A DNA stretch of 64,000 nt from the IMG/VR virus record IMGVR_UViG_3300025617_000900. The stretch is one strand, 5' to 3'. Positions within the stretch are counted from its first letter, which is position 1. The number at the start of each line of letters is the position of its first letter. The position numbers and the translations under genes were made by a program. Shown here piece by piece: positions 1-64,000 of this stretch. The DNA comes from an uncultured virus (IMG/VR IMGVR_UViG_3300025617_000900) (lineage: Duplodnaviria > Heunggongvirae > Uroviricota > Caudoviricetes). The notes under the pieces are model-generated. The model had not been told where the DNA came from. It was given only the letters and a program-made list of their open reading frames with translations, and searched no databases.

Positions 1-2
1 AC

Positions 3-809
3 AAAAACGAAGAACCGTTACCTGATAGAATGAAGATTGATAGGAAAACTAAAAAGCCTACAAACGAGCCAAGATATCTAAGAAGCTACACAGGTAAAAA
101 TGTAAACACACACGACGAAATGGGCTATATGGCATACGGTCCTACTATCAACTTTGACTTTGGTGGTATGCAGATCAAAAGTGCAAGTGAACTAAGAGCC
201 AGTTGGCCGGAAATGAGTGACGAAGATAAACTAAAAGCTGCCAAACTCATGTACGGCAATGGTGCAGAAGCAGCAGTACAACTACTTGACAAAGCACTCG
301 GCGGATCTGTAGACGAAGGTGATGTAATACCTTTTAAAAAATCAAATCCTGCTAATCCAGATTTAGACAAAGATGCTCTTGATACTTGGAATAAAGAACG
401 AAATCAAAAAATGGCACAAGATATGATAAGACTTGCTCCAGAAATAGTTGAGTATTATAAAGAACTAAAAGACCAAAACAAAGATACAGAAACAGCAATA
501 GATATAATAGCCTATGATTTTGATATAGACCAGTATGATGTCAAGAGAATTTTACAAGCTGATAATGTAGACGAAGATGTATCGCCAGAAGATGAAAAAA
601 AATTCCACAACGAACTTGACGATTTAGTACACAAATACTTTGGCGATTCACCTGATGAAGTGAAGATGAAAAAGAAGTATAGAAAGACTGTTGAAAAAGC
701 ACCTCCAGGTAGAGAGAAGCAAGTCAAAGCACTAAAGAAAAAGTTTGATGATCCTGGCGCACCATATGCAATTGCGTGGGCACAGCACAACAAGAAAAAG
801 AGAAGCTAA
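3..809 (+). CDS. 5'-truncated charged modular protein, probable internal virion protein
   Basis: Frame is open from the window edge. Acidic blocks alternate with a basic C-terminal module (VEKAPPGREKQVKALKKKF...YAIAWAQHNK). Confidence 0.6.
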   Translation, partial: KNEEPLPDRMKIDRKTKKPTNEPRYLRSYTGKNVNTHDEMGYMAYGPTINFDFGGMQIKSASELRASWPEMSDEDKLKAAKLMYGNGAEAAVQLLDKALGGSVDEGDVIPFKKSNPANPDLDKDALDTWNKERNQKMAQDMIRLAPEIVEYYKELKDQNKDTETAIDIIAYDFDIDQYDVKRILQADNVDEDVSPEDEKKFHNELDDLVHKYFGDSPDEVKMKKKYRKTVEKAPPGREKQVKALKKKFDDPGAPYAIAWAQHNKKKRS

Positions 810-810
810 T

Positions 811-993
811 ATGTATAAAGCAGTAAACACAGATGATATATTTAGTGCAACAGACGGCAATCGAAAAGATTCTGCTGCTGTAGCTCCTGTCGAAACTGAG
901 AAAGTTGCTCCAGTATCACAAAATGGTAATGCAAGCGAGGCTGAAAAAATTAGAGCAATGGGTGACAGACTTGCAAAGATCTGGGAAGAATAA
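811..993 (+). CDS. hypothetical protein (60 aa)
   Basis: ATG just after the upstream stop; its stop overlaps the next start (TAATG). Start moved from 745. Confidence 0.65.
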   Translation: MYKAVNTDDIFSATDGNRKDSAAVAPVETEKVAPVSQNGNASEAEKIRAMGDRLAKIWEE

Positions 994-1202
994 TGGATGA
1001 ACTTGAGCGTATAAAGAAACTAGCTGGTGTAAACGAATTCAAAGGTTACACAGAGTATACGCTTGAGAACATAAGTCAGACTGCTGACGCTATAAAGAAA
1101 AAAGAAAAAGCGAACAACATCAAGCCCGGTGATAAAGAATGGTTTGAACTATGGTTTAGTAAACCGTATATGACAGGGCATACTTTTAGAGGACGCAAGT
1201 AA
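993..1202 (+). CDS. hypothetical phage protein with LERIKKLAGV motif
   Basis: Translationally coupled ORF; the IKKLAG motif is typical of large-myovirus head-associated proteins. Confidence 0.7.
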   Translation: MDELERIKKLAGVNEFKGYTEYTLENISQTADAIKKKEKANNIKPGDKEWFELWFSKPYMTGHTFRGRK

Positions 1203-1447
1203 TGGGTTTAAGAACTTGGTGGAAGAAAGTAACAAGAGAAGAGTATGAGCTAATCATAACTGTTCCCAGCGAAACAACTGTACATGCAGATGGCGCTCGT
1301 ACTGAAAAAACAAAGCAACAATTCTATCAAGCAAAGAAAATAGCTAAAGCTACACCTAAGTATTTTCTTTTTTACGATTTAGACGGCAAGAAGAATGAAA
1401 TAAAACTTCAAAAGCCTGCAGACTTTCACATAGTAAAGATTTGGTAA
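1202..1447 (+). CDS. hypothetical protein
   Basis: TAATG-coupled ORF, 81 aa. Confidence 0.7.
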   Translation: MGLRTWWKKVTREEYELIITVPSETTVHADGARTEKTKQQFYQAKKIAKATPKYFLFYDLDGKKNEIKLQKPADFHIVKIW

Positions 1448-1448
1448 T

Positions 1449-2087
1449 ATGAGATTACGTGAGATAACAGAAGGCGTTGGACGCATTACCAAACAGAATC
1501 AAACTGTTGACGTAGGTCCTGACGAAGTTACGAAACAAGCTGCTAAGTTTGGCAATAAAGTAGACCGAGACGGACGTCCGCCTACACTAAGCAAACGTGT
1601 AAAAGGTAAATCGACTAATGTGTTGTTTAACCTAGGACTTGCTGAAGGTTACAAACTACAACTAGAGCGTGATAAAGAAATGCTGGTGTTAAACATTACT
1701 GACACTGCTACAGGCAAGCGTACTGAGGTACGTGGTAAGCCGGGTTATGAAACAGACTACGATCCTAACGACAGTTTGCACATACTATTAGACAAAGTAG
1801 GCAAGAGTGCTAACATTAGTGATCTAATGAACGGCGAAGTAGTTGGCATTAATCCTAACCACCCAGATGCTGATCGTGCAAAAGCAGCAACAGACAAAGC
1901 GTATAGTGAAAACTTTGCTGATGGTAAGAAAAAAGGCAAAAGCAGACCAGGGCGTGTAAAACGTTCAGGTGCAAGTTGCAATGGTAGTGTAACAGCACTA
2001 CGCAAACGTGCTAAGAATGCAAGTGGTGAAAAGGCTAAAATGTATCATTGGTGTGCCAATATGAAGAGTGGTAGGAAGAAGAAATGA
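1449..2087 (+). CDS. modular basic protein, probable internal head protein
   Basis: MRLREITE leader; modules separated by LAE/YSE; Lys/Arg-rich C-terminal module. Confidence 0.65.
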   Translation: MRLREITEGVGRITKQNQTVDVGPDEVTKQAAKFGNKVDRDGRPPTLSKRVKGKSTNVLFNLGLAEGYKLQLERDKEMLVLNITDTATGKRTEVRGKPGYETDYDPNDSLHILLDKVGKSANISDLMNGEVVGINPNHPDADRAKAATDKAYSENFADGKKKGKSRPGRVKRSGASCNGSVTALRKRAKNASGEKAKMYHWCANMKSGRKKK

Positions 2088-2854
2088 AGATCAACGAAAT
2101 CACCGAAGAAGTTATACCAGTTAACAATACTGAACATGCTGTAGAACGTTTGAAAGTTGCTGCTGAACTTTGTAGTAAAATGGGCAACCAGCCTATTCTT
2201 TATAGAGCAATGCACGGAGGTGAATATCACGGCGGTGCTAAAAATAACCTAATACAAAAAATAACCAATCCTGCTAGAAAAGGTGTAATGGGGAATTTTA
2301 ATCCTATACAGACAGCAGTGCTTAAAGGGCTGAACATTGCTAGTCCTGCACAAACAACTACAGTAGCACCTGCAAGCAACAGCAACTATTTTGGTACAAA
2401 TCATATAATAATTCCAGGTAGCGACTTTACTGCTTATTGGAACCCAGACATCGACGACTTGGGTGGCTTCAAAGGATATGATCCACAATACGCTCAAGGT
2501 GCTGGACCTAGAGGCAGCACTATTAGTCGCAGAGATGAGCCAGAAGGTGAAGAATTACAAAAAATACTAAGTGGTTATCAAAAAGGTATTCCTAGTTATA
2601 GCCAACACAAAGGCGAAGTTATATTAGATACAGAGTTTTATTATATGTTAAACTTAGAATCGTTTTTGAGTAAGTTTGGCGGTAAGAAAGTCAAAGAATT
2701 AATAACAATAGATAATAGGAAAAGTTTTGCTGCTATCAAACAAGATCTATTGGTAGATAAGTTTAAAACATATCGTGATGTTGGATGGTATCTAGCAAAT
2801 CCTGCTACAAATATGATGAAGTGGATTGCAAGTAAAGAAAAAGAAAGACAGTAA
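2084..2854 (+). CDS. hypothetical protein with head-targeting-like leader, possible ADP-ribosyltransferase-like fold
   Basis: MKINEITEE leader; ILYRAM ... QTTT ... GEVIL order resembles the R-S/T-E ART pattern. Confidence 0.5.
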   Translation: MKINEITEEVIPVNNTEHAVERLKVAAELCSKMGNQPILYRAMHGGEYHGGAKNNLIQKITNPARKGVMGNFNPIQTAVLKGLNIASPAQTTTVAPASNSNYFGTNHIIIPGSDFTAYWNPDIDDLGGFKGYDPQYAQGAGPRGSTISRRDEPEGEELQKILSGYQKGIPSYSQHKGEVILDTEFYYMLNLESFLSKFGGKKVKELITIDNRKSFAAIKQDLLVDKFKTYRDVGWYLANPATNMMKWIASKEKERQ

Positions 2855-2856
2855 TA

Positions 2857-3060
2857 ATGTTTAGCAAAGAGTGTAAAAAGCATTTAGAAGAACAAAATGA
2901 AACCGGCTTACAGCATATGCGAGCTGCACTTTGGACTGCACTACGTTTACAATTACTTGTACCAATGCTTATAATACACAGTATTGCTCCTCGATTCTTT
3001 ACACACAAAGGATCACAAGTGATACAAGACATATTAAATGAAAGATACGGAAAGAAATAA
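2857..3060 (+). CDS. small hydrophobic protein, DUF6356-like
   Basis: HL...ET..QH..A...IH...P..F pattern with one hydrophobic helix. Confidence 0.55.
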   Translation: MFSKECKKHLEEQNETGLQHMRAALWTALRLQLLVPMLIIHSIAPRFFTHKGSQVIQDILNERYGKK

Positions 3061-3203
3061 TGGACATAGAGTATTACGTTAAAAAGTTAAAAGAACACGA
3101 AGCACGTAGAGCTAGTACTAACGAACGTAATGCATTTTGGAAACAGTATACCGAAAGGCAAAACTATGCACCAAAGTCAGTGGCAAGGTTTGAACACGGA
3201 TAA
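3060..3203 (+). CDS. small hypothetical protein (47 aa, below ORF-track cutoff)
   Basis: TAATG-coupled; MDIEYYVKKLKEHEARR...FEHG*. Confidence 0.6.
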   Translation: MDIEYYVKKLKEHEARRASTNERNAFWKQYTERQNYAPKSVARFEHG

Positions 3204-3214
3204 GGACAACGCAA

Positions 3215-3394
3215 ATGAAAATGAGTGATATAGTAAATGAAAATACATCAGGTGCAATGGCTGTAGCAGTAACTCCTGTAGGCGGCAAAAGTATGATGCA
3301 GAAACGTAATCCAGACGGTACTGCTAAAAATGCTGTTGACGGAGACATGCTAATGGCTGGCAAGAAAAAGAAGCCTAAGAACAAAAAGGCATAA
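3215..3394 (+). CDS. small basic protein (59 aa) with head-targeting-like leader
   Basis: AGGA upstream; MKMSDIVNE...KKKKPKNKKA*. Confidence 0.7.
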   Translation: MKMSDIVNENTSGAMAVAVTPVGGKSMMQKRNPDGTAKNAVDGDMLMAGKKKKPKNKKA

Positions 3395-3424
3395 ATACAC
3401 TATAATACGTATTGGAGCACCTCA

Positions 3425-4090
3425 ATGAGAGATAAAGAAATTAGAGAAGGATTAGGCGACTTAGCACACGCTGCTGAAAAAGACCATGAAGTACAAATGG
3501 CTCGCGCTGATCTATATAAATTAGCAAAATATGCAATCAAACTACACGACATGCTAAAAGGCGTTAGTGAAGCTGAAGGCTTAGAAGGTTGGGTACAGAG
3601 TAAAATTACCAAATCAGCAGACATGATTGGCAGTGTATATCATCATATGGACTATGAAAACAGTCCTATGGGCGAAGTGACTGAGGCAAGAGATACACAT
3701 TGTTCAGACAAGTGTTGTGGTGCAGATACTAAAGCAGAAGATTGCACATGTCCTCCAACTTGTAAGCACTGTAACTGTAATGCTGTTGCAGAAGGCAAAG
3801 TTCCTCCGCAGTTCAAAAAGAATGTGGAGAAGATGAAAAATAAGAAAAAAGACAAGAAAGATTACAAAGAATCACTACAAGACAAACTAGCAAATAAACT
3901 TTCTGAAGCAACACAAACTTGCAATGAATGTGGCAAAACTATGTTAACTGCTTCTGAGAAAAAAGAACTTGCAGAACTAGAAGAAGGCAAGCGTCATGGC
4001 AACAGCAAAATTTATAAAAAATGCTGGAAAGGCTGTCGCAAAGTTGCAGGCGTACCGCGTGGCGAGCCTGGCTCGTGCAAATGTGACTAA
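3425..4090 (+). CDS. modular probable internal head protein with Cys-rich segments
   Basis: GGAG RBS; MRDKEIRE leader; HCSDKCC...CTCPPTCKHCNC and CWKGC...GSCKC modules. Confidence 0.7.
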   Translation: MRDKEIREGLGDLAHAAEKDHEVQMARADLYKLAKYAIKLHDMLKGVSEAEGLEGWVQSKITKSADMIGSVYHHMDYENSPMGEVTEARDTHCSDKCCGADTKAEDCTCPPTCKHCNCNAVAEGKVPPQFKKNVEKMKNKKKDKKDYKESLQDKLANKLSEATQTCNECGKTMLTASEKKELAELEEGKRHGNSKIYKKCWKGCRKVAGVPRGEPGSCKCD

Positions 4091-4100
4091 GGAATAACTA

Positions 4101-4883
4101 ATGGATTTTAATGCACTACAACACAAATTATTTGCACTAGATCCTAGTGATCCGGCAGAAGATATGCGCAAGCTAGCTGAGAGTGCAGGCAGCGAAGCGC
4201 AGAAAAGTGCCGCGCCTGACGTAAACTACGTGCAGGAAAGTGTAGAAGTACAAGAAGGTTCATTAGAAATGGATCGTGATTATAGTGTAGCAGACTTTGC
4301 TGCACTAGCAGGTGTTACTCTAAACGAATCACAAAAGACAGGCAGTGCAGGTCAACTTAAAGGTAAAGACGCTATTAAGAAAAATCCTGCAGGAACTACT
4401 AAAAATCCAACTCGCGACAAATTAGTAGGCGAAGACTTTAAAGACGACTTTCAAACAGGCAGAGACAAGTATAACAGCTTAAATTTACTTAGACCAGAGA
4501 AAGATTCAACTAAAGATTCGTCAAAAAAAGATACTAAAGATAGTAAAACAGTAAAAAAGTCTTCTGCTCCCAGAGCATCGAAACAACAGTATTCAGCTTT
4601 TCTTAAAAAGCATACAGTTGCACTACAACAAATTGCAGCAGACCCTAAAAAGATACAACGTTTCGAAACTTGGTTAGACAAGTGGAACGAAGATATCGAA
4701 GAAGAAAACAAAGGCTTATACCACAACGTAAACGCTCGTAAAAAAGCTGGCACAAGTCGTTCGAAAAATCATCCCAAAGCGCCAACAGACAAGGCATGGA
4801 AAGATGCAGCAAAGACTGCAAAAACCGAAAGTGTCGAGTCGATTAAAGAAATGCTTTTGCGCAAATTAAATTCTAAAAAATAA
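4101..4883 (+). CDS. modular charged protein, probable internal head protein
   Basis: AGGA RBS; repeated VQE/LNE/IEE/VES junctions; basic module GLYHNVNARKK...KAPT. Confidence 0.65.
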   Translation: MDFNALQHKLFALDPSDPAEDMRKLAESAGSEAQKSAAPDVNYVQESVEVQEGSLEMDRDYSVADFAALAGVTLNESQKTGSAGQLKGKDAIKKNPAGTTKNPTRDKLVGEDFKDDFQTGRDKYNSLNLLRPEKDSTKDSSKKDTKDSKTVKKSSAPRASKQQYSAFLKKHTVALQQIAADPKKIQRFETWLDKWNEDIEEENKGLYHNVNARKKAGTSRSKNHPKAPTDKAWKDAAKTAKTESVESIKEMLLRKLNSKK

Positions 4884-4914
4884 TTTCCATAACAGTGCAA
4901 AGTCAGATTGTTGA

Positions 4915-4942
4915 TTGACTTTTATAATTAGTAGTATATACT
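4915..4942 (+). promoter_or_regulatory. sigma70-type promoter
   Basis: TTGACT-N16-TATACT upstream of 4972. Confidence 0.5.
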
Positions 4943-4971
4943 AGTAACAATTACCTTGAGAAAAATATATA

Positions 4972-6576
4972 ATGAAAATTTTATTAGTTTATCCTAACTT
5001 GCCTCTTATGATGTCGCCTAGTATTGCTATGGCAATTTTTAATGCTATCGGAAAGAAGAAAAACTGCGATGTTGAAATTTTTGAAACTACGCAGTATAGC
5101 GATGAATATGCTAACAAACATATACGGAGCACAGAAGTAGGCGCAAATAGGCCTAATAAAGAAGAAGAAATAAAGGATATGTTTTACATTAAGCCTACTA
5201 ATGAAATCATTCCTGATTTTATTAACAAGGTAGAAACATTTAAACCTGATTTAATATTAATGAGTGTACAAGAAGACGTTTGGTATACAGCAAAAATTTT
5301 ATTAGAAAGTATTAAAGATTTTGACATTCCTCATATTTTAGGAGGAATATTTCCTACTGCTGCACCTGATATAGTCATAAACAATCCAAATGTAAAGGCC
5401 ATATGTTTACATGAAGGAGAAAGAGCATTATCAGATTGCATTGATGCATTGCAACAGGGTTCTACTATTGAAAACGTCAGAGGACTATGGGTCAAAACAT
5501 CCGCCGGCACAATTAAAAAGAATCCGCCGCAGCCGTTGTGCGATATAACGGAAATTACACCAGATTTTTCTTGCTTTCAAGGACAACGATGGAATCGTCC
5601 TATGGGAGGCAAGTTATTCAAACGAGCAGTTAGTATGGAAACATATAGGGGCTGTCCATACAATTGTACATACTGTAACAGTCCATTTACACGAAACTTT
5701 TCTAAAATTAACAATAATGAAAATTATATGAGAAGAAAGCCTGCTTCTATTGTAGAGAGAGATTTATTATATTATAAAGAACTTTATGATCCAGATTTAA
5801 TTATGTTTCAAGACGATAGTTTTTTAGCAAGGCCCAAACGAGAAATTTTTGATTTTTGTGAAATGTGGTCAAAGTATAAGATTCCGTTTTGGATGAATAC
5901 TAGAATAGAAAACTGTACTCCGGATGTTTTAGAAGCACTAAAGGAAGCAGGCATCTACAGAATGACATTTGGTTTAGAAAGCGGCAATGAAGAATATAGA
6001 AAAAAATATCTAAAACGTAATGTTTCAAATGAAGTATATTATAAACATATGGAGTATATTAATGACAGTAATATTCCATATAGTTTAAACGTTATAATCG
6101 GCATGCCATTTGAAACAAGACAACTGGTTTTAGATACAGCAGAATTTGTGCATAACTCTAAAGGATATGATGGATTATCAGTAGTAATGCTACAACTGTA
6201 TCACGGAACAGATTTAAGGAAAATAGCAATAGAATCGGGCTTTATGGATCCTAATCATATTAATGGCGATACAAAAAATGATATCGGAGGGTTTTTGGAC
6301 AGTTGGCTTTTAAAAATGCCCCAGCCTTATTTACAACCTGATGATGTACAAAAGTTAATTAAAACATTTAGTCTTTACGCCTATTATGATAAATCAGTTT
6401 GGCCATTAATTGAAAAAGCAGAAACTGACGACAAACTTTACAACGAACTATTGGAAAATTATAAAAAAGAATTTTTTACAGATGTTCAAATTGGTGGTAA
6501 AGACAGAATAGAAAATATGTATTGTGCCAAACATGACTATAGTAGTACATACAATTTTCAAGAAATAAAATCTTGA
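4972..6576 (+). CDS. cobalamin-binding (class B-type) radical SAM protein
   Basis: N-terminal B12-binding-like domain (PDLILMS, ILGG, GE); RGCPYNCTYC; DDSF; GLESG; IIGMPFET. Confidence 0.9.
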   Translation: MKILLVYPNLPLMMSPSIAMAIFNAIGKKKNCDVEIFETTQYSDEYANKHIRSTEVGANRPNKEEEIKDMFYIKPTNEIIPDFINKVETFKPDLILMSVQEDVWYTAKILLESIKDFDIPHILGGIFPTAAPDIVINNPNVKAICLHEGERALSDCIDALQQGSTIENVRGLWVKTSAGTIKKNPPQPLCDITEITPDFSCFQGQRWNRPMGGKLFKRAVSMETYRGCPYNCTYCNSPFTRNFSKINNNENYMRRKPASIVERDLLYYKELYDPDLIMFQDDSFLARPKREIFDFCEMWSKYKIPFWMNTRIENCTPDVLEALKEAGIYRMTFGLESGNEEYRKKYLKRNVSNEVYYKHMEYINDSNIPYSLNVIIGMPFETRQLVLDTAEFVHNSKGYDGLSVVMLQLYHGTDLRKIAIESGFMDPNHINGDTKNDIGGFLDSWLLKMPQPYLQPDDVQKLIKTFSLYAYYDKSVWPLIEKAETDDKLYNELLENYKKEFFTDVQIGGKDRIENMYCAKHDYSSTYNFQEIKS

Positions 6577-6601
6577 CATCTACCTAAATATACCATATAA
6601 T
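6573..6601 (+). promoter_or_regulatory. consensus sigma70 promoter with TAAATA in the spacer
   Basis: TTGACA-N17-TATAAT. Confidence 0.85.
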
Positions 6602-6635
6602 AGTAACAACACTACAAACTCACAAGGAGAAAACT

Positions 6636-6896
6636 ATGAGTGATCGTACCTATGGTGCTGAAGAAAAAGCAAAACTCGAGCGTCTTGTACAAGAAGGCGT
6701 GACTGTACTACAAGAAATTGAAGACTTACAAGGTGGTCTTAAAGACACTGTAAAAGCTGTAGCAGAAGAACTTGACATCAAGCCAGCACTGATCAACAAA
6801 GCAATTAAGATTGCACAAAAACGTGATTGGGAAAAGCATGCAGATGCATTTGACGATCTCGAAACACTTGTTGCTACAGTAGGTGTTGACAAGTGA
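6636..6896 (+). CDS. T4 DsbA/GapR-like dsDNA-binding protein
   Basis: AGGAG RBS; 86-aa helical protein with EIEDL...LKD.VK...EEL.I.P..INKAIK pattern. Confidence 0.65.
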   Translation: MSDRTYGAEEKAKLERLVQEGVTVLQEIEDLQGGLKDTVKAVAEELDIKPALINKAIKIAQKRDWEKHADAFDDLETLVATVGVDK

Positions 6897-7174
6897 TCAG
6901 CCGTATAGGTGAATTTTTTAAGGAAAGCTATAGGACAAGTCCGGTGGCTTTCTATGCAGAAATGATAGAAGCAGTACTGCTAATCAGTGCAAGTGCTGTA
7001 CTAACATTTACTATCTTAGATCCTGCAACAAAGATATTTGTTCCAATGTATCTTGTAGGTAGTCTTTTAGGTGTAGTTAGTGCTGTGATTAGACAAGCAG
7101 CATTTGTTATTGTATTGTGCAGTTGGTTTGTGATGATGAATACTATCGCTCTTTACCAATTGTTTTTTATATAA
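6893..7174 (+). CDS. small membrane protein
   Basis: Three hydrophobic segments; GTGA overlap with the upstream gene. Confidence 0.7.
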   Translation: MISRIGEFFKESYRTSPVAFYAEMIEAVLLISASAVLTFTILDPATKIFVPMYLVGSLLGVVSAVIRQAAFVIVLCSWFVMMNTIALYQLFFI

Positions 7175-7250
7175 TACTATATACTTGTAGATTCGCTCAC
7201 TTTACGAGCAGGTTAAAGGTTAGTTGGCCAAAAAGCAACAAGGAAAAAGA

Positions 7251-7952
7251 ATGTTTAAGAAAAAAGACACTGCTACACATCTGATATTTCATACATCAGG
7301 TAGTAAACAAAAGAGAGACTTATTTTCTCCACAGGAAGGTATGAAATTACTTCCAGATTGGTTTAAAACAATCGATCGAAATCAAGAGTATCCTACACTT
7401 GCAACGTGTCCAGGATTTATCGAATTATTCAAAAAAAGTATTAATATACCTTTATGGTCAGATATTAAAATCACCTATAAAGGCAACCAGCTTACAGATG
7501 TACAGATGCCGGGCATTGGACAAATGTCTAGAGAATTTATTCAAGTGCATACACCTGATCAATGGGGTGATGGTTTTAAAAATAGCCTGCATATTAAATT
7601 GATGAGTCCATGGCATATTACTAGTAATAAAGATACTCCTTTTTTAATGCATGATGCAGTTTGGCACAAAGAACACATTGATGGGTACAATGTGTTGCCA
7701 GGAGTAATGGAATTTAAATATCAACATGCAAGTCATATTAATATCATGTTACCTAATAGTTCTATAGAAAAAACTTTAATGTTAAAGGCTGGTACTATTA
7801 TTGCACACCTTACTCCGTTATCGGATACGAAATTAAGCATAGAATCTAAATTAATTTCGCAAGAAAAATGGATGGGATTACAAAACTATATATCTAGTTT
7901 TAAAACACCATACGCAACAGCTAAAAAAATAGGAATGAGACTAATAAAATGA
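7251..7952 (+). CDS. hypothetical protein (beta-rich, PxWFK...CPG...IPLW family)
   Basis: AAGGA RBS before ATG 7251; AT-rich; ATGA overlap with the polymerase start. Confidence 0.7.
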   Translation: MFKKKDTATHLIFHTSGSKQKRDLFSPQEGMKLLPDWFKTIDRNQEYPTLATCPGFIELFKKSINIPLWSDIKITYKGNQLTDVQMPGIGQMSREFIQVHTPDQWGDGFKNSLHIKLMSPWHITSNKDTPFLMHDAVWHKEHIDGYNVLPGVMEFKYQHASHINIMLPNSSIEKTLMLKAGTIIAHLTPLSDTKLSIESKLISQEKWMGLQNYISSFKTPYATAKKIGMRLIK

Positions 7953-10618
7953 GCTATGTAGACGCAATGTTTGACCGTGATCAAGATATGATCAAAGCAG
8001 TCGAACGCAAAGACGGTAAAAGAACTTACCGCGAATATCCTGTAAAATATACATTTTATTATAAAGACGCTAGAGGCAAGTACAAGAGTGTGTACGGTGA
8101 TCCTCTAAGTCGTATTGTGTGCAAGAACACAAAAGACTTTCGTAAGGAAGTTGCTATCAACAGAGACAAAGAACTGTTCGAAAGTGACATCAATCCAATC
8201 TTTCAATGTTTGAGTGAACACTATCTCAATCAAGATGCTCCTAAGCTAAACATTGCGTTTTTCGATATTGAGACGGACTTTGATCCGGAAAAAGGCTTTG
8301 CTGATCCTAGTGATCCGTTTATGCCTATTACGTCAATCTCAGTTTACTTACAATGGTTAGAGACAATGGTGTGTCTCGCTGTTCCACCTAAAACACTTAC
8401 TATGGAGCAAGCTGAAAAAGAACTTGAAGGCATTGACAATGTAATGCTATTTGAGCGAGAAGGTGATATGATTGACACGTTCTTGACACTAATCGAAGAC
8501 AGCGATATCTTATCAGGGTGGAACAGTGAAGGTTATGATATTCCCTACACTGTAAACAGAACTGCTCGTGTATTGAGCAAAGATGACACAAGACGCTTTT
8601 GTCTTTGGGGACAGTTGCCCAAGAAGCGTACATATGAAAAGTTTGGCAAGGAAAGTGAAACATTTGACTTGGTGGGTCGTGTACACTTAGACAGTTTGAA
8701 CTTGTATCGCAAGTACACATATGAAGAACGCCACACATATCGACTGGACGCTATTGGCGAGATTGAAGTAGGCGAGAACAAAGTTCCGTATGAAGGAACA
8801 CTTGATGCACTATACAACAACGATTTCCGCAAGTTTATCGAATATAACATTCAGGATACTGCACTACTTGACAAGTTGGACAAGAAATTACGCTTTATTG
8901 ACTTGAGTAATGAGCTTGCACACGCTAACACAGTGCTTCTACAAACAACAATGGGTGCTGTTGCTGTTACAGAACAAGCTATTGTAAACGAAGCGTGGCA
9001 TAGAGGCTTACAAGTACCTAATCGTGCAAAGCGTGATGATGAAAACACACAAGCGGCTGGTGCATATGTTGCGTTTCCTAAGAAAGGATTGCACAAGTGG
9101 GTAGCGTCAATGGATTTGAACTCACTGTATCCGTCAGTGATTCGTGCGCTGAATATGGCTCCAGAAACTATTGTAGGACAAATACGTCCTGAGATTAGTG
9201 ATGCTCGTGTTACAGAAGATATGGGGCTAAAGAAGAAGAGCTTTGCAGGCAGTTGGGAAGGTAGATTTGCAACTGAAGAATACGAAGCAGTTATGGAGCA
9301 ACGCAAGGATGTTGCACTTACTGTCGAGTGGGAAAATGGCGGCAGTGATGTACTAAGTGGTGCAGAACTTTACAAAGTAATCTTTGATAGTAACCAACCT
9401 TGGATGCTCTCTGCTAACGGTACAATCTTTACAACAGAGTTTGAAGGTGTTATTCCAGGTATCCTCAAGCGTTGGTATAGTGAGCGTAAAGACTTACAGA
9501 AGATGCTGAAAAAAGCAAAAGATGCAGGCAATGACGCTGAGATCGAATACTGGGACAAACGACAGCTGGTTAAGAAGATTAACTTGAACAGTTTGTATGG
9601 TGCGATCCTTAACCCTGGTTGTAGATTCTTTGACAAACGTATTGGACAATCAACTACACTAACAGGACGTACAATTGTTAAACATATGAGTGCAGAAGCA
9701 AACAAAGTTATTACAGGCGTTTATGATCATGTCGGCGAAGCTGTTATTTACGGTGATACTGACTCTGTGTACTTTAGTGCTTGGCCCACTTTAGGCCAAG
9801 AAATCGAAGCTGGAAAAATTCCGTGGGACACTGAAAAAGCAATCCAATTGTATGATCAAGTGTCAGAAGCTGTAGACAGTACATTCGTTGACATGATGGG
9901 CAAATCATTCCATTGTCCAAAGAGTCGTGCAGATGTTATTGCAGCAGGACGTGAGATTGTTGCACAAACAGGTTTGTACATTACTAAGAAACGTTATGCG
10001 GCACTGGTTGTGGACAATGAAGGTTTTAGAACAGACACAGACGGTAAGCCAGGCAAAGTAAAAGCTATGGGATTGGACCTGAGACGTTCAGATACTCCTG
10101 TGTTTATGCAAGAGTTCCTTAGTGAACTCTTGCTAATGGTACTTACAGATAAGCCACGTGAAGATGTACTTGAACGTATCACTGTGTTCCGCAAGGAGTT
10201 TAGTGCAAGACCAGGTTGGGAGAAAGGTAGTCCCAAACGTGCAAACAAAGTTGGACACTACAGACGCTTGGAAGAAAAGCAAGGCAAAGCAAACATGCCT
10301 GGACACGTAAGAGCAAGTATCAACTGGAATACACTAAAGCGTATGAACGGTGACAAATACAGTGAAGAAATTGTAGATGGTATGAAAGTTATTGTTTGCA
10401 AACTAAAACAGAATCCGTTAGGGTACACAAGTGTAGCGTATCCAACAGATCAAATGAGACTGCCAGAGTGGTTCAAAGAACTTCCGTTTGATGACGCAGC
10501 AATGGCAGAAACTATTATCGACAACAAGTTGGACAACTTGATTGGTGTGTTGAACTATCCACTAGAAGATACTAAACAGCACACTACATTCAACAGTTTG
10601 TTTGACTTTGGAGAGTGA
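7949..10618 (+). CDS. family B DNA polymerase (T4 gp43-like)
   Basis: ExoI FFDIETD, ExoII WNSEGYD, ExoIII YNIQD; Pol motifs DLNSLYPS, KINLNSLYG, YGDTDS, KKRY. Confidence 0.97.
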   Translation: MSYVDAMFDRDQDMIKAVERKDGKRTYREYPVKYTFYYKDARGKYKSVYGDPLSRIVCKNTKDFRKEVAINRDKELFESDINPIFQCLSEHYLNQDAPKLNIAFFDIETDFDPEKGFADPSDPFMPITSISVYLQWLETMVCLAVPPKTLTMEQAEKELEGIDNVMLFEREGDMIDTFLTLIEDSDILSGWNSEGYDIPYTVNRTARVLSKDDTRRFCLWGQLPKKRTYEKFGKESETFDLVGRVHLDSLNLYRKYTYEERHTYRLDAIGEIEVGENKVPYEGTLDALYNNDFRKFIEYNIQDTALLDKLDKKLRFIDLSNELAHANTVLLQTTMGAVAVTEQAIVNEAWHRGLQVPNRAKRDDENTQAAGAYVAFPKKGLHKWVASMDLNSLYPSVIRALNMAPETIVGQIRPEISDARVTEDMGLKKKSFAGSWEGRFATEEYEAVMEQRKDVALTVEWENGGSDVLSGAELYKVIFDSNQPWMLSANGTIFTTEFEGVIPGILKRWYSERKDLQKMLKKAKDAGNDAEIEYWDKRQLVKKINLNSLYGAILNPGCRFFDKRIGQSTTLTGRTIVKHMSAEANKVITGVYDHVGEAVIYGDTDSVYFSAWPTLGQEIEAGKIPWDTEKAIQLYDQVSEAVDSTFVDMMGKSFHCPKSRADVIAAGREIVAQTGLYITKKRYAALVVDNEGFRTDTDGKPGKVKAMGLDLRRSDTPVFMQEFLSELLLMVLTDKPREDVLERITVFRKEFSARPGWEKGSPKRANKVGHYRRLEEKQGKANMPGHVRASINWNTLKRMNGDKYSEEIVDGMKVIVCKLKQNPLGYTSVAYPTDQMRLPEWFKELPFDDAAMAETIIDNKLDNLIGVLNYPLEDTKQHTTFNSLFDFGE

Positions 10619-10619
10619 T

Positions 10620-10727
10620 ATGAAAATTAAATTAGAAATAGAAATTGATACAGAAAGCGAGCAGGACCTAAATACAATTGAAGAACTTATAGAAAAACTA
10701 AAAGAATTAGCGGAGGATATGCAATGA
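10620..10727 (+). CDS. small acidic protein (35 aa)
   Basis: GGAG RBS; MKIKLEIEIDTES...; ATGA overlap with the next gene. Confidence 0.6.
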   Translation: MKIKLEIEIDTESEQDLNTIEELIEKLKELAEDMQ

Positions 10728-11137
10728 GAGTAGGTTTTACAGCATCTACGTTTGACCTTTGTCATGCAGGACACGTACAAATGTTGCGTGAAGCAAAAGA
10801 ACAATGCGACTATTTGATCTGCGGATTGCAGGTAGATCCTAGCGTTGATCGTGCTGAAAAAAACGCTCCTATACAAACTGTTGTAGAGCGTTACACACAA
10901 CTCAAAGCAGTTAAGTATGTTGATGAGATTATCCCCTATGGTACAGAAAAAGATCTAGAAGATATCTTGACAATGTACAATATTCATGTTAGAATATTAG
11001 GAGAGGAGTATCGTGACAAAGACTTTACAGGTAAGGATATTTGTAGACGCCGCGATATAGACTTGCATTTTAACAAGCGTGATCACCGTTTTAGTTCAAG
11101 TGATTTGCGCAAGCGAGTAGCAGAAAGAGAACAGTGA
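10724..11137 (+). CDS. cytidylyltransferase, TagD/glycerol-3-phosphate cytidylyltransferase-like
   Basis: TFDLCHAGH (HxGH), ER..QL.AVKYVDEII, SSSDLR. Confidence 0.9.
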   Translation: MRVGFTASTFDLCHAGHVQMLREAKEQCDYLICGLQVDPSVDRAEKNAPIQTVVERYTQLKAVKYVDEIIPYGTEKDLEDILTMYNIHVRILGEEYRDKDFTGKDICRRRDIDLHFNKRDHRFSSSDLRKRVAEREQ

Positions 11138-11295
11138 TGTGGACACTTTGGATTGTTAGCACAGTTATCGGACTTGAAGAACCTAAGGTAACTCATTATG
11201 CAGAGTTTGAGACTGCTATGAGTTGTCATATTGAACAAGCTGTACTAGAAACAATGTTTGAAAATAATGAGGTTGCATATTGCGATTATGAATAA
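11137..11295 (+). CDS. small hypothetical protein (52 aa)
   Basis: TGATG-coupled; MWTLWIVSTV...; fills the gap exactly. Confidence 0.6.
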   Translation: MWTLWIVSTVIGLEEPKVTHYAEFETAMSCHIEQAVLETMFENNEVAYCDYE

Positions 11296-11995
11296 ATTTA
11301 TATTTGATGTAGACGGTACACTAACACCTAGCAGAGGTATTATTGACATACATTTTAAAATGTTCTTTAATTCTTTTTGTTTGAGTAATGACGTTTATCT
11401 AGTTACTGGCAGTGACAAGTCTAAAACCATCGAGCAACTAGGCGAAGACACTTATATTCTATGTAAACGTGTTTATCAATGCAACGGAAATGACGTTTGG
11501 AAAGGCGCAACACACGTTCATACAAACGATTGGACATTACCAGAGTTTGCTGAATACTTTTTAAATGGTTGTTTGTACGAAAGTAGATTTAACTTGCGCA
11601 CAGGTACTCATATTGAAAAACGCCCTGGTATGGTAAACTTTAGTGTAGTAGGACGTGGTGCTGATGCAGAACAACGTCAAGAGTATGTAGCATACGACAC
11701 ATCTACAAACGAACGTAATACAATTGCAACAGCATTTAATACAATGTTTCCTGACTTAGAAGCAAAAGTTGGTGGCGAAACAGGTATTGATATTAGCCCT
11801 AAAGGTTTTGATAAGAGTCAAATCATAAAAGACTTTGACAAAGAAGATACTACTTGGTTCTTTGGTGACGCTATCTATGAAGGCGGTAATGATCTTCCTA
11901 TAGCAAATGTAGTAAAACATTTTAGAAAAGTAGACGGCTGGAAACAGACTATGGAGTATTTGCAAATATTTCAAGAACAAGGTATAGCAGCATGA
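11288..11995 (+). CDS. HAD-IIB phosphomannomutase-like protein
   Basis: FDVDGTLT, VTGSD, EKRPGMVNFS.VGR, GGETGIDI.PKG.DK, FFGD...GGND. Start moved from 11258. Confidence 0.88.
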   Translation: MNKFIFDVDGTLTPSRGIIDIHFKMFFNSFCLSNDVYLVTGSDKSKTIEQLGEDTYILCKRVYQCNGNDVWKGATHVHTNDWTLPEFAEYFLNGCLYESRFNLRTGTHIEKRPGMVNFSVVGRGADAEQRQEYVAYDTSTNERNTIATAFNTMFPDLEAKVGGETGIDISPKGFDKSQIIKDFDKEDTTWFFGDAIYEGGNDLPIANVVKHFRKVDGWKQTMEYLQIFQEQGIAA

Positions 11996-12762
11996 ATATT
12001 CTATTAACGGGTCATAAAGGCTTTATTGGAACAGCGTTATTTAAACGTCTTATTAACAGAGGGCACAATGTATTTGGCGTTGACGTAAAGAATGGTCCTC
12101 AGTTTGATTTACTTACGTATGATAGATGGCAAGACGACACCGATCTTGTTATTCACTTAGCAGGCAAAAGTGGTGTACGTGAAAGTTTTACAGACCCTGC
12201 AGGATATTGGAACAACAACGTAGAAGCAACCCGTAGACTATTCGAACGCTATGAAGGTACACGTATACTGTATGCGAGCAGTTCGAGTGCTTACGAGCCC
12301 GATTTGAACCCTTATGCAGCTAGTAAGTTCATCATGGAAGAACTTGCAGAACGCTACGGTACAGATCATGTGGGTATGCGTTTTCATACAGTGTATAGCG
12401 ATAGTTGTCCTAGAGAAAATATGTTCTTTAACAAGTTACGCAACGGCACACTAGAATACGTAACTAACCACTATAGAGATTTTATTCATCTAGAAGATGT
12501 ACTAGATGCAATTGAAATATTAATAAAGGCTACACACGTTAAAGGTGTAGTTGATATTGGCACGGGGAATCCTGTTAGGATCCAAGACTTGGCTCCGGAC
12601 TTACCGGTGCGTCTAAATACCCCAGGAGAAAGAAGTTGGACATGTGCTAACACACAAAAAATGAAGGCACTGGGCTTTGAACCTAAATACACGGTAGAAA
12701 AGTTCTTGACAAATGAAGACAAAGGCAATATAATAAACATATTCAATGGAGAAACAGTATGA
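11992..12762 (+). CDS. NAD-dependent nucleotide-sugar epimerase/dehydratase
   Basis: TGHKGFIG, HLAG, ASSSS, YAASK, RDFIH. Confidence 0.92.
   Translation: MNILLTGHKGFIGTALFKRLINRGHNVFGVDVKNGPQFDLLTYDRWQDDTDLVIHLAGKSGVRESFTDPAGYWNNNVEATRRLFERYEGTRILYASSSSAYEPDLNPYAASKFIMEELAERYGTDHVGMRFHTVYSDSCPRENMFFNKLRNGTLEYVTNHYRDFIHLEDVLDAIEILIKATHVKGVVDIGTGNPVRIQDLAPDLPVRLNTPGERSWTCANTQKMKALGFEPKYTVEKFLTNEDKGNIINIFNGETV
12706..12734 (+). promoter_or_regulatory. consensus sigma70 promoter (inside the epimerase 3' end)
   Basis: TTGACA-N17-TATAAT upstream of the clamp gene. Confidence 0.8.
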
Positions 12763-13502
12763 AAGATATTTTACAAGACGTAGTTGCACACACACATGCA
12801 CTAGGATTTTTGCCACTGGTTAAAGTTACATCGGATAACGGTGAAACAAAAGTTGACTCGATGGCAGAAGATCGCAGTGTAATTCTAAGTGCAACTACAC
12901 ATAATGCAGTTAACGAGTTCACAGGCACATTTGGTATGCCTAACCTAGACAAGCTTGCACTACACCTAAAGAATCCAGAATATAAAACGGATGCTAAAAT
13001 TGAAGTTGTACAAGCAGAACGCAATGGTGAAACAATTCCTACGCACATTCACTTTGAAAATGCAACAGGTGACTTCCAAAATGATTATCGCTTTATGAAC
13101 AAAGCAATTATCGAAGAGAAGTTAAAAACTGTTACATTTAAAGGTGCTGCATGGGCAGTAGAGTTTAAACCTAGTGTTGCTAGTATCGGACGTATGAAAC
13201 TGATGAGTGCTGCACACAACGAAGAACCTACATTCAATGTTACTACTAAAGCAACTGGTGGCACAAATGATCTCGTGTTTAGCTTTGGCGATGCAAGTAC
13301 ACACGCAGGCGAGTTTGTGTTTCAGAACGCTGTAGAAGGTACACTACAACACACATGGAGTTGGCCTGTGGCTGCTGTACAAGCAATTCTAAACTTGAGC
13401 GGTGATGTTACAATGAGTATTTCAGATCAAGGCGCTATGAAGATCACAGTTGATAGCGGACTTGCAGAATACAGTTACATTCTTCCAGCGCAGAGCAAAT
13501 AA
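12759..13502 (+). CDS. probable DNA polymerase sliding clamp (gp45/PCNA-like)
   Basis: 247 aa, two-domain alternating beta/alpha pattern, PCNA-like C-terminal strand (EYSYILPA), near polB. Confidence 0.65.
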   Translation: MKDILQDVVAHTHALGFLPLVKVTSDNGETKVDSMAEDRSVILSATTHNAVNEFTGTFGMPNLDKLALHLKNPEYKTDAKIEVVQAERNGETIPTHIHFENATGDFQNDYRFMNKAIIEEKLKTVTFKGAAWAVEFKPSVASIGRMKLMSAAHNEEPTFNVTTKATGGTNDLVFSFGDASTHAGEFVFQNAVEGTLQHTWSWPVAAVQAILNLSGDVTMSISDQGAMKITVDSGLAEYSYILPAQSK

Positions 13503-13505
13503 AAT

Positions 13506-13862
13506 ATGACACAAACTCAAGTAATATTTGCTATCGTCAGCTGGTTGTTATTGACTAGTGCTGTTTATACTGTAACCGGCTGGCGTAATGTTCTTGAATG
13601 TTATAAAATGTGGTTTACACGTTCTTACTGGACCAATTACAATATTATCGAAGCTGCTAGTTGGATTGCAAAAGCTATTATCATTATTCCTGCATTAATA
13701 TTCGGTGTGAATATTTGGCAATTATATTTTGTAGCACTGGTTACTAGCCTGTCTCTTATATGGGCAAGTAACAAAAAATTGTTACCTACACTTGTTGGAT
13801 TTAATACATTATGGATTTGGCTGAGTATGATGGTAATATCACAAAACTTGATAGGGAATTAA
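13506..13862 (+). CDS. small multi-pass membrane protein
   Basis: About four hydrophobic segments. Confidence 0.7.
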   Translation: MTQTQVIFAIVSWLLLTSAVYTVTGWRNVLECYKMWFTRSYWTNYNIIEAASWIAKAIIIIPALIFGVNIWQLYFVALVTSLSLIWASNKKLLPTLVGFNTLWIWLSMMVISQNLIGN

Positions 13863-15398
13863 ATGATCAAAGACTTAACATCAACACAAAGTGATTATGC
13901 ACTATTTTTACCGGCAACATCCGGATTTTACTCAGCATTCGTTGGATATCAGAGAAATAGGTATCCGTATATTGAACCTTCTAGACTGCCTAAAAACTTT
14001 ACAAACGATGTAGAAAGTATCAATTACTTGGATCCTAAAAGTCCGTTACTCTATTACAAATGGTGTTTGTACTCTGCAGGACATGCTAATCTTGATTTAA
14101 ACAAGCAAGATGATAGAGAAGATATGTTCCGCAAACGCCCACGTAATGGCGATAGTTGGGTATTAGGCGACTCAGGTGGATTCCAGATTGGTAAAGGCAA
14201 ATGGCCCGCTGACTGGAAAGATCCCAACTGTCCTGCTGCTATGAAAAAGCGCAAACAAGTGTTGACTTGGATGGACAGCCTAATGGACTATGGTATGTGC
14301 TTGGATATTCCGGCATGGGTTGCTCGGTCACCAGAAGGTCAAAAAGCTACAGGCATTAGCACATACGAAGAAGCATGCAAAGCTACTGAAATTAATAATG
14401 AGTACTTTATCCAAAACAGAAACGGCAATTGCAAATTCTTAAACGTTCTACAAGGCGAGAATCATGCAGATGCCGACGATTGGTATGATCGTATGAAGAA
14501 GTTCTGTGATCCAAAGATATATCCAGACAATCATTTCAATGGTTGGGGCATGGGCGGACAGAACATGTGTGACGTACACTTGGTTCTTAAACGTTTGGTT
14601 GCACTACGCTTTGATGGATTGCTAGAAGAAGGACTGCACGACTGGATGCACTTCTTGGGTACAAGCAAACTAGAGTGGGCGTTGGTTCTAACCGACATTC
14701 AACGTGCTGTGCGCAAGTATCATAATCCTAAATTTACTATTAGTTTTGATTGTGCTAGTCCGTTTCTTGCAACTGCAAACGGTCAGGTCTACACCGAACT
14801 TGAAATAGAAGATCGCGGCAAGTGGTCATATCGAATGGCAGCAGCATTAGATGACAAGAAGTATGCACAGGATACAAGACTGTTCCGAGATGCTGTGGTC
14901 CAAGACGGTCATCATAAAAACTTTTCTAATAGTCCAGTTATGAACGATGTCTTAACCAAAGACGTGTGCATTTATGCACCTGGTGATCTAAACAGAATTG
15001 GCAAGGAAGGTAGAACTTCGTGGGATAGTTTTAGTTATGCAATTCTAATGGCACACAATGTATGGATGCATCTAAACGCTGTACAAGAAGCAAATCGTCA
15101 ATATGACGAAGGAAAAGTTCCTGCAATGCTGGTGAATGAAAAATTTGATCAACTCTACAGCAGAGATGTTATCAATGCTGTTTTTGCTGCTGAAACTAGA
15201 GAAGAAGCAAATAAAATAATAGAAGATCACAGTAGATTGTGGATGCAGATTCCTGGCACACGCGGCGCGGTTGGCAAGAAAACAGTAAATGCTAGCACAC
15301 ATTTTAATGCACTATTTGATGTAGAAGAGCCAAAAGTTTCAGACGACGAAGAAACTTTTGACGAAACTAAGTTGGAGAATTTGGATGAGCAACTATAA
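13863..15398 (+). CDS. dpdA: TGT-fold 7-deazaguanine DNA transglycosylase (DpdA-like)
   Basis: TGT signature GDSGGFQ, LDIP, NVLQG, HFLG, SFDCAS; clustered with folE and queE. Confidence 0.82.
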   Translation: MIKDLTSTQSDYALFLPATSGFYSAFVGYQRNRYPYIEPSRLPKNFTNDVESINYLDPKSPLLYYKWCLYSAGHANLDLNKQDDREDMFRKRPRNGDSWVLGDSGGFQIGKGKWPADWKDPNCPAAMKKRKQVLTWMDSLMDYGMCLDIPAWVARSPEGQKATGISTYEEACKATEINNEYFIQNRNGNCKFLNVLQGENHADADDWYDRMKKFCDPKIYPDNHFNGWGMGGQNMCDVHLVLKRLVALRFDGLLEEGLHDWMHFLGTSKLEWALVLTDIQRAVRKYHNPKFTISFDCASPFLATANGQVYTELEIEDRGKWSYRMAAALDDKKYAQDTRLFRDAVVQDGHHKNFSNSPVMNDVLTKDVCIYAPGDLNRIGKEGRTSWDSFSYAILMAHNVWMHLNAVQEANRQYDEGKVPAMLVNEKFDQLYSRDVINAVFAAETREEANKIIEDHSRLWMQIPGTRGAVGKKTVNASTHFNALFDVEEPKVSDDEETFDETKLENLDEQL

Positions 15399-15594
15399 TG
15401 AAACTAAAGATAAACTTTTAGCACATTATGATGAACTAAGTCGCAAGCACAAAGAACTTGACGAAGAACTTGAAACCAAGTATAATAATATGACAGTAAC
15501 AGATGAAGTTCGTAGAATGAAAACTATGAAACTTTATCTAAAAGATGAAATGCATCGAATCAATGCATACTTGCTACAAAAAGGTTTAGAATGA
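15385..15594 (+). CDS. DUF465/YdcH-like coiled-coil protein
   Basis: H.EL..KH.ELD...K..KL.LKDEM; GGAG RBS before ATG 15385. Confidence 0.65.
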   Translation: MSNYNETKDKLLAHYDELSRKHKELDEELETKYNNMTVTDEVRRMKTMKLYLKDEMHRINAYLLQKGLE

Positions 15595-15713
15595 AAGAAC
15601 ATACCTTCGACGAACTTAAAAAAATATTTAGAGACGCAGGTCTTGAATACTATATTAAAAAGAACAAAGATGGTGTTGTTAAGGTTCACTTCTTAGTTAA
15701 GGAAGAAGAATGA
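15591..15713 (+). CDS. small hypothetical protein (40 aa)
   Basis: ATGA overlaps at both ends; MKEHTFDELKK... Confidence 0.6.
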   Translation: MKEHTFDELKKIFRDAGLEYYIKKNKDGVVKVHFLVKEEE

Positions 15714-16576
15714 AAAGTCTTGTAATAGGAATGGGCATAGGCGGATTATACAAGTCTGTGCTATCTAGTTTAGGATACAGTGTAGTAACTGTAGATACTG
15801 ATCCGAGCAAAGACCCTGATTATGTTAGAGTGGAAACTGCACTAGAAGTTCACGGACACTTTGACACTGTTAATGTGTGTACTCCTAATTTTACACACAA
15901 AGAAATTACAGAACTTGTTGCGCCACATGCTGATATTGTGTTTGTAGAAAAGCCTGGCTTTAAAGATAGCAATGAATGGAAAACTGTGTGTAACAGTTTT
16001 CCCGATACACGTATTATGATGGTAAAGAATAATATGTGGAGAGACAACATTTCTGAAATGAAGTCTCTAGCAACTCAGAGCAATCGTGTAGACATTAACT
16101 GGATTAGAAAGAACTGTATTCCTAATCCTGGCAGTTGGTTTACTAATAAAGAATTAGCATACGGCGGCGTGAGCAGAGACTTATTGCCTCATCTTTTAAG
16201 CTTGTACATTGTAATGAATACGGACTGGAACAATACATCTGCAAGTGAAAAACAAAGTAAACAGCAATGGCAATTGGATGAAGTTGACAGCACTGACTAC
16301 GGCACTATCAACCGTCAAGGCACACATGATGTAGACGACTTTAGTAGTTTGCAATATGACAACAAATGGCATCTTGAAGCAAATTGGCGAGATATGACTA
16401 AAGAAGAAAGTTGTATTAGATTTGACAAAGATACTGTTATTGACCTAGGTTGGTGTCCAGAAAGTGCATACAAAAATATGATACAAGATGCTGTGGACAA
16501 CCTAAATAACAATGAGTTCTGGCGTGAACAATTGTCACAAGATGTTTGGATTCATCAGCAAATAGAGGCACTATGA
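15710..16576 (+). CDS. Gfo/Idh/MocA family oxidoreductase
   Basis: IGMGIGG, VCTPN..H, VEKP, GGV..DL.PH. Confidence 0.88.
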   Translation: MKSLVIGMGIGGLYKSVLSSLGYSVVTVDTDPSKDPDYVRVETALEVHGHFDTVNVCTPNFTHKEITELVAPHADIVFVEKPGFKDSNEWKTVCNSFPDTRIMMVKNNMWRDNISEMKSLATQSNRVDINWIRKNCIPNPGSWFTNKELAYGGVSRDLLPHLLSLYIVMNTDWNNTSASEKQSKQQWQLDEVDSTDYGTINRQGTHDVDDFSSLQYDNKWHLEANWRDMTKEESCIRFDKDTVIDLGWCPESAYKNMIQDAVDNLNNNEFWREQLSQDVWIHQQIEAL

Positions 16577-17472
16577 AAGTTAAACTGTTAAGCACAACAG
16601 GCAAAGGCAAGTTCGAAGAAATCGAATGGACCAAGCCTGCGCACACTGCGGATGAGATAGAAGTTAAAGCTGTCATGACCGGAGTGTGTCGTAGCGATTT
16701 AGAAATGATGCTGGGAAACTTCGGGCCGCTTCCACTGAGTATGCAAGGACACGAAGGACTGGGTGTTGTTACACAAGTAGGAGACAACATCAGTAATGTC
16801 GGTGTTGGTGATTATGTAGCAACAAGGGGCGAGCCTGCATATGCAGACTACTACAATTGTAGAGCAAATGAATATGTTCCTGTTCCCAGTGCTGAGCCTA
16901 AATACATCCTAGAACCTGTTGCATGTGGCATTAATGTTGTGATGCAACCGTTAGATGCAATCAAAGTTCGGGCAGGCGAAGGCAAACGCTGTCTTATTTT
17001 AGGCAGTGGCTTTCTTGCACAAATTGTATACAAAACTTTAGAACTACTTGATATCAAGTTTGAAGCTGTTGATGTTGTAGGCAACTATAACAGAGAGCTA
17101 TGGGGAGACACTTTACAGAGTGAGCCTGTTGGAAGTTACGATGTTGTTATAGACCTAAGTTCAAGAACAGACGTGTTGGATGCTGTTGAATATACCAACG
17201 AAGCATTGTTGGTGCTAGGAGTGCAGAAGCAATTAACAAGTGATTACGGCAACCTACTTTGGAAAGCCTGTACTATTGTTTTTCCCAGTCCGAGAGCAGA
17301 ATGTTTTATTGATGCAATGGTGTGTGCCGAAAAATGGATCACTAATGAGCAATTAATAGTTGACAACTTCTGGACTAAAGCGTATAATAGAAGTACGGAA
17401 TGGCAACAAGCATTTGACGATGGACTAAATCGTCCTAACGGCTACAGCAGAGGTTATATCAAATGGGACTAA
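16573..17472 (+). CDS. zinc-dependent (MDR) alcohol/polyol dehydrogenase
   Basis: GVCRSD, GHEG.G, EPVAC, LGSG; no four-Cys structural Zn lobe. Start moved from 16546. Confidence 0.88.
   Translation: MKVKLLSTTGKGKFEEIEWTKPAHTADEIEVKAVMTGVCRSDLEMMLGNFGPLPLSMQGHEGLGVVTQVGDNISNVGVGDYVATRGEPAYADYYNCRANEYVPVPSAEPKYILEPVACGINVVMQPLDAIKVRAGEGKRCLILGSGFLAQIVYKTLELLDIKFEAVDVVGNYNRELWGDTLQSEPVGSYDVVIDLSSRTDVLDAVEYTNEALLVLGVQKQLTSDYGNLLWKACTIVFPSPRAECFIDAMVCAEKWITNEQLIVDNFWTKAYNRSTEWQQAFDDGLNRPNGYSRGYIKWD
17360..17388 (+). promoter_or_regulatory. consensus sigma70 promoter inside the dehydrogenase CDS
   Basis: TTGACA-N17-TATAAT. Confidence 0.75.
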
Positions 17473-17990
17473 ACACTGAAGAAAGACAAGATGTAGTATA
17501 CTTTATTGGTACTGAAGTCGAGCATACTGCTATGTACGGTGAGCAAACACTGTTTGTTGTAGGTGTACAACCTGCAGAAGAAATTAAAAAACGTGCAGAC
17601 GCTCACGGCATCAAGCATCTATACTTTGGAACTAGCCAGAGCTTTACTCCCGGTCTAAATCTTCCAGAAGATGCAGCAGACTGGCAAGCATGGGAAGACA
17701 TGATTATGCCACTTCTCAAAGAAGGCTACTGGTGTACACTAGACTTTGATGCAGTATACAGTTATGGTGTATTAGAATCTGGATATGATGAATACAATAA
17801 CTTTATTAGTATGATTAGTGTCAAACTTCCTTACATTAAACAGTTCAATTATAATGCAACTGTTAAGCTAGATGACAACACATGGGGCGATACAAATAGC
17901 GGAGTGTGGTGTCATAGCGTACACAATCTAATGGATCGTAAAGTTTATACAGATTGGAACGATTATGGACTTGACACAGTCATTGATTGA
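17463..17990 (+). CDS. hypothetical protein of the deazaguanine cluster
   Basis: GAGG RBS; F.G.EVEHT...TLFVVG, HLYFG..QSF, N.GVWCH. Confidence 0.75.
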   Translation: MGLNTEERQDVVYFIGTEVEHTAMYGEQTLFVVGVQPAEEIKKRADAHGIKHLYFGTSQSFTPGLNLPEDAADWQAWEDMIMPLLKEGYWCTLDFDAVYSYGVLESGYDEYNNFISMISVKLPYIKQFNYNATVKLDDNTWGDTNSGVWCHSVHNLMDRKVYTDWNDYGLDTVID

Positions 17991-17999
17991 AGGTATAAT
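17971..17999 (+). promoter_or_regulatory. consensus sigma70 promoter, probably giving a leaderless mRNA
   Basis: TTGACA-N17-TATAAT, then 6 nt, then ATG 18006. Confidence 0.8.
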
Positions 18000-18005
18000 A
18001 GTATT

Positions 18006-18446
18006 ATGCAAGAACGCTATCACGATTACATGTTACGTAAATTAAAAGAAGAGAGAAACATGGACACAGCACAACGTAGTATTTGGGTAACTTTCGCTAA
18101 AGAAGGTGTACATATGTACCCAGGCGCAGATACTGATCCTAAACTAGCAACAGGCGATTGGGATGATGTATCATTCCTTGGCATTCCGCATCGTCATATC
18201 TTTCACTTTCGTGTTCGTATTGAAGTATTTCATAATGATCGCGACATTGAGTTCATTCAGTTTAAACGCTGGATGCAACGACTCTATGACGTCGAAGGCG
18301 TACTAGAGTTAGACCACAAGAGCTGTGAGATGATCGCAGATGACTTGTATCAAGAAATCGCTGCAAAGTATCCCGGCCGCTTTGTAGAGATCAGCGTAGC
18401 TGAAGATAACGAAAATGGCTGTTCTATTTTTTATCCCAAGTCATAA
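18006..18446 (+). CDS. QueD-like T-fold protein with LxxxHRHxF motif (DpdL-type, putative CDG decarboxylase)
   Basis: FLGIPHRHIF in place of QueD CxxxHGH; DRDIEF, SCEMIA, V.EDNENG. Confidence 0.7.
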   Translation: MQERYHDYMLRKLKEERNMDTAQRSIWVTFAKEGVHMYPGADTDPKLATGDWDDVSFLGIPHRHIFHFRVRIEVFHNDRDIEFIQFKRWMQRLYDVEGVLELDHKSCEMIADDLYQEIAAKYPGRFVEISVAEDNENGCSIFYPKS

Positions 18447-18461
18447 CAAGAGGAATATATT

Positions 18462-18701
18462 ATGACAATTGCTAATCCAGCAGTGAATAAAGTTTTTAAC
18501 GATCTCGATCAATATCGTGATTATTGTCGTTTTGAAGGCAAAGTGTTTGATGAAGCAGCACTTTATAAGAAGGATGATCCTAATTGGATTGCCTATCAAA
18601 AGTATCAAGGCTGGCTACGAGCAAAAGCACGAAACGGCGGCAAAGACTTTGTTCAACGCGAACGCAAGTTTACACCACGCAATAACAACCGGAGTAACTA
18701 A
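18462..18701 (+). CDS. hypothetical protein
   Basis: GAGGA RBS, 79 aa. Confidence 0.75.
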   Translation: MTIANPAVNKVFNDLDQYRDYCRFEGKVFDEAALYKKDDPNWIAYQKYQGWLRAKARNGGKDFVQRERKFTPRNNNRSN

Positions 18702-18703
18702 TT

Positions 18704-19759
18704 ATGACCATCTACATTGTCGACATCGAAGCAGTAGACACACGTTATACTAAGCAATGGAAAGAACATTTGCCCAAACAACTGCGTCACGCTACAAATG
18801 ACAATGTAGTTGTTATTAGTGGTGGGGAAACGCCTCAGGCAACTACGCCTGGGGCTTTCCTTAACTTCGGTGGTACTAACGTTTATAAATCTAAACAACT
18901 CGAACAAATTGGCGAGATGTTTTGTAACGGAGAAATTAAAGATGGAGATTATTTCCTATATACGGATGCGTGGAACCCAACTGTTATCCAGTTGCGCTAC
19001 ATGGCTGAACTCCTTGGGGTCGACATTGGAATCGGTGGCCTTTGGCATGCTGGTAGTTATGATCCTCATGACTTCTTGGGTCGTCTCATAGGAGATAAAC
19101 CTTGGGTTAGACATGCTGAAATGTCAATGTACGAGTGCTACGATGACAACTTCTATGCCACTGACTTTCATATTGATTTGTTTACAGACACTATGATGGA
19201 CAATTATGATGTTGACATGGACAAAGCGATCAAAGTAGGCTGGCCTATGGAGTATTTGAAAGACAGTCTTATACAATACACAGGAATGGAAAAGCGAGAT
19301 CTTATCTTGTTCCCGCATCGTGTAGCACCAGAGAAGCAAGTAGACATTTTCCGTGACCTAGCTGAACAACTTCCTGAATATGAATTTGTAGTGTGTCAAG
19401 AACGTGAGCTTACTAAGAACGAGTATCACAACTTGTTGGGTGAAGCTAAGATGGTGTTCTCAGCTAACTTGCAGGAAACACTGGGCATTAGCTGGTATGA
19501 AGGCGCACTTGTAGATGCTATTCCTGTTGTTCCTGATAGACTGAGCTACAGTGAAATGGCTGTGCCAGAGTTTACATATCCCAGCAAGTGGACAGAAGAC
19601 TACAGCACATATCGTCAGCATCGTGGCGAGCTTGTTGCTAAGATTCGTGACTACATGGAAAACTATGATGATTATCTTGTGAGTCTTGAAAAGCAACGCA
19701 CAAAACTAAACAAAGAATTTTTTAGCGGAGCAGCATTGTATGACGCAATCAAAGGATGA
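18704..19759 (+). CDS. GT-B fold glycosyltransferase
   Basis: FPHRVAPEK, QETLGISWYEG, P.VPDRLSYSE (GT1/GT4-type C-terminal domain). Confidence 0.85.
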   Translation: MTIYIVDIEAVDTRYTKQWKEHLPKQLRHATNDNVVVISGGETPQATTPGAFLNFGGTNVYKSKQLEQIGEMFCNGEIKDGDYFLYTDAWNPTVIQLRYMAELLGVDIGIGGLWHAGSYDPHDFLGRLIGDKPWVRHAEMSMYECYDDNFYATDFHIDLFTDTMMDNYDVDMDKAIKVGWPMEYLKDSLIQYTGMEKRDLILFPHRVAPEKQVDIFRDLAEQLPEYEFVVCQERELTKNEYHNLLGEAKMVFSANLQETLGISWYEGALVDAIPVVPDRLSYSEMAVPEFTYPSKWTEDYSTYRQHRGELVAKIRDYMENYDDYLVSLEKQRTKLNKEFFSGAALYDAIKG

Positions 19760-20099
19760 CAATGAATATACAATTGATTTGTCTAATATGAACGGAACTA
19801 CAGATACAATTACTATCACAGGTACAACTGATATGGACAGTAGTTGGGTATCTGTAGGAGATATTACTACATCTACTATAGATATCTCTAGTATACTCTC
19901 AGATGATAACATCACATTTGATTGGGATACTATTAACATTTCGCCAACACTGTGGCAAGACACCTTGCCCGATGTTGAAACTGTTAATAAAATGTGTCAA
20001 GAATATCCAGCACTTGCAAAAGCATATGAAAACTTTCAAACAGTGTATAAACTGGTAGAACAAGATTACAAAGGCAAACAAGAGGACGACAGCCTATGA
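19740..20099 (+). CDS. Thr/Asp/Ile-rich low-complexity protein
   Basis: Low-complexity N-terminus; helical C-terminus MCQEYPALAKAYENF. Confidence 0.7.
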   Translation: MTQSKDDNEYTIDLSNMNGTTDTITITGTTDMDSSWVSVGDITTSTIDISSILSDDNITFDWDTINISPTLWQDTLPDVETVNKMCQEYPALAKAYENFQTVYKLVEQDYKGKQEDDSL

Positions 20100-20284
20100 G
20101 CATGAACCACGATGCGAAACCCAAAGACGAAGAACTAGAACGCATGAAAGCAGAGTTCCTTGCTAAAGGCGGTACTGTTACTAAGGGCGAAACTAAAGCT
20201 ATGCCCAGTGAACTTGGCATTAGTAACAATCAATGGAACAATAAATTAACTAAAGCAGAAAAAGATGCAAAGGCGGGCAAATGA
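20096..20284 (+). CDS. small protein with SutA-like EFLAKGG motif
   Basis: ELERMKAEFLAKGGTVTK. Confidence 0.6.
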   Translation: MSMNHDAKPKDEELERMKAEFLAKGGTVTKGETKAMPSELGISNNQWNNKLTKAEKDAKAGK

Positions 20285-20823
20285 TTAAAAAACATTACTA
20301 CAGCTGGCAAGACGTTGAGAACGCTTGTACTAACATTGCACTACAGATGTACAAAGATGCGTGGCGTCCTGACTACATTGTAGGCATTACACGTGGTGGC
20401 AACATTCCTGCCACTATCCTTAGCAACATGCTGGACATCCGTTGTGAAGCACTGAAGGTTAGTTTGCGTGATGACGAACAGGGTCCTGAAAGTAATCTTT
20501 GGATGAGCGAAGATGCAGTTGGCTATGTAGCAGAAGATGCATTAAAAGTTACTGGCGGCCCATTAGAAAAAAAGATTTTGATTGTAGATGATATCAACGA
20601 TACCGGTGCCACGTTCAACTGGATCAAACAGGATTGGCAGAGTAGTTGTTTGCCTAATGATCCTAAGTGGGAGAAAATTTGGCATAGTAATGTTCGCTTC
20701 GCAACATTAACAGATAATTTAGCAAGTGACTTTGACGGAACAGTAGACTATACTGTACACGAAATTAACAAAGCAGAAGAAGATGTTTGGCTAGTTTATC
20801 CTTGGGAAAACGTCGGACAATAA
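20281..20823 (+). CDS. type I phosphoribosyltransferase (xanthine/guanine PRT-like)
   Basis: VGITRGG..PA, PRPP loop ILIVDDINDTGAT, WLVYPWE. Confidence 0.92.
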   Translation: MIKKHYYSWQDVENACTNIALQMYKDAWRPDYIVGITRGGNIPATILSNMLDIRCEALKVSLRDDEQGPESNLWMSEDAVGYVAEDALKVTGGPLEKKILIVDDINDTGATFNWIKQDWQSSCLPNDPKWEKIWHSNVRFATLTDNLASDFDGTVDYTVHEINKAEEDVWLVYPWENVGQ

Positions 20824-20847
20824 CAAATCATAACATAGGAAAGGAAT

Positions 20848-21054
20848 ATGGATTTGAAAGAACAATTAGTAAAAGCAGCACGTATGCATGCTGAAGGAGA
20901 GCTCGAAAGAGCAAAGACTAACATTATGGTATATATGAATCAAAGTGTTGGTATCGGCGAACACTCAGATATTGTAGAAGCTATTCAAACAGAACTTGAC
21001 ACAATGGCAACTGCTAATGATCGTATCGAAATGCTTGAAAAGTTTTTTGTATAA
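20848..21054 (+). CDS. hypothetical phage protein
   Basis: AGGA RBS; VGIGEHSDI motif. Confidence 0.75.
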   Translation: MDLKEQLVKAARMHAEGELERAKTNIMVYMNQSVGIGEHSDIVEAIQTELDTMATANDRIEMLEKFFV

Positions 21055-21059
21055 TATAC

Positions 21060-21088
21060 TTGACAAAAGCCTAAATATATGGTATACT
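21060..21088 (+). promoter_or_regulatory. sigma70 promoter for folE, with TAAATA in the spacer
   Basis: TTGACA-N17-TATACT with extended TG. Confidence 0.8.
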
Positions 21089-21112
21089 TATAATATGAGT
21101 GTACCATATTTT
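21077..21112 (+). terminator. 14-bp stem-loop overlapping the -10 element
   Basis: ATATGGTATACTTA-taata-TGAGTGTACCATAT (2 G-U pairs) followed by TTT. Confidence 0.5.
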
Positions 21113-21144
21113 ATGACATCCTCGTCAATAACTCGGAGAAACAA

Positions 21145-21828
21145 ATGAAAAAACACGAAGAAATTATCGAACGCTGTAAGAACGCAGACAAGCGTTACTG
21201 GGCAGGCGATAACATTGCTCGCTTGCTACAAGACGGCGACAAAGAACAACTGATTGACGAAGCTACAGAAGCTTTTGAAACTGTACTAGACACACTGATT
21301 ATTGATCGACATACTGATCCTAATAGCCAAGGCACAGCACGTCGACTGGCCAAAATGTACTTTAATGAAATTATGGCAGGACGTTACGACTATCGTCCAG
21401 ATGCAACTGCATTTCCTAATGATTCAGAAGATCGCTATGAAGGTATGCTTGTGGTACGCTCAGAACTTAAAAGTATGTGTAGTCATCACCACCAGCCAGT
21501 AAGCGGCGTAGCGTACATTGGTATTATTGCAGCAGACAAACTTATTGGACTTAGCAAGTACACACGTATTGCACAGTGGTGCGCTCGACGTGGTACACTG
21601 CAAGAAGAACTTGCAAATGATATTGCTCGCGAGATTGCTTATTCAACAGGTGCAGAACACTTGGGTGTTTACATTCAAGCTACACATGGCTGTTGTGAAA
21701 ATCGTGGCATTATGGCACACAGCAGTCTTACACAAACAACTGTACTCAAAGGTGCGTTTAAAGAAGATGCAGGCACAAAAAAAGAGTTCTTTGACAACAT
21801 TAAACTACAACAGGAGTTTAGTTGCTAA
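21145..21828 (+). CDS. folE: GTP cyclohydrolase I
   Basis: T..R.AKMY, SMCSHH, IGLSK..R, LQEE, HGC...RG. Confidence 0.96.
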   Translation: MKKHEEIIERCKNADKRYWAGDNIARLLQDGDKEQLIDEATEAFETVLDTLIIDRHTDPNSQGTARRLAKMYFNEIMAGRYDYRPDATAFPNDSEDRYEGMLVVRSELKSMCSHHHQPVSGVAYIGIIAADKLIGLSKYTRIAQWCARRGTLQEELANDIAREIAYSTGAEHLGVYIQATHGCCENRGIMAHSSLTQTTVLKGAFKEDAGTKKEFFDNIKLQQEFSC

Positions 21829-21938
21829 TGGGTGATTATATTGCAGTGCGTATGGCACAAGTTTTTATTGTGGTGGTATTTGTATTGGGCATGATTAGTC
21901 TAGGAATTGAACTTTATACAGGAAGGCTACCGCTATGA
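21828..21938 (+). CDS. small single-pass membrane peptide (36 aa)
   Basis: TAATG and ATGA overlaps bridge folE and queE. Confidence 0.6.
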   Translation: MGDYIAVRMAQVFIVVVFVLGMISLGIELYTGRLPL

Positions 21939-22831
21939 AACTAAGGTATTCAGAAGCATTTTACAGCGTACAAGGTGAAGGTAAGTTTGTAGGAGTACCC
22001 AGTGTATTCCTACGTACATTTGGTTGTAACTTTCGTTGCATGAACTTTGGACTGGGCAAAGGCGAACCTAGTCGTGCAGAGAAACATGCAAACGGACAAC
22101 GATATAATGAAGAAGTAAAAGCATTGCTGGACGACGGCATTATTGCTAAGACCAAAACATTCGAAGACTTGCCTATTATTCACACAGGCTGTGATACATA
22201 TGCAAGCATTTATCCAGAGTTTAAAGACTTCAACAAGTTAGCAGAAGTAGACGAAGTGGTTGATCACTTGCTTAGTTTGCTGCCAGAAGGTAAATGGACT
22301 ATGGATAACGGACAAGACATCCACTTGATTTTAACAGGCGGAGAACCGTTGTTGGCGTGGCAACGACTGTATGTTGACTTGTTCGAGCACCCACGTATGA
22401 AGGATTTAAAAAATGTCACAATTGAAACAAACACTACGCAACGCTTACACGAAGATTTCTACAAGTACATCAATGGCCACACAAGACTTACTTTTACCTT
22501 CAGTTGCTCACCTAAGCTATCCGTTAGTGGAGAATCTTGGGAGGACGCTATTAGGCCCGATATTGCTCGCCAATATTTTGATGTGGACGGTAGTGATACT
22601 TATTTTAAATTTGTTGTTGCTGATCGTGCAGATATTGATGAAGCTGGTAGAGCTGTGCAAGCCTATCGCGATGCGGGTGTGGACTGCCCTGTGTACCTTA
22701 TGCCGATGGGCGGACGTTCGGAAGAGTATAACCTCAATGTACAAGAAGTTGCTAACATCTGTATGGAAAAAGGATGGCGATTCACTCCCCGACTCCACAT
22801 TAGCTTATTCGGAAATGCCTGGGGGACTTGA
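21935..22831 (+). CDS. queE: 7-carboxy-7-deazaguanine synthase (radical SAM)
   Basis: E.FYSVQGEG..G.P.VF.R..GCNFRC...GCDT, LTGGEPL, IETN, SPKL, RLH..L. Confidence 0.93.
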   Translation: MKLRYSEAFYSVQGEGKFVGVPSVFLRTFGCNFRCMNFGLGKGEPSRAEKHANGQRYNEEVKALLDDGIIAKTKTFEDLPIIHTGCDTYASIYPEFKDFNKLAEVDEVVDHLLSLLPEGKWTMDNGQDIHLILTGGEPLLAWQRLYVDLFEHPRMKDLKNVTIETNTTQRLHEDFYKYINGHTRLTFTFSCSPKLSVSGESWEDAIRPDIARQYFDVDGSDTYFKFVVADRADIDEAGRAVQAYRDAGVDCPVYLMPMGGRSEEYNLNVQEVANICMEKGWRFTPRLHISLFGNAWGT

Positions 22832-22907
22832 TGACGAGGCGTTAAAAATATTGCGCAATAAAGTCATTACTGAAGAACAGTACGAAACTATAAGGAAACA
22901 AATATGA
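22815..22907 (+). CDS. possible 30-aa peptide
   Basis: MPGGLDDE... fills the gap; ATGA overlap with 22904. Confidence 0.35.
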   Translation: MPGGLDDEALKILRNKVITEEQYETIRKQI

Positions 22908-23308
22908 AAAAGTTCTTGAAAGATATAACAGGTATTACTGCTAAAGAACAAGCACTTGCTGCTGAAAAGGCAGAAGTTGAACAAAAAGAACTAGAGATTC
23001 TAAAACAGCGTGATCCTAAAGAATATCACACACGCAAAAAAGAACCGTGGGTAAATGTAATTGATGTTAAAGTTAATGAAGAGAATGTGCGTAATGGCTT
23101 CTTTGAGCTGGACTGGAACGAGTTCTTTATCGCACAATTAGTCCAAGAAGGCTACGGTGTAGCTAACGATCCAGAAGAAGAAATTGTAGATCGCTGGTTC
23201 CGTGACATTGTATATAATATGCTCGACGAAGAAGGACAAGATACTAATCGTGGCGCGGGCTATATTAACGTAGTTCCTATCTCTAAAGGCAAGTCAGAAG
23301 TTAGTTGA
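22904..23308 (+). CDS. hypothetical phage protein
   Basis: AAGGA RBS; EPWV, GFFELDWN, EEIVDRWF. Confidence 0.8.
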   Translation: MKKFLKDITGITAKEQALAAEKAEVEQKELEILKQRDPKEYHTRKKEPWVNVIDVKVNEENVRNGFFELDWNEFFIAQLVQEGYGVANDPEEEIVDRWFRDIVYNMLDEEGQDTNRGAGYINVVPISKGKSEVS

Positions 23309-23333
23309 CAACTGTACACAAGGATGTTATACT
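23305..23333 (+). promoter_or_regulatory. sigma70 promoter
   Basis: TTGACA-N17-TATACT with extended TG. Confidence 0.8.
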
Positions 23334-23365
23334 ATATTTAAAATAAAACAATATAAGGCAATACA

Positions 23366-24349
23366 ATGGCAACTTATGTACTAGTAGACACTGCTAACAC
23401 GTTCTTTAGAGCTCGACACGTTGTACGTGGCGACATTGATACAAAAGCAGGTATGGCAATTCATATTACACTTAACAGTGTTAAAAAGGCTTGGACTGAC
23501 TTTAATGCAGATCATGTTGTATTCTGTTTAGAAGGTCGTAGCTGGCGTAAAGACTATTATGAACCCTATAAGCGCAACAGACAAGTAGCTCGCGATGCAC
23601 TTACTCCGCAACAACAAGAAGAAGACACTGTGTTTTGGGAGTTGTTTGATGAGTTCAAAGACTTTGTAAGTGAGAAAACTAACTGTACTGTTATGCGGCA
23701 TCCGCAACTCGAAGCAGATGATCTTATTGCAGGTTGGGTACAATCACACCCCAATGACAATCATGTTATTATCTCTACAGATGGTGACTTTGCACAACTT
23801 ATTGCTCCTAATGTACGTCAGTATAACGGAGTAAGTAATGTTACAATTACACACGAAGGCTACTTTGACGACAAAGGCAAGCCTGTAATCGACAAGAAAA
23901 CTAAAGAAGCAAAGCCTGCACCTGAGCCCGACTTTATGTTGTTTGAAAAGTGTATGCGTGGCGACACAAGTGATAACGTGTTCAGTGCTTATCCAGGTGT
24001 GCGCAAGAAAGGTACTAAGAACAAAGTCGGATTGATCGAAGCATACGAAGACAAAGGCACTAAAGGATTTAACTGGAATAACATGATGCTACAACGTTGG
24101 ACTGATCACAACGGCGATGAGCATCGTGTGTTAGATGATTACAATCGTAATGTCGTGCTATGTGATCTAACTGCACAACCTGAAGACATTAGAGAGATAA
24201 TTGACAACACTATTGCAGAAGTTGAACCTAAAAACGTTACACAAGTTGGCATGCGTCTTATGAAGTTCTGTGCTAAGTGGGATATGCAACGTATTGCAGA
24301 TCAGGCACAACAATATGCACAAGCATTACAAGCGAGGTACCCTAAATGA
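23366..24349 (+). CDS. rnh: 5'-3' exonuclease / T4 RNase H-like (FEN family)
   Basis: LVD..N..FR, WRK..Y..YK.NR, EADD, STDGDF.QL, GD.SDN. Confidence 0.92.
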   Translation: MATYVLVDTANTFFRARHVVRGDIDTKAGMAIHITLNSVKKAWTDFNADHVVFCLEGRSWRKDYYEPYKRNRQVARDALTPQQQEEDTVFWELFDEFKDFVSEKTNCTVMRHPQLEADDLIAGWVQSHPNDNHVIISTDGDFAQLIAPNVRQYNGVSNVTITHEGYFDDKGKPVIDKKTKEAKPAPEPDFMLFEKCMRGDTSDNVFSAYPGVRKKGTKNKVGLIEAYEDKGTKGFNWNNMMLQRWTDHNGDEHRVLDDYNRNVVLCDLTAQPEDIREIIDNTIAEVEPKNVTQVGMRLMKFCAKWDMQRIADQAQQYAQALQARYPK

Positions 24350-24819
24350 CACTAAAAGCGAAACCAGTATTAAAAGATAAGTTTTGGATTGTAGAACAAG
24401 ACGAAAAACGTATCGGAACATTATCATGGAACGATGATAGATATATGTTTTCTAATCATATTGAAACATGTTTCTTTGATAATAAACGACAAATGAAAAA
24501 ACGATTTGGTACAGATATTGTATGGAGCGATGCAGATACTGTAGCAGAAATTTCTAAAGAAAAATTCGTTGTACACGGTCTGCCAACTAGTGTTAAGCCA
24601 TATAATACCATGTATGACATAAAACGTAAACTTCCACTTTTTACTAAAAGTGACAAAAGTAAAAGTGTTTATTGTGCAGGATACTACATTATCCGATTTG
24701 AAAAATCATGGACTAAAAGTTTTTGTCCTAAGCTAATCACATTGGATCGTTACGAAAGTAAAGGGCCGTTTAAGACAGAAATAGAAATGCGTGAGGAACT
24801 ACGCCGTGCAAAATCTTGA
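24346..24819 (+). CDS. hypothetical phage protein
   Basis: ATGA overlap; GAGG RBS. Confidence 0.78.
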   Translation: MTLKAKPVLKDKFWIVEQDEKRIGTLSWNDDRYMFSNHIETCFFDNKRQMKKRFGTDIVWSDADTVAEISKEKFVVHGLPTSVKPYNTMYDIKRKLPLFTKSDKSKSVYCAGYYIIRFEKSWTKSFCPKLITLDRYESKGPFKTEIEMREELRRAKS

Positions 24820-25048
24820 ACCATTAAACACTATTCCGCTACAGCAGTTTTTAAATGCTGTAAAGGCTGCTGAACAAAGTCGTGCAAGAGAAGTTAAACT
24901 TGATATCGCTACTGCTAAAACATTAGCATTTACATTAGGTGCTGTTATGAGCAGACTACACGGAGACTTAGAAAAGCTTGTTGCAGAATCTAAAGGCAAT
25001 GGCGACGAAACTATTGAAATTAATTTAGATGGTGGATCTAAGTTTTAA
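24791..25048 (+). CDS. hypothetical protein (start uncertain; GTG near 24806 plausible)
   Basis: GAGGA lies upstream of an in-frame GTG. Confidence 0.65.
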   Translation: MRNYAVQNLEPLNTIPLQQFLNAVKAAEQSRAREVKLDIATAKTLAFTLGAVMSRLHGDLEKLVAESKGNGDETIEINLDGGSKF

Positions 25049-25093
25049 TATACGTAGATAACTTTTAAAAGAGATAAATATATGCGTAGTTAA
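25048..25093 (+). repeat. two copies of a 14-bp motif (ATATACGTAGATAA / ATATGCGTAGTTAA) flanking a TAAATA
   Basis: Copies at 25048-25061 and 25080-25093; the motif recurs at 28690-28703 and 46663-46676 on the minus strand. Confidence 0.6.
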
Positions 25094-25104
25094 TTAAAAG
25101 GATT

Positions 25105-25401
25105 ATGCATATGAGCAGACCAAAGCCTAATGTACTATTAGAGAACATTAATAATAAAACGTACAAAAGTGAGCAAGTTTTAGAAGCAGAAGCTATCTGG
25201 GCTGTATTCTATAAAGAAGCGGCATTTAACCTTAAGAGTGCAAATGCGTTAACTAACTATCCAGGTCCAAAGTATAAGAAAACAAGCTTTAGTAATCCAG
25301 GTCATGCACACAATCTTGCTAAAAAACTAAACGAAATGTTTAAATGCGAAGATTTTGCAGTTTATAAACTTACCACTGGCGAGTTAGTTACAGAAGAATG
25401 A
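25105..25401 (+). CDS. hypothetical phage protein
   Basis: MSRPKP...PGPKYKK.SFSNPGHA; AAGGA RBS (ATG 25105 or 25111). Confidence 0.8.
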   Translation: MHMSRPKPNVLLENINNKTYKSEQVLEAEAIWAVFYKEAAFNLKSANALTNYPGPKYKKTSFSNPGHAHNLAKKLNEMFKCEDFAVYKLTTGELVTEE

Positions 25402-25781
25402 ACTGGAAAGAAACATATACCAGACTCTTTTTGAAAGAGCTTGGAAAAAGTACAAATCCAGCTTCAGTAAAAGAGTACATGCCTCTATGGTGGAAGAACA
25501 ATAGAGAAAAGGACGAAGGTGGTCTGCGTCTTACAGAAGCTGGTTTTGATATATTAACAGAAATAAACTTGACAACATATGACATACCATATCCAAGAGA
25601 TGTACCATTATCTACTCAAGTGATCATACATCTTGACAAGTTTATTGACTGTCCTTACTATCTTACAAATAGAAGTATTGTAGTAACGAACGAAAAGAAA
25701 GCAGTTGAGCTTACTCTTTTCAGTGGCGATTTACGCAAATATGGTCTAACCAAAGCGGTTAATAGACAAAAAAAATCCTAA
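25398..25781 (+). CDS. hypothetical phage protein
   Basis: ATGA overlap; GGLRLT..G, DCPYY. Confidence 0.8.
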   Translation: MNWKETYTRLFLKELGKSTNPASVKEYMPLWWKNNREKDEGGLRLTEAGFDILTEINLTTYDIPYPRDVPLSTQVIIHLDKFIDCPYYLTNRSIVVTNEKKAVELTLFSGDLRKYGLTKAVNRQKKS

Positions 25782-25819
25782 GTTATTGATAATTAACAAG
25801 TTCTTTTTTTAGAAAACAG

Positions 25820-25847
25820 TTGACAAATCCTGTAGATATGTTATTAT
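25820..25847 (+). promoter_or_regulatory. sigma70 promoter
   Basis: TTGACA-N16-TATTAT with extended TG, followed by ATATGTATA. Confidence 0.7.
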
Positions 25848-25898
25848 ATATGTATAGTTTAAATAAACACGCTGATGTAAACAAAGAGGGAATACACA

Positions 25899-26984
25899 AT
25901 GGATACTTCAACACGCACAGTTAGCCCAAACGGCGCAAAAAACAGCATCAAACATGCGCTTAAAAAGCAACGTCCTATCTTCTTATGGGGTCCTCCAGGT
26001 ATTGGTAAGAGTGATATTGTACGTCAAGTTAACGACACATTTTCAAACTCACATCTCATTGACATTCGTTTGAGTCTTTGGGAGCCTACAGACATCAAAG
26101 GTATTCCGTACTTTGACAGCAACTCAGGTACAATGGTATGGGGTGCGCCTAACGAACTTCCTTCAGAAGAGTTTGCAGCACAGTATGACCATATCACACT
26201 GTTTTTGGATGAGATGAACTCAGCAGCGCCAAGTGTACAGGCAGCAGCATATCAGCTTATTCTTAACCGTCGTGTAGGTACTTACAAGTTGCCAGACAAT
26301 GTTTCAGTTGTTGCGGCAGGCAACCGTGAAGCAGACAAAGGTGTTACATATCGTATGCCTGCTCCGTTGGCTAACCGCTTTATTCACTTGGAACTTGCTG
26401 TTAACTTTGATGATTGGTTCAACTGGGCAGTTGCTAACAATGAGCACACAGATGTTGTAGGCTACTTGACTTTTGCTAAGAAAGACTTGTATGACTTTGA
26501 CCCTAGGAGCTCATCACGTTCGTTTGCAACACCTCGTTCGTGGTCATTTGTAAGTGAGTTGTTGGAAGACGAGTTGGACGAAAACACCACTACAGATCTT
26601 GTAGCAGGTGCAGTAGGTGAAGGCTTGGCTGTCAAGTTTATGGCTCACCGCAAGGTAGCTGCTAACATGCCTAATCCTACTGACATATTAACAGGCAAAG
26701 TAAAAGAGTTGAAAACTAAAGAAATTAGTGCTATGTACTCTTTGACAGTGTCTTTGTGCTACGAACTTAAAGAGTCCTGTGACGCAGGTGATAAGAAGTT
26801 TGATGACAAAGTGAACAACTTCTTGCGCTTTTCAATGGATAACTTTGACACTGAGCTTGTTGTTATGGGCATTAAGCTTGCACTAACACAATACGGCTTG
26901 CCAATTGACCCAGACGAAGTAGAGTGCTTTGATGAGTTCCACGACCGTTATGGCAAATATATTAAGGCTGCAAACGCTGCCTAA
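25899..26984 (+). CDS. MoxR-type AAA+ ATPase
   Basis: Walker A GPPGIGKS, Walker B LFLDE, AAGN, LANRF, TPRSW. Confidence 0.93.
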   Translation: MDTSTRTVSPNGAKNSIKHALKKQRPIFLWGPPGIGKSDIVRQVNDTFSNSHLIDIRLSLWEPTDIKGIPYFDSNSGTMVWGAPNELPSEEFAAQYDHITLFLDEMNSAAPSVQAAAYQLILNRRVGTYKLPDNVSVVAAGNREADKGVTYRMPAPLANRFIHLELAVNFDDWFNWAVANNEHTDVVGYLTFAKKDLYDFDPRSSSRSFATPRSWSFVSELLEDELDENTTTDLVAGAVGEGLAVKFMAHRKVAANMPNPTDILTGKVKELKTKEISAMYSLTVSLCYELKESCDAGDKKFDDKVNNFLRFSMDNFDTELVVMGIKLALTQYGLPIDPDEVECFDEFHDRYGKYIKAANAA

Positions 26985-26990
26985 AGAACA

Positions 26991-27027
26991 GAAAGAACGA
27001 GTTCTTTTGAGCTTGTTCTTTCCTTTT
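26991..27027 (+). terminator. intrinsic terminator
   Basis: GAAAGAACGAGTTC-tttt-GAGCTTGTTCTTTC stem followed by CTTTT. Confidence 0.7.
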
Positions 27028-27041
27028 GATTTAAATAATGG

Positions 27042-27069
27042 TTGACATATACACTACTGATGCTATAAT
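27042..27069 (+). promoter_or_regulatory. sigma70 promoter
   Basis: TTGACA-N16-TATAAT with extended TG, followed by ATATGTATA. Confidence 0.8.
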
Positions 27070-27099
27070 ATATGTATAAGTTAGATAAAGGGCAATGAT

Positions 27100-28410
27100 A
27101 TGAGCACTAAAGATACAGCAAGTAAACTAAAAAACTTTACTCCAGATCCTGACATTACACCCGAAGCATTAGAAACAATGCGTGTAGAAGTTATGGATCG
27201 TATTATTACTGCACGTATTGGTTTGCTACTGCGTCATCCTTTCTTTGGCAATATGGCAACACGTTTAAAAATTATTGCTGCCGATGACTGGCTTCCTACT
27301 GCGGCTGTAGATGGTCGCAACCTATACTACAACACACAATTCTTTAATGCAATGAACAATAAAGAAATTGAGTTCGTTGTTGCACACGAAATCCTACACA
27401 TGGTGTTTGATCACTTGGGACGTCGAGAAGATCGCAATCCTATGATCTACAACATCAGCGCAGACTATATTGTAAACAATACACTTGTGCGTGATCGTAT
27501 TGGTGCAATTCCGAGCATTGTTAGTTGCTACCAAGACTTTAAGTACGAAGGTTGGACTTCAGAAGAAGTATACGATGACGTATTTGAAGAGGCTAAAAAG
27601 AACGGTGAAGAATACTTAAAACAACTTGGCGAAATGTTAGACGAACACCTTGACATGGATGAAGGTGACGAAGGCAGTTCAGATGGTGATGTAGACGAAG
27701 ACGGCAACGGTAATGCTACAAGCAAAAGCAAGCCCAAGTACTCTAAAGAAGATATGAAGCAGATCAAGGATGAGATCAAAGAGAATATGATTAGTGCGGC
27801 ACAGAGTGCTGGCGCTGGCAATGTTCCAGGTGCTGTACAGCGCATTATCAAAGAGCTTACTGAACCCAAGATGAACTGGCGTGAGATTATTCGCCAGTCT
27901 GTACAAAGCACAATTAGAAGCGATTATACATTTACTCGTCCGAGCCGCAAAGGTCAAATGAGCGGTGCTATATTGCCCAGCATGGACTTTGAAGATACCA
28001 TTGATATTGCAGTTTGCATTGACATGAGTGGGTCAATTGGTGAAATACAAGGCAAAGACTTTTTAGGCGAAGTCAAAGGTATTATGGAAGAATTTCCAGA
28101 CTACAACATTAAAGTATGGTGCTTTGACACAGATGTTTACAACGAAGAAGACTTTGAAGCTAATGACGGTAAAGACCTGTTGGACTACCAGCTAATGGGC
28201 GGTGGCGGCACTGACTTTATGGCAAATTGGAAGTATATGAAAGAGCAGGATTATGTTCCTAAGAAGCTCATTATGTTTACAGACGGCTATGCTTGGGATA
28301 GCTGGGGCGACCCAGACTACTGCGATACAGTATTTCTTATCCACAGCAACCGTGACAAGAATTTAGAAGGACCGTTTGGTACAACTGTACACTACGATGC
28401 AGCGGCATGA
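27100..28410 (+). CDS. metallopeptidase-like + VWA domain protein (DUF2201 type), MoxR partner
   Basis: HEILH zincin motif, acidic linker, MIDAS DMSGS, GGGGTDF, FTDG. Confidence 0.9.
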   Translation: MSTKDTASKLKNFTPDPDITPEALETMRVEVMDRIITARIGLLLRHPFFGNMATRLKIIAADDWLPTAAVDGRNLYYNTQFFNAMNNKEIEFVVAHEILHMVFDHLGRREDRNPMIYNISADYIVNNTLVRDRIGAIPSIVSCYQDFKYEGWTSEEVYDDVFEEAKKNGEEYLKQLGEMLDEHLDMDEGDEGSSDGDVDEDGNGNATSKSKPKYSKEDMKQIKDEIKENMISAAQSAGAGNVPGAVQRIIKELTEPKMNWREIIRQSVQSTIRSDYTFTRPSRKGQMSGAILPSMDFEDTIDIAVCIDMSGSIGEIQGKDFLGEVKGIMEEFPDYNIKVWCFDTDVYNEEDFEANDGKDLLDYQLMGGGGTDFMANWKYMKEQDYVPKKLIMFTDGYAWDSWGDPDYCDTVFLIHSNRDKNLEGPFGTTVHYDAAA

Positions 28411-28688
28411 TTAAGAATAAAAAGATAAATCCATTAAATGTATTTGAAGTGAGGCAAGTAAAGTCTGCTCCGCCTCACTTTGAGTACGTTAATTTACCTA
28501 TGAAATATAATTTAGAAGACAGTCTGATCAAATGGATCAAACAACACCTAAAAAATAGATTTTATGTAGGCAAGAATGTATCACTTGACAGTGACAACAA
28601 ATTAGCACAAGTACTAACTGTTGGATTTGAAGAGACAAAGGACATGAGTTATTTCATGTTGGCTTGTCCACATTTAAAGTACAAATAA
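28407..28688 (+). CDS. hypothetical protein
   Basis: ATGA overlap, 93 aa. Confidence 0.75.
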   Translation: MIKNKKINPLNVFEVRQVKSAPPHFEYVNLPMKYNLEDSLIKWIKQHLKNRFYVGKNVSLDSDNKLAQVLTVGFEETKDMSYFMLACPHLKYK

Positions 28689-28725
28689 ATAAACTGCGCA
28701 TATATAATATAACAAGGAGATAATT

Positions 28726-28959
28726 ATGAGCGAAGATACAACCGTTGAAGCACAAGTTGCAGAAACACCTGAAACAAGTGAAGCACAAGGTCCTGATCTA
28801 ACTGTACAAGATCTACAAGCACTAAAGAGCATTATTGATGTTGCAAGCCAACGTGGTGCATTTAAGCCAAATGAAATGATGACAGTTGGTCAAACCTATA
28901 GTAAATTAGAAGCATTTTTAGGTGCAGTTGCACAACAACAGCCTGCACAAGGAGCATAA
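28726..28959 (+). CDS. hypothetical phage protein
   Basis: AGGAG RBS; IIDVASQRGAFK..E. Confidence 0.8.
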   Translation: MSEDTTVEAQVAETPETSEAQGPDLTVQDLQALKSIIDVASQRGAFKPNEMMTVGQTYSKLEAFLGAVAQQQPAQGA

Positions 28960-28960
28960 T

Positions 28961-29584
28961 ATGTTAAAACACGTGGGCCGGATGGCTAATAATCAAAGAC
29001 GAGTAATTGTTGCATACAAAGTACTTCCTGGTGATCCAGATCATTGTGTTGTAGTAACGACAGAAAATTTAGAAGCAGGTGATCACGATGCACTTATTCA
29101 ACTTGTCGAATCTCCCGCAGGACAAGAAGCAGATGACTTGGCAACTGTTATGATGCGTACACAACTATCCGATGGTAGTAACATGCTTGCACGTTTCCAT
29201 ACAACTGGTAAAATGGTTAAGGCAAAAACTTCTGAGATTGAAATGATTCCTAATCAGAATACTTCTATTAAACTGAGCGAACTCAATGAAGTTATTGCAC
29301 AACAAAAAGGCGTAACTGTTGCTGATTTGGCTGTTAAAGGCCCGGACGGACAAACAGTACAGCCTGCTAATGCAGAGCCTACAATTACTGCTGATCAAAT
29401 GGCAGCAGAAATTGTACAACCTGTTGCAGAAGATGGAGTAATTAGCGACGAAGCACTTGCTAAAAAATACCGTAGCGATGCAGATCGGTTAAGCAAAGAA
29501 GCTGCTGAACTGCGCAGACAGGCTGAAGAATTAGTCCCAACTAAAAAGAAAGCATCTACAAAGAAGACTTCGCAAAGTGCCTAA
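28961..29584 (+). CDS. hypothetical phage protein
   Basis: AGGAG RBS before ATG 28961 (MLKHVGR); coiled-coil, basic C-terminus. Confidence 0.8.
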   Translation: MLKHVGRMANNQRRVIVAYKVLPGDPDHCVVVTTENLEAGDHDALIQLVESPAGQEADDLATVMMRTQLSDGSNMLARFHTTGKMVKAKTSEIEMIPNQNTSIKLSELNEVIAQQKGVTVADLAVKGPDGQTVQPANAEPTITADQMAAEIVQPVAEDGVISDEALAKKYRSDADRLSKEAAELRRQAEELVPTKKKASTKKTSQSA

Positions 29585-29885
29585 AAATAAACTTCCTGAA
29601 GAAGTAATCAAACATTGGCCTGAAATATTTAAAGATGTTGAAATTACTGCAATACCGATAGAGTATATCAATAATATATACGTATACTTTCATGACGGTA
29701 AGGTTTGGCAAATAGATATGGATAGTCAATCTAACAACGATGTTTCCCCATTAGAGGAAAGCCTTGAAGCGTTTTTAGAACAATACAATGACGAAATTGA
29801 ACATGTTGACTTTCGCTTACATACTTCTAAAATAGTAAAAGATATTAAAAATCGAACCAAAAGTTTCATGAAGAAAAGGAAATAG
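29577..29885 (+). CDS. hypothetical protein
   Basis: GTG start overlapping the upstream gene. Confidence 0.7.
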   Translation: MPKNKLPEEVIKHWPEIFKDVEITAIPIEYINNIYVYFHDGKVWQIDMDSQSNNDVSPLEESLEAFLEQYNDEIEHVDFRLHTSKIVKDIKNRTKSFMKKRK

Positions 29886-29908
29886 ATTTCAGGATATCTT
29901 TAAAAATG

Positions 29909-29916
29909 TATAAATA
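29909..29916 (+). promoter_or_regulatory. T4-type late promoter
   Basis: TATAAATA about 30 nt upstream of the fibre-like gene. Confidence 0.65.
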
Positions 29917-29945
29917 CTAATAATAGATATTCTAGGAGTATATAC

Positions 29946-31154
29946 ATGGCATTACGTCTAAGACGCGGCACAGATGCAGAACGCTTGCAAATAACACCCG
30001 CACAGGGTGAATTAATCTACACCACTGATACTAAAGTTCTTTATGTAGGAGACGGTAGTACAGTTGGCGGGACGCTCGTTACAGGCGGCGCTGGCAGCGG
30101 CTCCGCTACACTAGACGGGCTGATAGATACAGATCTTACCAATGCAGAAAATGGTGATGCACTAGTATTTAATTCAGGAACCAATAGATGGGAAGCTGCC
30201 GAGATCCCTGGACTTTCAGACTTTGGCCTAGACGATTTAGAAGATGTGTTCATTGACATTAATACAAGAAACACAGGCGATTTTTTAGTACTCGATTCTG
30301 CTGGAAACTTTACCAATCAACCCTTAAGAGAAACCTTTGCAGAAGATGCAAACTGGCGAATTAATATTATCGGAGACGATAGTACAATTCTTGTTAATAC
30401 AGACAATAATACACTAAGTGGTACATTAGTCGGAGATGTTTTAGGTGATGTTGATGGTGATGTTACGGGTAATTTAACTGGTGATGTTACGGGTAATTTA
30501 AATGGTGATGTTTTTGGGAATGTTTTTGGGAATGTTATCGGCGACCTTCAAGGTGATTTAAGTGGTAGTGTGTTTAGTGAAGACAGTTCACTAATAGTAG
30601 ACGGTACAACCAATACTATTACTGCGGACTCAGTAAATACAAATCTACTTAATAGTTCGATCAATACCCCGATTGTTTTGCAAAATGTTGATAGAACTCC
30701 AGTGCGGATTTCAGCAATTACAGATGGCAATCCCGGCGGCTTTCCTTATACAGAATATCTATCTATTAAAGGAACATTTTTAACTCCAGAATCAGTAGCT
30801 CCAGGCGATATAGTAGGTGGTTGGAAGATATCTGGTTATGACGCTGCTGCCGGTATCGGTAAATCAACAACTATATTGGCTGCTCGCTTGATGGCTGATG
30901 CTGTGATAACTGACACAAGTCCCAATTCTCTTACATCTATGCTTGTTAGTGGCGGTGGTACTAATACTTCTAGTTTCGACTTTTATGGCAGTGGTCAGTT
31001 TAAATCACCAGGTGCCATTACTCCTGGAGTATATGCTGATGCTGCTGCACGTGATGCAGCTATTACAACTCCGACAGCAGGTATGATGGTATTTGTAACT
31101 GACATTGCTAAGTTCCAAGGTTACGACGGTAGCGCCTGGGTTAACTTAAACTAA
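29946..31154 (+). CDS. tail fibre/spike-like structural protein
   Basis: Mtd_N-like N-terminus (LRLRRGT...GELIYTTDT..LYVGDG), LDGL.D repeats, G[DN][VL]x repeats, C-terminal RDA...GMMVF...FQGYDG..W module. Confidence 0.8.
   Translation: MALRLRRGTDAERLQITPAQGELIYTTDTKVLYVGDGSTVGGTLVTGGAGSGSATLDGLIDTDLTNAENGDALVFNSGTNRWEAAEIPGLSDFGLDDLEDVFIDINTRNTGDFLVLDSAGNFTNQPLRETFAEDANWRINIIGDDSTILVNTDNNTLSGTLVGDVLGDVDGDVTGNLTGDVTGNLNGDVFGNVFGNVIGDLQGDLSGSVFSEDSSLIVDGTTNTITADSVNTNLLNSSINTPIVLQNVDRTPVRISAITDGNPGGFPYTEYLSIKGTFLTPESVAPGDIVGGWKISGYDAAAGIGKSTTILAARLMADAVITDTSPNSLTSMLVSGGGTNTSSFDFYGSGQFKSPGAITPGVYADAAARDAAITTPTAGMMVFVTDIAKFQGYDGSAWVNLN
30419..30574 (+). repeat. 12-bp-period coding repeat (G-[DN]-[VL]-x tetrapeptides)
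   Basis: Exact 23-bp duplication at 30455-30477/30479-30501 and tandem TGTTTTTGGGAA copies. Confidence 0.85.
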
Positions 31155-31177
31155 TAGCTTAAAATATTAAAATAAAA

Positions 31178-31206
31178 TGCCAGTTTTAGAGCTGGTATTT
31201 TTTTTG
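31178..31206 (+). terminator. intrinsic terminator after the fibre gene
   Basis: TGCCAGT...GCTGGTA stem followed by a 10-nt T run. Confidence 0.75.
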
Positions 31207-31223
31207 ACTGCATATATATTATT

Positions 31224-31871
31224 ATGTCATTAACTTTATTAACTTCCGGAACAACAAAAGCACCCAAGACTGTTAATCATACTTGGAGAGATCTAAATAC
31301 TGCTATAGATCGTAGTATTAAAGAAATAGGTCTTACAAGCAACGACATAGTCTTAGACGTCTTTCCTGCTAATACTATTGCACACTATACCATAACTGCT
31401 ATGCCTGCTTACAGGGCTAATGCAACGCTTGTAAGTGCTAAATTTGAAGCTAATTATTATATTAAATTATTTAAAGAAACACAGCCTACTTACATTGCTC
31501 TCATTCCTAGACACTGGGAATTGCTTAAAGAAGTAGATAGCTGGAACAATCTCAATATGTCTAGTGTTCGTTACATGGTTACTGGAAGCGGACCAGTTCC
31601 TCAAGAAATGATAGACGACTTTAAAAGCAAAGGTGTGCAAACTGTTGCTAATTGGTACGGGATGACAGAAATGCCGCCGCCGGTGTTTATAGGTTATAAC
31701 TCTGAAGAATTTGATTTTGAACCAAAAGAAGGTTACGATGTAGACTTTTTAGACGACGGCGAATGTATTATTAATGGATTTGCTACAGGCGATATTTTTG
31801 ATGTACAATCTAAAAAATTTTTAAAAAGAAAACTTAGTAATTCTATTAACAGTACATGGAAGAATATTTAA
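31224..31871 (+). CDS. minimal AMP-binding (ANL) adenylate-forming enzyme
   Basis: LTSGTTKAPK, TGSGP, WYGMTE, ATGD; only 215 aa. Confidence 0.8.
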   Translation: MSLTLLTSGTTKAPKTVNHTWRDLNTAIDRSIKEIGLTSNDIVLDVFPANTIAHYTITAMPAYRANATLVSAKFEANYYIKLFKETQPTYIALIPRHWELLKEVDSWNNLNMSSVRYMVTGSGPVPQEMIDDFKSKGVQTVANWYGMTEMPPPVFIGYNSEEFDFEPKEGYDVDFLDDGECIINGFATGDIFDVQSKKFLKRKLSNSINSTWKNI

Positions 31872-33382
31872 TTGTATATATTCTTCTTTAACCACTGATA
31901 CGTATTCTCGCAACCTGCACTTATCTGCTGATGTTTGTTAAATTCACTTATAAAATAATCATATGTGCGGTTAACGTTATCGTCATCAATATCAGTTCTG
32001 TTCCATGTAGACAAGTCTACACCCCATGCTTTAGCAACCTGTCCCCACAAGAAGTCAGGAAAGCCTGAGGACTGTCCGAATTTAAGTTGTTCAAATTTAT
32101 CTTTAATCATTTCTAAGTGGTTGTCTTTGCGTCCTATCTCTTGCATATCTTTCCAAAAATCAGTATCATCTCTATTGCTAAGGGTGTAGTGAACAATAAT
32201 AAAATCATAGATGTTATCTAATAGACCTGTGATTTTATCATTATAACTCGATAATGATTTTTCTCCTGCAAGCACATCACTTATAGTTTTAATTGATTCT
32301 GTAACTACTAATAATGATGTAGCTTCTAAAGCTTCGACGAATCCAATACTTAGACCAATTAATGCAACGTTACCTTTCGCAGGGGTTTCAATTCTGCCCG
32401 GGGTCCATGAAATTAATCTAGGTTCCATCATTCTGTTATCTGTGCGTTCTTTAAAATATTCTAATACTGCTTCATCTGATACATGCGATGGACTAAAACT
32501 ATAACCAGTTCCCATCCTGTGATACAAGCATACTTTAAATCGCCAGCCAAACGGCTCAGCTATACTTTGAGTATGGTTAACAAGTTCAGTAGTAGGATCA
32601 CCATAGGAACGCTGGCATACCCAAGTTTTCCTTATAGGATAGTCTGCATATTCTTTATACTTCCAACCTAATTTTGTTGCAAGCACACGCCTAAATCCTG
32701 TAGCATCGATAAAGAAGTCGGCAGACTGTGTAGTATCATCTGCTAGTATTAGAGATTTAATAGTATCTCCTTCTGCTACAACATCTTTAACTTCGCCTAA
32801 CACATGTATTACACCGCTTGGTATTGCATGTTTGTCTTTGATAAAGCTTGCTGCTTTTTCTGCGTTTATATGCTGGCTCCAACTATATAACGGACTTAGT
32901 GTATATTCGCCGGTTTTATACGGCATAACATTGTTGTTCATATAATGATATTGTGTATTAAAATACTTGTCAAACTTATCTAGTTTTTCATTAGATAGAA
33001 GATGCATAAGAACATCAGATGTGCTGATCTTATCTTTCCCTAAAAACAATTCAGATACATCTGACTCGGCTGTATTTAATCTAGTAATATCTCTTGGATA
33101 GTTGAAACTCGAATATTCAATCTTATTTTCTTTTGAATTCCAATCTACAAACTTGTTGCCGAATTTGTAGATTGCTCCTGTTTCCTTCATCCAAACTTTA
33201 TCGTCAATGCCCAGCTGTTTAAAAAACTGTGCTACGTGAGGTGTAACAGTTTCTCCAACTCCTATCTTAGGTATGTTTGGAGATTCTATCAATGTAATTA
33301 TTAAATTAGGATGATATTTTGCTAGCCATGCAGCAGCAAACCATCCGGCGGTACCACCCCCTACAATCGTTACTTTTTTCAT
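31868..33382 (-). CDS. tryptophan-halogenase-like flavoprotein
   Basis: IVGGGTAGW, GVGE, A.YK.G..F.DW, FIDATGF, FVEALEAT, DFI..HY..S.R.DT.FW. Confidence 0.9.
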   Translation of the reverse strand: MKKVTIVGGGTAGWFAAAWLAKYHPNLIITLIESPNIPKIGVGETVTPHVAQFFKQLGIDDKVWMKETGAIYKFGNKFVDWNSKENKIEYSSFNYPRDITRLNTAESDVSELFLGKDKISTSDVLMHLLSNEKLDKFDKYFNTQYHYMNNNVMPYKTGEYTLSPLYSWSQHINAEKAASFIKDKHAIPSGVIHVLGEVKDVVAEGDTIKSLILADDTTQSADFFIDATGFRRVLATKLGWKYKEYADYPIRKTWVCQRSYGDPTTELVNHTQSIAEPFGWRFKVCLYHRMGTGYSFSPSHVSDEAVLEYFKERTDNRMMEPRLISWTPGRIETPAKGNVALIGLSIGFVEALEATSLLVVTESIKTISDVLAGEKSLSSYNDKITGLLDNIYDFIIVHYTLSNRDDTDFWKDMQEIGRKDNHLEMIKDKFEQLKFGQSSGFPDFLWGQVAKAWGVDLSTWNRTDIDDDNVNRTYDYFISEFNKHQQISAGCENTYQWLKKNIYN

Positions 33383-33843
33383 AAACGTCTTTTAAGTGTT
33401 GACATAGTTAATACTATTCTAGGCGGATTCGGAATAGTAACACTATGGAAGTTAGCTACATTTAGTCGATGCCAACGTCCTACATCGATAGTATGTTCTT
33501 CGTAAATAGTATCATCTGTTTTATCTGTATGAAATCTAGTCACGCCGTCGCCTGATTTAATAACGTAGTTAAACGCAACGTCTCTTACTTCAAGATTATC
33601 TATGTGTGGCGGAATGTGATCAGATAAAACAAAAATGTGTGCATCGTGTTTAAAATTAAACAGACTGTTTGTAAATTCTTTTAGTTTATCACTAGCATTA
33701 ATACTAGCAAAATGTTTATAGCTAGATGCTTCTGTATTGCCTTTTGAACTGTAACGTTCGCCAATTTCTACTGTGGTTAGAATATCGTCTACTAACTCGT
33801 CAGGAATAGTAGAAAGATGATCTAAATATTCTAGGTTATTCAT
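33379..33843 (-). CDS. cupin/2OG-Fe(II) oxygenase-like protein
   Basis: PPHID...FHSV...RIVL. Start moved to MNNLEY. Confidence 0.65.
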   Translation of the reverse strand: MNNLEYLDHLSTIPDELVDDILTTVEIGERYSSKGNTEASSYKHFASINASDKLKEFTNSLFNFKHDAHIFVLSDHIPPHIDNLEVRDVAFNYVIKSGDGVTRFHTDKTDDTIYEEHTIDVGRWHRLNVANFHSVTIPNPPRIVLTMSTLKRRL

Positions 33844-34399
33844 ACACTGTGTCCAATTCAAATTTATCGTACTCAAAATCTCCAAAGACTCTTATACTCA
33901 TTTGTGTACCTGTTGCATTAGGAAACCCGTGAGGAATACTATCGTTAAAAAATACATTCTTTTCTTTAACTTGAACATCGTCTGGCATTGTCATAGGTAC
34001 TTCTAATTTAGATGCTATAGTTAATGCTAAATTATAATCAAGATTCGTAGGCGTAGACTCATTACTGTCAACATGTATAGGCAATGGCCCAGTTAAAATA
34101 AATGCGCGGATCATTCCTACTGTTTTAATAGGTAAAGATTCTACTAAAGATTTTATATAAGGTATAGTTAAATCATCTCTCCACTTCCACTCTGAGTGCG
34201 AAATGCTTTTTGCTAGTTTAAAATCAGGAAATTCTGCAACGTCATTTGTACGTATCCAAATTGTATTCCAGGAAGTATTAGATTCATGATCTACTCCGCT
34301 ATCCCATAACTCTTTTGGGATAGACTCTAATTCTTGTGTTAGCTGTTTAGTATCGACATCGATATTAACTGCTGCTGCTTTAATATTGTTCCAATCCAT
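33836..34399 (-). CDS. Asp/Asn beta-hydroxylase-like cupin oxygenase
   Basis: PYIKSLVESLP, IHVD...PHG; start after TAAATA-N5. Confidence 0.65.
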   Translation of the reverse strand: MDWNNIKAAAVNIDVDTKQLTQELESIPKELWDSGVDHESNTSWNTIWIRTNDVAEFPDFKLAKSISHSEWKWRDDLTIPYIKSLVESLPIKTVGMIRAFILTGPLPIHVDSNESTPTNLDYNLALTIASKLEVPMTMPDDVQVKEKNVFFNDSIPHGFPNATGTQMSIRVFGDFEYDKFELDTVYE

Positions 34400-34442
34400 A
34401 ACGATATTTATCATGTTAGTCTGGCATATAAATAGCATTATG
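34397..34442. promoter_or_regulatory. divergent TAAATA-N5-ATG pair
   Basis: Minus TAAATA 34410-34405, ATG 34399; plus TAAATA 34429-34434, ATG 34440. Confidence 0.65.
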
Positions 34443-35213
34443 AACTATATAGAAGATAAGTTACAACAGTTTCTTAACAGCACGTTAGTATCAGATGTTA
34501 TGGTAACTAACAGCACTCTTAGTGATTATAATATAAGATATAACAATCTAGACTATTTAAATGATACACTATTTGAAAAAGGGTCTATGATTCATGTTCC
34601 CAACTTTCAAGATTCTCCTAACAGAATATTTATAGGAGCGTATTCAAGTATACGAGACGGTGGCTACATGCGATCTAATATTTTTATGGGAAGACATAGT
34701 GGACTAGGCAGACGTTGTACTGTTGCTGCTGGGATGCACAATATCACTGGCGTTAGTATTAATTCTGACACAATTATGGCAAAGAAGTCAAATTATTCTG
34801 ACGACGAACTTGCTCGATTAAATATTAGAAGAGATCAAACTGATGTAAAAGAAATGAATAGCAAGCCAGTAATTATAGGCAATGATGTTTTTCTCGGAGA
34901 CAACATTATTATAATGCCAGGTGTTACTATTGGCACTGGAAGTGTTATTGCTGCTAATTCAGTTGTATCTCGAGATATTCCGCCGTATGTAGTTGCAGGA
35001 GGAACACCTTGTGTTCCTATTAGAGATAGATTTCCTGATGATGTAAAAGAAATGCTACTAGATACTAAATGGTGGAATGCTAAATTAGACATCTTAAAAT
35101 CTCTACCTGTTGATAATGTATTTCGTTTTGTTGATGAATTTAAAAAGACTAAAGATAATATCGGAGATCAAGTATGGGACTTAATACCTACGTTAGGATA
35201 TACTCATGAATAA
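34440..35213 (+). CDS. hexapeptide-repeat (CatB/Vat-like) O-acetyltransferase
   Basis: IIGNDVFLG, IMPGVTIGTGSVIAANSVVSRDIPPY..AGG.P, KWW. Confidence 0.9.
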   Translation: MNYIEDKLQQFLNSTLVSDVMVTNSTLSDYNIRYNNLDYLNDTLFEKGSMIHVPNFQDSPNRIFIGAYSSIRDGGYMRSNIFMGRHSGLGRRCTVAAGMHNITGVSINSDTIMAKKSNYSDDELARLNIRRDQTDVKEMNSKPVIIGNDVFLGDNIIIMPGVTIGTGSVIAANSVVSRDIPPYVVAGGTPCVPIRDRFPDDVKEMLLDTKWWNAKLDILKSLPVDNVFRFVDEFKKTKDNIGDQVWDLIPTLGYTHE

Positions 35214-36006
35214 TTGGATAGCTACTGTTGATTTAGATTTAATGACTGCATCCGATAACGACTTATTAGAGTTAGTTAAGCTATGTGCCATTCATACTTG
35301 CGTTAAAATACCTAGTCAAAAGCTTACAATAGAACGAGAAGCTGAAATTGTAAAGTCTTTTCCTAACCCGTATGTGCTGTTTACACCTGATAGTCCAAAC
35401 TTTGAGCGCAGTGCTCTAGACGCTGAAGGATATATAGGACTCGTGTCTGAAAATAGTATAGCAGGACACAAAGAAGAAATGTTATGGCACAACGAAAGTC
35501 CACATGCTAGATTGGGGTCTAGTGTTGCTTGGTTGTATGGCGAACAAGGTATGGAAGGCAGTACAACAGTATGGAATAATACTTTGCTTGCATATGCTGA
35601 CTTAGACTCTGATACAAAAGAAAAAATAAAAGATTTAAAGTGTATAACGTTTGGCAATGTTAATCATAGCGTAGCACGAACAGACGAAAACTTTAAAAAT
35701 AGATCTATATACAATAACGTTCCTACTCCGCTAATACAAACTAACTATGCAGGAAAAACAGGATTATTTTTAAGCTTGCATCAGTTTGAACGATTTGAAG
35801 GAATGACTAGAGAAGAAAGTTTAGAGATAGCAGAACCTTTATTTGATTTTATCACACAAGACAAATATTGCTATACACATCAGTGGAAAGACGGTGATGT
35901 TTCACTAAGTGATCAATGGTTAGGAGTACATCGAAGACTGGAGTTTAGTAAAATGCAGGATAGAATTGTGCATCGAGCTACTTTTGATTATCCGGCTTTT
36001 GTATAA
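35206..36006 (+). CDS. TauD/TfdA-family dioxygenase
   Basis: LWHNE, G.T...NT..AY..L, H.WK.GD...D....HRR. Confidence 0.85.
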   Translation: MNNWIATVDLDLMTASDNDLLELVKLCAIHTCVKIPSQKLTIEREAEIVKSFPNPYVLFTPDSPNFERSALDAEGYIGLVSENSIAGHKEEMLWHNESPHARLGSSVAWLYGEQGMEGSTTVWNNTLLAYADLDSDTKEKIKDLKCITFGNVNHSVARTDENFKNRSIYNNVPTPLIQTNYAGKTGLFLSLHQFERFEGMTREESLEIAEPLFDFITQDKYCYTHQWKDGDVSLSDQWLGVHRRLEFSKMQDRIVHRATFDYPAFV

Positions 36007-36724
36007 CAAAACTTTGATTTTCTAAAGGTTCTAGCGTAACAGCATATAGTTTCCAATTGTTAATTACAACAAATTCGTGTACTGCACTCATTACTCCGTA
36101 TGAAAACCCATTTGATACACCAACCTGAAAGTAGTCATGACCTGAGATGAATCCGCCTGGTTTTATTTTATCTGCAAATGAATTTAGTTCTGCTTTGGTT
36201 CTTTCATACGTGTGAGTAGTATCTATATAGATCCAATCAAAATACTCGTCATTAAACAAATTTCCTGCTTCTGCAGAGTCTATTTGATGTATTTCTATGT
36301 TTTCTTTTTTACCTAGTATACTGTTCACTGAATTTAATTGATAATCGAATTGAAAAATATCAATAAGATGTAACTTTTGTGGTTGTGTAACCTCGTATAT
36401 ACGTTCTGCAAAACGACCTCTATCAACACCTATCTCTGCTACTACAGCATTTTTTGGCATTTGTCCTAGTAAACTCATACGGTCGAGAATTGCTTTACAG
36501 CCATCTACATGATGCGGTTCAAGAAACCGTAAAGTTTTAATAGAATCAAAAATTCTTTGATCAGTTTTACTATCAAATAGTTTACCTAAGTATTCGTCAA
36601 AAAACTTATCAATATCTTCTATATGACCTATTTTAAAAGATCGAGTTTTTTCTTTAAAAGCATCTATATGCTGATGTAAATCTATCTTTAGCTGTTTTAA
36701 AAACTCTTCTGCACTTTCTTGCAC
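35978..36724 (-). CDS. class I SAM-dependent methyltransferase (Methyltransf_24-like)
   Basis: AEIGVDRG, FDWIYID..H.Y, GGFISGHDY. Confidence 0.88.
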   Translation of the reverse strand: MQESAEEFLKQLKIDLHQHIDAFKEKTRSFKIGHIEDIDKFFDEYLGKLFDSKTDQRIFDSIKTLRFLEPHHVDGCKAILDRMSLLGQMPKNAVVAEIGVDRGRFAERIYEVTQPQKLHLIDIFQFDYQLNSVNSILGKKENIEIHQIDSAEAGNLFNDEYFDWIYIDTTHTYERTKAELNSFADKIKPGGFISGHDYFQVGVSNGFSYGVMSAVHEFVVINNWKLYAVTLEPLENQSFVIQKPDNQK

Positions 36725-36737
36725 AACTTACCTCACT

Positions 36738-37292
36738 TTACCATCTAGGATGTTTGTTTAATTCTTCAAAAAATTTGTCTGGGAAAATTTCCCACACTGT
36801 TTGATTGGTGCCTCTATAAAACACATCTTTTATACGTTTCATTTGCCCTGTCTTTTCCATAGCAGGAGCAAATACTCTGTGTACTATACGCTGTGTACCT
36901 GCTTCGTTTTCATTAGAGGTTATAAATGCCCTGGCGCCTTCTGGAAGCCATTCTAAACAAGCAGGAATTAAAAATTGTCCAGTGGCATGTTGATGTGTGA
37001 CAATCTGATTACGTGTTCGTAAACTGACTAGCGGTAATTTATCTGTAAACACGCATGTTCTAGCAGCAACCCTAAATGTATTAGGGCCCATTACATCGTC
37101 GAATGTATGTGCTGCTACACTACCTATTGCTTCATTATTATAATATAAAATCCAAGTTTGCCATTTAGCTTCTTTATGAAAACAATCTACAAGCATATGC
37201 TGCGATGCATTATTTTCAAAACCTCGGGCTTCTGCGTTTTTATAAAAATCTTCTAAATCTAAGTCTTCTGACCAAGGTATAATATTATACAT
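36738..37292 (-). CDS. hypothetical protein, possible GNAT fold
   Basis: WILYYNNEAIGSVAA...FRVAAR...AFITSN strand pattern. Confidence 0.5.
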   Translation of the reverse strand: MYNIIPWSEDLDLEDFYKNAEARGFENNASQHMLVDCFHKEAKWQTWILYYNNEAIGSVAAHTFDDVMGPNTFRVAARTCVFTDKLPLVSLRTRNQIVTHQHATGQFLIPACLEWLPEGARAFITSNENEAGTQRIVHRVFAPAMEKTGQMKRIKDVFYRGTNQTVWEIFPDKFFEELNKHPRW

Positions 37293-37965
37293 TAAGTGCG
37301 TTCTCTATAAAATCAGCTGGATAATTTGTTCTAAAACTGTTCCAACATAGTTTGTCCATTACTGCCCAAGGCTGCGGTGTATTCCACTCTATGCCTAAAC
37401 TTTCTAAATGTTTGCGCATTTCGGCTTGACGTGTACTGTATATATGACTTTCAACTTCTGCAATACTTACACAAGGCTCATCCTCATGATATGTAAAAAA
37501 GTAATTCATACTTTTTAATTTGCCGTCAACAATAAAATAACTGCTAGGATGCATACTATACTTGTGAAACCCTAAACTTTTATGTGCTTTAATTATTTCA
37601 AGCATTTGATCTTGCCAATCTGGTAATACACTATCGTAATTTTCTGTTAAGCAGCCTGCACTATTCCAAAAGTCTTTTCCGTCTATACTTAAAAAGATTT
37701 TTTTATTTTCTGTATCTAATTCAAACTCAGGAACTAAGTTTGGAAATTTTTCTGCCATTAATGAGAGATATTTAACTTCTCTTTTAAATTTTTCTTCCAT
37801 TAGTGCAGGATCGACTACTTGATTTTGTCCTTTATGATACTCGCCGTCATTATAATACCATTGCACAAATGTTGTTAAATCTTTATCAGCTAAACTTGTG
37901 TAAATTAAGTTGTTTCTACACAATCCAATACCTGGTACGTTGTTCCAATAATATTCATAGTCCAT
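37285..37965 (-). CDS. atypical protein-kinase-like protein
   Basis: F.REV.YL, VPE, HKYSMHPSSYFI, LKSMNYF; paralog of 42551-43228. Confidence 0.5.
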   Translation of the reverse strand: MDYEYYWNNVPGIGLCRNNLIYTSLADKDLTTFVQWYYNDGEYHKGQNQVVDPALMEEKFKREVKYLSLMAEKFPNLVPEFELDTENKKIFLSIDGKDFWNSAGCLTENYDSVLPDWQDQMLEIIKAHKSLGFHKYSMHPSSYFIVDGKLKSMNYFFTYHEDEPCVSIAEVESHIYSTRQAEMRKHLESLGIEWNTPQPWAVMDKLCWNSFRTNYPADFIENALNV

Positions 37966-38028
37966 AATGATATTCCTCAGTGTTATTTATAGGTAAATAG
38001 TAGCATATAATTAAAATGTGAGTACTTA

Positions 38029-39075
38029 ATGAATACACTATTAGACACACTATCAATGTGCGAACACTGTTATCGACATATTCCTGCTGTTAGATTTGAA
38101 AAAGATAATCAAATATGGCTAGGAAAAACGTGTCCCGAACACGGTTATCACGAATGCTTGGTAGAAATAGACGCAGATTTTTATCTTAATTTTAAGTACG
38201 AACGCAGAAAGCCTAATACGTTTTGGTTTGAAATAACTAACCGTTGCAATTTAGACTGTCCGCATTGTTATCAGATGCCGGATAATTTATCAATAGATCC
38301 TACTGTTGCTTCAATAATAGAACAAACTAAAAAACTACCGGATGATATGGCTATTGCGTTAGTAGGAGCAGAGCCTACAACACGTAAAGACCTAGCAGAT
38401 ATTGTAAAGAATATACAGTCGCTAACAGAACAGCCTCGGTGGTTAATGGTTGTAACTAACGGAATAAACTTAGGCAAGCGAGCATATGCAGAAAAATTTG
38501 TTGGGATAGAAGGGTTAACTTGGACTATTGGGCTCAACCATCCTGATTATAATGGCGGCGTTATTAGAAAAAAACAACAAGTGGGAATCGATAACTGCAT
38601 TGAACTAGGCCTCACTATTAAGAACTTTACTTACACTTTAGGAACTATGGATCAATTAGATGACGTATTAGAAGAAATACAAGAATGGGATCGTAAAGGA
38701 GTATGTAGCGATGCAAGAATACAACTAGGTGTTGAAATTGGGCGCACTCCAGACGAAGACGAACCAGAACATTACTTGTCAGAGTTAGTTAAAGCAGCAG
38801 AGGCACTATGTAAGAAAAAGGGATGGGAGTGGGAAGTAAATGAAACGCACGGCAATCGCACTCATTTCTTAGTAAAAATAAACGGTATTACGCACAGGTT
38901 TATAAAATGGTGCGATGTTAAAACTATAGATTTTGAAGAAGTGTATTCTGAATCTTGGGCCACTGTAGTTCCAGGAAAACCAAAAAGTCCACTATTACAT
39001 CAAGTTATATTGAGAGATAGAGCAGTTAACGAAAGAAAACCGTTGTTTGATACATTGCCAGAGAAATATCGATGA
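38029..39075 (+). CDS. radical SAM protein with N-terminal CxxC...CPEHG domain (Tes/MJ0619-like architecture)
   Basis: TLSMCEHC, KTCPEHG, TNRCNLDCPHC, GAEPT, TNG. Confidence 0.88.
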   Translation: MNTLLDTLSMCEHCYRHIPAVRFEKDNQIWLGKTCPEHGYHECLVEIDADFYLNFKYERRKPNTFWFEITNRCNLDCPHCYQMPDNLSIDPTVASIIEQTKKLPDDMAIALVGAEPTTRKDLADIVKNIQSLTEQPRWLMVVTNGINLGKRAYAEKFVGIEGLTWTIGLNHPDYNGGVIRKKQQVGIDNCIELGLTIKNFTYTLGTMDQLDDVLEEIQEWDRKGVCSDARIQLGVEIGRTPDEDEPEHYLSELVKAAEALCKKKGWEWEVNETHGNRTHFLVKINGITHRFIKWCDVKTIDFEEVYSESWATVVPGKPKSPLLHQVILRDRAVNERKPLFDTLPEKYR

Positions 39076-40130
39076 ATAATATTAAAAATACATTGTCGAT
39101 ATGTCACCATTGTTATAGACACGTTTCGGCAACTAGATTTGAAAGAGACGGAAGTATATGGTTAACTAAAACGTGTCCGGAACACGGAGAATCAACACAT
39201 CTAGTAGAACCAGATGCAGATTTTTATAACAATTATGTTTACCGTAGACATGCCCTACAAAGTTATTTTATTGAAATTACTAATAGATGTAATTTAACTT
39301 GTCCGCATTGCTATCAAATGCCCGATAACAAATCCACCGATCCAGCAATTGATACTATGCTTAACAAAATTCAATCTTGGCCCGATGACGGCTATCCTGT
39401 TGCGCTTGTTGGTGCTGAACCTACAGTAAGACAAGACTTGCCTGAAATTATCAATCGCATACACACTCTCCCCGGCAAGAAGCGAACTGTAATGGTATTA
39501 ACTAACGGTGTTAATATGCATAAGGAAGATTATGCAAGAAAGTTTGAAGGTATCGATAATTTAATGTGGACTATTGGCTTAAATCATACAGACTACCAAG
39601 GTCCTGTAGTGCGAAGAAAACAGATGCAAGGTATAGAAAATATGATGAAGTATAAACTTCCAATTAAAAATATTTCTTATACCTTACTAAATCTTACACA
39701 ACTAGAAGACTGCATAGACGAACTTATTGGGTTTGATAATAAGTATTGCAGTCAGTTTAGAATTCGATGTGGCGTAGATATCGGAAGGTCTCCGGAAGAT
39801 AACGAACAAGTGTTTTTAAGTGATTTGCTTAATGCTACAGAAGAAATTTGTAAATCTAAAGGATATACTTTTGAAAGAGAGCCAGAATCAGGCAATAGAG
39901 CACATTATCCAGTAAGGATCAACGGCCTAGCTACTAAAATTATACAGTGGCCTAGTGCAGAAACACTAGACTTGAGCGAAGTACAAACAGAAGCAATTGC
40001 AGATATATTACCTGGGCAGCCTCCGAGTCCGCTAGTACACCAAGTGTTACTTAGAGACGGCGCAATTAATAAAAGACTCCCACTACTAGATACAATACCA
40101 AAGGAATGGATAGACAATTATGGCAAATAG
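39072..40130 (+). CDS. tandem paralog radical SAM protein (Tes/MJ0619-like architecture)
   Basis: TLSICHHC, KTCPEHG, TNRCNLTCPHC, GAEPT, TNG. Confidence 0.88.
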   Translation: MNNIKNTLSICHHCYRHVSATRFERDGSIWLTKTCPEHGESTHLVEPDADFYNNYVYRRHALQSYFIEITNRCNLTCPHCYQMPDNKSTDPAIDTMLNKIQSWPDDGYPVALVGAEPTVRQDLPEIINRIHTLPGKKRTVMVLTNGVNMHKEDYARKFEGIDNLMWTIGLNHTDYQGPVVRRKQMQGIENMMKYKLPIKNISYTLLNLTQLEDCIDELIGFDNKYCSQFRIRCGVDIGRSPEDNEQVFLSDLLNATEEICKSKGYTFEREPESGNRAHYPVRINGLATKIIQWPSAETLDLSEVQTEAIADILPGQPPSPLVHQVLLRDGAINKRLPLLDTIPKEWIDNYGK

Positions 40131-40929
40131 AGGAATTAACGGAACACCGTATTTTGATATGGAACAATATATCGATATGGAAGGATTTGAAAAGTTACAG
40201 CCTGAGATTGTAACAGGCTTCGCTCTAGCAAGAGAATATGCAAAAGAAGCAACTTGGATGACTCCTGGATTTACATTTGAAAATATGAGCTATATTCATA
40301 ATTGGAAACCTATATACCAAGCACTACAGGAATGGCAACAGTTGCCTGATGATGATCCAATTAAACAAGCTGGTGCAAAAATTATGCCTCAAGACTTTAG
40401 TGATTATAAACAGCGTAATATCTTTACTCGTTTTCTAAAAATGGCAATGGGTGCATACGATCCTTACATTTATTATTTCTTATGGGAGGAAGGTAGTTGG
40501 GATGACAGAACTGCTGAAAGAACATTAACCGAAGAAGCAAGGTATTTTCCTGAAACAGTCAAATGGGTTGAAGATTTAATCGATCAAAAGATATTTAAAC
40601 ATATTGGCAGAGTTATTTTCTTCCATTGCGATGCAGACGGTATTCCATTCGAACACAGAGATTTGGATGCTAAGAATGGTATGAACGAAAGCTTTCCACA
40701 TAAAAACGAGTTTATACATATTCGTCCTAACACTAAAAAATCATTTTATATATGGGATCCTAAAACTAAGAATAAAACATACTTAAATACTAGAGCTGCT
40801 TGGTGGAACGATCAAGACTGGCACGGCGGAGAGCGCATTATGGAACAAAGTTATGCATTACGCATTGACGGTGAGTTTACAGAAGAGTTTCGTAAAACGC
40901 TTGGCATTAACAATATAGAGAGTTATTAA
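40120..40929 (+). CDS. cupin/2OG-Fe(II) oxygenase-like protein
   Basis: IGRVIFF, EHRD...WHGG...LRIDG. Confidence 0.6.
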   Translation: MANRGINGTPYFDMEQYIDMEGFEKLQPEIVTGFALAREYAKEATWMTPGFTFENMSYIHNWKPIYQALQEWQQLPDDDPIKQAGAKIMPQDFSDYKQRNIFTRFLKMAMGAYDPYIYYFLWEEGSWDDRTAERTLTEEARYFPETVKWVEDLIDQKIFKHIGRVIFFHCDADGIPFEHRDLDAKNGMNESFPHKNEFIHIRPNTKKSFYIWDPKTKNKTYLNTRAAWWNDQDWHGGERIMEQSYALRIDGEFTEEFRKTLGINNIESY

Positions 40930-40930
40930 T

Positions 40931-41539
40931 ATGAAAATGTATCAAAAATTAAATGTTCCAGAACTACCATTAATTCAAAAAGAGTTATTAGAATATATTA
41001 ACAAATATCCCGATAATGTTTTTGACGAGACAGCGACATCAGAATATTGCCACTCAGTAGGTATAAAAGATTTTCCAACTCTTAGCGGGTTTTTACTTCC
41101 GAGATTAAAACTGCCTTTACAATATACTAATATTTTGATTGTTCCGCCTGTGAGTAACTTTAACATTCATTTAGACGGGAACAACGAGTTACATCAAAAA
41201 GTTGTTATTACTATACCGATAAAAAATTATGAAGAGTCTGTAACACATTGGTATGATCATAAGGATATTAAAGAAGAATATATTTGGTCTAAATTTTGTG
41301 CAAATGAGCAGCCGCCTTATAATGGATACACAATTAATTTTATTAAGGAAGAAATTGTTTTACAGCCTATTGCAAGTACTACCGTCGACAGGATTACTTT
41401 AATGAGAGCTGACTGGTATCATGGCGTTGAAAATAGTATGAACGAAAATAGAATAGTAATAGTGATTAGGTGTGGAGACACAATGATGGATGAAAATGTT
41501 AGTTTTGAAGATCTTATGGAGTTTCAAGATTTAATATGA
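40931..41539 (+). CDS. cupin/2OG-Fe(II) oxygenase-like protein
   Basis: IHLDG...YHGVEN...RIVI.IR. Confidence 0.65.
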   Translation: MKMYQKLNVPELPLIQKELLEYINKYPDNVFDETATSEYCHSVGIKDFPTLSGFLLPRLKLPLQYTNILIVPPVSNFNIHLDGNNELHQKVVITIPIKNYEESVTHWYDHKDIKEEYIWSKFCANEQPPYNGYTINFIKEEIVLQPIASTTVDRITLMRADWYHGVENSMNENRIVIVIRCGDTMMDENVSFEDLMEFQDLI

Positions 41540-42033
41540 AATATTTAGGCAATTACGCAGACTGGATACAACCAGAATGGATCGACTTTATAAAAGATAA
41601 CGATGGCACATGTCGACCTGGAGGTGGCAGAAATCCTGACAGTGAAGAATTTAGAAAAGCAGCAGAACACGGATACGATTTAACACAAACGTATTGGTAT
41701 ATTTACGAGCCCGATACGTTTCCGTTTGATGTTAAGTCGCCTATTCCGTTGGATGGTGAGTTTTTGTGGTGGTTTATAAAAATGAATCCAGGTGATAAAA
41801 TGCCAATGCATAAAGATCCGCATGCTCTTATAGAGAAAAATAGCAAACGCTATTGGATGGCATTACAAGACTACGAACCAGGGCATGTGTTTATCTATGA
41901 AGATAAACTTGCAACAGGATACAAAAAAGGAGACTTATTTGTATATGACGATAGTAAAGCACTGCACGGTGCATGTAATATAGGATGGAGCACAAGAATG
42001 ATTGCATGTTTTAGCTCTTATGATCTGCAATGA
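41536..42033 (+). CDS. 2OG-Fe(II) oxygenase-like protein
   Basis: PG..MPMHKD...LHGACNIG...R. Confidence 0.7.
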   Translation: MKYLGNYADWIQPEWIDFIKDNDGTCRPGGGRNPDSEEFRKAAEHGYDLTQTYWYIYEPDTFPFDVKSPIPLDGEFLWWFIKMNPGDKMPMHKDPHALIEKNSKRYWMALQDYEPGHVFIYEDKLATGYKKGDLFVYDDSKALHGACNIGWSTRMIACFSSYDLQ

Positions 42034-42554
42034 ATTATATAGGCAATTACGCAGATTGGATTAATGATAATAACATTATAGAAATGTTAAACAGTAAACA
42101 AGGCGAGAAGACTCCAGTATGGCAACCTGATCGCTGGACAGGCAATGAAACATTAGAAAAGTTTAGAGAAATGGCAAGACCAGGATACTCAAATAATAAG
42201 TGTTTCTTCCATCAGCTTAACGCAGGATCTCCTGAAATGGAAGGATACAACTTTGTGTATCCTGATTTACCAGATACTAGAGAATATCAGTTTTGGTGGT
42301 TTGTAAAACTATATCCTGGGGAATTTCAAGCAATGCATGTCGATCCGCATTTAACCGAGCTTACTAATTTTGTAAGATATACTATGTTCTTACAAGATTG
42401 GGAACCTGGTCATATATTTGCGTATGATGACAAAATGCTGTCCAACTATAAGGCAGGCGATTTATACGAATGGAGTGATCCTGAGTGCATACATGGGCCT
42501 GCTAACATAGGTTACAATCCAAGACTTACATTACAAATTACATTACACGATTAA
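42030..42554 (+). CDS. 2OG-Fe(II) oxygenase-like protein, tandem paralog of 41536
   Basis: Same start (Y.GNYADWI); MHVD...IHGPANIG..PR. Confidence 0.7.
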   Translation: MNYIGNYADWINDNNIIEMLNSKQGEKTPVWQPDRWTGNETLEKFREMARPGYSNNKCFFHQLNAGSPEMEGYNFVYPDLPDTREYQFWWFVKLYPGEFQAMHVDPHLTELTNFVRYTMFLQDWEPGHIFAYDDKMLSNYKAGDLYEWSDPECIHGPANIGYNPRLTLQITLHD

Positions 42555-43228
42555 TATAATTTATTAAAAATCTCTGGGAATGGACAGTCAGGCCAACACT
42601 TCGGCAAGTGTACATTCATTGTAAGATTAAAGAAATTTCTGAGATCAATTACGCCGTCAGCTTCTGACTGATCAAATCTATAAGAACCTTCGTCTCCAAT
42701 CATGCCTGCAATTGATTTTCTTTCAATAAAATAATCGTCATGCGGCACAACTGAGTAATAATCAATAATTTTTAAAATACCGTCTTTGTTTATAAAGAAA
42801 CAATGTGGATAGAGTGCTAATTTATAATGTTTACTATTTTTAAATTCTTTTACAACACCATACAATCGATCCTTCCAATCAGGAATTTCTTTATCAATTG
42901 ACCTAGATGGATCAAATATTATTTGCGATAATGTTTCTGTGTTCCATTCTATAAAAACTTTATTATTAGCACGATCAATTTCTAAAAGTTTAGGAGTGCA
43001 GCTTAAATGTTGTAGCTCTTCTAAAAAACGTACTTCTCTTTCAAAAAAGAAATCTATTATCTCTTGTGTCATTCCAGGCTGAGAGCCTTGATAATCTTCG
43101 TTAATACAATAGTGTTTGCATAAAATATCTTTATTTGGATTCATCAGAGCTGTGTATAACATATTAGATGACGCCGTTACAGCATCAGCTGTTCTTTTGT
43201 AATAATAATTCCAATTACTTGTATTCAT
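42551..43228 (-). CDS. atypical protein-kinase-like protein
   Basis: FEREVRFL, TPKLLEID, KVFIEW, YKLALYPHCFFI, LKIIDYY. Confidence 0.55.
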   Translation of the reverse strand: MNTSNWNYYYKRTADAVTASSNMLYTALMNPNKDILCKHYCINEDYQGSQPGMTQEIIDFFFEREVRFLEELQHLSCTPKLLEIDRANNKVFIEWNTETLSQIIFDPSRSIDKEIPDWKDRLYGVVKEFKNSKHYKLALYPHCFFINKDGILKIIDYYSVVPHDDYFIERKSIAGMIGDEGSYRFDQSEADGVIDLRNFFNLTMNVHLPKCWPDCPFPEIFNKLY

Positions 43229-43272
43229 AAACATACTTATCATACATTTACAATCGATAAGTATGTTTATGA
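43225..43272. repeat. perfect 17-bp inverted repeat carrying both divergent start codons
   Basis: TCATAAACATACTTATC (43225-43241) / GATAAGTATGTTTATGA (43256-43272). Confidence 0.9.
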
Positions 43273-43868
43273 TACATAAGTTAAATTTAAAATATAATAT
43301 AGATGACGCTGTTGAATATTTTAATATATTAAAAACAGACTTTAATTATTTACACTGGGATTATTTGAAACATCATAATCAACCGACATTTATTGATGCT
43401 AAAAATACAATTGATAGTGTTAATGGCTGGGGACTACAAACAATATACAACGATCCTACATTTCCGTATCACCCTGATTTAGACCCGCATGACGAAGGTC
43501 CTGAATATTTTAAAGATACTCCAATGGTATTTGGATTCTTTAAGAGATTAAAAAATTTATTAAAACAGCCGTATCGGTCATTTTTATTTAATTATCCGCC
43601 TAACCAAAAATTAGGAAAATGGCATTCTCATAACCGAGACCATGTTACTATTGTAATTCCTATTATAACCAACGACAAAGTTTGTATAATTAGTCATCAA
43701 GAAAATATTCAAACCGTTGTACTAGAAGAAGGCAACGTATACTTATTAGATACAACAAAATACCCTGCTGAATTTCAAAACAATAGTCAAGGAGAAATAA
43801 CTATAATAATTATTAGTGTTCTAATAGAATATAAGCAAGAAGTATTAGACATGATAGGAATCATATAA
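43269..43868 (+). CDS. Asp/Asn beta-hydroxylase-like cupin protein, degenerate metal site
   Basis: GWGLQ, R....PP...WHSH, IPIITN, G.VYLLDT; distal His not evident. Confidence 0.55.
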   Translation: MIHKLNLKYNIDDAVEYFNILKTDFNYLHWDYLKHHNQPTFIDAKNTIDSVNGWGLQTIYNDPTFPYHPDLDPHDEGPEYFKDTPMVFGFFKRLKNLLKQPYRSFLFNYPPNQKLGKWHSHNRDHVTIVIPIITNDKVCIISHQENIQTVVLEEGNVYLLDTTKYPAEFQNNSQGEITIIIISVLIEYKQEVLDMIGII

Positions 43869-44455
43869 TGGATAATCCTGGCGCAGCCTACGACAGAAGA
43901 TTACTAACTTTAAAAAGTTGTGCGTTTCTAAATGCATATAGACGCATAAATTTAAAAGAATTAACCGAATCATTAAAGGACAAACAAGGCTCAGATGTTA
44001 CCACTGAGCCAAGCCGCTGGAACTTAGATAATAGCGACTATGGAAAAATACATGCTATTTGGAAAGAAGCTAATTTTAATTCTTCTGCTATGAAGTGGAC
44101 AAACTACTATCCTGGAGGAGAGTTCTCACAGGAGTTTGTCGATGATGTTGCATTTTATTTACGATTAAAAGGTGTGCATCGCGCTTGGATTAGCAGAGTT
44201 GATCCCGGATACTATGCTCCGTGGCATTGGGACGTCGATGATAATGAACAGGAATATTTAAAGTATGGTGAGATTAAACGCTACAGTATTATGATGGGAG
44301 ATAAAACTCCCGGACATATTTTTATGCTAGGGGAAGATTATTTGTACGACTGTGTTCAAGGATCAATATTTCGTTGGAATAATCATAACGAGTGGCACAG
44401 TGGCATTAATGCAGGTATGACTCCAAAGTTTATGTTTCACATAATCGGATATTAA
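43868..44455 (+). CDS. 2OG-Fe(II) oxygenase-like protein
   Basis: ISRVDPG..APWHWD...WHSGIN.G..PK. Confidence 0.7.
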   Translation: MDNPGAAYDRRLLTLKSCAFLNAYRRINLKELTESLKDKQGSDVTTEPSRWNLDNSDYGKIHAIWKEANFNSSAMKWTNYYPGGEFSQEFVDDVAFYLRLKGVHRAWISRVDPGYYAPWHWDVDDNEQEYLKYGEIKRYSIMMGDKTPGHIFMLGEDYLYDCVQGSIFRWNNHNEWHSGINAGMTPKFMFHIIGY

Positions 44456-45996
44456 TTACTAGTTGACCAACTTAGTTTTTTATTAATATAATTTTGTACA
44501 AAAGTTTTAAACTTAGGATCGTTAGTATCTGTTTGTGACATATTTATATCGTAAATATCTTCATATCGTTCTGCTTCTGTTAGAACAAATAATCTATCTG
44601 ATAAGAATGGATTGCAGCCTCGAAGTCCAGTAAAGCCGTTATCTGAATAAAACTCTTGAACTAAACTTTCTGCTTCATACCAATTCATAGTGTCGTGATC
44701 CCAAATAACAATATCGTTTCTAGTGCTGCCAACGCCGCCTCCTCGAGGAGTAGTAGACTGGAATACTACATTGTTATTTTTATCTTTGTATACATTGTAA
44801 CCTTCGTTTTGTCGTGCTTCTAATTTTACAAGTCCGTTATCAGTTAGTTGCTTTGTAAATCTACTTTGATTAGTAAGACTTAGATCATAATCACCAATTT
44901 CTAATATGTGAGCACTTGCACTTTGTCTATTCCATTTAGTGTTTAACCAATTAACTGAATCGTACCATGACTCTTTTGTTTCTCCGGGAATGCCGCAGAT
45001 AAGTTGTATATTTGCTCGATACCTTTTAGGAGCATGTATATCTGTGTATGCTTGAAATTCTAATAGACCTTCTTTTACTTGATCGGGGTCCATGCCTTTA
45101 CGCACAAGCTTTCCTGCTTCTTGATTGAATGTTTCAAGACCCATGCTATGCCCAAGAAAGCCTAATCTAATGTAAGTATCCCAGTGCTCTTTGTGTTTAA
45201 CAACTAAATCTCCGCGGGCAAACCCGCACATCCAAGGATTATAATTTAACTCGTCTACTGCTTCAGCATATTTTTGTAATTTTGACGGACGATCATTAAA
45301 CGTTTCGTCCATAACTCGCCAGTTTTTAATTCCCCATTTTTCATATCCAGTCTGTAGCTGACGCTTAAACTCTTCTTTGCTTACACTAACATCTTTAGCT
45401 TGACCTAACAATGGAAAATTACAATAGCTGCAATTAAACATACATCCTCGTGCAGTTTCAATTTGCGGCATTTCATAAGGTTTTATAAAATCTCTAGCTT
45501 CGTAATCAGTTAAGTAGCTGTCTAATGGCGTAGAAGGATAATGATGCAATCCTCTAATAACACGTTTATCGGTAATAACTGTATCAGTTTTTAAAGGCGC
45601 ACCTAAAGTGCCAATTAAATGTCTGCATAAAGCTAATACTGCATTTTCTCCGTAACTGTCTACCCAATAGTCAACGTTCTCAGCCGGAGTAACAAGAGCA
45701 TTTTGTCCTCCTACTACAACAGGTATATCAGGATATTCTTTTTTTAACCAAGCAATAAATTCATTTAAAAACGGGCTCCATGGATTTAAAAATGCAGTTC
45801 CAAAACAAAACATAACAGTACTCGACGATGCACGAGAACGTACAAATTCTTGTAATTCTTCTAGTTTCCAAAATGCAGTAAAGTCTACTACTTCTGCATC
45901 CCAGTCGTGCATCCTTAAATACGTAGCAACTCGATGAGGCCATATGGATCTCTCCCATCGTTTACCAGTAAGTGAAAAGAATATTACATTATTCAT
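44452..45996 (-). CDS. cobalamin-binding-type radical SAM protein
   Basis: VVGG, GE, ETARGCMFNCSYC, DETFND, GLET, ICGIPGET. Confidence 0.88.
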   Translation of the reverse strand: MNNVIFFSLTGKRWERSIWPHRVATYLRMHDWDAEVVDFTAFWKLEELQEFVRSRASSSTVMFCFGTAFLNPWSPFLNEFIAWLKKEYPDIPVVVGGQNALVTPAENVDYWVDSYGENAVLALCRHLIGTLGAPLKTDTVITDKRVIRGLHHYPSTPLDSYLTDYEARDFIKPYEMPQIETARGCMFNCSYCNFPLLGQAKDVSVSKEEFKRQLQTGYEKWGIKNWRVMDETFNDRPSKLQKYAEAVDELNYNPWMCGFARGDLVVKHKEHWDTYIRLGFLGHSMGLETFNQEAGKLVRKGMDPDQVKEGLLEFQAYTDIHAPKRYRANIQLICGIPGETKESWYDSVNWLNTKWNRQSASAHILEIGDYDLSLTNQSRFTKQLTDNGLVKLEARQNEGYNVYKDKNNNVVFQSTTPRGGGVGSTRNDIVIWDHDTMNWYEAESLVQEFYSDNGFTGLRGCNPFLSDRLFVLTEAERYEDIYDINMSQTDTNDPKFKTFVQNYINKKLSWSTSN

Positions 45997-46640
45997 ATAT
46001 TGCTCTCAAATTTAAATTCGTTAGGAACTATAGATTTTAATTCTTCTAACGATGACTGTTCTACATCAAAATAAACCGATGTTTCAGATTGTTTAAAATT
46101 ACTTATAGTTTTATTTTTAGACGCACGGTTTAACCAAACACTCATAGTATTATCAAAACTATACCTAGGATTGCTGCCGCCGGCTGTTATTTTTACAGAC
46201 ACAGAATCATTTAATACATTGCGTGTTAATAATTTTCGAACTACTAGCTGCATCCGAGTATGCTCGCCTACACTAATTGCAGTGTGCAATCTTCCTGCAT
46301 CCATTTCGTACCATACTCCGTCTTTTACAAGTTTATGCATTTGTTGATTATCAAGATCAATAAGGTAGTCTTGATCTCCTGACAAATTTAAATGATACCT
46401 ATCGTCGATGTCAGCATGTTGTGTGTAACAACTAGGCGACTCCATTACAATAATTCTTGCTTGTCCAGTGTCAATAGGAAGGCTATTCCAAATACTTTCC
46501 CACACTGTGTTTTTATATTCTTCTAATAATACCCAAGGATCATAAAAAAAGTCTCCAGAAGGTGCTGTTAAATCGTGCTTTCCTTTTTCAAGTAATGGCA
46601 TGTCATCAATAGATGCAGTATATGGTGTTTTAACAAGCAT
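45993..46640 (-). CDS. Asp/Asn beta-hydroxylase-like oxygenase
   Basis: G.ARII, HADIDDRYH, MDAG..HTA, R.QLV; start after TAAATA-N5. Confidence 0.7.
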   Translation of the reverse strand: MLVKTPYTASIDDMPLLEKGKHDLTAPSGDFFYDPWVLLEEYKNTVWESIWNSLPIDTGQARIIVMESPSCYTQHADIDDRYHLNLSGDQDYLIDLDNQQMHKLVKDGVWYEMDAGRLHTAISVGEHTRMQLVVRKLLTRNVLNDSVSVKITAGGSNPRYSFDNTMSVWLNRASKNKTISNFKQSETSVYFDVEQSSLEELKSIVPNEFKFESNI

Positions 46641-46697
46641 ATGCATATTTACCAAGACTAAGTTAACTACGCATATTTCTTGGTAAATATCATTATG
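46638..46697. promoter_or_regulatory. divergent GGTAAATA-N5-ATG pair with a central 14-bp motif
   Basis: Minus TAAATA 46651-46646, ATG 46640; plus TAAATA 46684-46689, ATG 46695; TTAACTACGCATAT at 46663-46676. Confidence 0.7.
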
Positions 46698-47372
46698 AAT
46701 CTAACTATAGATAAAAAATGGAAGCGTATAGGCATTAGTTTAAGCGGGGGTGCTGATAGTGCATTGCTTGCATATCTTGTATTGTCACAAACCAATGCCG
46801 ACATATATTTTACTACACAAATACGCTTATGGAAAACTAGGCCGTGGCAACGTTATATTGCACAGGAAGTAGTAGAATGGTTCCGTAATCGTTTTGATAA
46901 TCGTATAGAGCACATAGAAGGGTTTATTCCGCCCGAAATGGAAGAACCGCATACAACGTATATTACAGACGAGTACGAAAAAACAAAACCAGGTAACAGA
47001 ATTATACTTAGAGCACATAACGAGTTTATTGCACATACACATAAGTTGGATGCGTGGTTTGCAGGTGTTAACAAAAATCCAGACATAGATATTCCAGGTG
47101 CATTAGCAGAACGTAACGAAGGTGTGTTGCCATTACACACTACACATATGGGAGTTGACATTTGTCATCCTTTCGTGTATACTACTAAAGACTGGATCAT
47201 TAAACAATACTATGATAACAACATAGAAGATTTATTAAATTTAACACGTAGCTGCGAAGGAGAATTTGCAGAGTTAGATTATACAACATACACACCTAGG
47301 CAATTTGTTCCTATATGCAATGAATGTTTTTGGTGTAAGGAAAGAGAGTGGGCTATTGAACAAGTCAAATAG
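46695..47372 (+). CDS. QueC-like PP-loop ATPase
   Basis: SLSGGADS, PF...K..I, TRSCE, CNECFWC.ER. Confidence 0.75.
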   Translation: MNLTIDKKWKRIGISLSGGADSALLAYLVLSQTNADIYFTTQIRLWKTRPWQRYIAQEVVEWFRNRFDNRIEHIEGFIPPEMEEPHTTYITDEYEKTKPGNRIILRAHNEFIAHTHKLDAWFAGVNKNPDIDIPGALAERNEGVLPLHTTHMGVDICHPFVYTTKDWIIKQYYDNNIEDLLNLTRSCEGEFAELDYTTYTPRQFVPICNECFWCKEREWAIEQVK

Positions 47373-48627
47373 TTGTACATTCTGTATGCATCCTTTTACA
47401 GGATTAGCTACAAGAGAAGACGGCGCGATTAAAGTTTGCTGTCGTAGTCAACCCATTGGGTTCATACAAAATGAAACATTAGAAGAAGTTTGGAACGGTG
47501 ATGCAATGCGTGAAGTGCGCAGGCAAGTACTAAATGACGAACGCCCAGATGTGTGCAAGCCCTGCTTTGACCTTGAAGATCAGGGGGTACAGAGCTTACG
47601 ACAGCGTCATACAGCAGGTGTTATACCCGAAGCTAGGGTCAACTTATACCCAGACGCACTAGACGCACTAGAAGACGATTACACTATGCCGTTCGAGCTT
47701 CCTACTATGGAAATTAAATTAAACAACTTATGCAACTTGAAATGTCGTATGTGTAATCCACTGGACAGTACTAGTTGGAAGGACTGGGAAGAAGTAAAAC
47801 CGTTCTACGAAAAAGAAAACAACATTCTTATTCCTATTGTAGACAATCTTACTACCAAACCTGGACAATACATCGGACCATTTGATAACAGTGACAACTG
47901 GTGGGAATCGTTTGAAAAGCTATTGCCGTTTTTTAGACGTGTAGAGTTTGCTGGCGGGGAACCTTTAATGGATCCCTATCATTACAAAATACTAGACAAG
48001 CTAGCAGAGTACGGTGATCAGATAGAATTAAAGTACGCTACAAACGGTACTACGCTAGGCATTAAGGGTGGACGTACTATACACGACTACTGGCCCAAGT
48101 TTAAAAGAATTGCTGTAAACGTAAGCATAGACGGGTTACACGATGTCTACGAGTACATTAGAGGCAATGGTAAGTTTAGCGAAATAGAAGCTAACATCGA
48201 AGTTTTTAAAAGCTTTCCTAATGTAAGTCGTGTGGTAGGTGCGTTTACTGTACAAGCAAACAATATTATGCAGATTTGTAATGTTATCGATTACTTTATT
48301 AACAATCTGGGCATTGTATTTTATTCTCATCGGGTAACTTACCCCATGGCATTAAGTGCGCAGGTATTACCTCCTGATCTAAAGAAAAAAATAATAGCAC
48401 AATTAGAAGAAATGAAAACATCAGTATTAACATACCCAATGGTTAAACAGCATAAACTATTAGAAACAGTAACATTACAACAGATACAAGATAATATTAA
48501 TTTTTTAGAAGCAAAGTGCATGCATAATACACATTGGCAAGACTGCATAAATTTCAATCGTGCGTTAGACAAGACTCGTAATCAAGACTTTCTTGCAGCA
48601 AATCCAGAGTTTAAACTGTATGTTTAA
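47356..48627 (+). CDS. radical SAM protein with N-terminal SPASM/twitch-like domain
   Basis: FC.HPF, CC...C..C, CNLKCRMC, FAGGEPL, TNGT, SIDG. TTG start inferred. Confidence 0.9.
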   Translation: MNKSNSCTFCMHPFTGLATREDGAIKVCCRSQPIGFIQNETLEEVWNGDAMREVRRQVLNDERPDVCKPCFDLEDQGVQSLRQRHTAGVIPEARVNLYPDALDALEDDYTMPFELPTMEIKLNNLCNLKCRMCNPLDSTSWKDWEEVKPFYEKENNILIPIVDNLTTKPGQYIGPFDNSDNWWESFEKLLPFFRRVEFAGGEPLMDPYHYKILDKLAEYGDQIELKYATNGTTLGIKGGRTIHDYWPKFKRIAVNVSIDGLHDVYEYIRGNGKFSEIEANIEVFKSFPNVSRVVGAFTVQANNIMQICNVIDYFINNLGIVFYSHRVTYPMALSAQVLPPDLKKKIIAQLEEMKTSVLTYPMVKQHKLLETVTLQQIQDNINFLEAKCMHNTHWQDCINFNRALDKTRNQDFLAANPEFKLYV

Positions 48628-49525
48628 AGTAGAGAGTCGTTGGGGACATCAAAACAGCATACACGTTGAATGGAATATAGGCAAACGTTGTAATCTAGAT
48701 TGCGCTTACTGTCCTGCAGAAATACACGATAACTTTAGTCCACACACTGATTTAGATGTTATGGTTAATACTATATACGAATTAGAAAAAATTGGTAAAC
48801 CAATACGTATGAGTTTAACAGGTGGCGAGCCTACTGTACATCCTAAAATTAATGATATATTGGAATGTGCTAGAGCAAGATTAGAATGGCTAAGTGTTAC
48901 TACTAATGGTTTACGTAGTGCAGAATGGTACATCAAACAACCAGTAAATCAATGGGTGTTCAGTTTGCATTTTGACAATGAGCACAGTCAACGAGCAGCA
49001 GAAAATATTGTTAGATATAGCCAGCTATTAGACATGGAAGGTATGCCTACTCTATATCAAGTTAATCTAATGGCGCATCACGGACACATGGATGCAGTAA
49101 GAGCCGCTGCTATTCTTTTAGAAGGTCATAATATTCCATATGTGTGCAGGCGTATACGCTGGACCGAAGCAGATGATCGAGAATGGTTCGACGACATGCG
49201 CTATAAAGAAAAAGATTTAGAATGGGTACTAAGTAAAACTGCAACTGTAAAGGCAAACTGTGTTATAGATGGTAAAGATATGCTTCATGCAAGTGACATT
49301 ATCAAACATAAAATTAATCAATTCGAAGGATGGAAGTGTAATGCTGGACTAGAAAGTCTTATGATCAATTGGGACGGTGAAGTACATCGTGCTACATGTA
49401 GAGTAGGCGGAAGTTTAGGCAATATTTATAATGGCACGTTTGAATCACCTGTTGCTCCTGTTAATTGCACACGCAAGTGGTGTACGTGTGCAGCCGACAT
49501 TCCATTAACTAAAGTTTCCACTTAG
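48620..49525 (+). CDS. radical SAM protein with C-terminal Cys cluster
   Basis: CNLDCAYC, TGGEPT, TTNG, CNAG...C...C..C.C. Confidence 0.9.
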   Translation: MFKVESRWGHQNSIHVEWNIGKRCNLDCAYCPAEIHDNFSPHTDLDVMVNTIYELEKIGKPIRMSLTGGEPTVHPKINDILECARARLEWLSVTTNGLRSAEWYIKQPVNQWVFSLHFDNEHSQRAAENIVRYSQLLDMEGMPTLYQVNLMAHHGHMDAVRAAAILLEGHNIPYVCRRIRWTEADDREWFDDMRYKEKDLEWVLSKTATVKANCVIDGKDMLHASDIIKHKINQFEGWKCNAGLESLMINWDGEVHRATCRVGGSLGNIYNGTFESPVAPVNCTRKWCTCAADIPLTKVST

Positions 49526-50480
49526 TCATTAGTTGCTCAGGTTGACACCAACAGTGTTTCTTAGTACAGACACTAGGAATTAATTTAGGATTAAATTTAG
49601 TAACAAAATCAGTATCATAAAGATTATACAGCTTATCTTCTCCGTATACTAGATTTCCACAAACGCCGGTTATTTGCCCTGACTTTTGTATATTAATATT
49701 CTCAAGTCCAATATTACACATCCATCCTTCAAATCGATTTAGGTCGTTTGTCGAAAGATAGTTGCGTTCTACTCGTTTCTTAGTCCCGTCGTCAAATATT
49801 ATTTGCGGTTTGCCTTTTAGTATATTTTCGTATTCGTCTTTTATAAGTCTATGTAACGGGGGGTTGCGTTTTACATGTTTTTTAAATATTTTTCTTTGAT
49901 CGAGCGTGTACTTCGGTGGATGAATTTCCGCAGCACAAATGAACCAAGGATATTTGCTTTGTTTCATGAGTTCGATTGCATCTAGACAAGCATCCCATTG
50001 TGTAGGATCCATCATTACTAACGTGTTTACTGCAACTCTTTGATTATAAACATTATCAATTACATTTATATAATGAGTTAGATTTGCTTGCCCGGGATGA
50101 TAACTAAACAACACTTTGTCAAATGCTGTAGCATTTTTCTCCCACCATCGAATTGTCCTGCTGCCGTTAGTAGTAATAGTAACTTTTACATTATATAACG
50201 CCTTTAAGTCTCTTGCAAAGTCAGCAACTTTTGGCCATAATGTTGGTTCGCCGCCTAGCAAGTTAACTTCAAACTTATTCCTACCGTTGCGTGTATAAAA
50301 GTCTAGTAAATGTTTAAAGTTTTTCATTAGCGCATTGTAATCTTTTGGCCATCTAGTGTCGCCGCCGTTTGCATATGGACCGCAGTATGTACATTTAAAA
50401 TTGCAATAATTTCCTACCATATATTCTATACGCAGCCTATTGTTAGGTTCCATTGTTTTTATTTTAATAATTTCCTTCAT
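49509..50480 (-). CDS. radical SAM protein with C-terminal Cys cluster
   Basis: CNFKCTYC, GGEPT, TTNGSR, CNIG...C...C...CWC. Confidence 0.9.
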   Translation of the reverse strand: MKEIIKIKTMEPNNRLRIEYMVGNYCNFKCTYCGPYANGGDTRWPKDYNALMKNFKHLLDFYTRNGRNKFEVNLLGGEPTLWPKVADFARDLKALYNVKVTITTNGSRTIRWWEKNATAFDKVLFSYHPGQANLTHYINVIDNVYNQRVAVNTLVMMDPTQWDACLDAIELMKQSKYPWFICAAEIHPPKYTLDQRKIFKKHVKRNPPLHRLIKDEYENILKGKPQIIFDDGTKKRVERNYLSTNDLNRFEGWMCNIGLENINIQKSGQITGVCGNLVYGEDKLYNLYDTDFVTKFNPKLIPSVCTKKHCWCQPEQLMTKWKL

Positions 50481-51883
50481 AGTAAATGTGCCAATTCTGG
50501 AAATATAGTTGTAGCGTCTAATCTACGAATTGCATCTAACTTGTTTACATACTCTTTAAATCCTGGTAATAAGTGACTGTTGTCTCGACTATCCATATGT
50601 TTTAATAGCCCTTCCCACTGTCGCCAGCCTTTAGGATTATGTATCCAAAATTCATCTTCTTGTGTATAGTTATCCCATAACCATGTTTTAAGTTCTGCAA
50701 AACGCTCACGTACATCTTGCTTGTCTGCTTCAGGCAAGATTGTAATGTTAAGGAATGTAGGTATGTGTACTAAGTGTGCATTGACTAATCCGCCGCCCAT
50801 TGTTACTCCATTTATTAATCCAACATTCATTTTCTTAAATTTGCTGTTTACTTTCCACTTTATAAAGTCCGGTATATGTTTGATGTTGAATATCTGTACT
50901 GCTGTTGCCATACTAACATGTATATTATCAGGAGTATTGTCTAGCATATGCAAAGTGCGCTCAACTTCTTCAAACTTTCCAGGGAAGCGTATATAATCAT
51001 CGCGTTCAAAACTTGCATCAACACTAACAGCAAATTTAACTTTGCGAAATTTACTCCATAATTCGATCAGTTCGTCGTCTACAAGAATACCATTTGAATT
51101 ATAACGTAACAATACATTGTCTTGATAACCTTGCCTAATGATTTCTTCAATAAACATTTTATGTTCTTTAATCATTAAAGGTTCTCCGCCTGCAAAATAA
51201 ACTTGTTTTAGGTTAGGAACTTGTGCATATAACTCTTTCCAAAATGATTCTTTTTCGTGCCACTTGTTGTTAAATTCTTTTTTGTCCCATGTCATCTGTT
51301 GCTTTACAGATTCATTTTCTAATTGCGGGACTAGTTTTTTCCAATCTGCTACCCACTTTGAGCTATCATGCGGACTACACATAACACATTTAATATTACA
51401 AGTATGTCCTAATCGTAAGTCTAGGTATTGCAATTGTTCAGGTACTGTGCCATCTTCTGCTGTTTGCGCAATAAGTTCTTCTACATCAATACCTTCGTCA
51501 TTCATCCACGTAGCAGTTTCCCAAATACGTTTACTAACAATACCTTGCGCTTCTTCATCAAAGCAACCTGTGCAACTAGCAGGTATGTTGCCTTCAAGCA
51601 TGGTAGTACGAACGTTTTTCATAAAGTTACTATTCCATGCTTCCATAGGAGTTACCTTACCAAAGTTAGCGTTACTACCGTCATTGTTTTTAATCAATCC
51701 AACCGTATGATTATCACCTGCGCCGCTGGCATTTGCAGTACAGCAAAGTCGCATATCGCCATTAGGGCGTGTTGCCAAGTGTATCCAAGGAAGCACACAA
51801 AAGGTACAACTTGATTTAGTTTCTAAGTCGCGCTGAAACTTACCAAGTCTTGTGTCGGCGCTTGCATACCAGTATTTAGACAT
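50477..51883 (-). CDS. radical SAM protein with N-terminal SPASM/twitch-like domain
   Basis: FCVLPW, LCC, C..C, CNIKCVMC, FAGGEPL. Confidence 0.9.
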   Translation of the reverse strand: MSKYWYASADTRLGKFQRDLETKSSCTFCVLPWIHLATRPNGDMRLCCTANASGAGDNHTVGLIKNNDGSNANFGKVTPMEAWNSNFMKNVRTTMLEGNIPASCTGCFDEEAQGIVSKRIWETATWMNDEGIDVEELIAQTAEDGTVPEQLQYLDLRLGHTCNIKCVMCSPHDSSKWVADWKKLVPQLENESVKQQMTWDKKEFNNKWHEKESFWKELYAQVPNLKQVYFAGGEPLMIKEHKMFIEEIIRQGYQDNVLLRYNSNGILVDDELIELWSKFRKVKFAVSVDASFERDDYIRFPGKFEEVERTLHMLDNTPDNIHVSMATAVQIFNIKHIPDFIKWKVNSKFKKMNVGLINGVTMGGGLVNAHLVHIPTFLNITILPEADKQDVRERFAELKTWLWDNYTQEDEFWIHNPKGWRQWEGLLKHMDSRDNSHLLPGFKEYVNKLDAIRRLDATTIFPELAHLL

Positions 51884-52949
51884 CTAATCTTTCTCCTTGC
51901 ACAAACTGATCTTTAGGCTTACTAAGTTTGTTTACTCCGCAGGTTCTTGCACAAGTAATTAATTTATGTGTGTTCCAGTATTTGTACCAAACTGTTTGCC
52001 AAGAATTAGAATCTATTATATCTTTTATAGAATAATCAAGCGCATTAGTATTTCCTAAATCTTTAATAAGACTAGAGTACTGTGATTTCATCTTTTGTCT
52101 AATATCTTTAGCTAAATCATTAGGATGTATATAATTATATGGAGTACTTGCTAAAAAGCAACAAGGCATAATGTTTCTTTGTGCGGTTATATAAATTTCT
52201 TTTGTTTTTTGTACAAAGCAATCTATTTCACTAGTATCGACTATATGTTTATAATTATCGATTGTTTCTTGAGTTATTAGAGTCAGATTGCTTCCTGTTG
52301 GCGGTTCTAAATAATATTCAAGTTGTCCTGTTTTATCTAATACTTCAAAGTTAGACGAAGCAACAAATCTTGCACTATCTTTTTGTGTAAAATTTGCAAA
52401 TCCTAATTCTTTGGCGCGACTAGCTGCTTCATTTACTTGATGCTCGTTGTGTTTAAATTTGATAAATGCCCATTCTGCTATGCCGCCGGCAGCAATAAAT
52501 GCCTGGGCATTTTTTATTATTGTATTGTAATTTGTACCTATACGGTAGAGACTATGTGTATCTTCTAGTCCGTCGATTGCAAATATAACTTTATGACATT
52601 TAGGCAGTGATTTAGCAAGCTGTGTCCACCACGAAGACGTTCGTGCGCTTCCGTTTGTGTGTATTCTAATATTTAGATTTGGATTAACGCCTTTACTATA
52701 CTGACACATATCTATCAAATTATTATTAATAATAGGGTCGCCAAAATTGCCACAAAAATAAAATCCTTCAAGTTGATGTAAAATTTCTTTAGTTAGAATT
52801 TTTTTAAAATCTTCTATAGTCCAGTCAGTATTTTTAATAAGTGGGTTTTCTAGTCCGCCATGATAATTTCTACTACACATAGGACAACTTGCCTGACATC
52901 TATTAGTTATTTCAAGATGTATATTTTTCAATTCATTAAATTTAAACAT
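51876..52949 (-). CDS. radical SAM/SPASM protein
   Basis: CQASCPMC, GNFGDP, HTNG, IDGL, PCC, C..TC. Confidence 0.9.
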   Translation of the reverse strand: MFKFNELKNIHLEITNRCQASCPMCSRNYHGGLENPLIKNTDWTIEDFKKILTKEILHQLEGFYFCGNFGDPIINNNLIDMCQYSKGVNPNLNIRIHTNGSARTSSWWTQLAKSLPKCHKVIFAIDGLEDTHSLYRIGTNYNTIIKNAQAFIAAGGIAEWAFIKFKHNEHQVNEAASRAKELGFANFTQKDSARFVASSNFEVLDKTGQLEYYLEPPTGSNLTLITQETIDNYKHIVDTSEIDCFVQKTKEIYITAQRNIMPCCFLASTPYNYIHPNDLAKDIRQKMKSQYSSLIKDLGNTNALDYSIKDIIDSNSWQTVWYKYWNTHKLITCARTCGVNKLSKPKDQFVQGERLDV

Positions 52950-53547
52950 TTTTCTTTTTGCCTATAATCATATACCGTGTGTATTTAGATGTTTCAAATT
53001 CGCCGCGCCAGTAAGGCTTAATACCACTCATGCGCATAAAATCGTCTAAGTCTGTTGCACAACGAATATGCTCGTCTAGTTCAAAATAGTTATTGCTTTG
53101 TACTACAAATAGTGCATTGTCTGGCTGATTGTTTAGCCACTGCTCATATTGTTCTTGTGTAATGTGTTCGCAACTTGTGTTAATAACAATGTTAGCAGGT
53201 TCTGTATAGGTACACATGTCTGCTGTTACTGCATCAAATCTTCCTGCTATTTCATAATTTTTATTAACAGTGTATGCAGTTTCTTGACAGTCTTCATCAA
53301 TATCTACGCTTGTGATATGTTCTATACTAAGGCTGCTGTTAAAAAGTATACTTGCAAGCACACCATTCCAACCACCGTAAATTACAATGCGAGCATCGTC
53401 GTCTGCATAGTTTACACGTAGAGCATCAGCAAGCCATACTTTGCTGTTGACTTGTCCTTTCCAAAAACTTTCAAGTGTACGATATCGGTCATTGCTGTTG
53501 CGAATTGCATCCATCCAAAATAGTACATCTTGTATATCAACTCTCAT
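52942..53547 (-). CDS. class I SAM-dependent methyltransferase-like protein
   Basis: IYGGWNG, SVDID, INTSCEH, QSNN. Start moved to MRVDIQ. Confidence 0.75.
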   Translation of the reverse strand: MRVDIQDVLFWMDAIRNSNDRYRTLESFWKGQVNSKVWLADALRVNYADDDARIVIYGGWNGVLASILFNSSLSIEHITSVDIDEDCQETAYTVNKNYEIAGRFDAVTADMCTYTEPANIVINTSCEHITQEQYEQWLNNQPDNALFVVQSNNYFELDEHIRCATDLDDFMRMSGIKPYWRGEFETSKYTRYMIIGKKKNV

Positions 53548-54271
53548 TTCGAACCTTTTTATTGTATTCAATTGCTTCACGTAAGATACTCAGCTCAACG
53601 TTATTGCGGTGGGCTGTTTTTATGATTGCATTTGTATCTTTAGGAAAGCAATGTCCACCAAAGCCACGTTCATCTGTAATGAATGTATGACTGTCGCCAA
53701 TGCGTTCGTCCATGCTTGTATAGTGCGCAACTGCTGAATACTCTACATCAAGTGCATCGCACAAATCATACAGTTGATTGAAGTATGCAACTTTAAGTGC
53801 AAGAAAACTATTGCGAGCATACTTGGCTAAGATAAGTTCACGAGGCTCTGCAATTTCAATGTTCACTTCGAACACATCTTTCCAAAAGCAGGTATTGGTT
53901 CCGCCTATGAGCATTAAACGCATGTTCTGTAGATCTTCTACTGCACTTGCTGCACGTAGGAACTCTGGGGAGAAGTTTAGCATACGATCAGGAAACGCAT
54001 CTACTAGCATATCCCAGCCTTCTACAGAAATTGTGCTTTTGATTAGTACGGGCACATCTGGTGCTGCTTCGATTACTTCGTACACATTGTCCATGTGACA
54101 ACTGCCGTCTGGTCGCGGTGGTGTGCTTACACAGACAATTACTGCATCAACATCGTCGTAAGAATTAGTATACCCTAATGCCGGGTCATTGATTACAACA
54201 TCGTGTTTAAACTTTAGAACTTCGTAATGTGCTTTGCCAACGAACCCATAACCTGCTATTAATATTTTCAT
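53537..54271 (-). CDS. UDP-glucose/GDP-mannose dehydrogenase family protein (lacks the C-terminal domain)
   Basis: GYGFVG, CVSTP, KST, PEFLR, K...N.FLA.KV..FN, GFGGHCFPKD. Confidence 0.9.
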   Translation of the reverse strand: MKILIAGYGFVGKAHYEVLKFKHDVVINDPALGYTNSYDDVDAVIVCVSTPPRPDGSCHMDNVYEVIEAAPDVPVLIKSTISVEGWDMLVDAFPDRMLNFSPEFLRAASAVEDLQNMRLMLIGGTNTCFWKDVFEVNIEIAEPRELILAKYARNSFLALKVAYFNQLYDLCDALDVEYSAVAHYTSMDERIGDSHTFITDERGFGGHCFPKDTNAIIKTAHRNNVELSILREAIEYNKKVRNES

Positions 54272-55266
54272 ATTTTCCTCTTTGGTATTTTACTATCTGC
54301 ACTGCTTACACAACTAGGTGTAACGCATTTCTTTGGTGTCTTAAACAGCGTAAAACCGCCGTCTAACGTGCCTAAAGCTTCGTCATGACAACTGTAGCTG
54401 CGCTTTACTTCGTTCTCTCTTATAACGCATCCTTGATAGCCTGCATTACATTCCCAGCCCTCGAACTTGTTAAAACCAAACGCATTAAATCGTTCTGCTT
54501 GATCTATGTAGTAGGTATTTCCGCCTGTGTCTTGCAATTCTACTTGTAGTAAAGGTATTATTCCTTTAAATGCTTCTGGGATCGTTTGCGGGAATCCTGT
54601 TTGCATTTTGTGTACTTGTTCATCTGTGTATCCGTGTACAACGTAGGAGGCAGTAGGGTCGGATTGGGGCTTGAGAGTGACATTAATACCTCTGGAGGCA
54701 AATCGTTCAAGACGTTGATAAAGTTCGTCAAACATTTCTGGCACCATGACTTGATTGATTGTAACATATACACCTGCTTTCATAAGTTGAAGACATTTGT
54801 CTCCAAACTCTTGCTCGTTAGCAAACTCTGAATGATAGCTTGCTGTAATACTTCTACGTTGCAAACTGCTCGTAGTTTCTATCCATTTGTTCCACCATTT
54901 GCTTCCTGGGCTGAGATTGGTCGTCATGTGGATACTCTGGTACTCGGGAGTTGCATCACTGCAATAATGGTCTATAACCTTCCCAAAGTATTTATAAGCT
55001 GTGGGTTCGCCGCCGCTAAAACTAAAGTGAAAATCTTTAAAACCATTTGCACGGGCCTGACGTTTTATTTCATCTATTGTACGAGTGTAAACTTCTAAAT
55101 CTTGATGGTCAGGAGTGCTGCTGCGAGCATAGGGCCAGCAGTAGCTACAGTTGTAATTACAAAATCTTGCAAGTATCCAAGACACTGTAAACAAGTTTGT
55201 ATTTAATAGAGTCTTTTGACCAAAGCTTGTTATATCTTTAAATGGTATGTTTTGAAAATTGTTCAT
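54268..55266 (-). CDS. radical SAM protein with C-terminal Cys cluster
   Basis: CNYNCSYC, SGGEPT, TTN, CNAG...C...C...C. Confidence 0.9.
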   Translation of the reverse strand: MNNFQNIPFKDITSFGQKTLLNTNLFTVSWILARFCNYNCSYCWPYARSSTPDHQDLEVYTRTIDEIKRQARANGFKDFHFSFSGGEPTAYKYFGKVIDHYCSDATPEYQSIHMTTNLSPGSKWWNKWIETTSSLQRRSITASYHSEFANEQEFGDKCLQLMKAGVYVTINQVMVPEMFDELYQRLERFASRGINVTLKPQSDPTASYVVHGYTDEQVHKMQTGFPQTIPEAFKGIIPLLQVELQDTGGNTYYIDQAERFNAFGFNKFEGWECNAGYQGCVIRENEVKRSYSCHDEALGTLDGGFTLFKTPKKCVTPSCVSSADSKIPKRKI

Positions 55267-55912
55267 GCAACCACTCAAAATTGTTTATAAGGCTAATGTC
55301 ACTCTTATTAGAAATCCCAAACTTCCTACCAGCATTAGCACCAGCAAGAGCGTAATTGCCGTAGCGTTTCTCAGAGACTTTTGTACACCACGTATCGAGT
55401 CTCTTTTCGGTTTCTTCGTTGTTTTGTCTTGTAATTGTTTTACTACTTAGTTTGGCACATTCTCTAAATGCACTACGCCATGTTTCAAATGGACTTGTGT
55501 TAAATGCTGTAGTATTTGCAACTTCATCCATAGCAATAAAATGTTCACTTATGCTTGTAGTCATATCCGCCTTACTTGTATCCATTTCTATTGTAAGTTT
55601 GCGGGGAAATAACTTTACTCCTCCATAGCCATATTCTAATCCATTAATAGGATTATTTGCTCTCCATACATGTACATGATCTAATTGATGGTCCGGGACA
55701 ACATAATCAAAATTAAATGTATTTTTAATAATTGCATCGCCGTCGACTATCCAAAACATCTTAGTAAAGCATTTCTTTGCTGCCTTTATGTGTGCTTGAT
55801 GTATTCCTTTAACTCCGTGTACACGTTTAGCCATAGGAAATCGTGCCTTTAGTGCAGCATAGTTTTCATCTGCAGAAGGCTCTTGGTAACTAATAAAGAC
55901 TATATCGTACAT
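55238..55912 (-). CDS. GT-A-type glycosyltransferase-like protein
   Basis: DIVFISY.EP, AH..AA, VDGD (DxD), YG.GGVK, WRSAFRE..KL. Confidence 0.7.
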   Translation of the reverse strand: MYDIVFISYQEPSADENYAALKARFPMAKRVHGVKGIHQAHIKAAKKCFTKMFWIVDGDAIIKNTFNFDYVVPDHQLDHVHVWRANNPINGLEYGYGGVKLFPRKLTIEMDTSKADMTTSISEHFIAMDEVANTTAFNTSPFETWRSAFRECAKLSSKTITRQNNEETEKRLDTWCTKVSEKRYGNYALAGANAGRKFGISNKSDISLINNFEWLHEQFSKHTI

Positions 55913-55918
55913 TGTATT

Positions 55919-55947
55919 ATTGTAACACCGTGTTTAATAAATGTCAA
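55919..55947 (-). promoter_or_regulatory. sigma70 promoter, probably giving a leaderless mRNA
   Basis: TTGACA-N17-TACAAT on the minus strand, then 6 nt, then ATG 55912. Confidence 0.7.
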
Positions 55948-57464
55948 GAAGAGTATCGATTATATAGTTCAGCAAATTCTGGAAATGTTTCGCAGAAATT
56001 AGTGTTTCTACGGGCATCATGCTGATCAAAATATTTAACTAGGTTATAACGATTTCTTTCAACTGCTTCATCGTTATTCAAGTGACGTGCTTTTAATACT
56101 GCTAGATTGCGTTCTGCTTTTTTAATTTCAAAGTCATAAAAGCCTACAAAATCGTCAGTATTTGCATTTGCTTTCATAAATTCAATTGCATCTTCTAAAT
56201 AATGATCAAACTCTTTAGGTAGTATTTGTATTGCTTGCCATGCTGGATTTCTTAGTAACGGAATATCAAACCAAATTCGCTGCCTTGGGTGGATTTCGTA
56301 GTCGTCATGTGTATTGTACTGATCATATATAGGAATATATTTTGTTCCTTGATTGCCTTTACTGTACTCGGCTCTTAGAGAAAGTATATATTCTAAAAAG
56401 CTTTTAAATTTAGGAACACTCAATGCGTTGAATGTATTGATAAATGTCATTGTTGTATTATTGGTTTCTGCTAAAAATCTATCTACATTACTTTGCATTG
56501 CACTGTAATCTAATCCTGTTCTGATATATTCGGCTTGTTCTTCTACACTGTCAACACTAACAAATACTGCGACATTTTTTAATGCCATGTTAACATACCA
56601 GTTGTTACCTGAGCCAGGATTAAAACGTTCGTCGTCTTTCCATATTTGTATTTCTTCTAGTTTCTTCAACTTGGTAATAAATTTGTCCATTAATTCAGAT
56701 TTTGGAGGTGAAAAGTTACTGGTTACGCTAACCTCTAACCATGCGTTAGGATTTTCGTAGATATAATCCAATACTTTAAATGTATTAACGTCCATTAGCG
56801 GCTCTCCGCCTGTGATACGAAATACTTCAAGTTTTTTGTATAACTCCGGCCACCATTTCCAAAATGCTGTTACATAGGGATTATCGGCTTGCGGAACTTT
56901 TAGTGGCATTAATCCATCTTTTGCTAGATACTCGGTATTATTATGTTCTGCCTTTTCGCCTTTGTCATTTATAATACTATAAGATCCGAACTTGTTGATT
57001 TCTTCTTCCCATGCTGTGCTAAGGTGCGGACTACAATATGAACATTTAAGATTACATGCTTGATTAAAGTTTACTTCTACGTAACGCGGAGTTATATCTC
57101 CGGTATCTAATGCTTCAAAAACATCCGTTTTAGAATTTTGTGCCCATTGCTCGCCGCTGCGATAAATTCTATCACTGCGTCCGCCTTGATCTTCAATTTT
57201 CCAACAGTAATTACATCCTTCAGGACGTTTACCTGCGAGCATCTCTTTGCGTTCTTGTTTCTTTTGTTTTGTATTATGTAGAGCACTTGGATTTTCTTTA
57301 ATTTCTTCCGCATCAATTTTATGCAAGGGAGGATGATAACAACTATGTGTTGTGCCGTTGGTCAAGTGCATGGACATCTGTGCCCATTTTGCATAGCACA
57401 TGCTTGACGAAATACGTTTTAATTGGGATTCTGCTACATCAGCAGCATCATTATAATTACTCAT
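55944..57464 (-). CDS. radical SAM protein with N-terminal auxiliary Cys domain
   Basis: C.AKW, SCYHP, C.YCW, CNLKCSYC, ITGGEPL. Confidence 0.9.
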   Translation of the reverse strand: MSNYNDAADVAESQLKRISSSMCYAKWAQMSMHLTNGTTHSCYHPPLHKIDAEEIKENPSALHNTKQKKQERKEMLAGKRPEGCNYCWKIEDQGGRSDRIYRSGEQWAQNSKTDVFEALDTGDITPRYVEVNFNQACNLKCSYCSPHLSTAWEEEINKFGSYSIINDKGEKAEHNNTEYLAKDGLMPLKVPQADNPYVTAFWKWWPELYKKLEVFRITGGEPLMDVNTFKVLDYIYENPNAWLEVSVTSNFSPPKSELMDKFITKLKKLEEIQIWKDDERFNPGSGNNWYVNMALKNVAVFVSVDSVEEQAEYIRTGLDYSAMQSNVDRFLAETNNTTMTFINTFNALSVPKFKSFLEYILSLRAEYSKGNQGTKYIPIYDQYNTHDDYEIHPRQRIWFDIPLLRNPAWQAIQILPKEFDHYLEDAIEFMKANANTDDFVGFYDFEIKKAERNLAVLKARHLNNDEAVERNRYNLVKYFDQHDARRNTNFCETFPEFAELYNRYSS

Positions 57465-58384
57465 TTAAATCTCTCATGTAAATATTCTGCAACTTCTATA
57501 CTGATAACTTCGCCCGGGTGTTGTAGATCTCTTGCAGTTTTATCAATCTTAAAGTGTTTTTCGGCATTTAGGATTTGGGCAGTAGAATAAAAAAAGGATA
57601 TACTAGAATACTTGCTGCGTTCTTTCCATAACCACTTTCCAATTAATCCTTGATTATAAGTAAGGCCTATTTCGTGGGAAGGATCTGCATATGTAAGTTG
57701 CCATAATTTACTAACGTCAGTTTCTTGACTCGTGTGAGGAGCTTTGTGTCGTCCGTCCCAAGGCCCAGATTTGTGTCTGCCGATCTTTGAAAAAAATTCA
57801 AATCTATCCGTAGGAGTCCAAATAGTAGCTACTGCGTATGGTGTTTCAAAGCTTTCCAATATTTTTGTAGAATTATATAAAATTAAACTATTCGAACCTC
57901 CTGGAACTCCTAAATTAATTACTGGGCGCCCGGATAGTCGTTCTAAATGAAATGATATTGTCTCGTCGTCCGATAGGCCAATGCCGTATGTACAAGAACA
58001 ACCTAATAATACAATAGAGTTTTTCCAATCAATTTGATCCCATTCTAGAGTACGGAAACCTGAACTATTAACTGTATATGTAACCTCTTTTGTTAGATAT
58101 TTCCAATCTTTACCTTTTTTTCTTTTACTACTGTTAAATCTATTTTCGTCGTCTCCTTGCAACCATAGATATTTTCCAGAAACTTCTGGAGAATCAATTT
58201 TATTAAATGTGCCGACTGGATTTATTCCGAAAGGGTGCTCTGTATCCGTTAGATACAATGGAAAATTGTCATCTATCTGTTTATCATCAAATAAAGGAGG
58301 TGATTTATTAGATTTTTCATTCGTATTTTGGCTTTGAGTGACCGAACGAAATCTTGCCATCATTTTTTTATTTTTTTTACTCAT
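57461..58384 (-). CDS. SGNH/GDSL-like hydrolase or acyltransferase
   Basis: NSSGFR, LGCSCTYG, INLG..G.SN, D..HP. Confidence 0.75.
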   Translation of the reverse strand: MSKKNKKMMARFRSVTQSQNTNEKSNKSPPLFDDKQIDDNFPLYLTDTEHPFGINPVGTFNKIDSPEVSGKYLWLQGDDENRFNSSKRKKGKDWKYLTKEVTYTVNSSGFRTLEWDQIDWKNSIVLLGCSCTYGIGLSDDETISFHLERLSGRPVINLGVPGGSNSLILYNSTKILESFETPYAVATIWTPTDRFEFFSKIGRHKSGPWDGRHKAPHTSQETDVSKLWQLTYADPSHEIGLTYNQGLIGKWLWKERSKYSSISFFYSTAQILNAEKHFKIDKTARDLQHPGEVISIEVAEYLHERFK

Positions 58385-58392
58385 ATTAGCCT

Positions 58393-59403
58393 TTAAATAT
58401 TGTTTATATAGTTATATAAGTGTTTTGCAAATAAGTCATGTCCTTTCTGACTAGGATGCGAACACGGTGTCATCCATCCGTTATATGAACCTTTTCCTAA
58501 AAACTGAAAATAATGATCATGTTTATCATCTAACTTATCTTCTTGAGCAATAACTAAGTCAGCAAATGTAGTGTGTCCGTCAGGTTTAAACATGTTGTTC
58601 CATGGAAATAACTCCAACAAATTTGTTTTATCTGATGCAGACTTGCTTAGGATAGGCTTGGTAGATTTTACAAATAACTCATCTTTTCTTGTTACTTCTT
58701 TTGATAAACATTCTCGAAAATAGTCCTTGTCGTATCTTCTATCAAAACCCGGTGTAATTATTAATTTTGCCTTTTTAGACTTACACCAAGACATTAGTTC
58801 TTGCACATGGGCAAGTTGTTCTATTACCTCAAATTTATCACTTGACAGAGTTTTAGCATACCCTTCCCATAGCGTTTTACGCGGACTCTCTTCCATATCT
58901 TTATAATGGGGCCACATGCATTTCCAATTAAAATGGTCAACTGCTACATCATTAACAAAATCAAATCTTTCAAGACCGCTAGGCATATATAGCACTATAA
59001 TTTCTTTTAATTCGTTATAGTTAATTTCAGGATACATATATAATTCTTTGATTGACGCTCTATTGCCACATCCTCGAAGTCCTAGATTAATTGGAGTATA
59101 TTTTCCGTTAAAATACTTGTTGCACAAAACACTAACAAAGGCATTTTTGTATTCCATCATAGTAAAATCCATTCCATGCATTGAATTGGAAACACCTTGA
59201 TAATTTTTTGATATTCTTTTACGCTCTTTTGAAGATGCATCTATAACAAGTGGAAGTCCTTCAGTATACTTCCATTTAAAATTTTCATATAGCTCATCAT
59301 CAAATGCGCCTTGGCCTTGTACAAAGGAACACCCAATTGCAATAATGGCCCTTTTAGTATTTTTTAAATCTTTGTTTATTCTAGTAACTTGCGATTTATA
59401 CAT
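58393..59403 (-). CDS. SGNH/GDSL-like hydrolase or acyltransferase
   Basis: IGCSFVQG, INLG..G.GN, HPS..GH..FA. Confidence 0.75.
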   Translation of the reverse strand: MYKSQVTRINKDLKNTKRAIIAIGCSFVQGQGAFDDELYENFKWKYTEGLPLVIDASSKERKRISKNYQGVSNSMHGMDFTMMEYKNAFVSVLCNKYFNGKYTPINLGLRGCGNRASIKELYMYPEINYNELKEIIVLYMPSGLERFDFVNDVAVDHFNWKCMWPHYKDMEESPRKTLWEGYAKTLSSDKFEVIEQLAHVQELMSWCKSKKAKLIITPGFDRRYDKDYFRECLSKEVTRKDELFVKSTKPILSKSASDKTNLLELFPWNNMFKPDGHTTFADLVIAQEDKLDDKHDHYFQFLGKGSYNGWMTPCSHPSQKGHDLFAKHLYNYINNI

Positions 59404-60719
59404 TATGTTTCCTTATCGACATAATCTTCTATAACTTTTAAATACGGTGAAGGATGTTTATTAGTCCTAGACTTTAAAATGTTATAATTATGATTTAAAA
59501 TATCTTCTAAGCCTCGAAACCATTCTAATTTATCATCAACAGACATACTGTTTATTCTAGAAATTTCATTAGTAATTGCTTGCATACGTGGCCAAGTACT
59601 TAATTTATCATAACTTTCATCGATAAAGGGACTAAATGTTTTATAGCCTAATTCACGCAATCTAGATAAAGATCCTTTGTTTCCAGCTATTATAAAAGGA
59701 TGACAGCATGCTATAGGTTTAAATGTTTTTTCACTAAGAAAACATTCGTGCTCACTGTCTCCAAACGATGCTTCGCTAACAACTGTAACCCAGGTGTCTA
59801 ACATTATTTGTTCGTTAAACATAGTCAAATAGTTTCCGCAATCGTGATCGGCAAATTTTTTTAATCCTGAGTTGTTCGGAGGTAGTAACGGTAATTTACC
59901 AATTATATTAGAATAGTCGCTTTCTGTCATTGTTTTGTCTTCGTAGTAAGACTGATTCAATTTAAAGACATTCATACTGTTTATTCCACAGTCTAATAAT
60001 CCAGCATCTGATAGATGCTTAAAAAACCAAGCACGATGAGCTCTTGGGCGCTTCTGTAATGCACTATATGTTTTTATGGTAGACAAGTTAGTTTCTTTAT
60101 ACGTTAATTGTTGTTCAAAATTTGGATATGTATCAGTTGCAGCATGGGATAAAATGTTTGCAATCGAAGTTTCAAAATGTGGATAAGGAACTACAAAAAT
60201 TTTATTATCTGGAAGTCGATCTTTAGCCCAGTTATTATATTGATCTCTACTATCTAAATTGCCAGTAACATATATAATTTGCGTAGGAGGTATTCTATAC
60301 TTTTCAAGATTATTGTGAAACCATGCCCAAAGCCATTCGGTTTGATACCCTTCATGACACTGATCTATTAGTAAGTATGCATTTTTTCGGCTTAATGATT
60401 TACGTTGTTTTTTACTTAGGTGTCCAAATAAAGTAACTCTATTAGGATTTTCTTTATCAAGACCTAACCCAGTATCGTCTGGACCGCACCAATCCCACGG
60501 GGCATGGGCTACACCAGTTGCAATAATATGTTTCTGATTTTTTTCTCGAGTTGTAGAGAATGTGTGGTATCCGTGTTCTTGTTGTCCTCGACGCTGATGA
60601 TAATCAATTACGATAGGACTAGGAGTAAATCTACGTATTCCGGATAGATTTTTATCACGGCATTTAATAAAATTTGTAAATAATCCGTGCGTGCCTATAG
60701 ATTCGAATAAAAAATGCAT
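59403..60719 (-). CDS. glycosyltransferase-like protein (GT10-like C-terminus)
   Basis: R.HR, VVSE, FLSEKTFKPI...PFI..G...L..LR..GYKTF...DESYD. Confidence 0.65.
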   Translation of the reverse strand: MHFLFESIGTHGLFTNFIKCRDKNLSGIRRFTPSPIVIDYHQRRGQQEHGYHTFSTTREKNQKHIIATGVAHAPWDWCGPDDTGLGLDKENPNRVTLFGHLSKKQRKSLSRKNAYLLIDQCHEGYQTEWLWAWFHNNLEKYRIPPTQIIYVTGNLDSRDQYNNWAKDRLPDNKIFVVPYPHFETSIANILSHAATDTYPNFEQQLTYKETNLSTIKTYSALQKRPRAHRAWFFKHLSDAGLLDCGINSMNVFKLNQSYYEDKTMTESDYSNIIGKLPLLPPNNSGLKKFADHDCGNYLTMFNEQIMLDTWVTVVSEASFGDSEHECFLSEKTFKPIACCHPFIIAGNKGSLSRLRELGYKTFSPFIDESYDKLSTWPRMQAITNEISRINSMSVDDKLEWFRGLEDILNHNYNILKSRTNKHPSPYLKVIEDYVDKET

Positions 60720-61721
60720 TTAAATTAACCGATCCGTCCATGTTTTTGGAGTTTTGTAATTTACAATCTCTAGTGGAAATGTGTAGTCAAACGGCTTTGT
60801 GCCTCGTTTTTTAATATAGTCAACAGTATATTCAACTGCTGTTTCTAAATTGGTAGTTGTTTTATAATTTAATAACTTGCGAGCTTTATCTGCACTACAC
60901 ATTGCATGTTTAACTTCTTGAGGACGGTCATCGACATGTATAGGATCTAAATTACAACCTGTTTTATTGGCTACTAGTTTTGCTAAATTTTTGATATTTA
61001 TTGTTCCTTCATCTGGTCCAATATTTACTATTTGGCTTGATATATTTTTATCTAATGCGAGTTTTTCAAGACACTGAATACAGTCATCAATGTAACTAAA
61101 GCATCGTGTTTGTTCGCCATCGCCGTATATAATAGCAGGATTGCCTTGTAAATTTCTATTGATCATAATACTCATTACATTTCGGAATGGATCATCATAA
61201 CGCTGCCTTGGTCCAACAATGTTGTGCGGCACAGCAATATTCCATTCCATACCGTGTACTTCACTTAGCGTAGTCAGTACTTGTTCGCCTGCTACTTTAG
61301 CAATGCCGTAAGGATCAACTGGGGCAGGTGTCTGTGTTTCAACAAACGGAATCTGTTGATTTCCGTAACGTGCCATACTAGTACAGTATACAAAACGTTT
61401 TACCTTGTTTTCAAGTGCTGCACTAATTGTAGATACCGTTGCTTGAAATATATTCTTAGTAATAAAATCTGGGCTTACTACACTTAGACCTTCATGAGCA
61501 GTTGCAGCAGTGTGTATAACAATATCTATATCTTTCATTATATCTGCCATGCGTTCTCTGTCGCAACAATCTACTTTGTACAAAGTAGCTTTGTGATGTA
61601 CATTATCCTCATAACCGCCAATCAGTGTATCGTTGCCAGATACTTCGTGACCAAGTTCTATCATACGATCTGCTAAATGACTTCCTAGAAATCCTGCAAT
61701 GCCTGTTATAAAAATTTTCAT
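60720..61721 (-). CDS. NAD-dependent nucleotide-sugar epimerase/dehydratase
   Basis: TGIAGFLGS, YGIAK, N.VGP, GDGEQTR.F.Y. Confidence 0.93.
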   Translation of the reverse strand: MKIFITGIAGFLGSHLADRMIELGHEVSGNDTLIGGYEDNVHHKATLYKVDCCDRERMADIMKDIDIVIHTAATAHEGLSVVSPDFITKNIFQATVSTISAALENKVKRFVYCTSMARYGNQQIPFVETQTPAPVDPYGIAKVAGEQVLTTLSEVHGMEWNIAVPHNIVGPRQRYDDPFRNVMSIMINRNLQGNPAIIYGDGEQTRCFSYIDDCIQCLEKLALDKNISSQIVNIGPDEGTINIKNLAKLVANKTGCNLDPIHVDDRPQEVKHAMCSADKARKLLNYKTTTNLETAVEYTVDYIKKRGTKPFDYTFPLEIVNYKTPKTWTDRLI

Positions 61722-63118
61722 AGTTTTCCTAAATTTTGTTCACTTGCTAAAGACTTACAATGATTCCAAAAATTATCCATTTCAGGAAAAGTTTCTAAAA
61801 AGTTTGTATTTCTTCTACGATCCATCTCTGTAAACCAATTATAAAAATCTGCACGACCTTCTTGTACTCGGGTTTCGTCATAATTAGCTGTTGCAAAGTA
61901 ATCTCGAACTCGACGAAACTTTTGATATTCTAACTCTGTAAATTTGGTCGGATCGTAATCGTCTTTGTTATCGTTAATAAATTGTAAAATTTTATCAAAA
62001 TACGGCAAAAATTCTTCTTTTGGTAAAATCATCATATCATACTGTAAAGGTTCTTTTAAATACGGTGTGTCAAATCTAATGCGCCGGCCATATCCTCCTG
62101 GATTCATTGTTGGTTGATATTTTGTTCGCCAGTCTAAAATCTTTTGTAAAAAATCTGTAAACGAAGTCACACTTAAAATATTAAATGTACACATAATACT
62201 AACAGGTGCATTTGTAGTTGCTATATAGGTTTCTAAATTTTGTTCCCACAACTCTGTTTTAAGTCCAGTACGAATATATTCGGCTTTTTTGCCCCAAGAG
62301 TCTAAACTTGAAAATAATTTAAAGTTTTTAATCTTTTTATTTTCCACTAGGCTTTTTACATTTGTTGCTAGTTTTTCTACAAGTGCTGGCTTAACACCTA
62401 GATTGCTATTTAAATTTAATTCTAATTTAGGCTTTGCTTCTTCTTGTAAAAGGTCAAATAGTCTCCAAGTACTACGGTGCATCAAAGGTTCGCCGCCGGT
62501 GAGACGTAAAATGTTTAGTGTTTTACTAACTTCTGGCCACCATTTCCACCAAGCAGCAATATACGGATTTTCTTCTTCAGCATATGGTTTAAACCAGTCA
62601 ACATTTAATGTATGATTTTTAACTGGCATTGGCCCGTGTTTTTTTATTTCTGCATCATACGAACTACTTGCCATAGGATGACAGTATCCACATTTAAAAT
62701 TACATTCGTTACTAAACGCCAATTCAATATATTCAGGATTAATATTAAAATCCCAAGGACTATTAACAATTTCTTCTAATCTATGCTGATTATAAATGCC
62801 TGCATTACGTTCGTGCCTATCACTAATATGTGTATCACTAAGACCTTCAACATTCCAGCAGTATTGACAGCCTTTGGGCTTTTCGCCTACCAGCATTAAA
62901 GCACGTTCTTTTTTCTTTTCTATCGTATTATGAAGTGCAGAAGGATCCTTTTCAATTTCTTCAAGAGGTATATGATGAGGTGCTGGATGATAACAACTAT
63001 GTGTGTCACCAGTATGCAAATAAATTGTAGTATGATGCCACTTTGCTAAACAGAAAGTAGGACTAATCTTATTTGTAATCTCTTTAGTTTGTGTTATTCT
63101 GTCAGTTTCATTACTCAT
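61718..63118 (-). CDS. radical SAM protein, paralog of 55944-57464
   Basis: CLAKW, SCYHP, CQYCW, CNFKCGYC, LTGGEPL. Confidence 0.9.
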   Translation of the reverse strand: MSNETDRITQTKEITNKISPTFCLAKWHHTTIYLHTGDTHSCYHPAPHHIPLEEIEKDPSALHNTIEKKKERALMLVGEKPKGCQYCWNVEGLSDTHISDRHERNAGIYNQHRLEEIVNSPWDFNINPEYIELAFSNECNFKCGYCHPMASSSYDAEIKKHGPMPVKNHTLNVDWFKPYAEEENPYIAAWWKWWPEVSKTLNILRLTGGEPLMHRSTWRLFDLLQEEAKPKLELNLNSNLGVKPALVEKLATNVKSLVENKKIKNFKLFSSLDSWGKKAEYIRTGLKTELWEQNLETYIATTNAPVSIMCTFNILSVTSFTDFLQKILDWRTKYQPTMNPGGYGRRIRFDTPYLKEPLQYDMMILPKEEFLPYFDKILQFINDNKDDYDPTKFTELEYQKFRRVRDYFATANYDETRVQEGRADFYNWFTEMDRRRNTNFLETFPEMDNFWNHCKSLASEQNLGKL

Positions 63119-63999
63119 AGTTTTTCTATAAACCTTTGATTGTCAGTTCTTGACGGATGCTGGTACACTGCTTTAAAAAATTTACTTTGCTGTGCATCTA
63201 ATGGTTGTTCTGCGATAGGTATATCTAGTTGACTGATTAACTTAATACCGTATTCTTCAATTTCATAATCGACATCTTCAATTGATTCAAACGACACTTT
63301 CCATAAATCGTTCAAGTATTCAAAGTCACGTACTTGCACGTAATCCCAGTCTGTACACATTGTCATATACAATCCTGCTCGTGTTCCAAGTATTGCCCAG
63401 TCACCGTTTTCTACATCTTTGCCTATCATACTCCATATGTATAGCCAGTGCAAGCAACGCCAGTGATTATTCTTTAGTTCTTCTTTTGAAATTCTTACGC
63501 CGCGATCAGTTGCAAGTTTAACACCTTCTCTAAAACCTGCTCTCCATGCTTGTGCAGGAGTTTCGTTGTTGTACACGTCAGAATAACAACTATTCATTTG
63601 AATGTATTGTGCATCCCAGCAAAAGTCTACTTGAGCATGTGCATTATCAGGGTCTGCATTTTCATGTGTTTTCATATTCAATACATACTCACGAGGCCAA
63701 CATTTAAGTCCGCCGTTGCCGTACATTAGTCCATTAATCTCATTACGGCCGCACCAGCTGATAACAGTATTTTTCAAATCTGCATGTTCATCGAAGTCAA
63801 TTTCTTGATTTAAAAAATCTTCACGTATACGGTTGTCACCGTCTACTGTAATAAATCTATCTGTCTCGCTTAGTTCTGCACAAGCTTTGTGTGCGGCGTC
63901 TGAGCCTTCTACACCGTGTACACGTTTAGCCCACGGAACTTTTTTACACAAGTCAGCGTAGTTTTTTTCTGCATTAGGTTCGTCATAACTAAGATAGAT
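63115..63999 (-). CDS. GT-A-type glycosyltransferase-like protein, 5' end outside the window; paralog of 55238-55912
   Basis: Frame open to the window edge (IYLSYDEPNAEKNY...), AHKACA, VDGD, YGNGGLK, WRAGFREGVKL. Confidence 0.72.
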   Translation of the reverse strand: MYLSYDEPNAEKNYADLCKKVPWAKRVHGVEGSDAAHKACAELSETDRFITVDGDNRIREDFLNQEIDFDEHADLKNTVISWCGRNEINGLMYGNGGLKCWPREYVLNMKTHENADPDNAHAQVDFCWDAQYIQMNSCYSDVYNNETPAQAWRAGFREGVKLATDRGVRISKEELKNNHWRCLHWLYIWSMIGKDVENGDWAILGTRAGLYMTMCTDWDYVQVRDFEYLNDLWKVSFESIEDVDYEIEEYGIKLISQLDIPIAEQPLDAQQSKFFKAVYQHPSRTDNQRFIEKL

Positions 64000-64000
64000 A

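Follow-up and report, generated by a model that had tools for sequence, protein, structure and literature searches.

Why does a putative DNA base-exchange enzyme carry, near its C-terminus, a peptide of the kind that ends the DNA polymerase of the same phage? The question arises in a stretch of 64,000 nucleotides from an uncultured virus (hereafter the window, meaning the whole stretch of DNA analysed), in which we recognise a replication module from a large marine phage, made up of a T4-type family B polymerase (PolB), a PCNA-like clamp and an enzyme of the DpdA kind. Our answer is that the DpdA-like enzyme is probably tethered to the clamp by a polymerase-type peptide and exchanges guanine for 7-deazaguanine during replication. 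The argument draws on the following features:

7949..10618, + strand: family B DNA polymerase of T4 gp43 type, 889 aa, stop codon at 10616-10618
10583..10615, + strand: C-terminal peptide of PolB, TTFNSLFDFGE (last 11 residues), read directly from the sequence
11992..12762, + strand: NAD-dependent sugar-nucleotide epimerase/dehydratase (Pfam Epimerase, E 7.9e-28)
12706..12734, + strand: promoter-like site TTGACA-17-TATAAT, 12/12 to the sigma-70 consensus, 25 bases 5' of the clamp start (consensus match only)
12759..13502, + strand: PCNA-like sliding clamp, 247 aa (fold match; phrog_12062)
13506..13862, + strand: small hydrophobic ORF, 118 aa, between the clamp and DpdA-like genes
13863..15398, + strand: putative DNA guanine transglycosylase (DpdA-like, TGT fold) of 511 aa, its globular body spanning about residues 1-461
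15279..15335, + strand: predicted clamp-contacting stretch KTVNASTHFNALFDVEEPK, residues 473-491, core FNALFD (complex prediction)
15321..15395, + strand: acidic variable linker and terminal helix, VEEPKVSDDEETFDETKLENLDEQL, a tail of 25 residues that follows FNALFD
15369-15383, + strand: second conserved motif K503-L504-x-x-L507, outside the predicted clamp interface
21145..21828, + strand: GTP cyclohydrolase I (FolE), first step of 7-deazaguanine synthesis (Pfam GTP_cyclohydroI, E 4.9e-38; phrog_2197, E 1.4e-43)
21935..22831, + strand: QueE-like radical SAM enzyme of the 7-carboxy-7-deazaguanine synthase type (phrog_2076 'QueE-like radical SAM domain', E 1.5e-51)

PolB matches Pfam DNA_pol_B (E 1.4e-35), DNA_pol_B_exo1 (E 1.6e-19) and phrog_262 (E 6.4e-198), and is 26% identical to T4 gp43 over 701 columns (E 3e-54). 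Its C-terminal peptide, presumably a clamp-interaction epitope, takes the position of the T4 gp43 tail (...KASLDFLFG), which is the gp45-binding epitope in T4 according to the accessible part of PMC2988020. In related loci, all 81 complete PolB tails carry [LMF]F[DESTGNQK] in the last 12 residues. A sequence-only reading of this DNA had pointed out the likeness between the PolB end and the DpdA-like ...THFNALFDVEE ahead of an acidic tail, and direct reading agrees: 10589-10606 encode FNSLFD and 15303-15320 encode FNALFD (F481-D486). Among the 238 stop-to-stop ORFs of at least 60 aa, FN[SA]LFD occurs in these two only, while LF[DG] is found in the last 45 residues of seven. Scored by BLOSUM62 against the PolB 9-mer TTFNSLFDF, the best match among the 82 other predicted proteins is the DpdA-like THFNALFDV (31, with the second at 23); since 31 was reached in 7 of 300 shuffled proteomes, the chance test inside the window is modest.

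By its predicted fold, the 511-aa ORF has a barrel of the tRNA-guanine transglycosylase (TGT)/DpdA type. Its AF2 model (pLDDT 92.9, pTM 0.91) gave tRNA-guanine transglycosylase entries for all 50 Foldseek matches listed (best E 8.3e-7), and the VIA wide search, a second fold search independent of Foldseek over 48,161 PDB representatives, returned TGT-superfamily chains at ranks 1-5. VIA Z-scores were 17.9 for archaeosine TGT, 16.4 for QTRT2, 15.8 for bacterial TGT, 14.7 for the DNA preQ0 insertase DpdA (7ui4_A; rmsd 4.4, 309 aligned) and 14.0 for Cap10, with generic barrels next at 11.3. The label 'DpdA-like' given by the sequence-only reading thus stands at the level of fold but not of sequence, where the ORF had no Pfam, PHROG, NCBIfam or PDB-sequence match. 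Using hhalign, we detected similarity to a phage 'TGT domain-containing protein' (probability 98.7%, E 4e-16), whose aligned region has a Cys cluster that the ORF lacks. There is also a weak profile link to a 259-aa phiST protein, tentatively taken to be DpdA3 (probability 80%, 86 columns). Like the DpdA family (bDpdA, DpdA1-4) as presented in the accessible part of PMC10516641, the enzyme combines a TGT-superfamily barrel with gene linkage to 7-deazaguanine precursor genes, and its presumed role would be the shielding of phage DNA from restriction; unlike that family, it matches no TGT or DpdA sequence model, has a larger body (~460 aa) and is without the Cys cluster.

The genes around the enzyme fit with 7-deazaguanine chemistry. 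FolE and the QueE-like gene lie 6 kb from the DpdA-like ORF, and neither QueC nor QueD was recognised within the window. Genes of the FolE/QueE type accompany the DpdA-like gene in four lineages. The order PolB, clamp, small ORF, DpdA-like gene recurs in phage PA5oct, with QueE nearby, and in Vibrio phage 2.275.O, with QueF, a queuosine-biosynthesis protein and GTP cyclohydrolase I. PA5oct DNA resists restriction at G-containing sites (PMC12191111, accessible part), and Iyer et al. list this phage with a deazaguanine synthesis/incorporation system (PMC7824862, accessible part).

The enzyme might still be clamp-tethered without being a 7-deazaguanine DNA insertase: it could have a different base or substrate, work in glycosylase-like repair or surveillance, or bind DNA as a non-catalytic TGT-fold protein. 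The failed sequence models, the missing Cys cluster and the missing QueC and QueD would fit such a protein, as would the surrounding sugar-nucleotide genes and the fact that non-catalytic QTRT2 and Cap10 reach fold scores as high as DpdA. We nevertheless consider it unlikely. In 110 sequences GDSGGFQ is conserved, D148, P150, H263, G266 and D296 are invariant, and D103 with D148 and D296 is invariant or nearly so, which argues for catalysis; the FolE/QueE-type neighbours in four lineages, the G-modified behaviour of PA5oct DNA and the listing by Iyer et al. also speak against it. For the preferred reading, in which the enzyme is a base-exchanging insertase, we infer DNA rather than tRNA as the substrate.

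The proposed partner is encoded two genes upstream. The ORF at 12759-13502 is a PCNA-type clamp as judged from its modelled fold: for the AF2 model (pLDDT 91.5, pTM 0.87), the Foldseek PDB matches listed are chains of PCNA or viral sliding clamps (best E 1.1e-10, TM ~0.65), as the sequence-only reading had expected of this protein. In sequence it belongs with phrog_12062 (unknown function; E 1.5e-31), two phage records label homologues of it as PCNA or sliding clamp, and its C-terminal YxYI(L/M)PA is kept in lineages that are ~40% identical. Only the 118-aa ORF, with gaps of 3 and 0 bases, separates it from the DpdA-like gene. This small ORF had no Pfam or PHROG family match; counting the window, 15 of the searched sources contain homologues, and PA5oct and Vibrio phage 2.275.O have small ORFs at the equivalent position. 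The further proposal that clamp and DpdA-like genes share a promoter is consistent with the site at 12706-12734, a consensus match in a region where promoter-like sites are not in excess (29 vs 28.2 in shuffles), and with the finding of no + strand terminator-like site from there to 15398.

In the monomer AF2 model the peptide sits in a disordered tail (pLDDT ~47-57, below 50 at 475-482) and is not buried, while the terminal helix 501-510 has a block pLDDT of 86. Complex prediction with three clamp copies and tail 466-511, each with its own alignment, gave a score of 0.69 (runs 0.73, 0.69 and 0.69), against 0.00 for the best of three controls. This passes a mark that 116 of 157 solved complexes attain and that 2 of 215 mismatched pairs also attain, figures that carry over to this case only roughly, and the pass may stem from the similar PCNA-peptide and clamp-peptide complexes that are already solved. 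The runs share at least 59% of contacts, with a partner pLDDT of at least 55. Tail residues 473-481 and 483-491 form the predicted interface, in which the closest pairings join F481, L484 and F485 to residues 42, 127, 226 and 243 of a single clamp protomer; among 36 clamps, interface residues 38-42, 225 and 240-247 vary little or not at all. The model thereby supports, though it does not demonstrate, docking of the peptide into the canonical pocket on a single protomer.

A functional peptide could also have another partner, namely the clamp loader, the single-strand-binding protein, the helicase or the primase, and hydrophobic-plus-acidic tails do serve other replisome contacts. We hold this to be improbable. 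The accessible part of PMC2988020 discusses the clamp loader and more than one site on gp45 as tail partners in T4, but the same text has the C-terminal tail as the clamp epitope of T4-type polymerases, and PolB is a gp43 homologue. Moreover, PA5oct, Vibrio phage 2.275.O and the P0150 lineage keep the clamp gene next to that of the DpdA-like enzyme, as the window clade does, and the predicted complex places the peptide in the clamp's own pocket.

The motif is widely kept among relatives. All 120 close relatives carry [FY]xx[LF]F[DEN], at a distance of 23-43 residues from the C-terminus. Column counts over 57 sequences are F48/Y9 at F481, L50/F7 at L484, 57/57 at F485 and D46/E9 at D486, with positions 480, 482 and 483 variable; in the second motif they are 48/57 (K503), 57/57 (L504) and 53/57 (L507). 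In the window and 92 loci, 93 sources in all, a looser motif was found in 80 of the 87 DpdA-like tails that are complete, these being from related viral loci, as compared with 266 (last 50 aa) and 102 (last 12 aa) of 1340 other + strand ORFs; the seven tails without it (L040, L051, L052, L080, L084, L085 and L096) all have an aromatic residue at the place equivalent to F485. Among 101 more distant representatives (50% clustering), 54 have polar-[LM]F within their 50 C-terminal residues, where the body rate predicts 12.8, and in 30 of the 54 it lies within five residues of the end; 47 of the 101 lack it in that stretch.

In other lineages the motif has moved. L022 and L039 have it at the extreme C-terminus and lack the acidic tail. 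In the P0150 lineage (enzyme ~32% and clamp ~40% identical), PolB ends in ...TTFDDLFDF and the enzyme, also at its extreme C-terminus, in the matching ...NNLFDF[SDN]. The corresponding PolB and enzyme tails are ...HFDSLFGW and ...SFNSLFDVD in PA5oct, ...NNTDLFDW and ...NNNDLFGW in Vibrio phage 2.275.O, and ...TFNDLFTF and ...VEGLF in Phosso. The suggested co-variation of the two tails is visible in the Vibrio pair and the P0150 lineage, where it is anecdotal rather than statistical. A resemblance with no binding function, that is, acidic aromatic-containing tails of independent origin or serving solubility or turnover, is already disfavoured and very unlikely: the looser motif is common in ORF tails and seven shuffles matched the within-window score, but the invariance of F485 amid varying neighbours, the complete retention in close relatives, the relocation alongside the local PolB tail and the excess over the body rate make chance untenable, on conservation across relatives rather than on the within-window statistic.

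With the same peptide on a floppy tail, the enzyme would probably attach to the phage's clamp and modify DNA as replication proceeds. In the proposed mechanism, F-x-x-L-F-[DE] would act as a clamp-interaction motif of the gp43/gp55/gp33 type, F481, L484 and F485 inserting into a hydrophobic pocket of one protomer made by the inter-domain connector and the conserved C-terminal Y-x-Y-I-L-P-A. Docking would hold the enzyme on freshly replicated DNA behind the fork, where it would swap guanine for a 7-deazaguanine base from the phage FolE/QueE-type pathway. If tethered, the enzyme would gain local concentration and processivity over finding each G by diffusion, and the level of modification may be affected. 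Base exchange coupled to the replisome via the clamp, as the sequence-only reading put it, is in this sense supported, although we infer the clamp binding and the replication coupling.

The closest parallels are the T4/RB69 gp45 clients (gp43, gp55 and gp33), which likewise use a short hydrophobic-plus-acidic peptide of polymerase C-terminus type on an unstructured, variable linker and a phage-encoded, trimeric two-domain clamp; their gp43-type epitopes are interchangeable and work when internal (PMC2988020, accessible part). Here, in place of a polymerase or transcription factor, the client is a putative DNA base-exchange enzyme. Its consensus reads F-x-x-L-F-[DE], where theirs is S-L-D-F-L-[FY] (gp55 ends in ...SLDFLYEAND); the clamp matches PCNA by fold without BLAST-level similarity to gp45 (best E 0.12); and, within the window clade, ~25 more residues with a conserved K-L-x-x-L come after the motif. 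Our literature search found no paper tying DpdA or 7-deazaguanine to a clamp, in line with the sequence-only reading; the accessible part of PMC10516641 treats DpdA insertion as a post-replication event and does not contain the word 'clamp'. A phage DNA-modifying enzyme on a sliding clamp, with modification following the fork, has been proposed for T4 alpha-glucosyltransferase, which would bind gp45 and glucosylate DNA during replication, but pull-downs did not reproduce this interaction in vitro or in vivo (bioRxiv 10.64898/2025.12.06.692756, accessible part). T4 alpha-glucosyltransferase (...KEQFDIITK) and beta-glucosyltransferase (...FKKAIDL) both end without a gp43-type tail, whereas the enzyme here bears the polymerase's own peptide. 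Eukaryotic DNMT1 is likewise a DNA-modifying enzyme with a PCNA-binding region, which couples maintenance methylation to replication; it differs in performing methyl transfer rather than base exchange, in kingdom and in motif type.

Sugar-nucleotide genes lie around the DpdA-like locus. The epimerase tail, ...GNIINIFNGETV, has a loose likeness to the PolB/DpdA-like peptide, and 15 of the 20 homologues from the sources searched, counting that of the window, share its type, II(N/K)[LI]FNGE. The last codons overlap the clamp ribosome-binding region and start, an overlap that may itself constrain them. The epimerase is a possible candidate for a further clamp client.

The DNA polymerase of family B (PolB) encoded in the window has the C-terminus ...QHTTFNSLFDFGE, in which FNSLFD, read directly, is encoded by 10589-10606. 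The DpdA-like ORF has the tail ...NASTHFNALFDVEEPKVSDDEETFDETKLENLDEQL, in which FNALFD (residues F481-D486) is encoded by 15303-15320, 25 residues from the stop. The sequence-only reading had claimed that the two proteins carry the same peptide, and this observation is real. As in gp43-type clamp clients, the peptide is of the same type as the C-terminus of the cognate polymerase (FNSLFD versus FNALFD). The features concerned are as follows.

7949-10618 (+), PolB, 889 aa
11992-12762 (+), epimerase, directly upstream of the clamp gene
12706-12734, perfect sigma-70 consensus
12759-13502 (+), clamp, 247 aa
13863-15398 (+), DpdA-like enzyme, 511 aa
21145-21828, FolE, downstream of the DpdA-like gene
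21935-22831, QueE-like gene, downstream of the DpdA-like gene

The proposed position of the clamp gene two genes upstream of the DpdA-like gene also agrees with the annotation, with a lone 118-aa hydrophobic ORF between them and gaps of 3 and 0 bases along the three genes. From the sigma-70 consensus at 12706-12734 as far as 15398 there is no + strand site resembling a terminator; promoter-like sites taken together show no enrichment. Among 82 other proteins of the window, the best match to the PolB 9-mer is the DpdA-like 9-mer (score 31; next best 23). Since this score was also reached in 7 of 300 shuffled proteomes, the within-window match taken alone is only suggestive.

PolB matches Pfam DNA_pol_B (E 1.4e-35) and phrog_262 (E 6.4e-198) and is 26% identical to the T4 polymerase gp43 over 701 columns (E 3e-54). 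The clamp ORF has an unnamed PHROG as its sole PHROG match and no similarity to the T4 sliding clamp gp45 by BLAST; its homologues carry a PCNA or sliding clamp annotation in two phage records. Its AF2 model, built with 36 sequences (pLDDT 91.5, pTM 0.87), comprises two clamp domains of repeated topology within some 250 residues. Its Foldseek matches include PCNA chains (yeast, human, archaea) and African swine fever virus clamp chains, with E values down to 1.1e-10 and TM 0.6-0.69. By its modelled fold the ORF is a clamp, so that the earlier assignment is borne out at the fold level. No clamp loader was recognised within the window. The AAA ATPase at 25899-26984 was set aside for this role, being MoxR-like with AAA_3/AAA_5 domains and a VWA partner and matching phrog_168 at just E 8e-4. 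It belongs to a conserved pair at 25899-28410 (+), in which a DUF2201 metallopeptidase/VWA-like protein comes after the MoxR-like ATPase (phrog_1297, E 3.9e-98).

Searches with the enzyme sequence against Pfam, PHROGs, NCBIfam and, by phmmer, PDB, as well as with a 110-sequence profile against PDB, returned nothing usable, and it matches neither Pfam TGT (PF01702) nor the NCBIfam equivalents. The AF2 model (pLDDT 92.9, pTM 0.91) has the (beta/alpha)8 barrel of the tRNA-guanine transglycosylase (TGT) type, and all 50 of the 50 Foldseek PDB matches listed are TGT entries (best E 8.3e-7, probability 1.00). The VIA wide search, which is independent of Foldseek and covered 48,161 chains, placed only members of the TGT superfamily at ranks 1-5: archaeosine TGT (Z 17.9), QTRT2 (16.4), bacterial TGT (15.8), the DNA preQ0 insertase DpdA (7ui4; 14.7, rmsd 4.4, 309 aligned) and Cap10 (14.0). 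The next fold, that of generic barrels, appears at Z 11.3. At the sequence level the link is transitive only, through an hhalign probability of 98.7% to a phage 'TGT domain-containing protein', whose own PF01702 score of 24.1 bits falls under the 26.3 cut-off. Among 11 chosen family members scanned with Pfam, only the protein of Vibrio phage GR7B touched PF01702, under the cut-off.

Across 110 sequences, five residues (D103, S104, G105, G106, Q108) are almost unchanged and two, D148 and D296, never vary, and the GDSGGFQ of the enzyme aligns to the SDSGGFQ of the phage TGT-domain protein in a sequence alignment. The DSGGFQ loop and the aspartates may have the active-site, catalytic and base-binding roles of their counterparts in bacterial TGT. 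TGT enzymes also possess a zinc-binding Cys cluster, which is missing here: the enzyme has NFS-NSPVMND where the phage TGT-domain protein has CNCPVCS.

The gene context points to 7-deazaguanine. FolE and the QueE-like gene, both associated with the 7-deazaguanine precursor, lie 6-7 kb downstream of the DpdA-like gene; QueC and QueD were not recognised within the window. QueE is found near the homologue EST35_0316 of phage PA5oct; QueF, a queuosine-biosynthesis protein and GTP cyclohydrolase I near that in Vibrio phage 2.275.O; and FolE-like and QueE-like genes near the clamp gene of phage Phosso. The identity proposed from the sequence thus stands for fold and gene context but not for sequence membership, and the label 'DpdA-like' is justified by the former two. 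We assign the enzyme to no DpdA subfamily: a 259-aa protein of phiST, a candidate DpdA3, aligns at just 80% probability over 86 columns. The phiST protein sits between deazaguanine genes and polymerase genes and may, at a guess, be the 'CGPG_00065' of the PMC10516641 paper. A nucleotide search of the phage collection gave no match. The identities of all three proteins hold at the fold level.

The enzyme is a member of an unnamed family of very large size. In the 90% collection, 7978 of 8000 scored candidates fall at E <= 0.001, and at 50% identity 962 clusters match within E 0.001. A motif of the form [FY]xx[LF]F[DEN] is present in all 120 close relatives, 23-43 residues from the C-terminus. 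In an alignment of 57 sequences, position F481 is F in 48 and Y in 9, L484 is L in 50 and F in 7, F485 is kept in all 57 and D486 is D in 46 and E in 9; positions 480, 482 and 483 are variable, as is the acidic linker after the motif. Residues 462-500 have a pLDDT of about 47-57 in the monomer model (below 50 at 475-482 and 489-494), and for this reason we consider that the motif is not buried. It lies in a flexible terminal segment in which both the flanks and the distance to the C-terminus vary. A second conserved element, K-L-[DE]-x-L (15369-15383, residues 503-507), occupies the far end of the acidic tail. In this K503-L504-x-x-L507 stretch, all 57 sequences keep L504 and 53 of them L507; the stretch is modelled as a helix (pLDDT ~86) and lies outside the predicted clamp interface.

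We compared tails across 93 sources (80, 2 and 10 viral loci and the window), many of them near-duplicates, so that the PolB tails come in 34 different sequences and the DpdA-like tails in 58, with gene context given by the window clade, the P0150 lineage and two Phosso-like loci only. A looser motif was found in 81 of 81 complete PolB tails and in 80 of 87 complete DpdA-like tails, and both proteins carry it in 71 of the 76 sources with both tails. The background among other + strand ORFs is 102/1340 for the last 12 aa and 266/1340 for the last 50 aa. Seven DpdA-like tails miss the motif (L040, L051, L052, L080, L084, L085 and L096), all with an aromatic residue still at the F485 position. 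The possibility that the motif would prove unconserved or buried, raised when it was first noticed, is thus answered by its retention in close relatives and related loci and by its low-pLDDT setting.

Further out, polar-[LM]F occurs within the final 50 residues of 54 of 101 long representatives of the 50% clustering, where 12.8 would be expected. In 30 of the 54 it lies no more than 5 residues from the C-terminus; the other 47 representatives are without it. Four family members (P0183, P0191, P0194 and P0222) have no xLF tail and end in acidic-aromatic stretches instead (...TDLEEF..., ...TDLEPF..., ...DDLEEF...), and the DLEEF-type tail of this subgroup may dock onto a different processivity factor. 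More TGT-like relatives occur in Vibrio phage GR7B (L086, 3674-5290) and Xanthomonas phage PhiXhv-12 (L087, 3638-5344). In these proteins an internal ...KTLFG/KTLFS precedes acidic residues, after which comes a long lysine-rich C-terminal tail; both phages encode a sigma factor two genes downstream.

The motif also changes place within the enzyme. In two related loci, L022 and L039, the enzyme has lost its acidic tail and terminates in ...NNFTNLFDE and ...STFDNLFE. In the P0150 lineage, where the enzyme is ~32%, the clamp ~40% and PolB ~55% identical to those of the window and the order PolB, clamp, enzyme is retained, PolB ends in ...TTFDDLFDF and the enzyme in ...NNLFDFS, ...NNLFDFD or ...TLFDFN, so that ...LFDF is common to both proteins. 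The distance from motif to end is 0-3 residues in these tails. Three distant named phages give further pairs.

Tails of PolB and of the DpdA-like enzyme in distant phages
PA5oct: PolB end ...HFDSLFGW; enzyme has ...SFNSLFDVD
Vibrio phage 2.275.O: PolB end ...NNTDLFDW; enzyme end ...NNNDLFGW
Phosso: PolB end ...TFNDLFTF; enzyme end ...VEGLF

For the suggested co-variation with the polymerase tail there is one clear case of joint change, the Vibrio 2.275.O pair, in which both proteins have lost the first aromatic residue and gained a terminal W. Among members of the window clade, PolB and the enzyme show no visible tracking of the residue that follows LF (D, E, S or T), and we therefore make no claim of statistical co-variation. 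No confirmed locus came from scans with single proteins of PA5oct and Vibrio 2.275.O or with P0173, P0160 and P0162. Overall, the peptide behaves as a conserved, exposed and portable linear motif that is common to the enzyme and the polymerase.

A single complex prediction with three clamp copies (alignment A3) and enzyme residues 466-511 (alignment A4) docked the peptide on the clamp, as the sequence-only reading had anticipated, with a score of 0.69 (runs 0.73, 0.69 and 0.69) against 0.00 for the best of 3 controls. Of 157 solved complexes 116 attain the mark for this score, as do 2 of 215 mismatched pairs, counts that apply only roughly to our own alignments and a trimer. Contact agreement between runs was at least 59% and partner pLDDT at least 55. 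The predicted interface is confined to a single clamp protomer and joins tail residues 473-481 and 483-491 to clamp residues 38-42, 116-130, 157-158, 201, 224-226 and 241-247, the tightest pairs being F481, L484 and F485 with clamp residues 42, 127, 226 and 243. This site, under the inter-domain connector and beside the C-terminus, is where PCNA and gp45 ligands bind. The interface residues are invariant or nearly so in 36 clamps, and the C-terminal YxYI(L/M)PA of the clamp is kept in lineages that are ~40% identical. The location of ligand binding on PCNA and gp45 is described in the available part of PMC2988020. The model supports clamp binding through the peptide without showing it; the pass may also reflect memory, because similar complexes have already been solved.

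According to the accessible text of PMC2988020, gp43-type tails of T4 are interchangeable, sit on unstructured linkers and function when internal. The T4 tails read ...KASLDFLFG and ...SLDFLYEAND; the DpdA-like peptide would work alike, with a different consensus and in a new kind of client. We consider it quite probable that the clamp binds the enzyme through this peptide, and somewhat less so, though still more likely than not, that a DNA 7-deazaguanine transglycosylase is thereby tethered to the clamp and modification coupled to replication. Clamp tethering may even be a general and old property of the whole TGT-fold family of phage DNA transglycosylases, though we think this less likely than not. 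On that broader reading the sliding clamp would act as processivity factor for a base-exchange enzyme and 7-deazaguanine insertion would be co-replicative rather than freely post-replicative, which could account for the very high G replacement in some phages and for the failure of such enzymes in the absence of their phage clamp.

Hutinet and co-workers, in the part of PMC10516641 available, distinguish five DpdA subfamilies and treat insertion as a post-replication event; DpdA3 gives full genome modification, and DpdA3/4 failed in E. coli. The word 'clamp' is absent from the main paper as far as it was accessible. Current accounts leave open how an enzyme that flips and replaces single bases modifies a large share of guanines within minutes of infection. 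A clamp-docking peptide offers a concrete and testable answer, namely that the enzyme travels with the replisome. In practice, the cognate clamp and loader may be needed in heterologous tests of such enzymes. A base-exchange enzyme would be a new client class for the sliding-clamp toolbelt, and the peptide provides a handle on unannotated phage DNA-modification enzymes, which could be sought through copies of the polymerase tail in other proteins.

The cultured relative PA5oct is a genetic system for a direct test. Its DNA behaves as G-modified, with QueE and a pterin synthase noted and no transglycosylase named in the accessible part of PMC12191111, where the modifying enzyme is apparently not pinned down; Iyer et al. 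mention a deazaguanine synthesis and incorporation system in this phage (PMC7824862, available in part). The idea of a clamp-riding DNA modifier has been proposed for T4 alpha-glucosyltransferase and, by the portion of a 2025 preprint available, was not reproduced (bioRxiv 10.64898/2025.12.06.692756). Unlike the DpdA-like enzyme, the alpha- and beta-glucosyltransferases of T4 have no gp43-type tail. We found no literature linking a DpdA-type enzyme to a clamp, in a search with thin coverage of subscription journals, which agrees with the initial remark that no such description was known for DpdA enzymes; a clamp-tethered DpdA-like enzyme is apparently not yet in print.

Other candidate clients were sought in the related loci, where 409 of 4847 complete ORFs match the motif regex (72 DpdA-like, 71 PolB and 266 other). 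Many of the 15 largest clusters of other matches look antisense or off-frame; among these clusters the epimerase is the one recurrent match to a recognised gene. The window epimerase ends in ...GNIINIFNGETV (tail at ~12727-12759); 15 of 20 homologues from the searched sources, the window's own included, have an II(N/K)[LI]FNGE-type tail and 4 end in ...KGFLYEEI. Judged from these tails, the epimerase may be a further clamp client; alternatively, its tail may be constrained by the overlapping ribosome-binding site and start of the clamp gene. On the broader reading of general clamp tethering, this tail beside the clamp gene hints at further hypermodification enzymes on the same toolbelt.

Upstream of the clamp/DpdA-like pair (10724-12762), the epimerase gene is accompanied by a cytidylyltransferase-like gene (phrog 'heptose 1-phosphate adenylyltransferase') and a PMM-like gene, and downstream (15710-17472) lie a GFO/IDH/MocA oxidoreductase and a zinc alcohol dehydrogenase-like gene. 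The products of these flanking sugar-nucleotide genes may decorate the modified base further, or some other target. Radical SAM genes are unusually dense at 4972-6576 and 38029-63118: eleven ORFs of the window match Pfam Radical_SAM, two with SPASM domains, two with an HMPTM zinc ribbon and one with a B12-binding domain. They are accompanied by a tryptophan-halogenase-like gene (31868-33382), a TauD dioxygenase, a methyltransferase, a UDP-glucose dehydrogenase-like gene and an epimerase, and together these genes look like a large biosynthetic cluster in a phage. Finally, the N-terminus of the ORF at 29946-31154 (+) matches the Mtd_N domain of the major tropism determinant (E 7.8e-12), and the encoded protein could be the target protein of a diversity-generating retroelement.

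What the first reader, a model, noticed from the sequence alone, without database searches (positions are those of the whole stretch)
31224..64000. 33-kb phage island of tailoring enzymes with no scaffold synthase: candidate virion/protein decoration system
Seen: about 36 consecutive genes, nearly all enzymes. They comprise 11 radical SAM, about 10 cupin/2OG oxygenases, a halogenase-like flavoprotein, an adenylating enzyme, 2 methyltransferases, acetyl/SGNH acyl enzymes, 3 GT-like proteins, a sugar dehydrogenase and epimerase, 2 kinase-like proteins and a PP-loop ATPase. No NRPS, PKS, terpene synthase, transporter or obvious precursor peptide is present. The island starts right after a fibre gene and carries late-type TAAATA sites. 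Inference: the substrate is a macromolecule, such as virion proteins and their glycans or the host surface, elaborated combinatorially. This far exceeds typical auxiliary metabolic genes.
Basis: partly seen in the sequence, partly recalled or inferred. Interest (0 to 1): 0.85.

Follow-up and report, generated by a model that had tools for sequence, protein, structure and literature searches.

The report
Radical-SAM sugar-tailoring island beside phage fibres
A marine giant phage carries, next to its tail-fibre genes, a 33-kb block of soluble tailoring enzymes whose conserved core recurs in hundreds of uncultured phages and most likely builds an unusual, heavily modified sugar coat, but the product and its target are still unknown.

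Summary
Window 31224-64000 holds 37 tightly packed ORFs (99.5% coding). Eleven are radical SAM (rSAM) enzymes. It also holds a halogenase, TauD, sugar-nucleotide enzymes and a PP-loop ATPase, and no NRPS, PKS, transporter, membrane protein or room for a precursor-peptide gene.

Corrections: 6 cupin/2OG oxygenases are supported, with 1 further lead, not about 10. Kinase-like proteins are unverified. TATAAATA/TAAATA sites are not enriched.

The island is not chimeric, and its core is not unique to this phage. A core of rSAM genes plus g27, often with g30, g21 and g20, recurs in most of 76 related viral loci, including two complete ~360-kb phage genomes.

Models show g30 with a GT-A-type nucleotide-sugar transferase fold and g27 with a class I methyltransferase fold. 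In 52 of 120 long homologues, x01/g30-type and g27 domains are fused as GT-GT-methyltransferase. This is the architecture of chlorovirus A064R, which builds capsid glycans.

Relatives add UDP-glucose dehydrogenase, sugar aminotransferase, carbamoyltransferase and amidotransferase genes.

Best reading (0.42): a soluble pathway makes and transfers a radical-tailored glycan, probably onto virion proteins. Rivals are a small nucleoside or sugar metabolite, direct protein modification, and DNA modification.

The island sits where pelagimyophage "host recognition clusters" lie. I rate it a new variant of a known kind.

The parts
29946..31154 (+). Left flank: fibre-like or receptor-binding protein (402 aa)
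   Evidence: Pfam Mtd_N 7.8e-12. Weak PHROG tail-fibre hit 8.4e-4. TATAAATA 30 nt upstream. A 37%-identical homologue adjoins g12/g15/g14 homologues in L006.
31174..31201 (+). Terminator-like hairpin plus T-run that closes the fibre-like gene
   Evidence: 12-pair stem, the strongest of 13 sites found (10.1 expected by shuffles), so weak on its own.
31224..31871 (+). g01: short AMP-binding (adenylation-core) protein, 215 aa
   Evidence: Pfam AMP-binding 9.3e-20, covering profile positions 169-330 of 384 only. The 212-226 aa form recurs in 2 loci.
31868..33382 (-). g02: flavin-dependent halogenase family
   Evidence: Pfam Trp_halogenase 5e-83; phrog_2928 3.4e-94. Homologue found in 1 of 78 loci.
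33379..34438 (-). g03 (33379-33885) and g04 (33836-34438): unknown
   Evidence: No family hit, even at E<=1. No homologue in the 78 loci.
34386..35213 (+). g05: hexapeptide-repeat acyl/acetyltransferase
   Evidence: Hexapep 2.2e-9; Vat/CatB-type NCBIfam 2e-27, below cut-off.
35206..36006 (+). g06: TauD/TfdA-family 2OG dioxygenase
   Evidence: Pfam TauD 5.1e-23.
35978..36724 (-). g07: class I methyltransferase (Methyltransf_24)
   Evidence: Pfam 1.2e-13.
36738..37292 (-). g08: unknown conserved family
   Evidence: Found in 17 of 76 loci. Only a weak FeeM hit, 0.045.
37285..37965 (-). g09: unknown, paralogue of g16
   Evidence: blastp 2.6e-12 to g16. Family found in 22 of 76 loci. TATAAATA 19 nt upstream.
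38029..40130 (+). g10 (38029-39075) and g11 (39072-40130): tandem rSAM proteins with an N-terminal Zn ribbon (Tes/TrsS/HMPTM type)
   Evidence: Zn_ribbon_HMPTM 6e-15 and 7.5e-16 plus Radical_SAM. The two are 51% identical. Rare in relatives, 2 loci.
40120..40929 (+). g12: unknown; possibly AspH-like (lead only)
   Evidence: Atlas feature score 0.95 with 192 shared features to a viral Asp_Arg_Hydrox cluster. hhalign to the g20 family <1%. Found in 12 of 76 loci.
40931..41539 (+). g13: unknown
   Evidence: No hit.
41536..42554 (+). g14 (41536-42033) and g15 (42030-42554): AspH-like cupin/2OG oxygenase paralogues
   Evidence: Weak Asp_Arg_Hydrox hit, 0.005. Invariant HxD...H in 28 sequences. hhalign probability 92% to the g20 family.
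42551..43243 (-). g16: unknown, paralogue of g09
43263..43868 (+). g17: AspH-like cupin
   Evidence: It clusters with L048:18845-19504, which hits Asp_Arg_Hydrox at 1.2e-12.
43868..44455 (+). g18: AspH-like cupin, paralogue of g14/g15
44452..45996 (-). g19: B12-binding rSAM (methylase-type)
   Evidence: Radical_SAM 6.8e-15; B12-binding 3.2e-4; PhpK-family 3.1e-17, below cut-off. Found in 6 of 76 loci.
45993..46655 (-). g20: 2OG-dependent beta-hydroxylase-like protein
   Evidence: The family profile hits PDB 7v4f 'Beta-hydroxylase' at 7.1e-20 and L-proline cis-4-hydroxylase at 2.9e-5. Found in 27 of 76 loci.
46680..47372 (+). g21: PP-loop ATPase with a QueC-like C-terminal Cys cluster
   Evidence: Invariant SGGxDS and C192, C213-x2-C216-x2-C219 in 29 sequences. 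phrog_1550 2.8e-8. Does not reach QueC/TilS NCBIfam cut-offs. Found in 23 of 76 loci.
47305..48627 (+). g22: N-terminal-twitch rSAM (NF033640)
   Evidence: 328 bits against a cut-off of 170. CxxxCxxC and four N-terminal Cys are invariant.
48593..50480 (.). g23 (48593-49525, +) and g24 (49509-50480, -): small rSAM proteins, paralogues of g29
   Evidence: Radical_SAM 1.5e-11 and 5.8e-13. Paralogy shown. Family found in 69 of 76 loci.
50477..51883 (-). g25: N-terminal-twitch rSAM (NF033640)
   Evidence: 379.8 bits. Used as the query that found 585 viral stretches.
51876..52949 (-). g26: rSAM
   Evidence: Radical_SAM 3.4e-5; several NCBIfam rSAM hits below cut-off. Found in 66 of 76 loci.
52942..53580 (-). 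g27: class I SAM-methyltransferase-fold protein
   Evidence: AF2 model pLDDT 92.6. At least 500 Foldseek PDB matches at E<=1e-3, all listed rows SAM-dependent enzymes of this fold (nearly all methyltransferases), top 1.3e-10. Found in 63 of 76 loci. Fused to x01/g30-type domains in 52 of 120 long homologues.
53537..54271 (-). g28: short UDP-glucose/GDP-mannose dehydrogenase-like protein, 244 aa
   Evidence: UDPG_MGDP_dh 1.9e-24. It keeps GYGFVG and GFGGHCFPKD but lacks the C-terminal domain. The 244-253 aa form occurs in 4 other loci.
54268..55278 (-). g29: best-conserved small rSAM
   Evidence: Radical_SAM 3.4e-13. Up to 82% identity in relatives and 46-52% in Bdellovibrionales loci.
55238..55912 (-). 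g30: GT-A-type (nucleotide-diphospho-sugar transferase fold) protein with a DxD-like 'DGD' motif
   Evidence: AF2 model pLDDT 90. VIA Z 10-11.7 over residues 1-137 to B4GALNT1, WrtF, ThuS/SunS and IspD. Foldseek hit to PBCV-1 A064R-D1 (2p6w) at 3.5e-4. D57 and D59 invariant.
55944..57464 (-). g31: N-terminal-twitch rSAM (NF033640)
   Evidence: 314 bits; 35% identical to g36.
57461..58384 (-). g32: possible SGNH/GDSL esterase (weak)
   Evidence: NCBIfam GDSL_LA_2486 4.9e-4. Found in 10 of 76 loci.
58393..60719 (-). g33 (58393-59403) and g34 (59403-60719): unknown
   Evidence: No family hit. g34 has 714 homologues, all unnamed and without Pfam, and is found in 15 of 76 loci.
60720..61721 (-). 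g35: NAD-dependent sugar-nucleotide epimerase/dehydratase
   Evidence: Pfam Epimerase 3.8e-46; GDP_Man_Dehyd 5e-39.
61718..63118 (-). g36: N-terminal-twitch rSAM (NF033640)
   Evidence: 309.7 bits.
63115..64000 (-). g37 (= x01, 305 aa, start codon beyond the window end at about 64032): paralogue of g30
   Evidence: blastp 1.1e-33 to g30. Full length read in L001. It forms the first domain of the fused homologues.

Best explanation
The region is the enzyme-rich part of a hypervariable, fibre-linked region in an uncultured marine T4-superfamily giant phage. It is a mosaic of modules.

The conserved core (about 46.7-64.0 kb) is a fully soluble pathway. Sugar-nucleotide enzymes supply the feedstock: the short UDP-sugar dehydrogenase-like g28 and the epimerase/dehydratase g35. 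Relatives add full-length UDP-glucose dehydrogenase, a DegT aminotransferase, carbamoyltransferase and Asn-synthase-type amidotransferase.

Three sets of enzymes then tailor the sugar or the growing glycan. The first is a battery of radical SAM enzymes: four N-terminal-twitch paralogues, four smaller ones and a B12 type. The second is the AspH-like 2OG hydroxylases. The third is a QueC-like PP-loop ATPase, possibly amidating a carboxylate.

Two GT-A-fold transferases (g37/x01 and g30) and a methyltransferase-fold protein (g27) then assemble and cap the glycan on a cytoplasmic acceptor.

I think the most likely acceptor is a virion protein (fibres or capsid), at about 0.25-0.3 absolute. A host envelope precursor is next, at about 0.12.

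The left 5.5 kb (g01-g07: halogenase, TauD, acyltransferase, methyltransferase, mini-adenylation protein) is a separate accessory cassette.

Shown: the gene content, the folds of g30 and g27, the fusions, the conservation and the flanks. Inferred: the sugar substrate, the order of steps and the acceptor.
For: Phage identity and position:
- DNA polymerase is 42-50% identical to Phosso, Atu_ph07 and Rak2-like giant phages.
- The right flank in the phage's own contig holds fibres, a 5121-aa virion protein, baseplate wedge and hub genes, and a gp55-like late sigma factor.

Not chimeric:
- An independent metagenome contig (run X7, 2821 nt, 108 differences) spans 31100-33920.
- L006 keeps a fibre-like homologue next to g12/g15/g14 homologues.
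- The core occurs in two records rated 100% complete, of 357 and 364 kb.

Conserved core:
- 585 of 698 pattern-matched viral stretches encode an N_Twi relative.
- In the 76 loci examined, the g23/24/29 family is in 69, g26 in 66, g27 in 63, g30/g37 in 28, g20 in 27 and g21 in 23.

Glycan chemistry:
- g30 has a GT-A-type fold (Z 10-11.7) with invariant D57 and D59.
- g27 has a class I methyltransferase fold.
- 52 of 120 long homologues are x01-(x01/g30)-g27 fusions, and 48 more are two-domain x01/g30 fusions.
- This architecture is the same as PBCV-1 A064R (GT-A, GT, class I MTase; soluble; builds the capsid N-glycan terminus). I read passages of PMC9614988.

Sugar enzymes recur beside the core in relatives. 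UDP-glucose dehydrogenase is in 13 loci, DegT aminotransferase in 9 and the epimerase family in 6. Among the 42 large ORFs scanned, carbamoyltransferase is in 2 loci, an Asn-synthase-type protein in 2 and a GT7-lectin fusion in 1.

One cultured bacterium has an N_Twi rSAM next to NDP-hexose 2,3-dehydratase and FdtA (L085).

No membrane protein or transporter, and 99.5% coding with no free space for a precursor gene.
Against: - No enzyme here has a characterised close homologue. rSAM matches to solved structures are generic (MoaA, SkfB, viperin; E 1e-6 to 1e-2).
- The GT-A fold is shared with nucleotidyltransferases (IspD and MobA are among the top Z values). TM-scores to true GTs are only about 0.4.
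- The g20 family's best solved relative, Cpz10, hydroxylates a small nucleoside-antibiotic intermediate.
- AspH-type enzymes and SPASM/twitch rSAMs often act on proteins or peptides.
- No acceptor is identified.
- Fibre adjacency is not universal. In G003 the main cassette lies more than 100 kb from the Collar-domain genes.
- In Bdellovibrionales chromosomes, N_Twi arrays sit in housekeeping contexts. In the 12 unannotated neighbour ORFs tested there, no GT, MTase or cupin partner was found.
- Expression timing is unknown.
Confidence: 0.42

Rival explanations
1. Small-molecule pathway. The core makes a diffusible or intracellular modified nucleoside, sugar-nucleotide or aminosugar metabolite, for example an inhibitor or a signal used during infection. 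The GT-A-fold proteins would act as nucleotidyl- or glycosyl-transferases on a small acceptor.
For: - The g20 family's closest solved homologue is Cpz10 of caprazamycin biosynthesis, 7.1e-20 (listing and abstract only).
- Weak BlsE (cytosylglucuronate decarboxylase) similarity of N_Twi rSAMs.
- The enzyme mix (UDP-sugar dehydrogenase, aminotransferase, carbamoyltransferase, ATP-grasp, methyltransferase, halogenase, acyltransferase, mini-adenylation protein) is typical of nucleoside or aminoglycoside tailoring. That typicality is my own knowledge.
- IspD/MobA-type nucleotidyltransferases tie with GTs in fold Z.
Against: - No exporter, resistance or regulator gene, and no membrane protein.
- The GT-GT-MTase fusions resemble glycan builders.
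- Position in a fibre-linked hypervariable region.
- Paralogue number varies from 2 to more than 7 N_Twi per locus. That fits diversification of a surface structure better than a fixed metabolite.
Confidence: 0.17
2. Direct protein or peptide modification without a glycan. rSAM (SPASM/twitch-type) and AspH-like hydroxylases would cross-link, epimerise, methylate or hydroxylate virion proteins such as fibres, or a peptide encoded elsewhere.
For: - Pfam SPASM hits on g22 and g25, and weak NCBIfam hits to many RiPP maturases.
- AspH-type hydroxylases classically act on protein Asp/Asn (my own knowledge). Six such cupins are present here.
- The cassette lies in one same-strand run with fibre genes x08-x10, with gaps of 66 nt or less.
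- A small conserved ORF, x05 (116 aa), is present in 5 loci.
Against: - No precursor-size gene fits in the island: 159 non-coding bases.
- No RRE, leader peptidase or transporter family.
- All RiPP-maturase hits are far below their cut-offs.
- This reading does not explain the GT-A-fold/MTase fusions or the recurrent sugar-nucleotide genes.
Confidence: 0.13
3. Nucleic-acid hypermodification. The enzymes would elaborate a base in phage DNA (or tRNA) after replication, with DNA as the 'scaffold'. g30/g37 would act as DNA glycosyltransferases and g21 as a QueC-like 7-deazapurine enzyme.
For: - Tailoring clusters without a scaffold synthase are what phage DNA hypermodification loci look like (PMC8989533, search listing and abstract only).
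- g21 has QueC-like motifs.
- FolE and a QueE-like rSAM lie upstream at 21.1-22.8 kb.
- ThyX lies near the core in 10 loci.
Against: - No hydroxymethylase, 5-hmdU kinase, aGPT-Pplase or TGT/DpdA family in the island or window at the thresholds used.
- Of 5 cassette-bearing records, 0 have a TGT family match. The complete G003 has no ThyA-family gene at all.
- No FolE or QueE homologue within +/-10 kb of the core in any of the 78 loci.
- g21 does not reach the QueC model cut-off.
Confidence: 0.1
4. Host-surface remodelling. The soluble enzymes would feed unusual sugars into the host's own lipid-linked polysaccharide machinery, changing the cell surface during infection (superinfection exclusion). 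This was proposed for pelagimyophage host recognition clusters.
For: Passages of PMC7029224 propose this for fibre-linked glycosyltransferase and LPS genes, and mention radical SAM cassettes there. LPS-type genes lie upstream (heptose-type adenylyltransferase-like protein, PMM, epimerase at 10.7-12.8 kb).
Against: - No polyprenyl-phosphate transferase, flippase, polymerase or any membrane protein in the island.
- The phage is a large lytic-type myovirus. No integrase was seen in the 64-kb window plus the 43 kb of its contig that I read.
- This rival overlaps the best explanation in chemistry and differs only in the acceptor.
Confidence: 0.12

Closest known systems
Host recognition cluster (HRC) of pelagimyophages and cyanomyophages (Zaragoza-Solas et al. 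2020, PMC7029224; passages read)
   Same: [quoted passage not shown] Here too the region adjoins fibres and a giant virion protein next to the baseplate and varies between strains.
   Different: - That paper names no conserved core and no enzyme families for the rSAM cassettes.
- This phage's polymerase is closest to Phosso, Atu_ph07 and Rak2-like giant phages.
- The left flank here is the replication module, not the neck gene gp14.
- I did not test whether the 5121-aa protein is VrlC.
Chlorovirus PBCV-1 A064R and the virus-encoded capsid glycosylation machinery (PMC9614988; passages read)
   Same: Soluble, virus-encoded GT-A domain, second GT domain and class I methyltransferase domain in one protein. 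Of 120 long homologues of g30, 52 have x01-(x01/g30)-g27 in that order. A064R-D1 (2p6w) is among the Foldseek hits of the g30 model.
   Different: - Similarity is at fold and architecture level only (TM about 0.4, 13-15% identity).
- In this window the three domains are separate genes.
- Chloroviruses have no radical SAM battery.
- No glycan has been seen on any of these phages.
NF033640 'twitch domain-containing radical SAM protein' (NCBIfam subfamily)
   Same: g22, g25, g31 and g36 score 310-380 bits against a cut-off of 170. They have the CxxxCxxC motif and four conserved N-terminal Cys.
   Different: My searches found no characterised member or substrate. The phage copies occur as 2 to more than 7 paralogues per locus, together with GT/MTase partners. 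Those partners were not found among the 12 unannotated neighbour ORFs tested in four bacterial array loci.
Phage DNA hypermodification clusters (thymidine hypermodification, PMC8989533; 7-deazaguanine systems, 10.1101/2023.04.13.536721; listings and abstracts only)
   Same: Tailoring-only clusters with rSAM, methyltransferase, acetyltransferase and PP-loop (QueC-like) enzymes and no scaffold synthase.
   Different: The defining genes (hydroxymethylase, hmdU kinase, aGPT-Pplase, DpdA/TGT) were not found.
Mycobacteriophage virion glycosylation (Che8-type; Freeman et al. 2023, seen only as a reference entry, otherwise recalled)
   Same: Phage-encoded GT-A glycosyltransferases act on virion proteins. 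A Che8 glycosyltransferase model is among the viral fold hits of g30 (TM 0.41).
   Different: Those systems have a few GTs only and no rSAM or 2OG battery. The similarity is at fold level.

Membership tests
NF033640 N-terminal-twitch radical SAM | Score above the curated cut-off (170 bits) over the full model | tested here: met
   g22 328, g25 379.8, g31 314 and g36 309.7 bits, all near full length.
NF033640 N-terminal-twitch radical SAM | CxxxCxxC SAM-cluster motif plus Cys ligands of an N-terminal auxiliary cluster | tested here: met
   C162-x3-C166-x2-C169 and C29, C48, C104, C107 are invariant in the 4 paralogues. Pfam SPASM hits at residues 27-87 and 29-107. Cluster binding itself was not tested.
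Fibre-linked hypervariable 'host recognition cluster' of T4-like marine myophages | Contains or adjoins tail-fibre genes in the structural region | tested here: met
   Mtd_N protein on the left. On the right, Peptidase_G2/IMC and Collar fibres, then a giant virion protein and the baseplate.
Fibre-linked hypervariable 'host recognition cluster' of T4-like marine myophages | Non-syntenic and variable between close relatives | tested here: met
   Module order and content differ among the 78 loci. A contig in run X4 joins 31154 to 36739, skipping g01-g07. This is weak: one contig, 28 letters on the shorter side.
Fibre-linked hypervariable 'host recognition cluster' of T4-like marine myophages | Lies between VrlC and neck gene gp14 | tested here: inconclusive
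   A 5121-aa phrog_10938 virion protein lies next to the fibres, but its identity with VrlC was not tested. The other flank is replication genes, not gp14.
Virus-encoded glycan-building GT-GT-methyltransferase (A064R-like) | GT-A fold domain with a DxD motif | tested here: met
   g30 model pLDDT 90 and Z 10-11.7 to GT-A enzymes. Nucleotidyltransferases score equally, so the activity is inferred. D57 and D59 are invariant.
Virus-encoded glycan-building GT-GT-methyltransferase (A064R-like) | Class I SAM methyltransferase domain linked to the GT domains | tested here: met
   g27 model pLDDT 92.6 with a methyltransferase fold. Fused after x01/g30-type domains in 52 of 120 long homologues. In this window the genes are separate.
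Virus-encoded glycan-building GT-GT-methyltransferase (A064R-like) | A glycan is present on a virion protein | not testable with these tools
   The phage is uncultured and no proteomic data are at hand.
RiPP biosynthetic cluster | Precursor peptide gene with leader, RRE-containing maturase, peptidase or exporter | tested here: not met
   159 non-coding bases, and no free small ORF other than two inside a 63-nt gap. No RRE, peptidase or transporter family. All maturase hits are far below their cut-offs.
Phage DNA hypermodification cluster | Base-activating enzymes (pyrimidine hydroxymethylase, hmdU kinase, aGPT-Pplase) or DpdA/TGT | tested here: not met
   None in the island or window. TGT is in 0 of 5 related records. 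A ThyA-family gene above cut-off is in 1 of 5 and absent from the complete G003.
QueC (7-cyano-7-deazaguanine synthase) | PP-loop SGGxDS, C-terminal Zn Cys cluster and a score above the model cut-off | tested here: inconclusive
   The motifs are present. No QueC model hit at E<=0.01, only phrog_1550 'QueC-like' at 2.8e-8. The QueC motif pattern is recalled from memory.

The most novel reading that the evidence does not exclude
Marine giant phages carry a radical-SAM-based glycan diversification system. Expanding arrays of N-terminal-twitch rSAM paralogues (2 to more than 7 per genome), together with AspH-like hydroxylases and a QueC-like amidating enzyme, would rewrite sugars. Phage GT-GT-methyltransferase enzymes would then place these sugars on fibre or capsid proteins. 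This would give each phage lineage its own virion 'glyco-coat' that tunes adsorption or shields the particle. It would be the first radical-SAM-tailored virion glycan and would assign a substrate class to the NF033640 family.
Probability: 0.2. Interest if true: 0.85.

Novelty: new variant of a known kind. Interest (0 to 1): 0.62.

Why it matters
Phage genomes seldom carry more than a few radical SAM genes. Here eleven sit in one island. Their core is conserved across hundreds of uncultured marine phage contigs, yet it is almost absent from 50,697 sequenced phage records: 3 weak hits.

If the core builds a virion or cell-surface glycan, three things follow. It would open a new area of phage glycobiology. 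It would give a first function to a large uncharacterised rSAM family. And it would explain part of the hypervariable 'host recognition' regions of abundant ocean phages.

Even if the product is a metabolite or a modified base, the cassette is a compact, soluble source of new radical chemistry that can be tested by heterologous expression.

Tried and rejected
- Megablast of 24.8 kb of the island against phage records gave no match. No whole genome is held for the window. There were no earlier scan notes.
- Profile searches against PDB sequences gave nothing for the g27, g30 and g12 families. The g14/15/18 and g21 families gave only insignificant rows.
- hhalign of g12, g08 and g09/g16 against the g20 family gave <1%. 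Thirty-two single unknown proteins against A5/A8 gave nothing above 20%. This test is insensitive: TauD was missed too.
- Pfam at E<=1 on 23 unknowns gave only noise. Pfam on 12 long fused homologues gave only low-complexity or coiled-coil noise.
- Twelve unknown ORFs beside Bdellovibrionales arrays, compared with A2-A9, gave nothing above 30%.
- An exact search for the 31.2-kb junction in viral contigs found nothing.
- RNA run X3 gave identical contigs over parts of 26.0-31.1 kb and over 42420-42669, but none over 31.3-36.7 kb. These are contigs of a library that may hold DNA, so I draw no conclusion on expression.
- Sigma-70-like and terminator-like sites are no more frequent than in shuffles (90 against 77±8, 87 against 85±10, 10 against 10.8, 13 against 10.1). 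Two 11-of-12 promoter-like matches fall in rare gaps upstream of g30 and x05. I treat them as leads only.
- I first took g28 and g01 for pseudogene fragments. I rejected that because the motifs are kept and the short forms recur in relatives. I also first guessed that g27 was the missing C-terminus of g28. Its methyltransferase fold rules that out.
- Papers: PMC12619734 (moraphages) has nothing on rSAM. Pyle et al. 2024 is not held. Searches found no description of this cassette beyond the two mentions in PMC7029224. That paper's supplementary tables were not read and may list such genes.

Full report
**What the window is.** The left half of the window (1-31 kb) is a phage replication module. 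It holds a family-B DNA polymerase at 7949-10618. Its best tblastn matches are Sinorhizobium phage Phosso (49.8%), Agrobacterium phage Atu_ph07 (45.1%) and about 350-kb Rak2-like phages (about 42%). All 2670 matching records are under 60% identity. PHROG and Pfam also find a 5'-3' exonuclease, a MoxR-like ATPase with a DUF2201/VWA partner, GTP cyclohydrolase I, a QueE-like rSAM and a small sugar-nucleotide cluster. No whole genome is held. The window's last 10.1 kb is 100% identical to two IMG/VR contigs, and one of them, G007 (54 kb), continues 43 kb further.

**What lies to the right.** Beyond the window, that contig holds seven small or unknown genes (x01-x07) and then three fibre-type proteins. 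x08 has a Peptidase_G2 intramolecular-chaperone domain. x09 shares an N-terminal module with x08. x10 has a Collar domain. After them come a 5121-aa virion structural protein (phrog_10938), baseplate wedge and hub-lysozyme genes, a gp55-like late sigma factor and SbcCD-like genes. The phage is therefore an uncultured marine T4-superfamily giant phage. The finding lies between a fibre-like gene on the left and the fibre/baseplate module on the right.

**Checking the observation.** I numbered 37 ORFs g01-g37 in 31224-64000. They cover 99.5% of the region. Only 159 bases are non-coding, in seven gaps, the longest 63 nt.

Pfam, NCBIfam and PHROGs give eleven radical SAM proteins:
- g10 and g11: Zn_ribbon_HMPTM plus an rSAM core, Tes/TrsS-like, 51% identical to each other.
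- g19: B12-binding type.
- g22, g25, g31 and g36: NF033640 'N-terminal twitch' rSAM, 310-380 bits against a cut-off of 170.
- g23, g24 and g29: small paralogues.
- g26.

The same scans give a Trp-halogenase-family flavoprotein (g02, 5e-83), a 215-aa AMP-binding core (g01), a hexapeptide acyltransferase (g05), TauD (g06) and Methyltransf_24 (g07). They also give a 244-aa UDP-sugar dehydrogenase-like protein (g28), an epimerase/dehydratase (g35) and a PP-loop ATPase (g21). No NRPS, PKS, terpene synthase or transporter family appears. A hydropathy scan finds no membrane-type segment except one borderline stretch in the halogenase.

Six cupin/2OG oxygenases are supported:
- TauD (g06).
- g20, whose family profile hits PDB 7v4f 'Beta-hydroxylase' at 7.1e-20 and L-proline cis-4-hydroxylase at 2.9e-5.
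- g14, g15 and g18, with an invariant HxD...H motif and hhalign probability 92% to the g20 family.
- g17, which clusters with a protein that hits Asp_Arg_Hydrox at 1.2e-12.

g12 is only a lead, with an Atlas feature score of 0.95 to a viral Asp_Arg_Hydrox cluster. No kinase family was found. The SGNH call (g32) rests on one hit at 4.9e-4.

**The 'late TAAATA sites' do not stand.** TATAAATA occurs 2 and 5 times on the two strands, and TAAATA 33 and 35 times. These are at or below my composition-based estimates. Over 107 kb of window plus contig, only two TATAAATA sites precede a gene start, against 0.46 expected by position. They precede the fibre-like gene and g09. None precedes the fibre or baseplate genes. 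Sigma-70-like and terminator-like sites are at chance level. The one strong hairpin plus T-run, at 31174-31201, closes the fibre-like gene.

**Is it a chimeric join?** GC content in the island (0.32-0.39) overlaps that of the replication half (0.34-0.42). No IMG/VR contig holds the exact junction. However, a 2821-nt contig from an independent metagenome run (X7) lies on 31100-33920 with 108 differences. It bridges the end of the fibre-like gene, g01 and g02. A more distant relative, L006, has a 37%-identical fibre-like gene next to g12, g15 and g14 homologues. The core genes occur in two records rated 100% complete, of 357 and 364 kb. I therefore reject a join with cellular DNA.

One contig in run X4 joins 31154 directly to 36739, that is, the stop of the fibre-like gene to the stop of g08. 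This would be a strain lacking g01-g07. It rests on one contig with 28 letters on the shorter side, so it is a weak hint. It does agree with the rarity of g01-g07 homologues in relatives, at 0-2 of 78 loci each.

**The main new result: a conserved core.** Of these, 585 encode a relative, and the best 80 (78 distinct loci) were kept.

I mapped the window's proteins on these loci. I then clustered all ORFs de novo in 76 loci. L003 was dropped because it is identical to the window, and L068 because it duplicates L067.

| Family | Loci (of 76) |
|---|---|
| N_Twi rSAM (193 genes) | 73 |
| g23/g24/g29 | 69 |
| g26 | 66 |
| g27 | 63 |
| g30/g37/x01 | 28 |
| g20 | 27 |
| g14/15/18 | 23 |
| g21 | 23 |
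| g09/g16 | 22 |
| g08 | 17 |
| g34 | 15 |
| g12 | 12 |

These are lower bounds, because loci are cut at +/-10 kb and many contigs are short. The loci were also chosen for having an N_Twi gene, so its own count is by construction.

The recurring order is g30-g29-g27-g26-g25-g24-g23-g22-g21-g20, with variable insertions. Some loci hold six or more N_Twi-like genes. The complete genome G002 has 7 above cut-off between 167 and 190 kb, and G003 has 5. Among 50,697 deposited phage records, only three have weak matches to g25 (22.9-24.7% identity). The island is thus a mosaic:
- An accessory left block (g01-g07).
- A cupin-rich block (g08-g20).
- The core (g21-g30).
- A right block (g31-g37) with two more N_Twi rSAMs, the epimerase and the g30 paralogue.

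**What the non-rSAM core proteins are.** Profiles of the g27 and g30 families found nothing in PDB by sequence.

AlphaFold models built from 32- and 28-sequence alignments are confident, with pLDDT 92.6 and 90.0. The g27 model is a class I SAM-methyltransferase fold. It has at least 500 Foldseek matches at E<=1e-3. All listed rows are SAM-dependent enzymes of this fold, nearly all methyltransferases, and the top hit is DnrK at 1.3e-10.

Residues 1-137 of the g30 model align with GT-A-type enzymes at Z 10-11.7: B4GALNT1, WrtF, ThuS/SunS and a Leptospira GT. IspD and MobA nucleotidyltransferases share that fold and score equally. Foldseek lists the PBCV-1 capsid-glycosylating GT domain (2p6w, 3.5e-4) and polypeptide GalNAc-transferases. 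The viral library lists many viral glycosyltransferases, including one from mycobacteriophage Che8. The g30 family has invariant D57 and D59 in a 'DGD' motif. g37/x01 is a paralogue of g30 (1.1e-33).

**The fusions.** A search for longer homologues of g30 returned 2580 proteins. Of the 120 listed:
- 35 are x01-x01-g27 and 17 are x01-g30-g27, about 890-900 aa each.
- 34 are x01-g30 and 14 are x01-x01.
- The other 20 have repeated g30/x01 pieces.

Natural fusions therefore tie the two transferase-fold proteins and the methyltransferase-fold protein into one functional unit.

The same three-domain order (GT-A, second GT, class I methyltransferase; soluble) defines chlorovirus PBCV-1 A064R. That enzyme adds two rhamnoses and a methyl group to the N-glycan of the virus's major capsid protein. 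I read passages of PMC9614988. This is a resemblance of fold and architecture, not of sequence.

**Other chemistry around the core.**
- g21 has an invariant SGGxDS PP-loop and a C-terminal Cys cluster (C192, C213-x2-C216-x2-C219). I recall this cluster as QueC-like. g21 reaches no QueC or TilS model cut-off. I infer a carboxylate-activating or amidating role.
- g28 keeps the Rossmann GYGFVG and the catalytic GFGGHCFPKD motifs but lacks the C-terminal domain. The short form recurs in four loci. g01's short form recurs in two. So neither looks like random decay.
- In relatives, the neighbourhood adds several sugar-linked families: full-length UDP-glucose dehydrogenase (13 loci), DegT-type sugar aminotransferase (9), more AspH-like proteins (9), epimerase/dehydratase (6), GDSL esterase (6) and an Fe-S assembly protein (3).
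- Among the 42 large ORFs scanned, the neighbourhood also adds carbamoyltransferases (2 loci), Asn-synthase-type amidotransferases (2), an ATP-grasp protein and GT7-lectin fusions.
- Most of these are enzymes that act on sugar nucleotides or glycans.

**Cellular relatives.** In 185,579 species genomes the scan found 56 related stretches (46 loci), mostly in Bdellovibrionales MAGs and chromosomes. Several have tandem arrays of 4-7 N_Twi genes (L090, L082, L089). They sit in ordinary chromosomal surroundings such as DnaG, FtsH, phosphoglucomutase, sigma-70 and an Asn synthase. Among 12 unannotated neighbour ORFs in four of these loci, none matched the phage GT, MTase or cupin families. In the cultured Poseidonocella sedimentorum, an N_Twi gene lies 1.9 kb downstream of NDP-hexose 2,3-dehydratase and FdtA, which is a deoxysugar context. 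Solved-structure matches for the rSAMs are generic (MoaA, SkfB, viperin, BlsE).

**How it most likely works.** In my best reading, sugar-nucleotide enzymes provide a UDP-hexose or uronic-acid pool. The rSAM battery, the 2OG hydroxylases and the PP-loop enzyme carry out radical and oxidative tailoring on the nucleotide sugar or the growing glycan. Candidate reactions are C-methylation, epimerisation, deoxygenation or dehydration, decarboxylation, hydroxylation and amidation. g37/x01 and g30 then transfer the sugars, and g27 methylates the end, all in the cytoplasm. None of these steps is shown.

Three observations point to virion proteins as acceptor:
- The position between fibre genes.
- The same-strand, tightly packed run of 24 genes from x10 to g24, with gaps of 66 nt or less.
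- The A064R analogy.

Fibre linkage is not universal, however. In G002 a Collar gene lies 10.3 kb from the first N_Twi gene. In G003 one N_Twi gene lies 10.4 kb from Collar genes, but the main cassette is more than 100 kb away. x01-x06 homologues adjoin the core in L006, L013, L056, L060, L073 and L078.

**Rivals.**
- A small nucleoside or sugar metabolite fits the Cpz10 relationship of g20. PMC9814697 was seen as a listing and abstract only. It also fits the natural-product-like enzyme mix, but there is no exporter or immunity gene.
- Direct protein or peptide modification fits twitch/SPASM rSAMs and AspH-type hydroxylases. However, the island has no room for a precursor gene and no RiPP accessory families. 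This reading also leaves the GT/MTase fusions and sugar genes unexplained.
- DNA hypermodification fits the 'tailoring without scaffold' look and the QueC-like g21. Against it, no hydroxymethylase, hmdU kinase, aGPT-Pplase or TGT/DpdA family was found in the window. None of 5 cassette-bearing records has a TGT match, and the complete G003 has no ThyA-family gene.
- Host-surface remodelling was proposed for pelagimyophage HRCs (PMC7029224). It shares the chemistry of my best reading, but it lacks any membrane-linked enzyme here.

**Comparison with what is known, and novelty.** The general phenomenon is in print. Zaragoza-Solas et al. describe a large hypervariable 'host recognition cluster' in pelagimyophages and cyanomyophages. 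It holds fibres, Mtd-type domains, glycosyltransferases and LPS-type genes, and they mention radical SAM gene cassettes twice (passages read).

Five full-text searches found no description of the following:
- The conserved multi-rSAM core.
- Its GT-A/MTase partners and their fusions.
- Its spread over hundreds of viral contigs.
- The Bdellovibrionota arrays.

Supplementary tables of that paper were not read. I therefore file the finding as a new variant of a known kind. It is interesting for rSAM enzymology and phage glycobiology, but its product and target remain unproven.

Noticed in passing
window 20281-23308: Partial 7-deazapurine-type gene set in the replication module. It holds a phosphoribosyltransferase (20281-20823), GTP cyclohydrolase I (21145-21828) and a QueE-like rSAM (21935-22831, phrog_2076 1.5e-51). 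No TGT/DpdA or QueD family hit was found in the window.
   Followed up: partly
window 4972-6576 and 10724-17472: A second enzyme cluster sits next to the DNA polymerase. It holds a B12-binding rSAM (4972-6576), a cytidylyltransferase-like or heptose adenylyltransferase-like protein, a phosphomannomutase, an epimerase, a GFO_IDH_MocA oxidoreductase and an ADH-like protein. Sugar-nucleotide capacity is therefore not confined to the island.
   Followed up: no
L090, L082, L089, L093, L096, L108 (Bdellovibrionales genomes): There are tandem arrays of 4-7 N-terminal-twitch rSAM genes in chromosomes of predatory Bdellovibrionales. They lie among housekeeping genes. In L090 the array is next to an asparagine synthase. 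Their function and their relation to the phage copies are unknown.
   Followed up: partly
L104 ('Fischerella' MAG contig) and L102 (Pelagibacterales MAG contig): L104 carries homologues of the window's u29-u33, x01, x03, x04, x08, x09, g30 and g36 in phage-like order. L102 carries g31, g23, g34 and epimerase homologues. Both look like phage contigs binned into bacterial MAGs.
   Followed up: no
L127:3216-18581 (about 9.6-25 kb beyond the window's right end): A single 5121-aa ORF matches phrog_10938 'virion structural protein' (3.6e-301 over its first 4000 aa). It lies between the fibre genes and the baseplate wedge gene. It may be the counterpart of VrlC, but that was not tested.
   Followed up: no
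window 31154-36739: One contig of an independent metagenome run (X4) joins the stop of the fibre-like gene to the stop of g08, with 1-3 letters between. This suggests a co-occurring strain without g01-g07. Another X4 contig replaces 35930-35988 with 2179 other letters.
   Followed up: partly
window 25899-28410: A MoxR-like AAA ATPase (phrog_1297, 3.9e-98) is followed by a DUF2201_N/VWA-like protein that PHROGs labels 'HNH endonuclease'. The pair recurs next to the cassette in L065 and L104.
   Followed up: no
window 55913-55943 and L001 13505-13570: Two of the few intergenic gaps in the long minus-strand run hold 11-of-12 sigma-70-like matches, including TTGACA-17-TACAAT with an upstream TG before g30. 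Overall counts are at chance level. If real, the core would have its own early-type promoter.
   Followed up: partly
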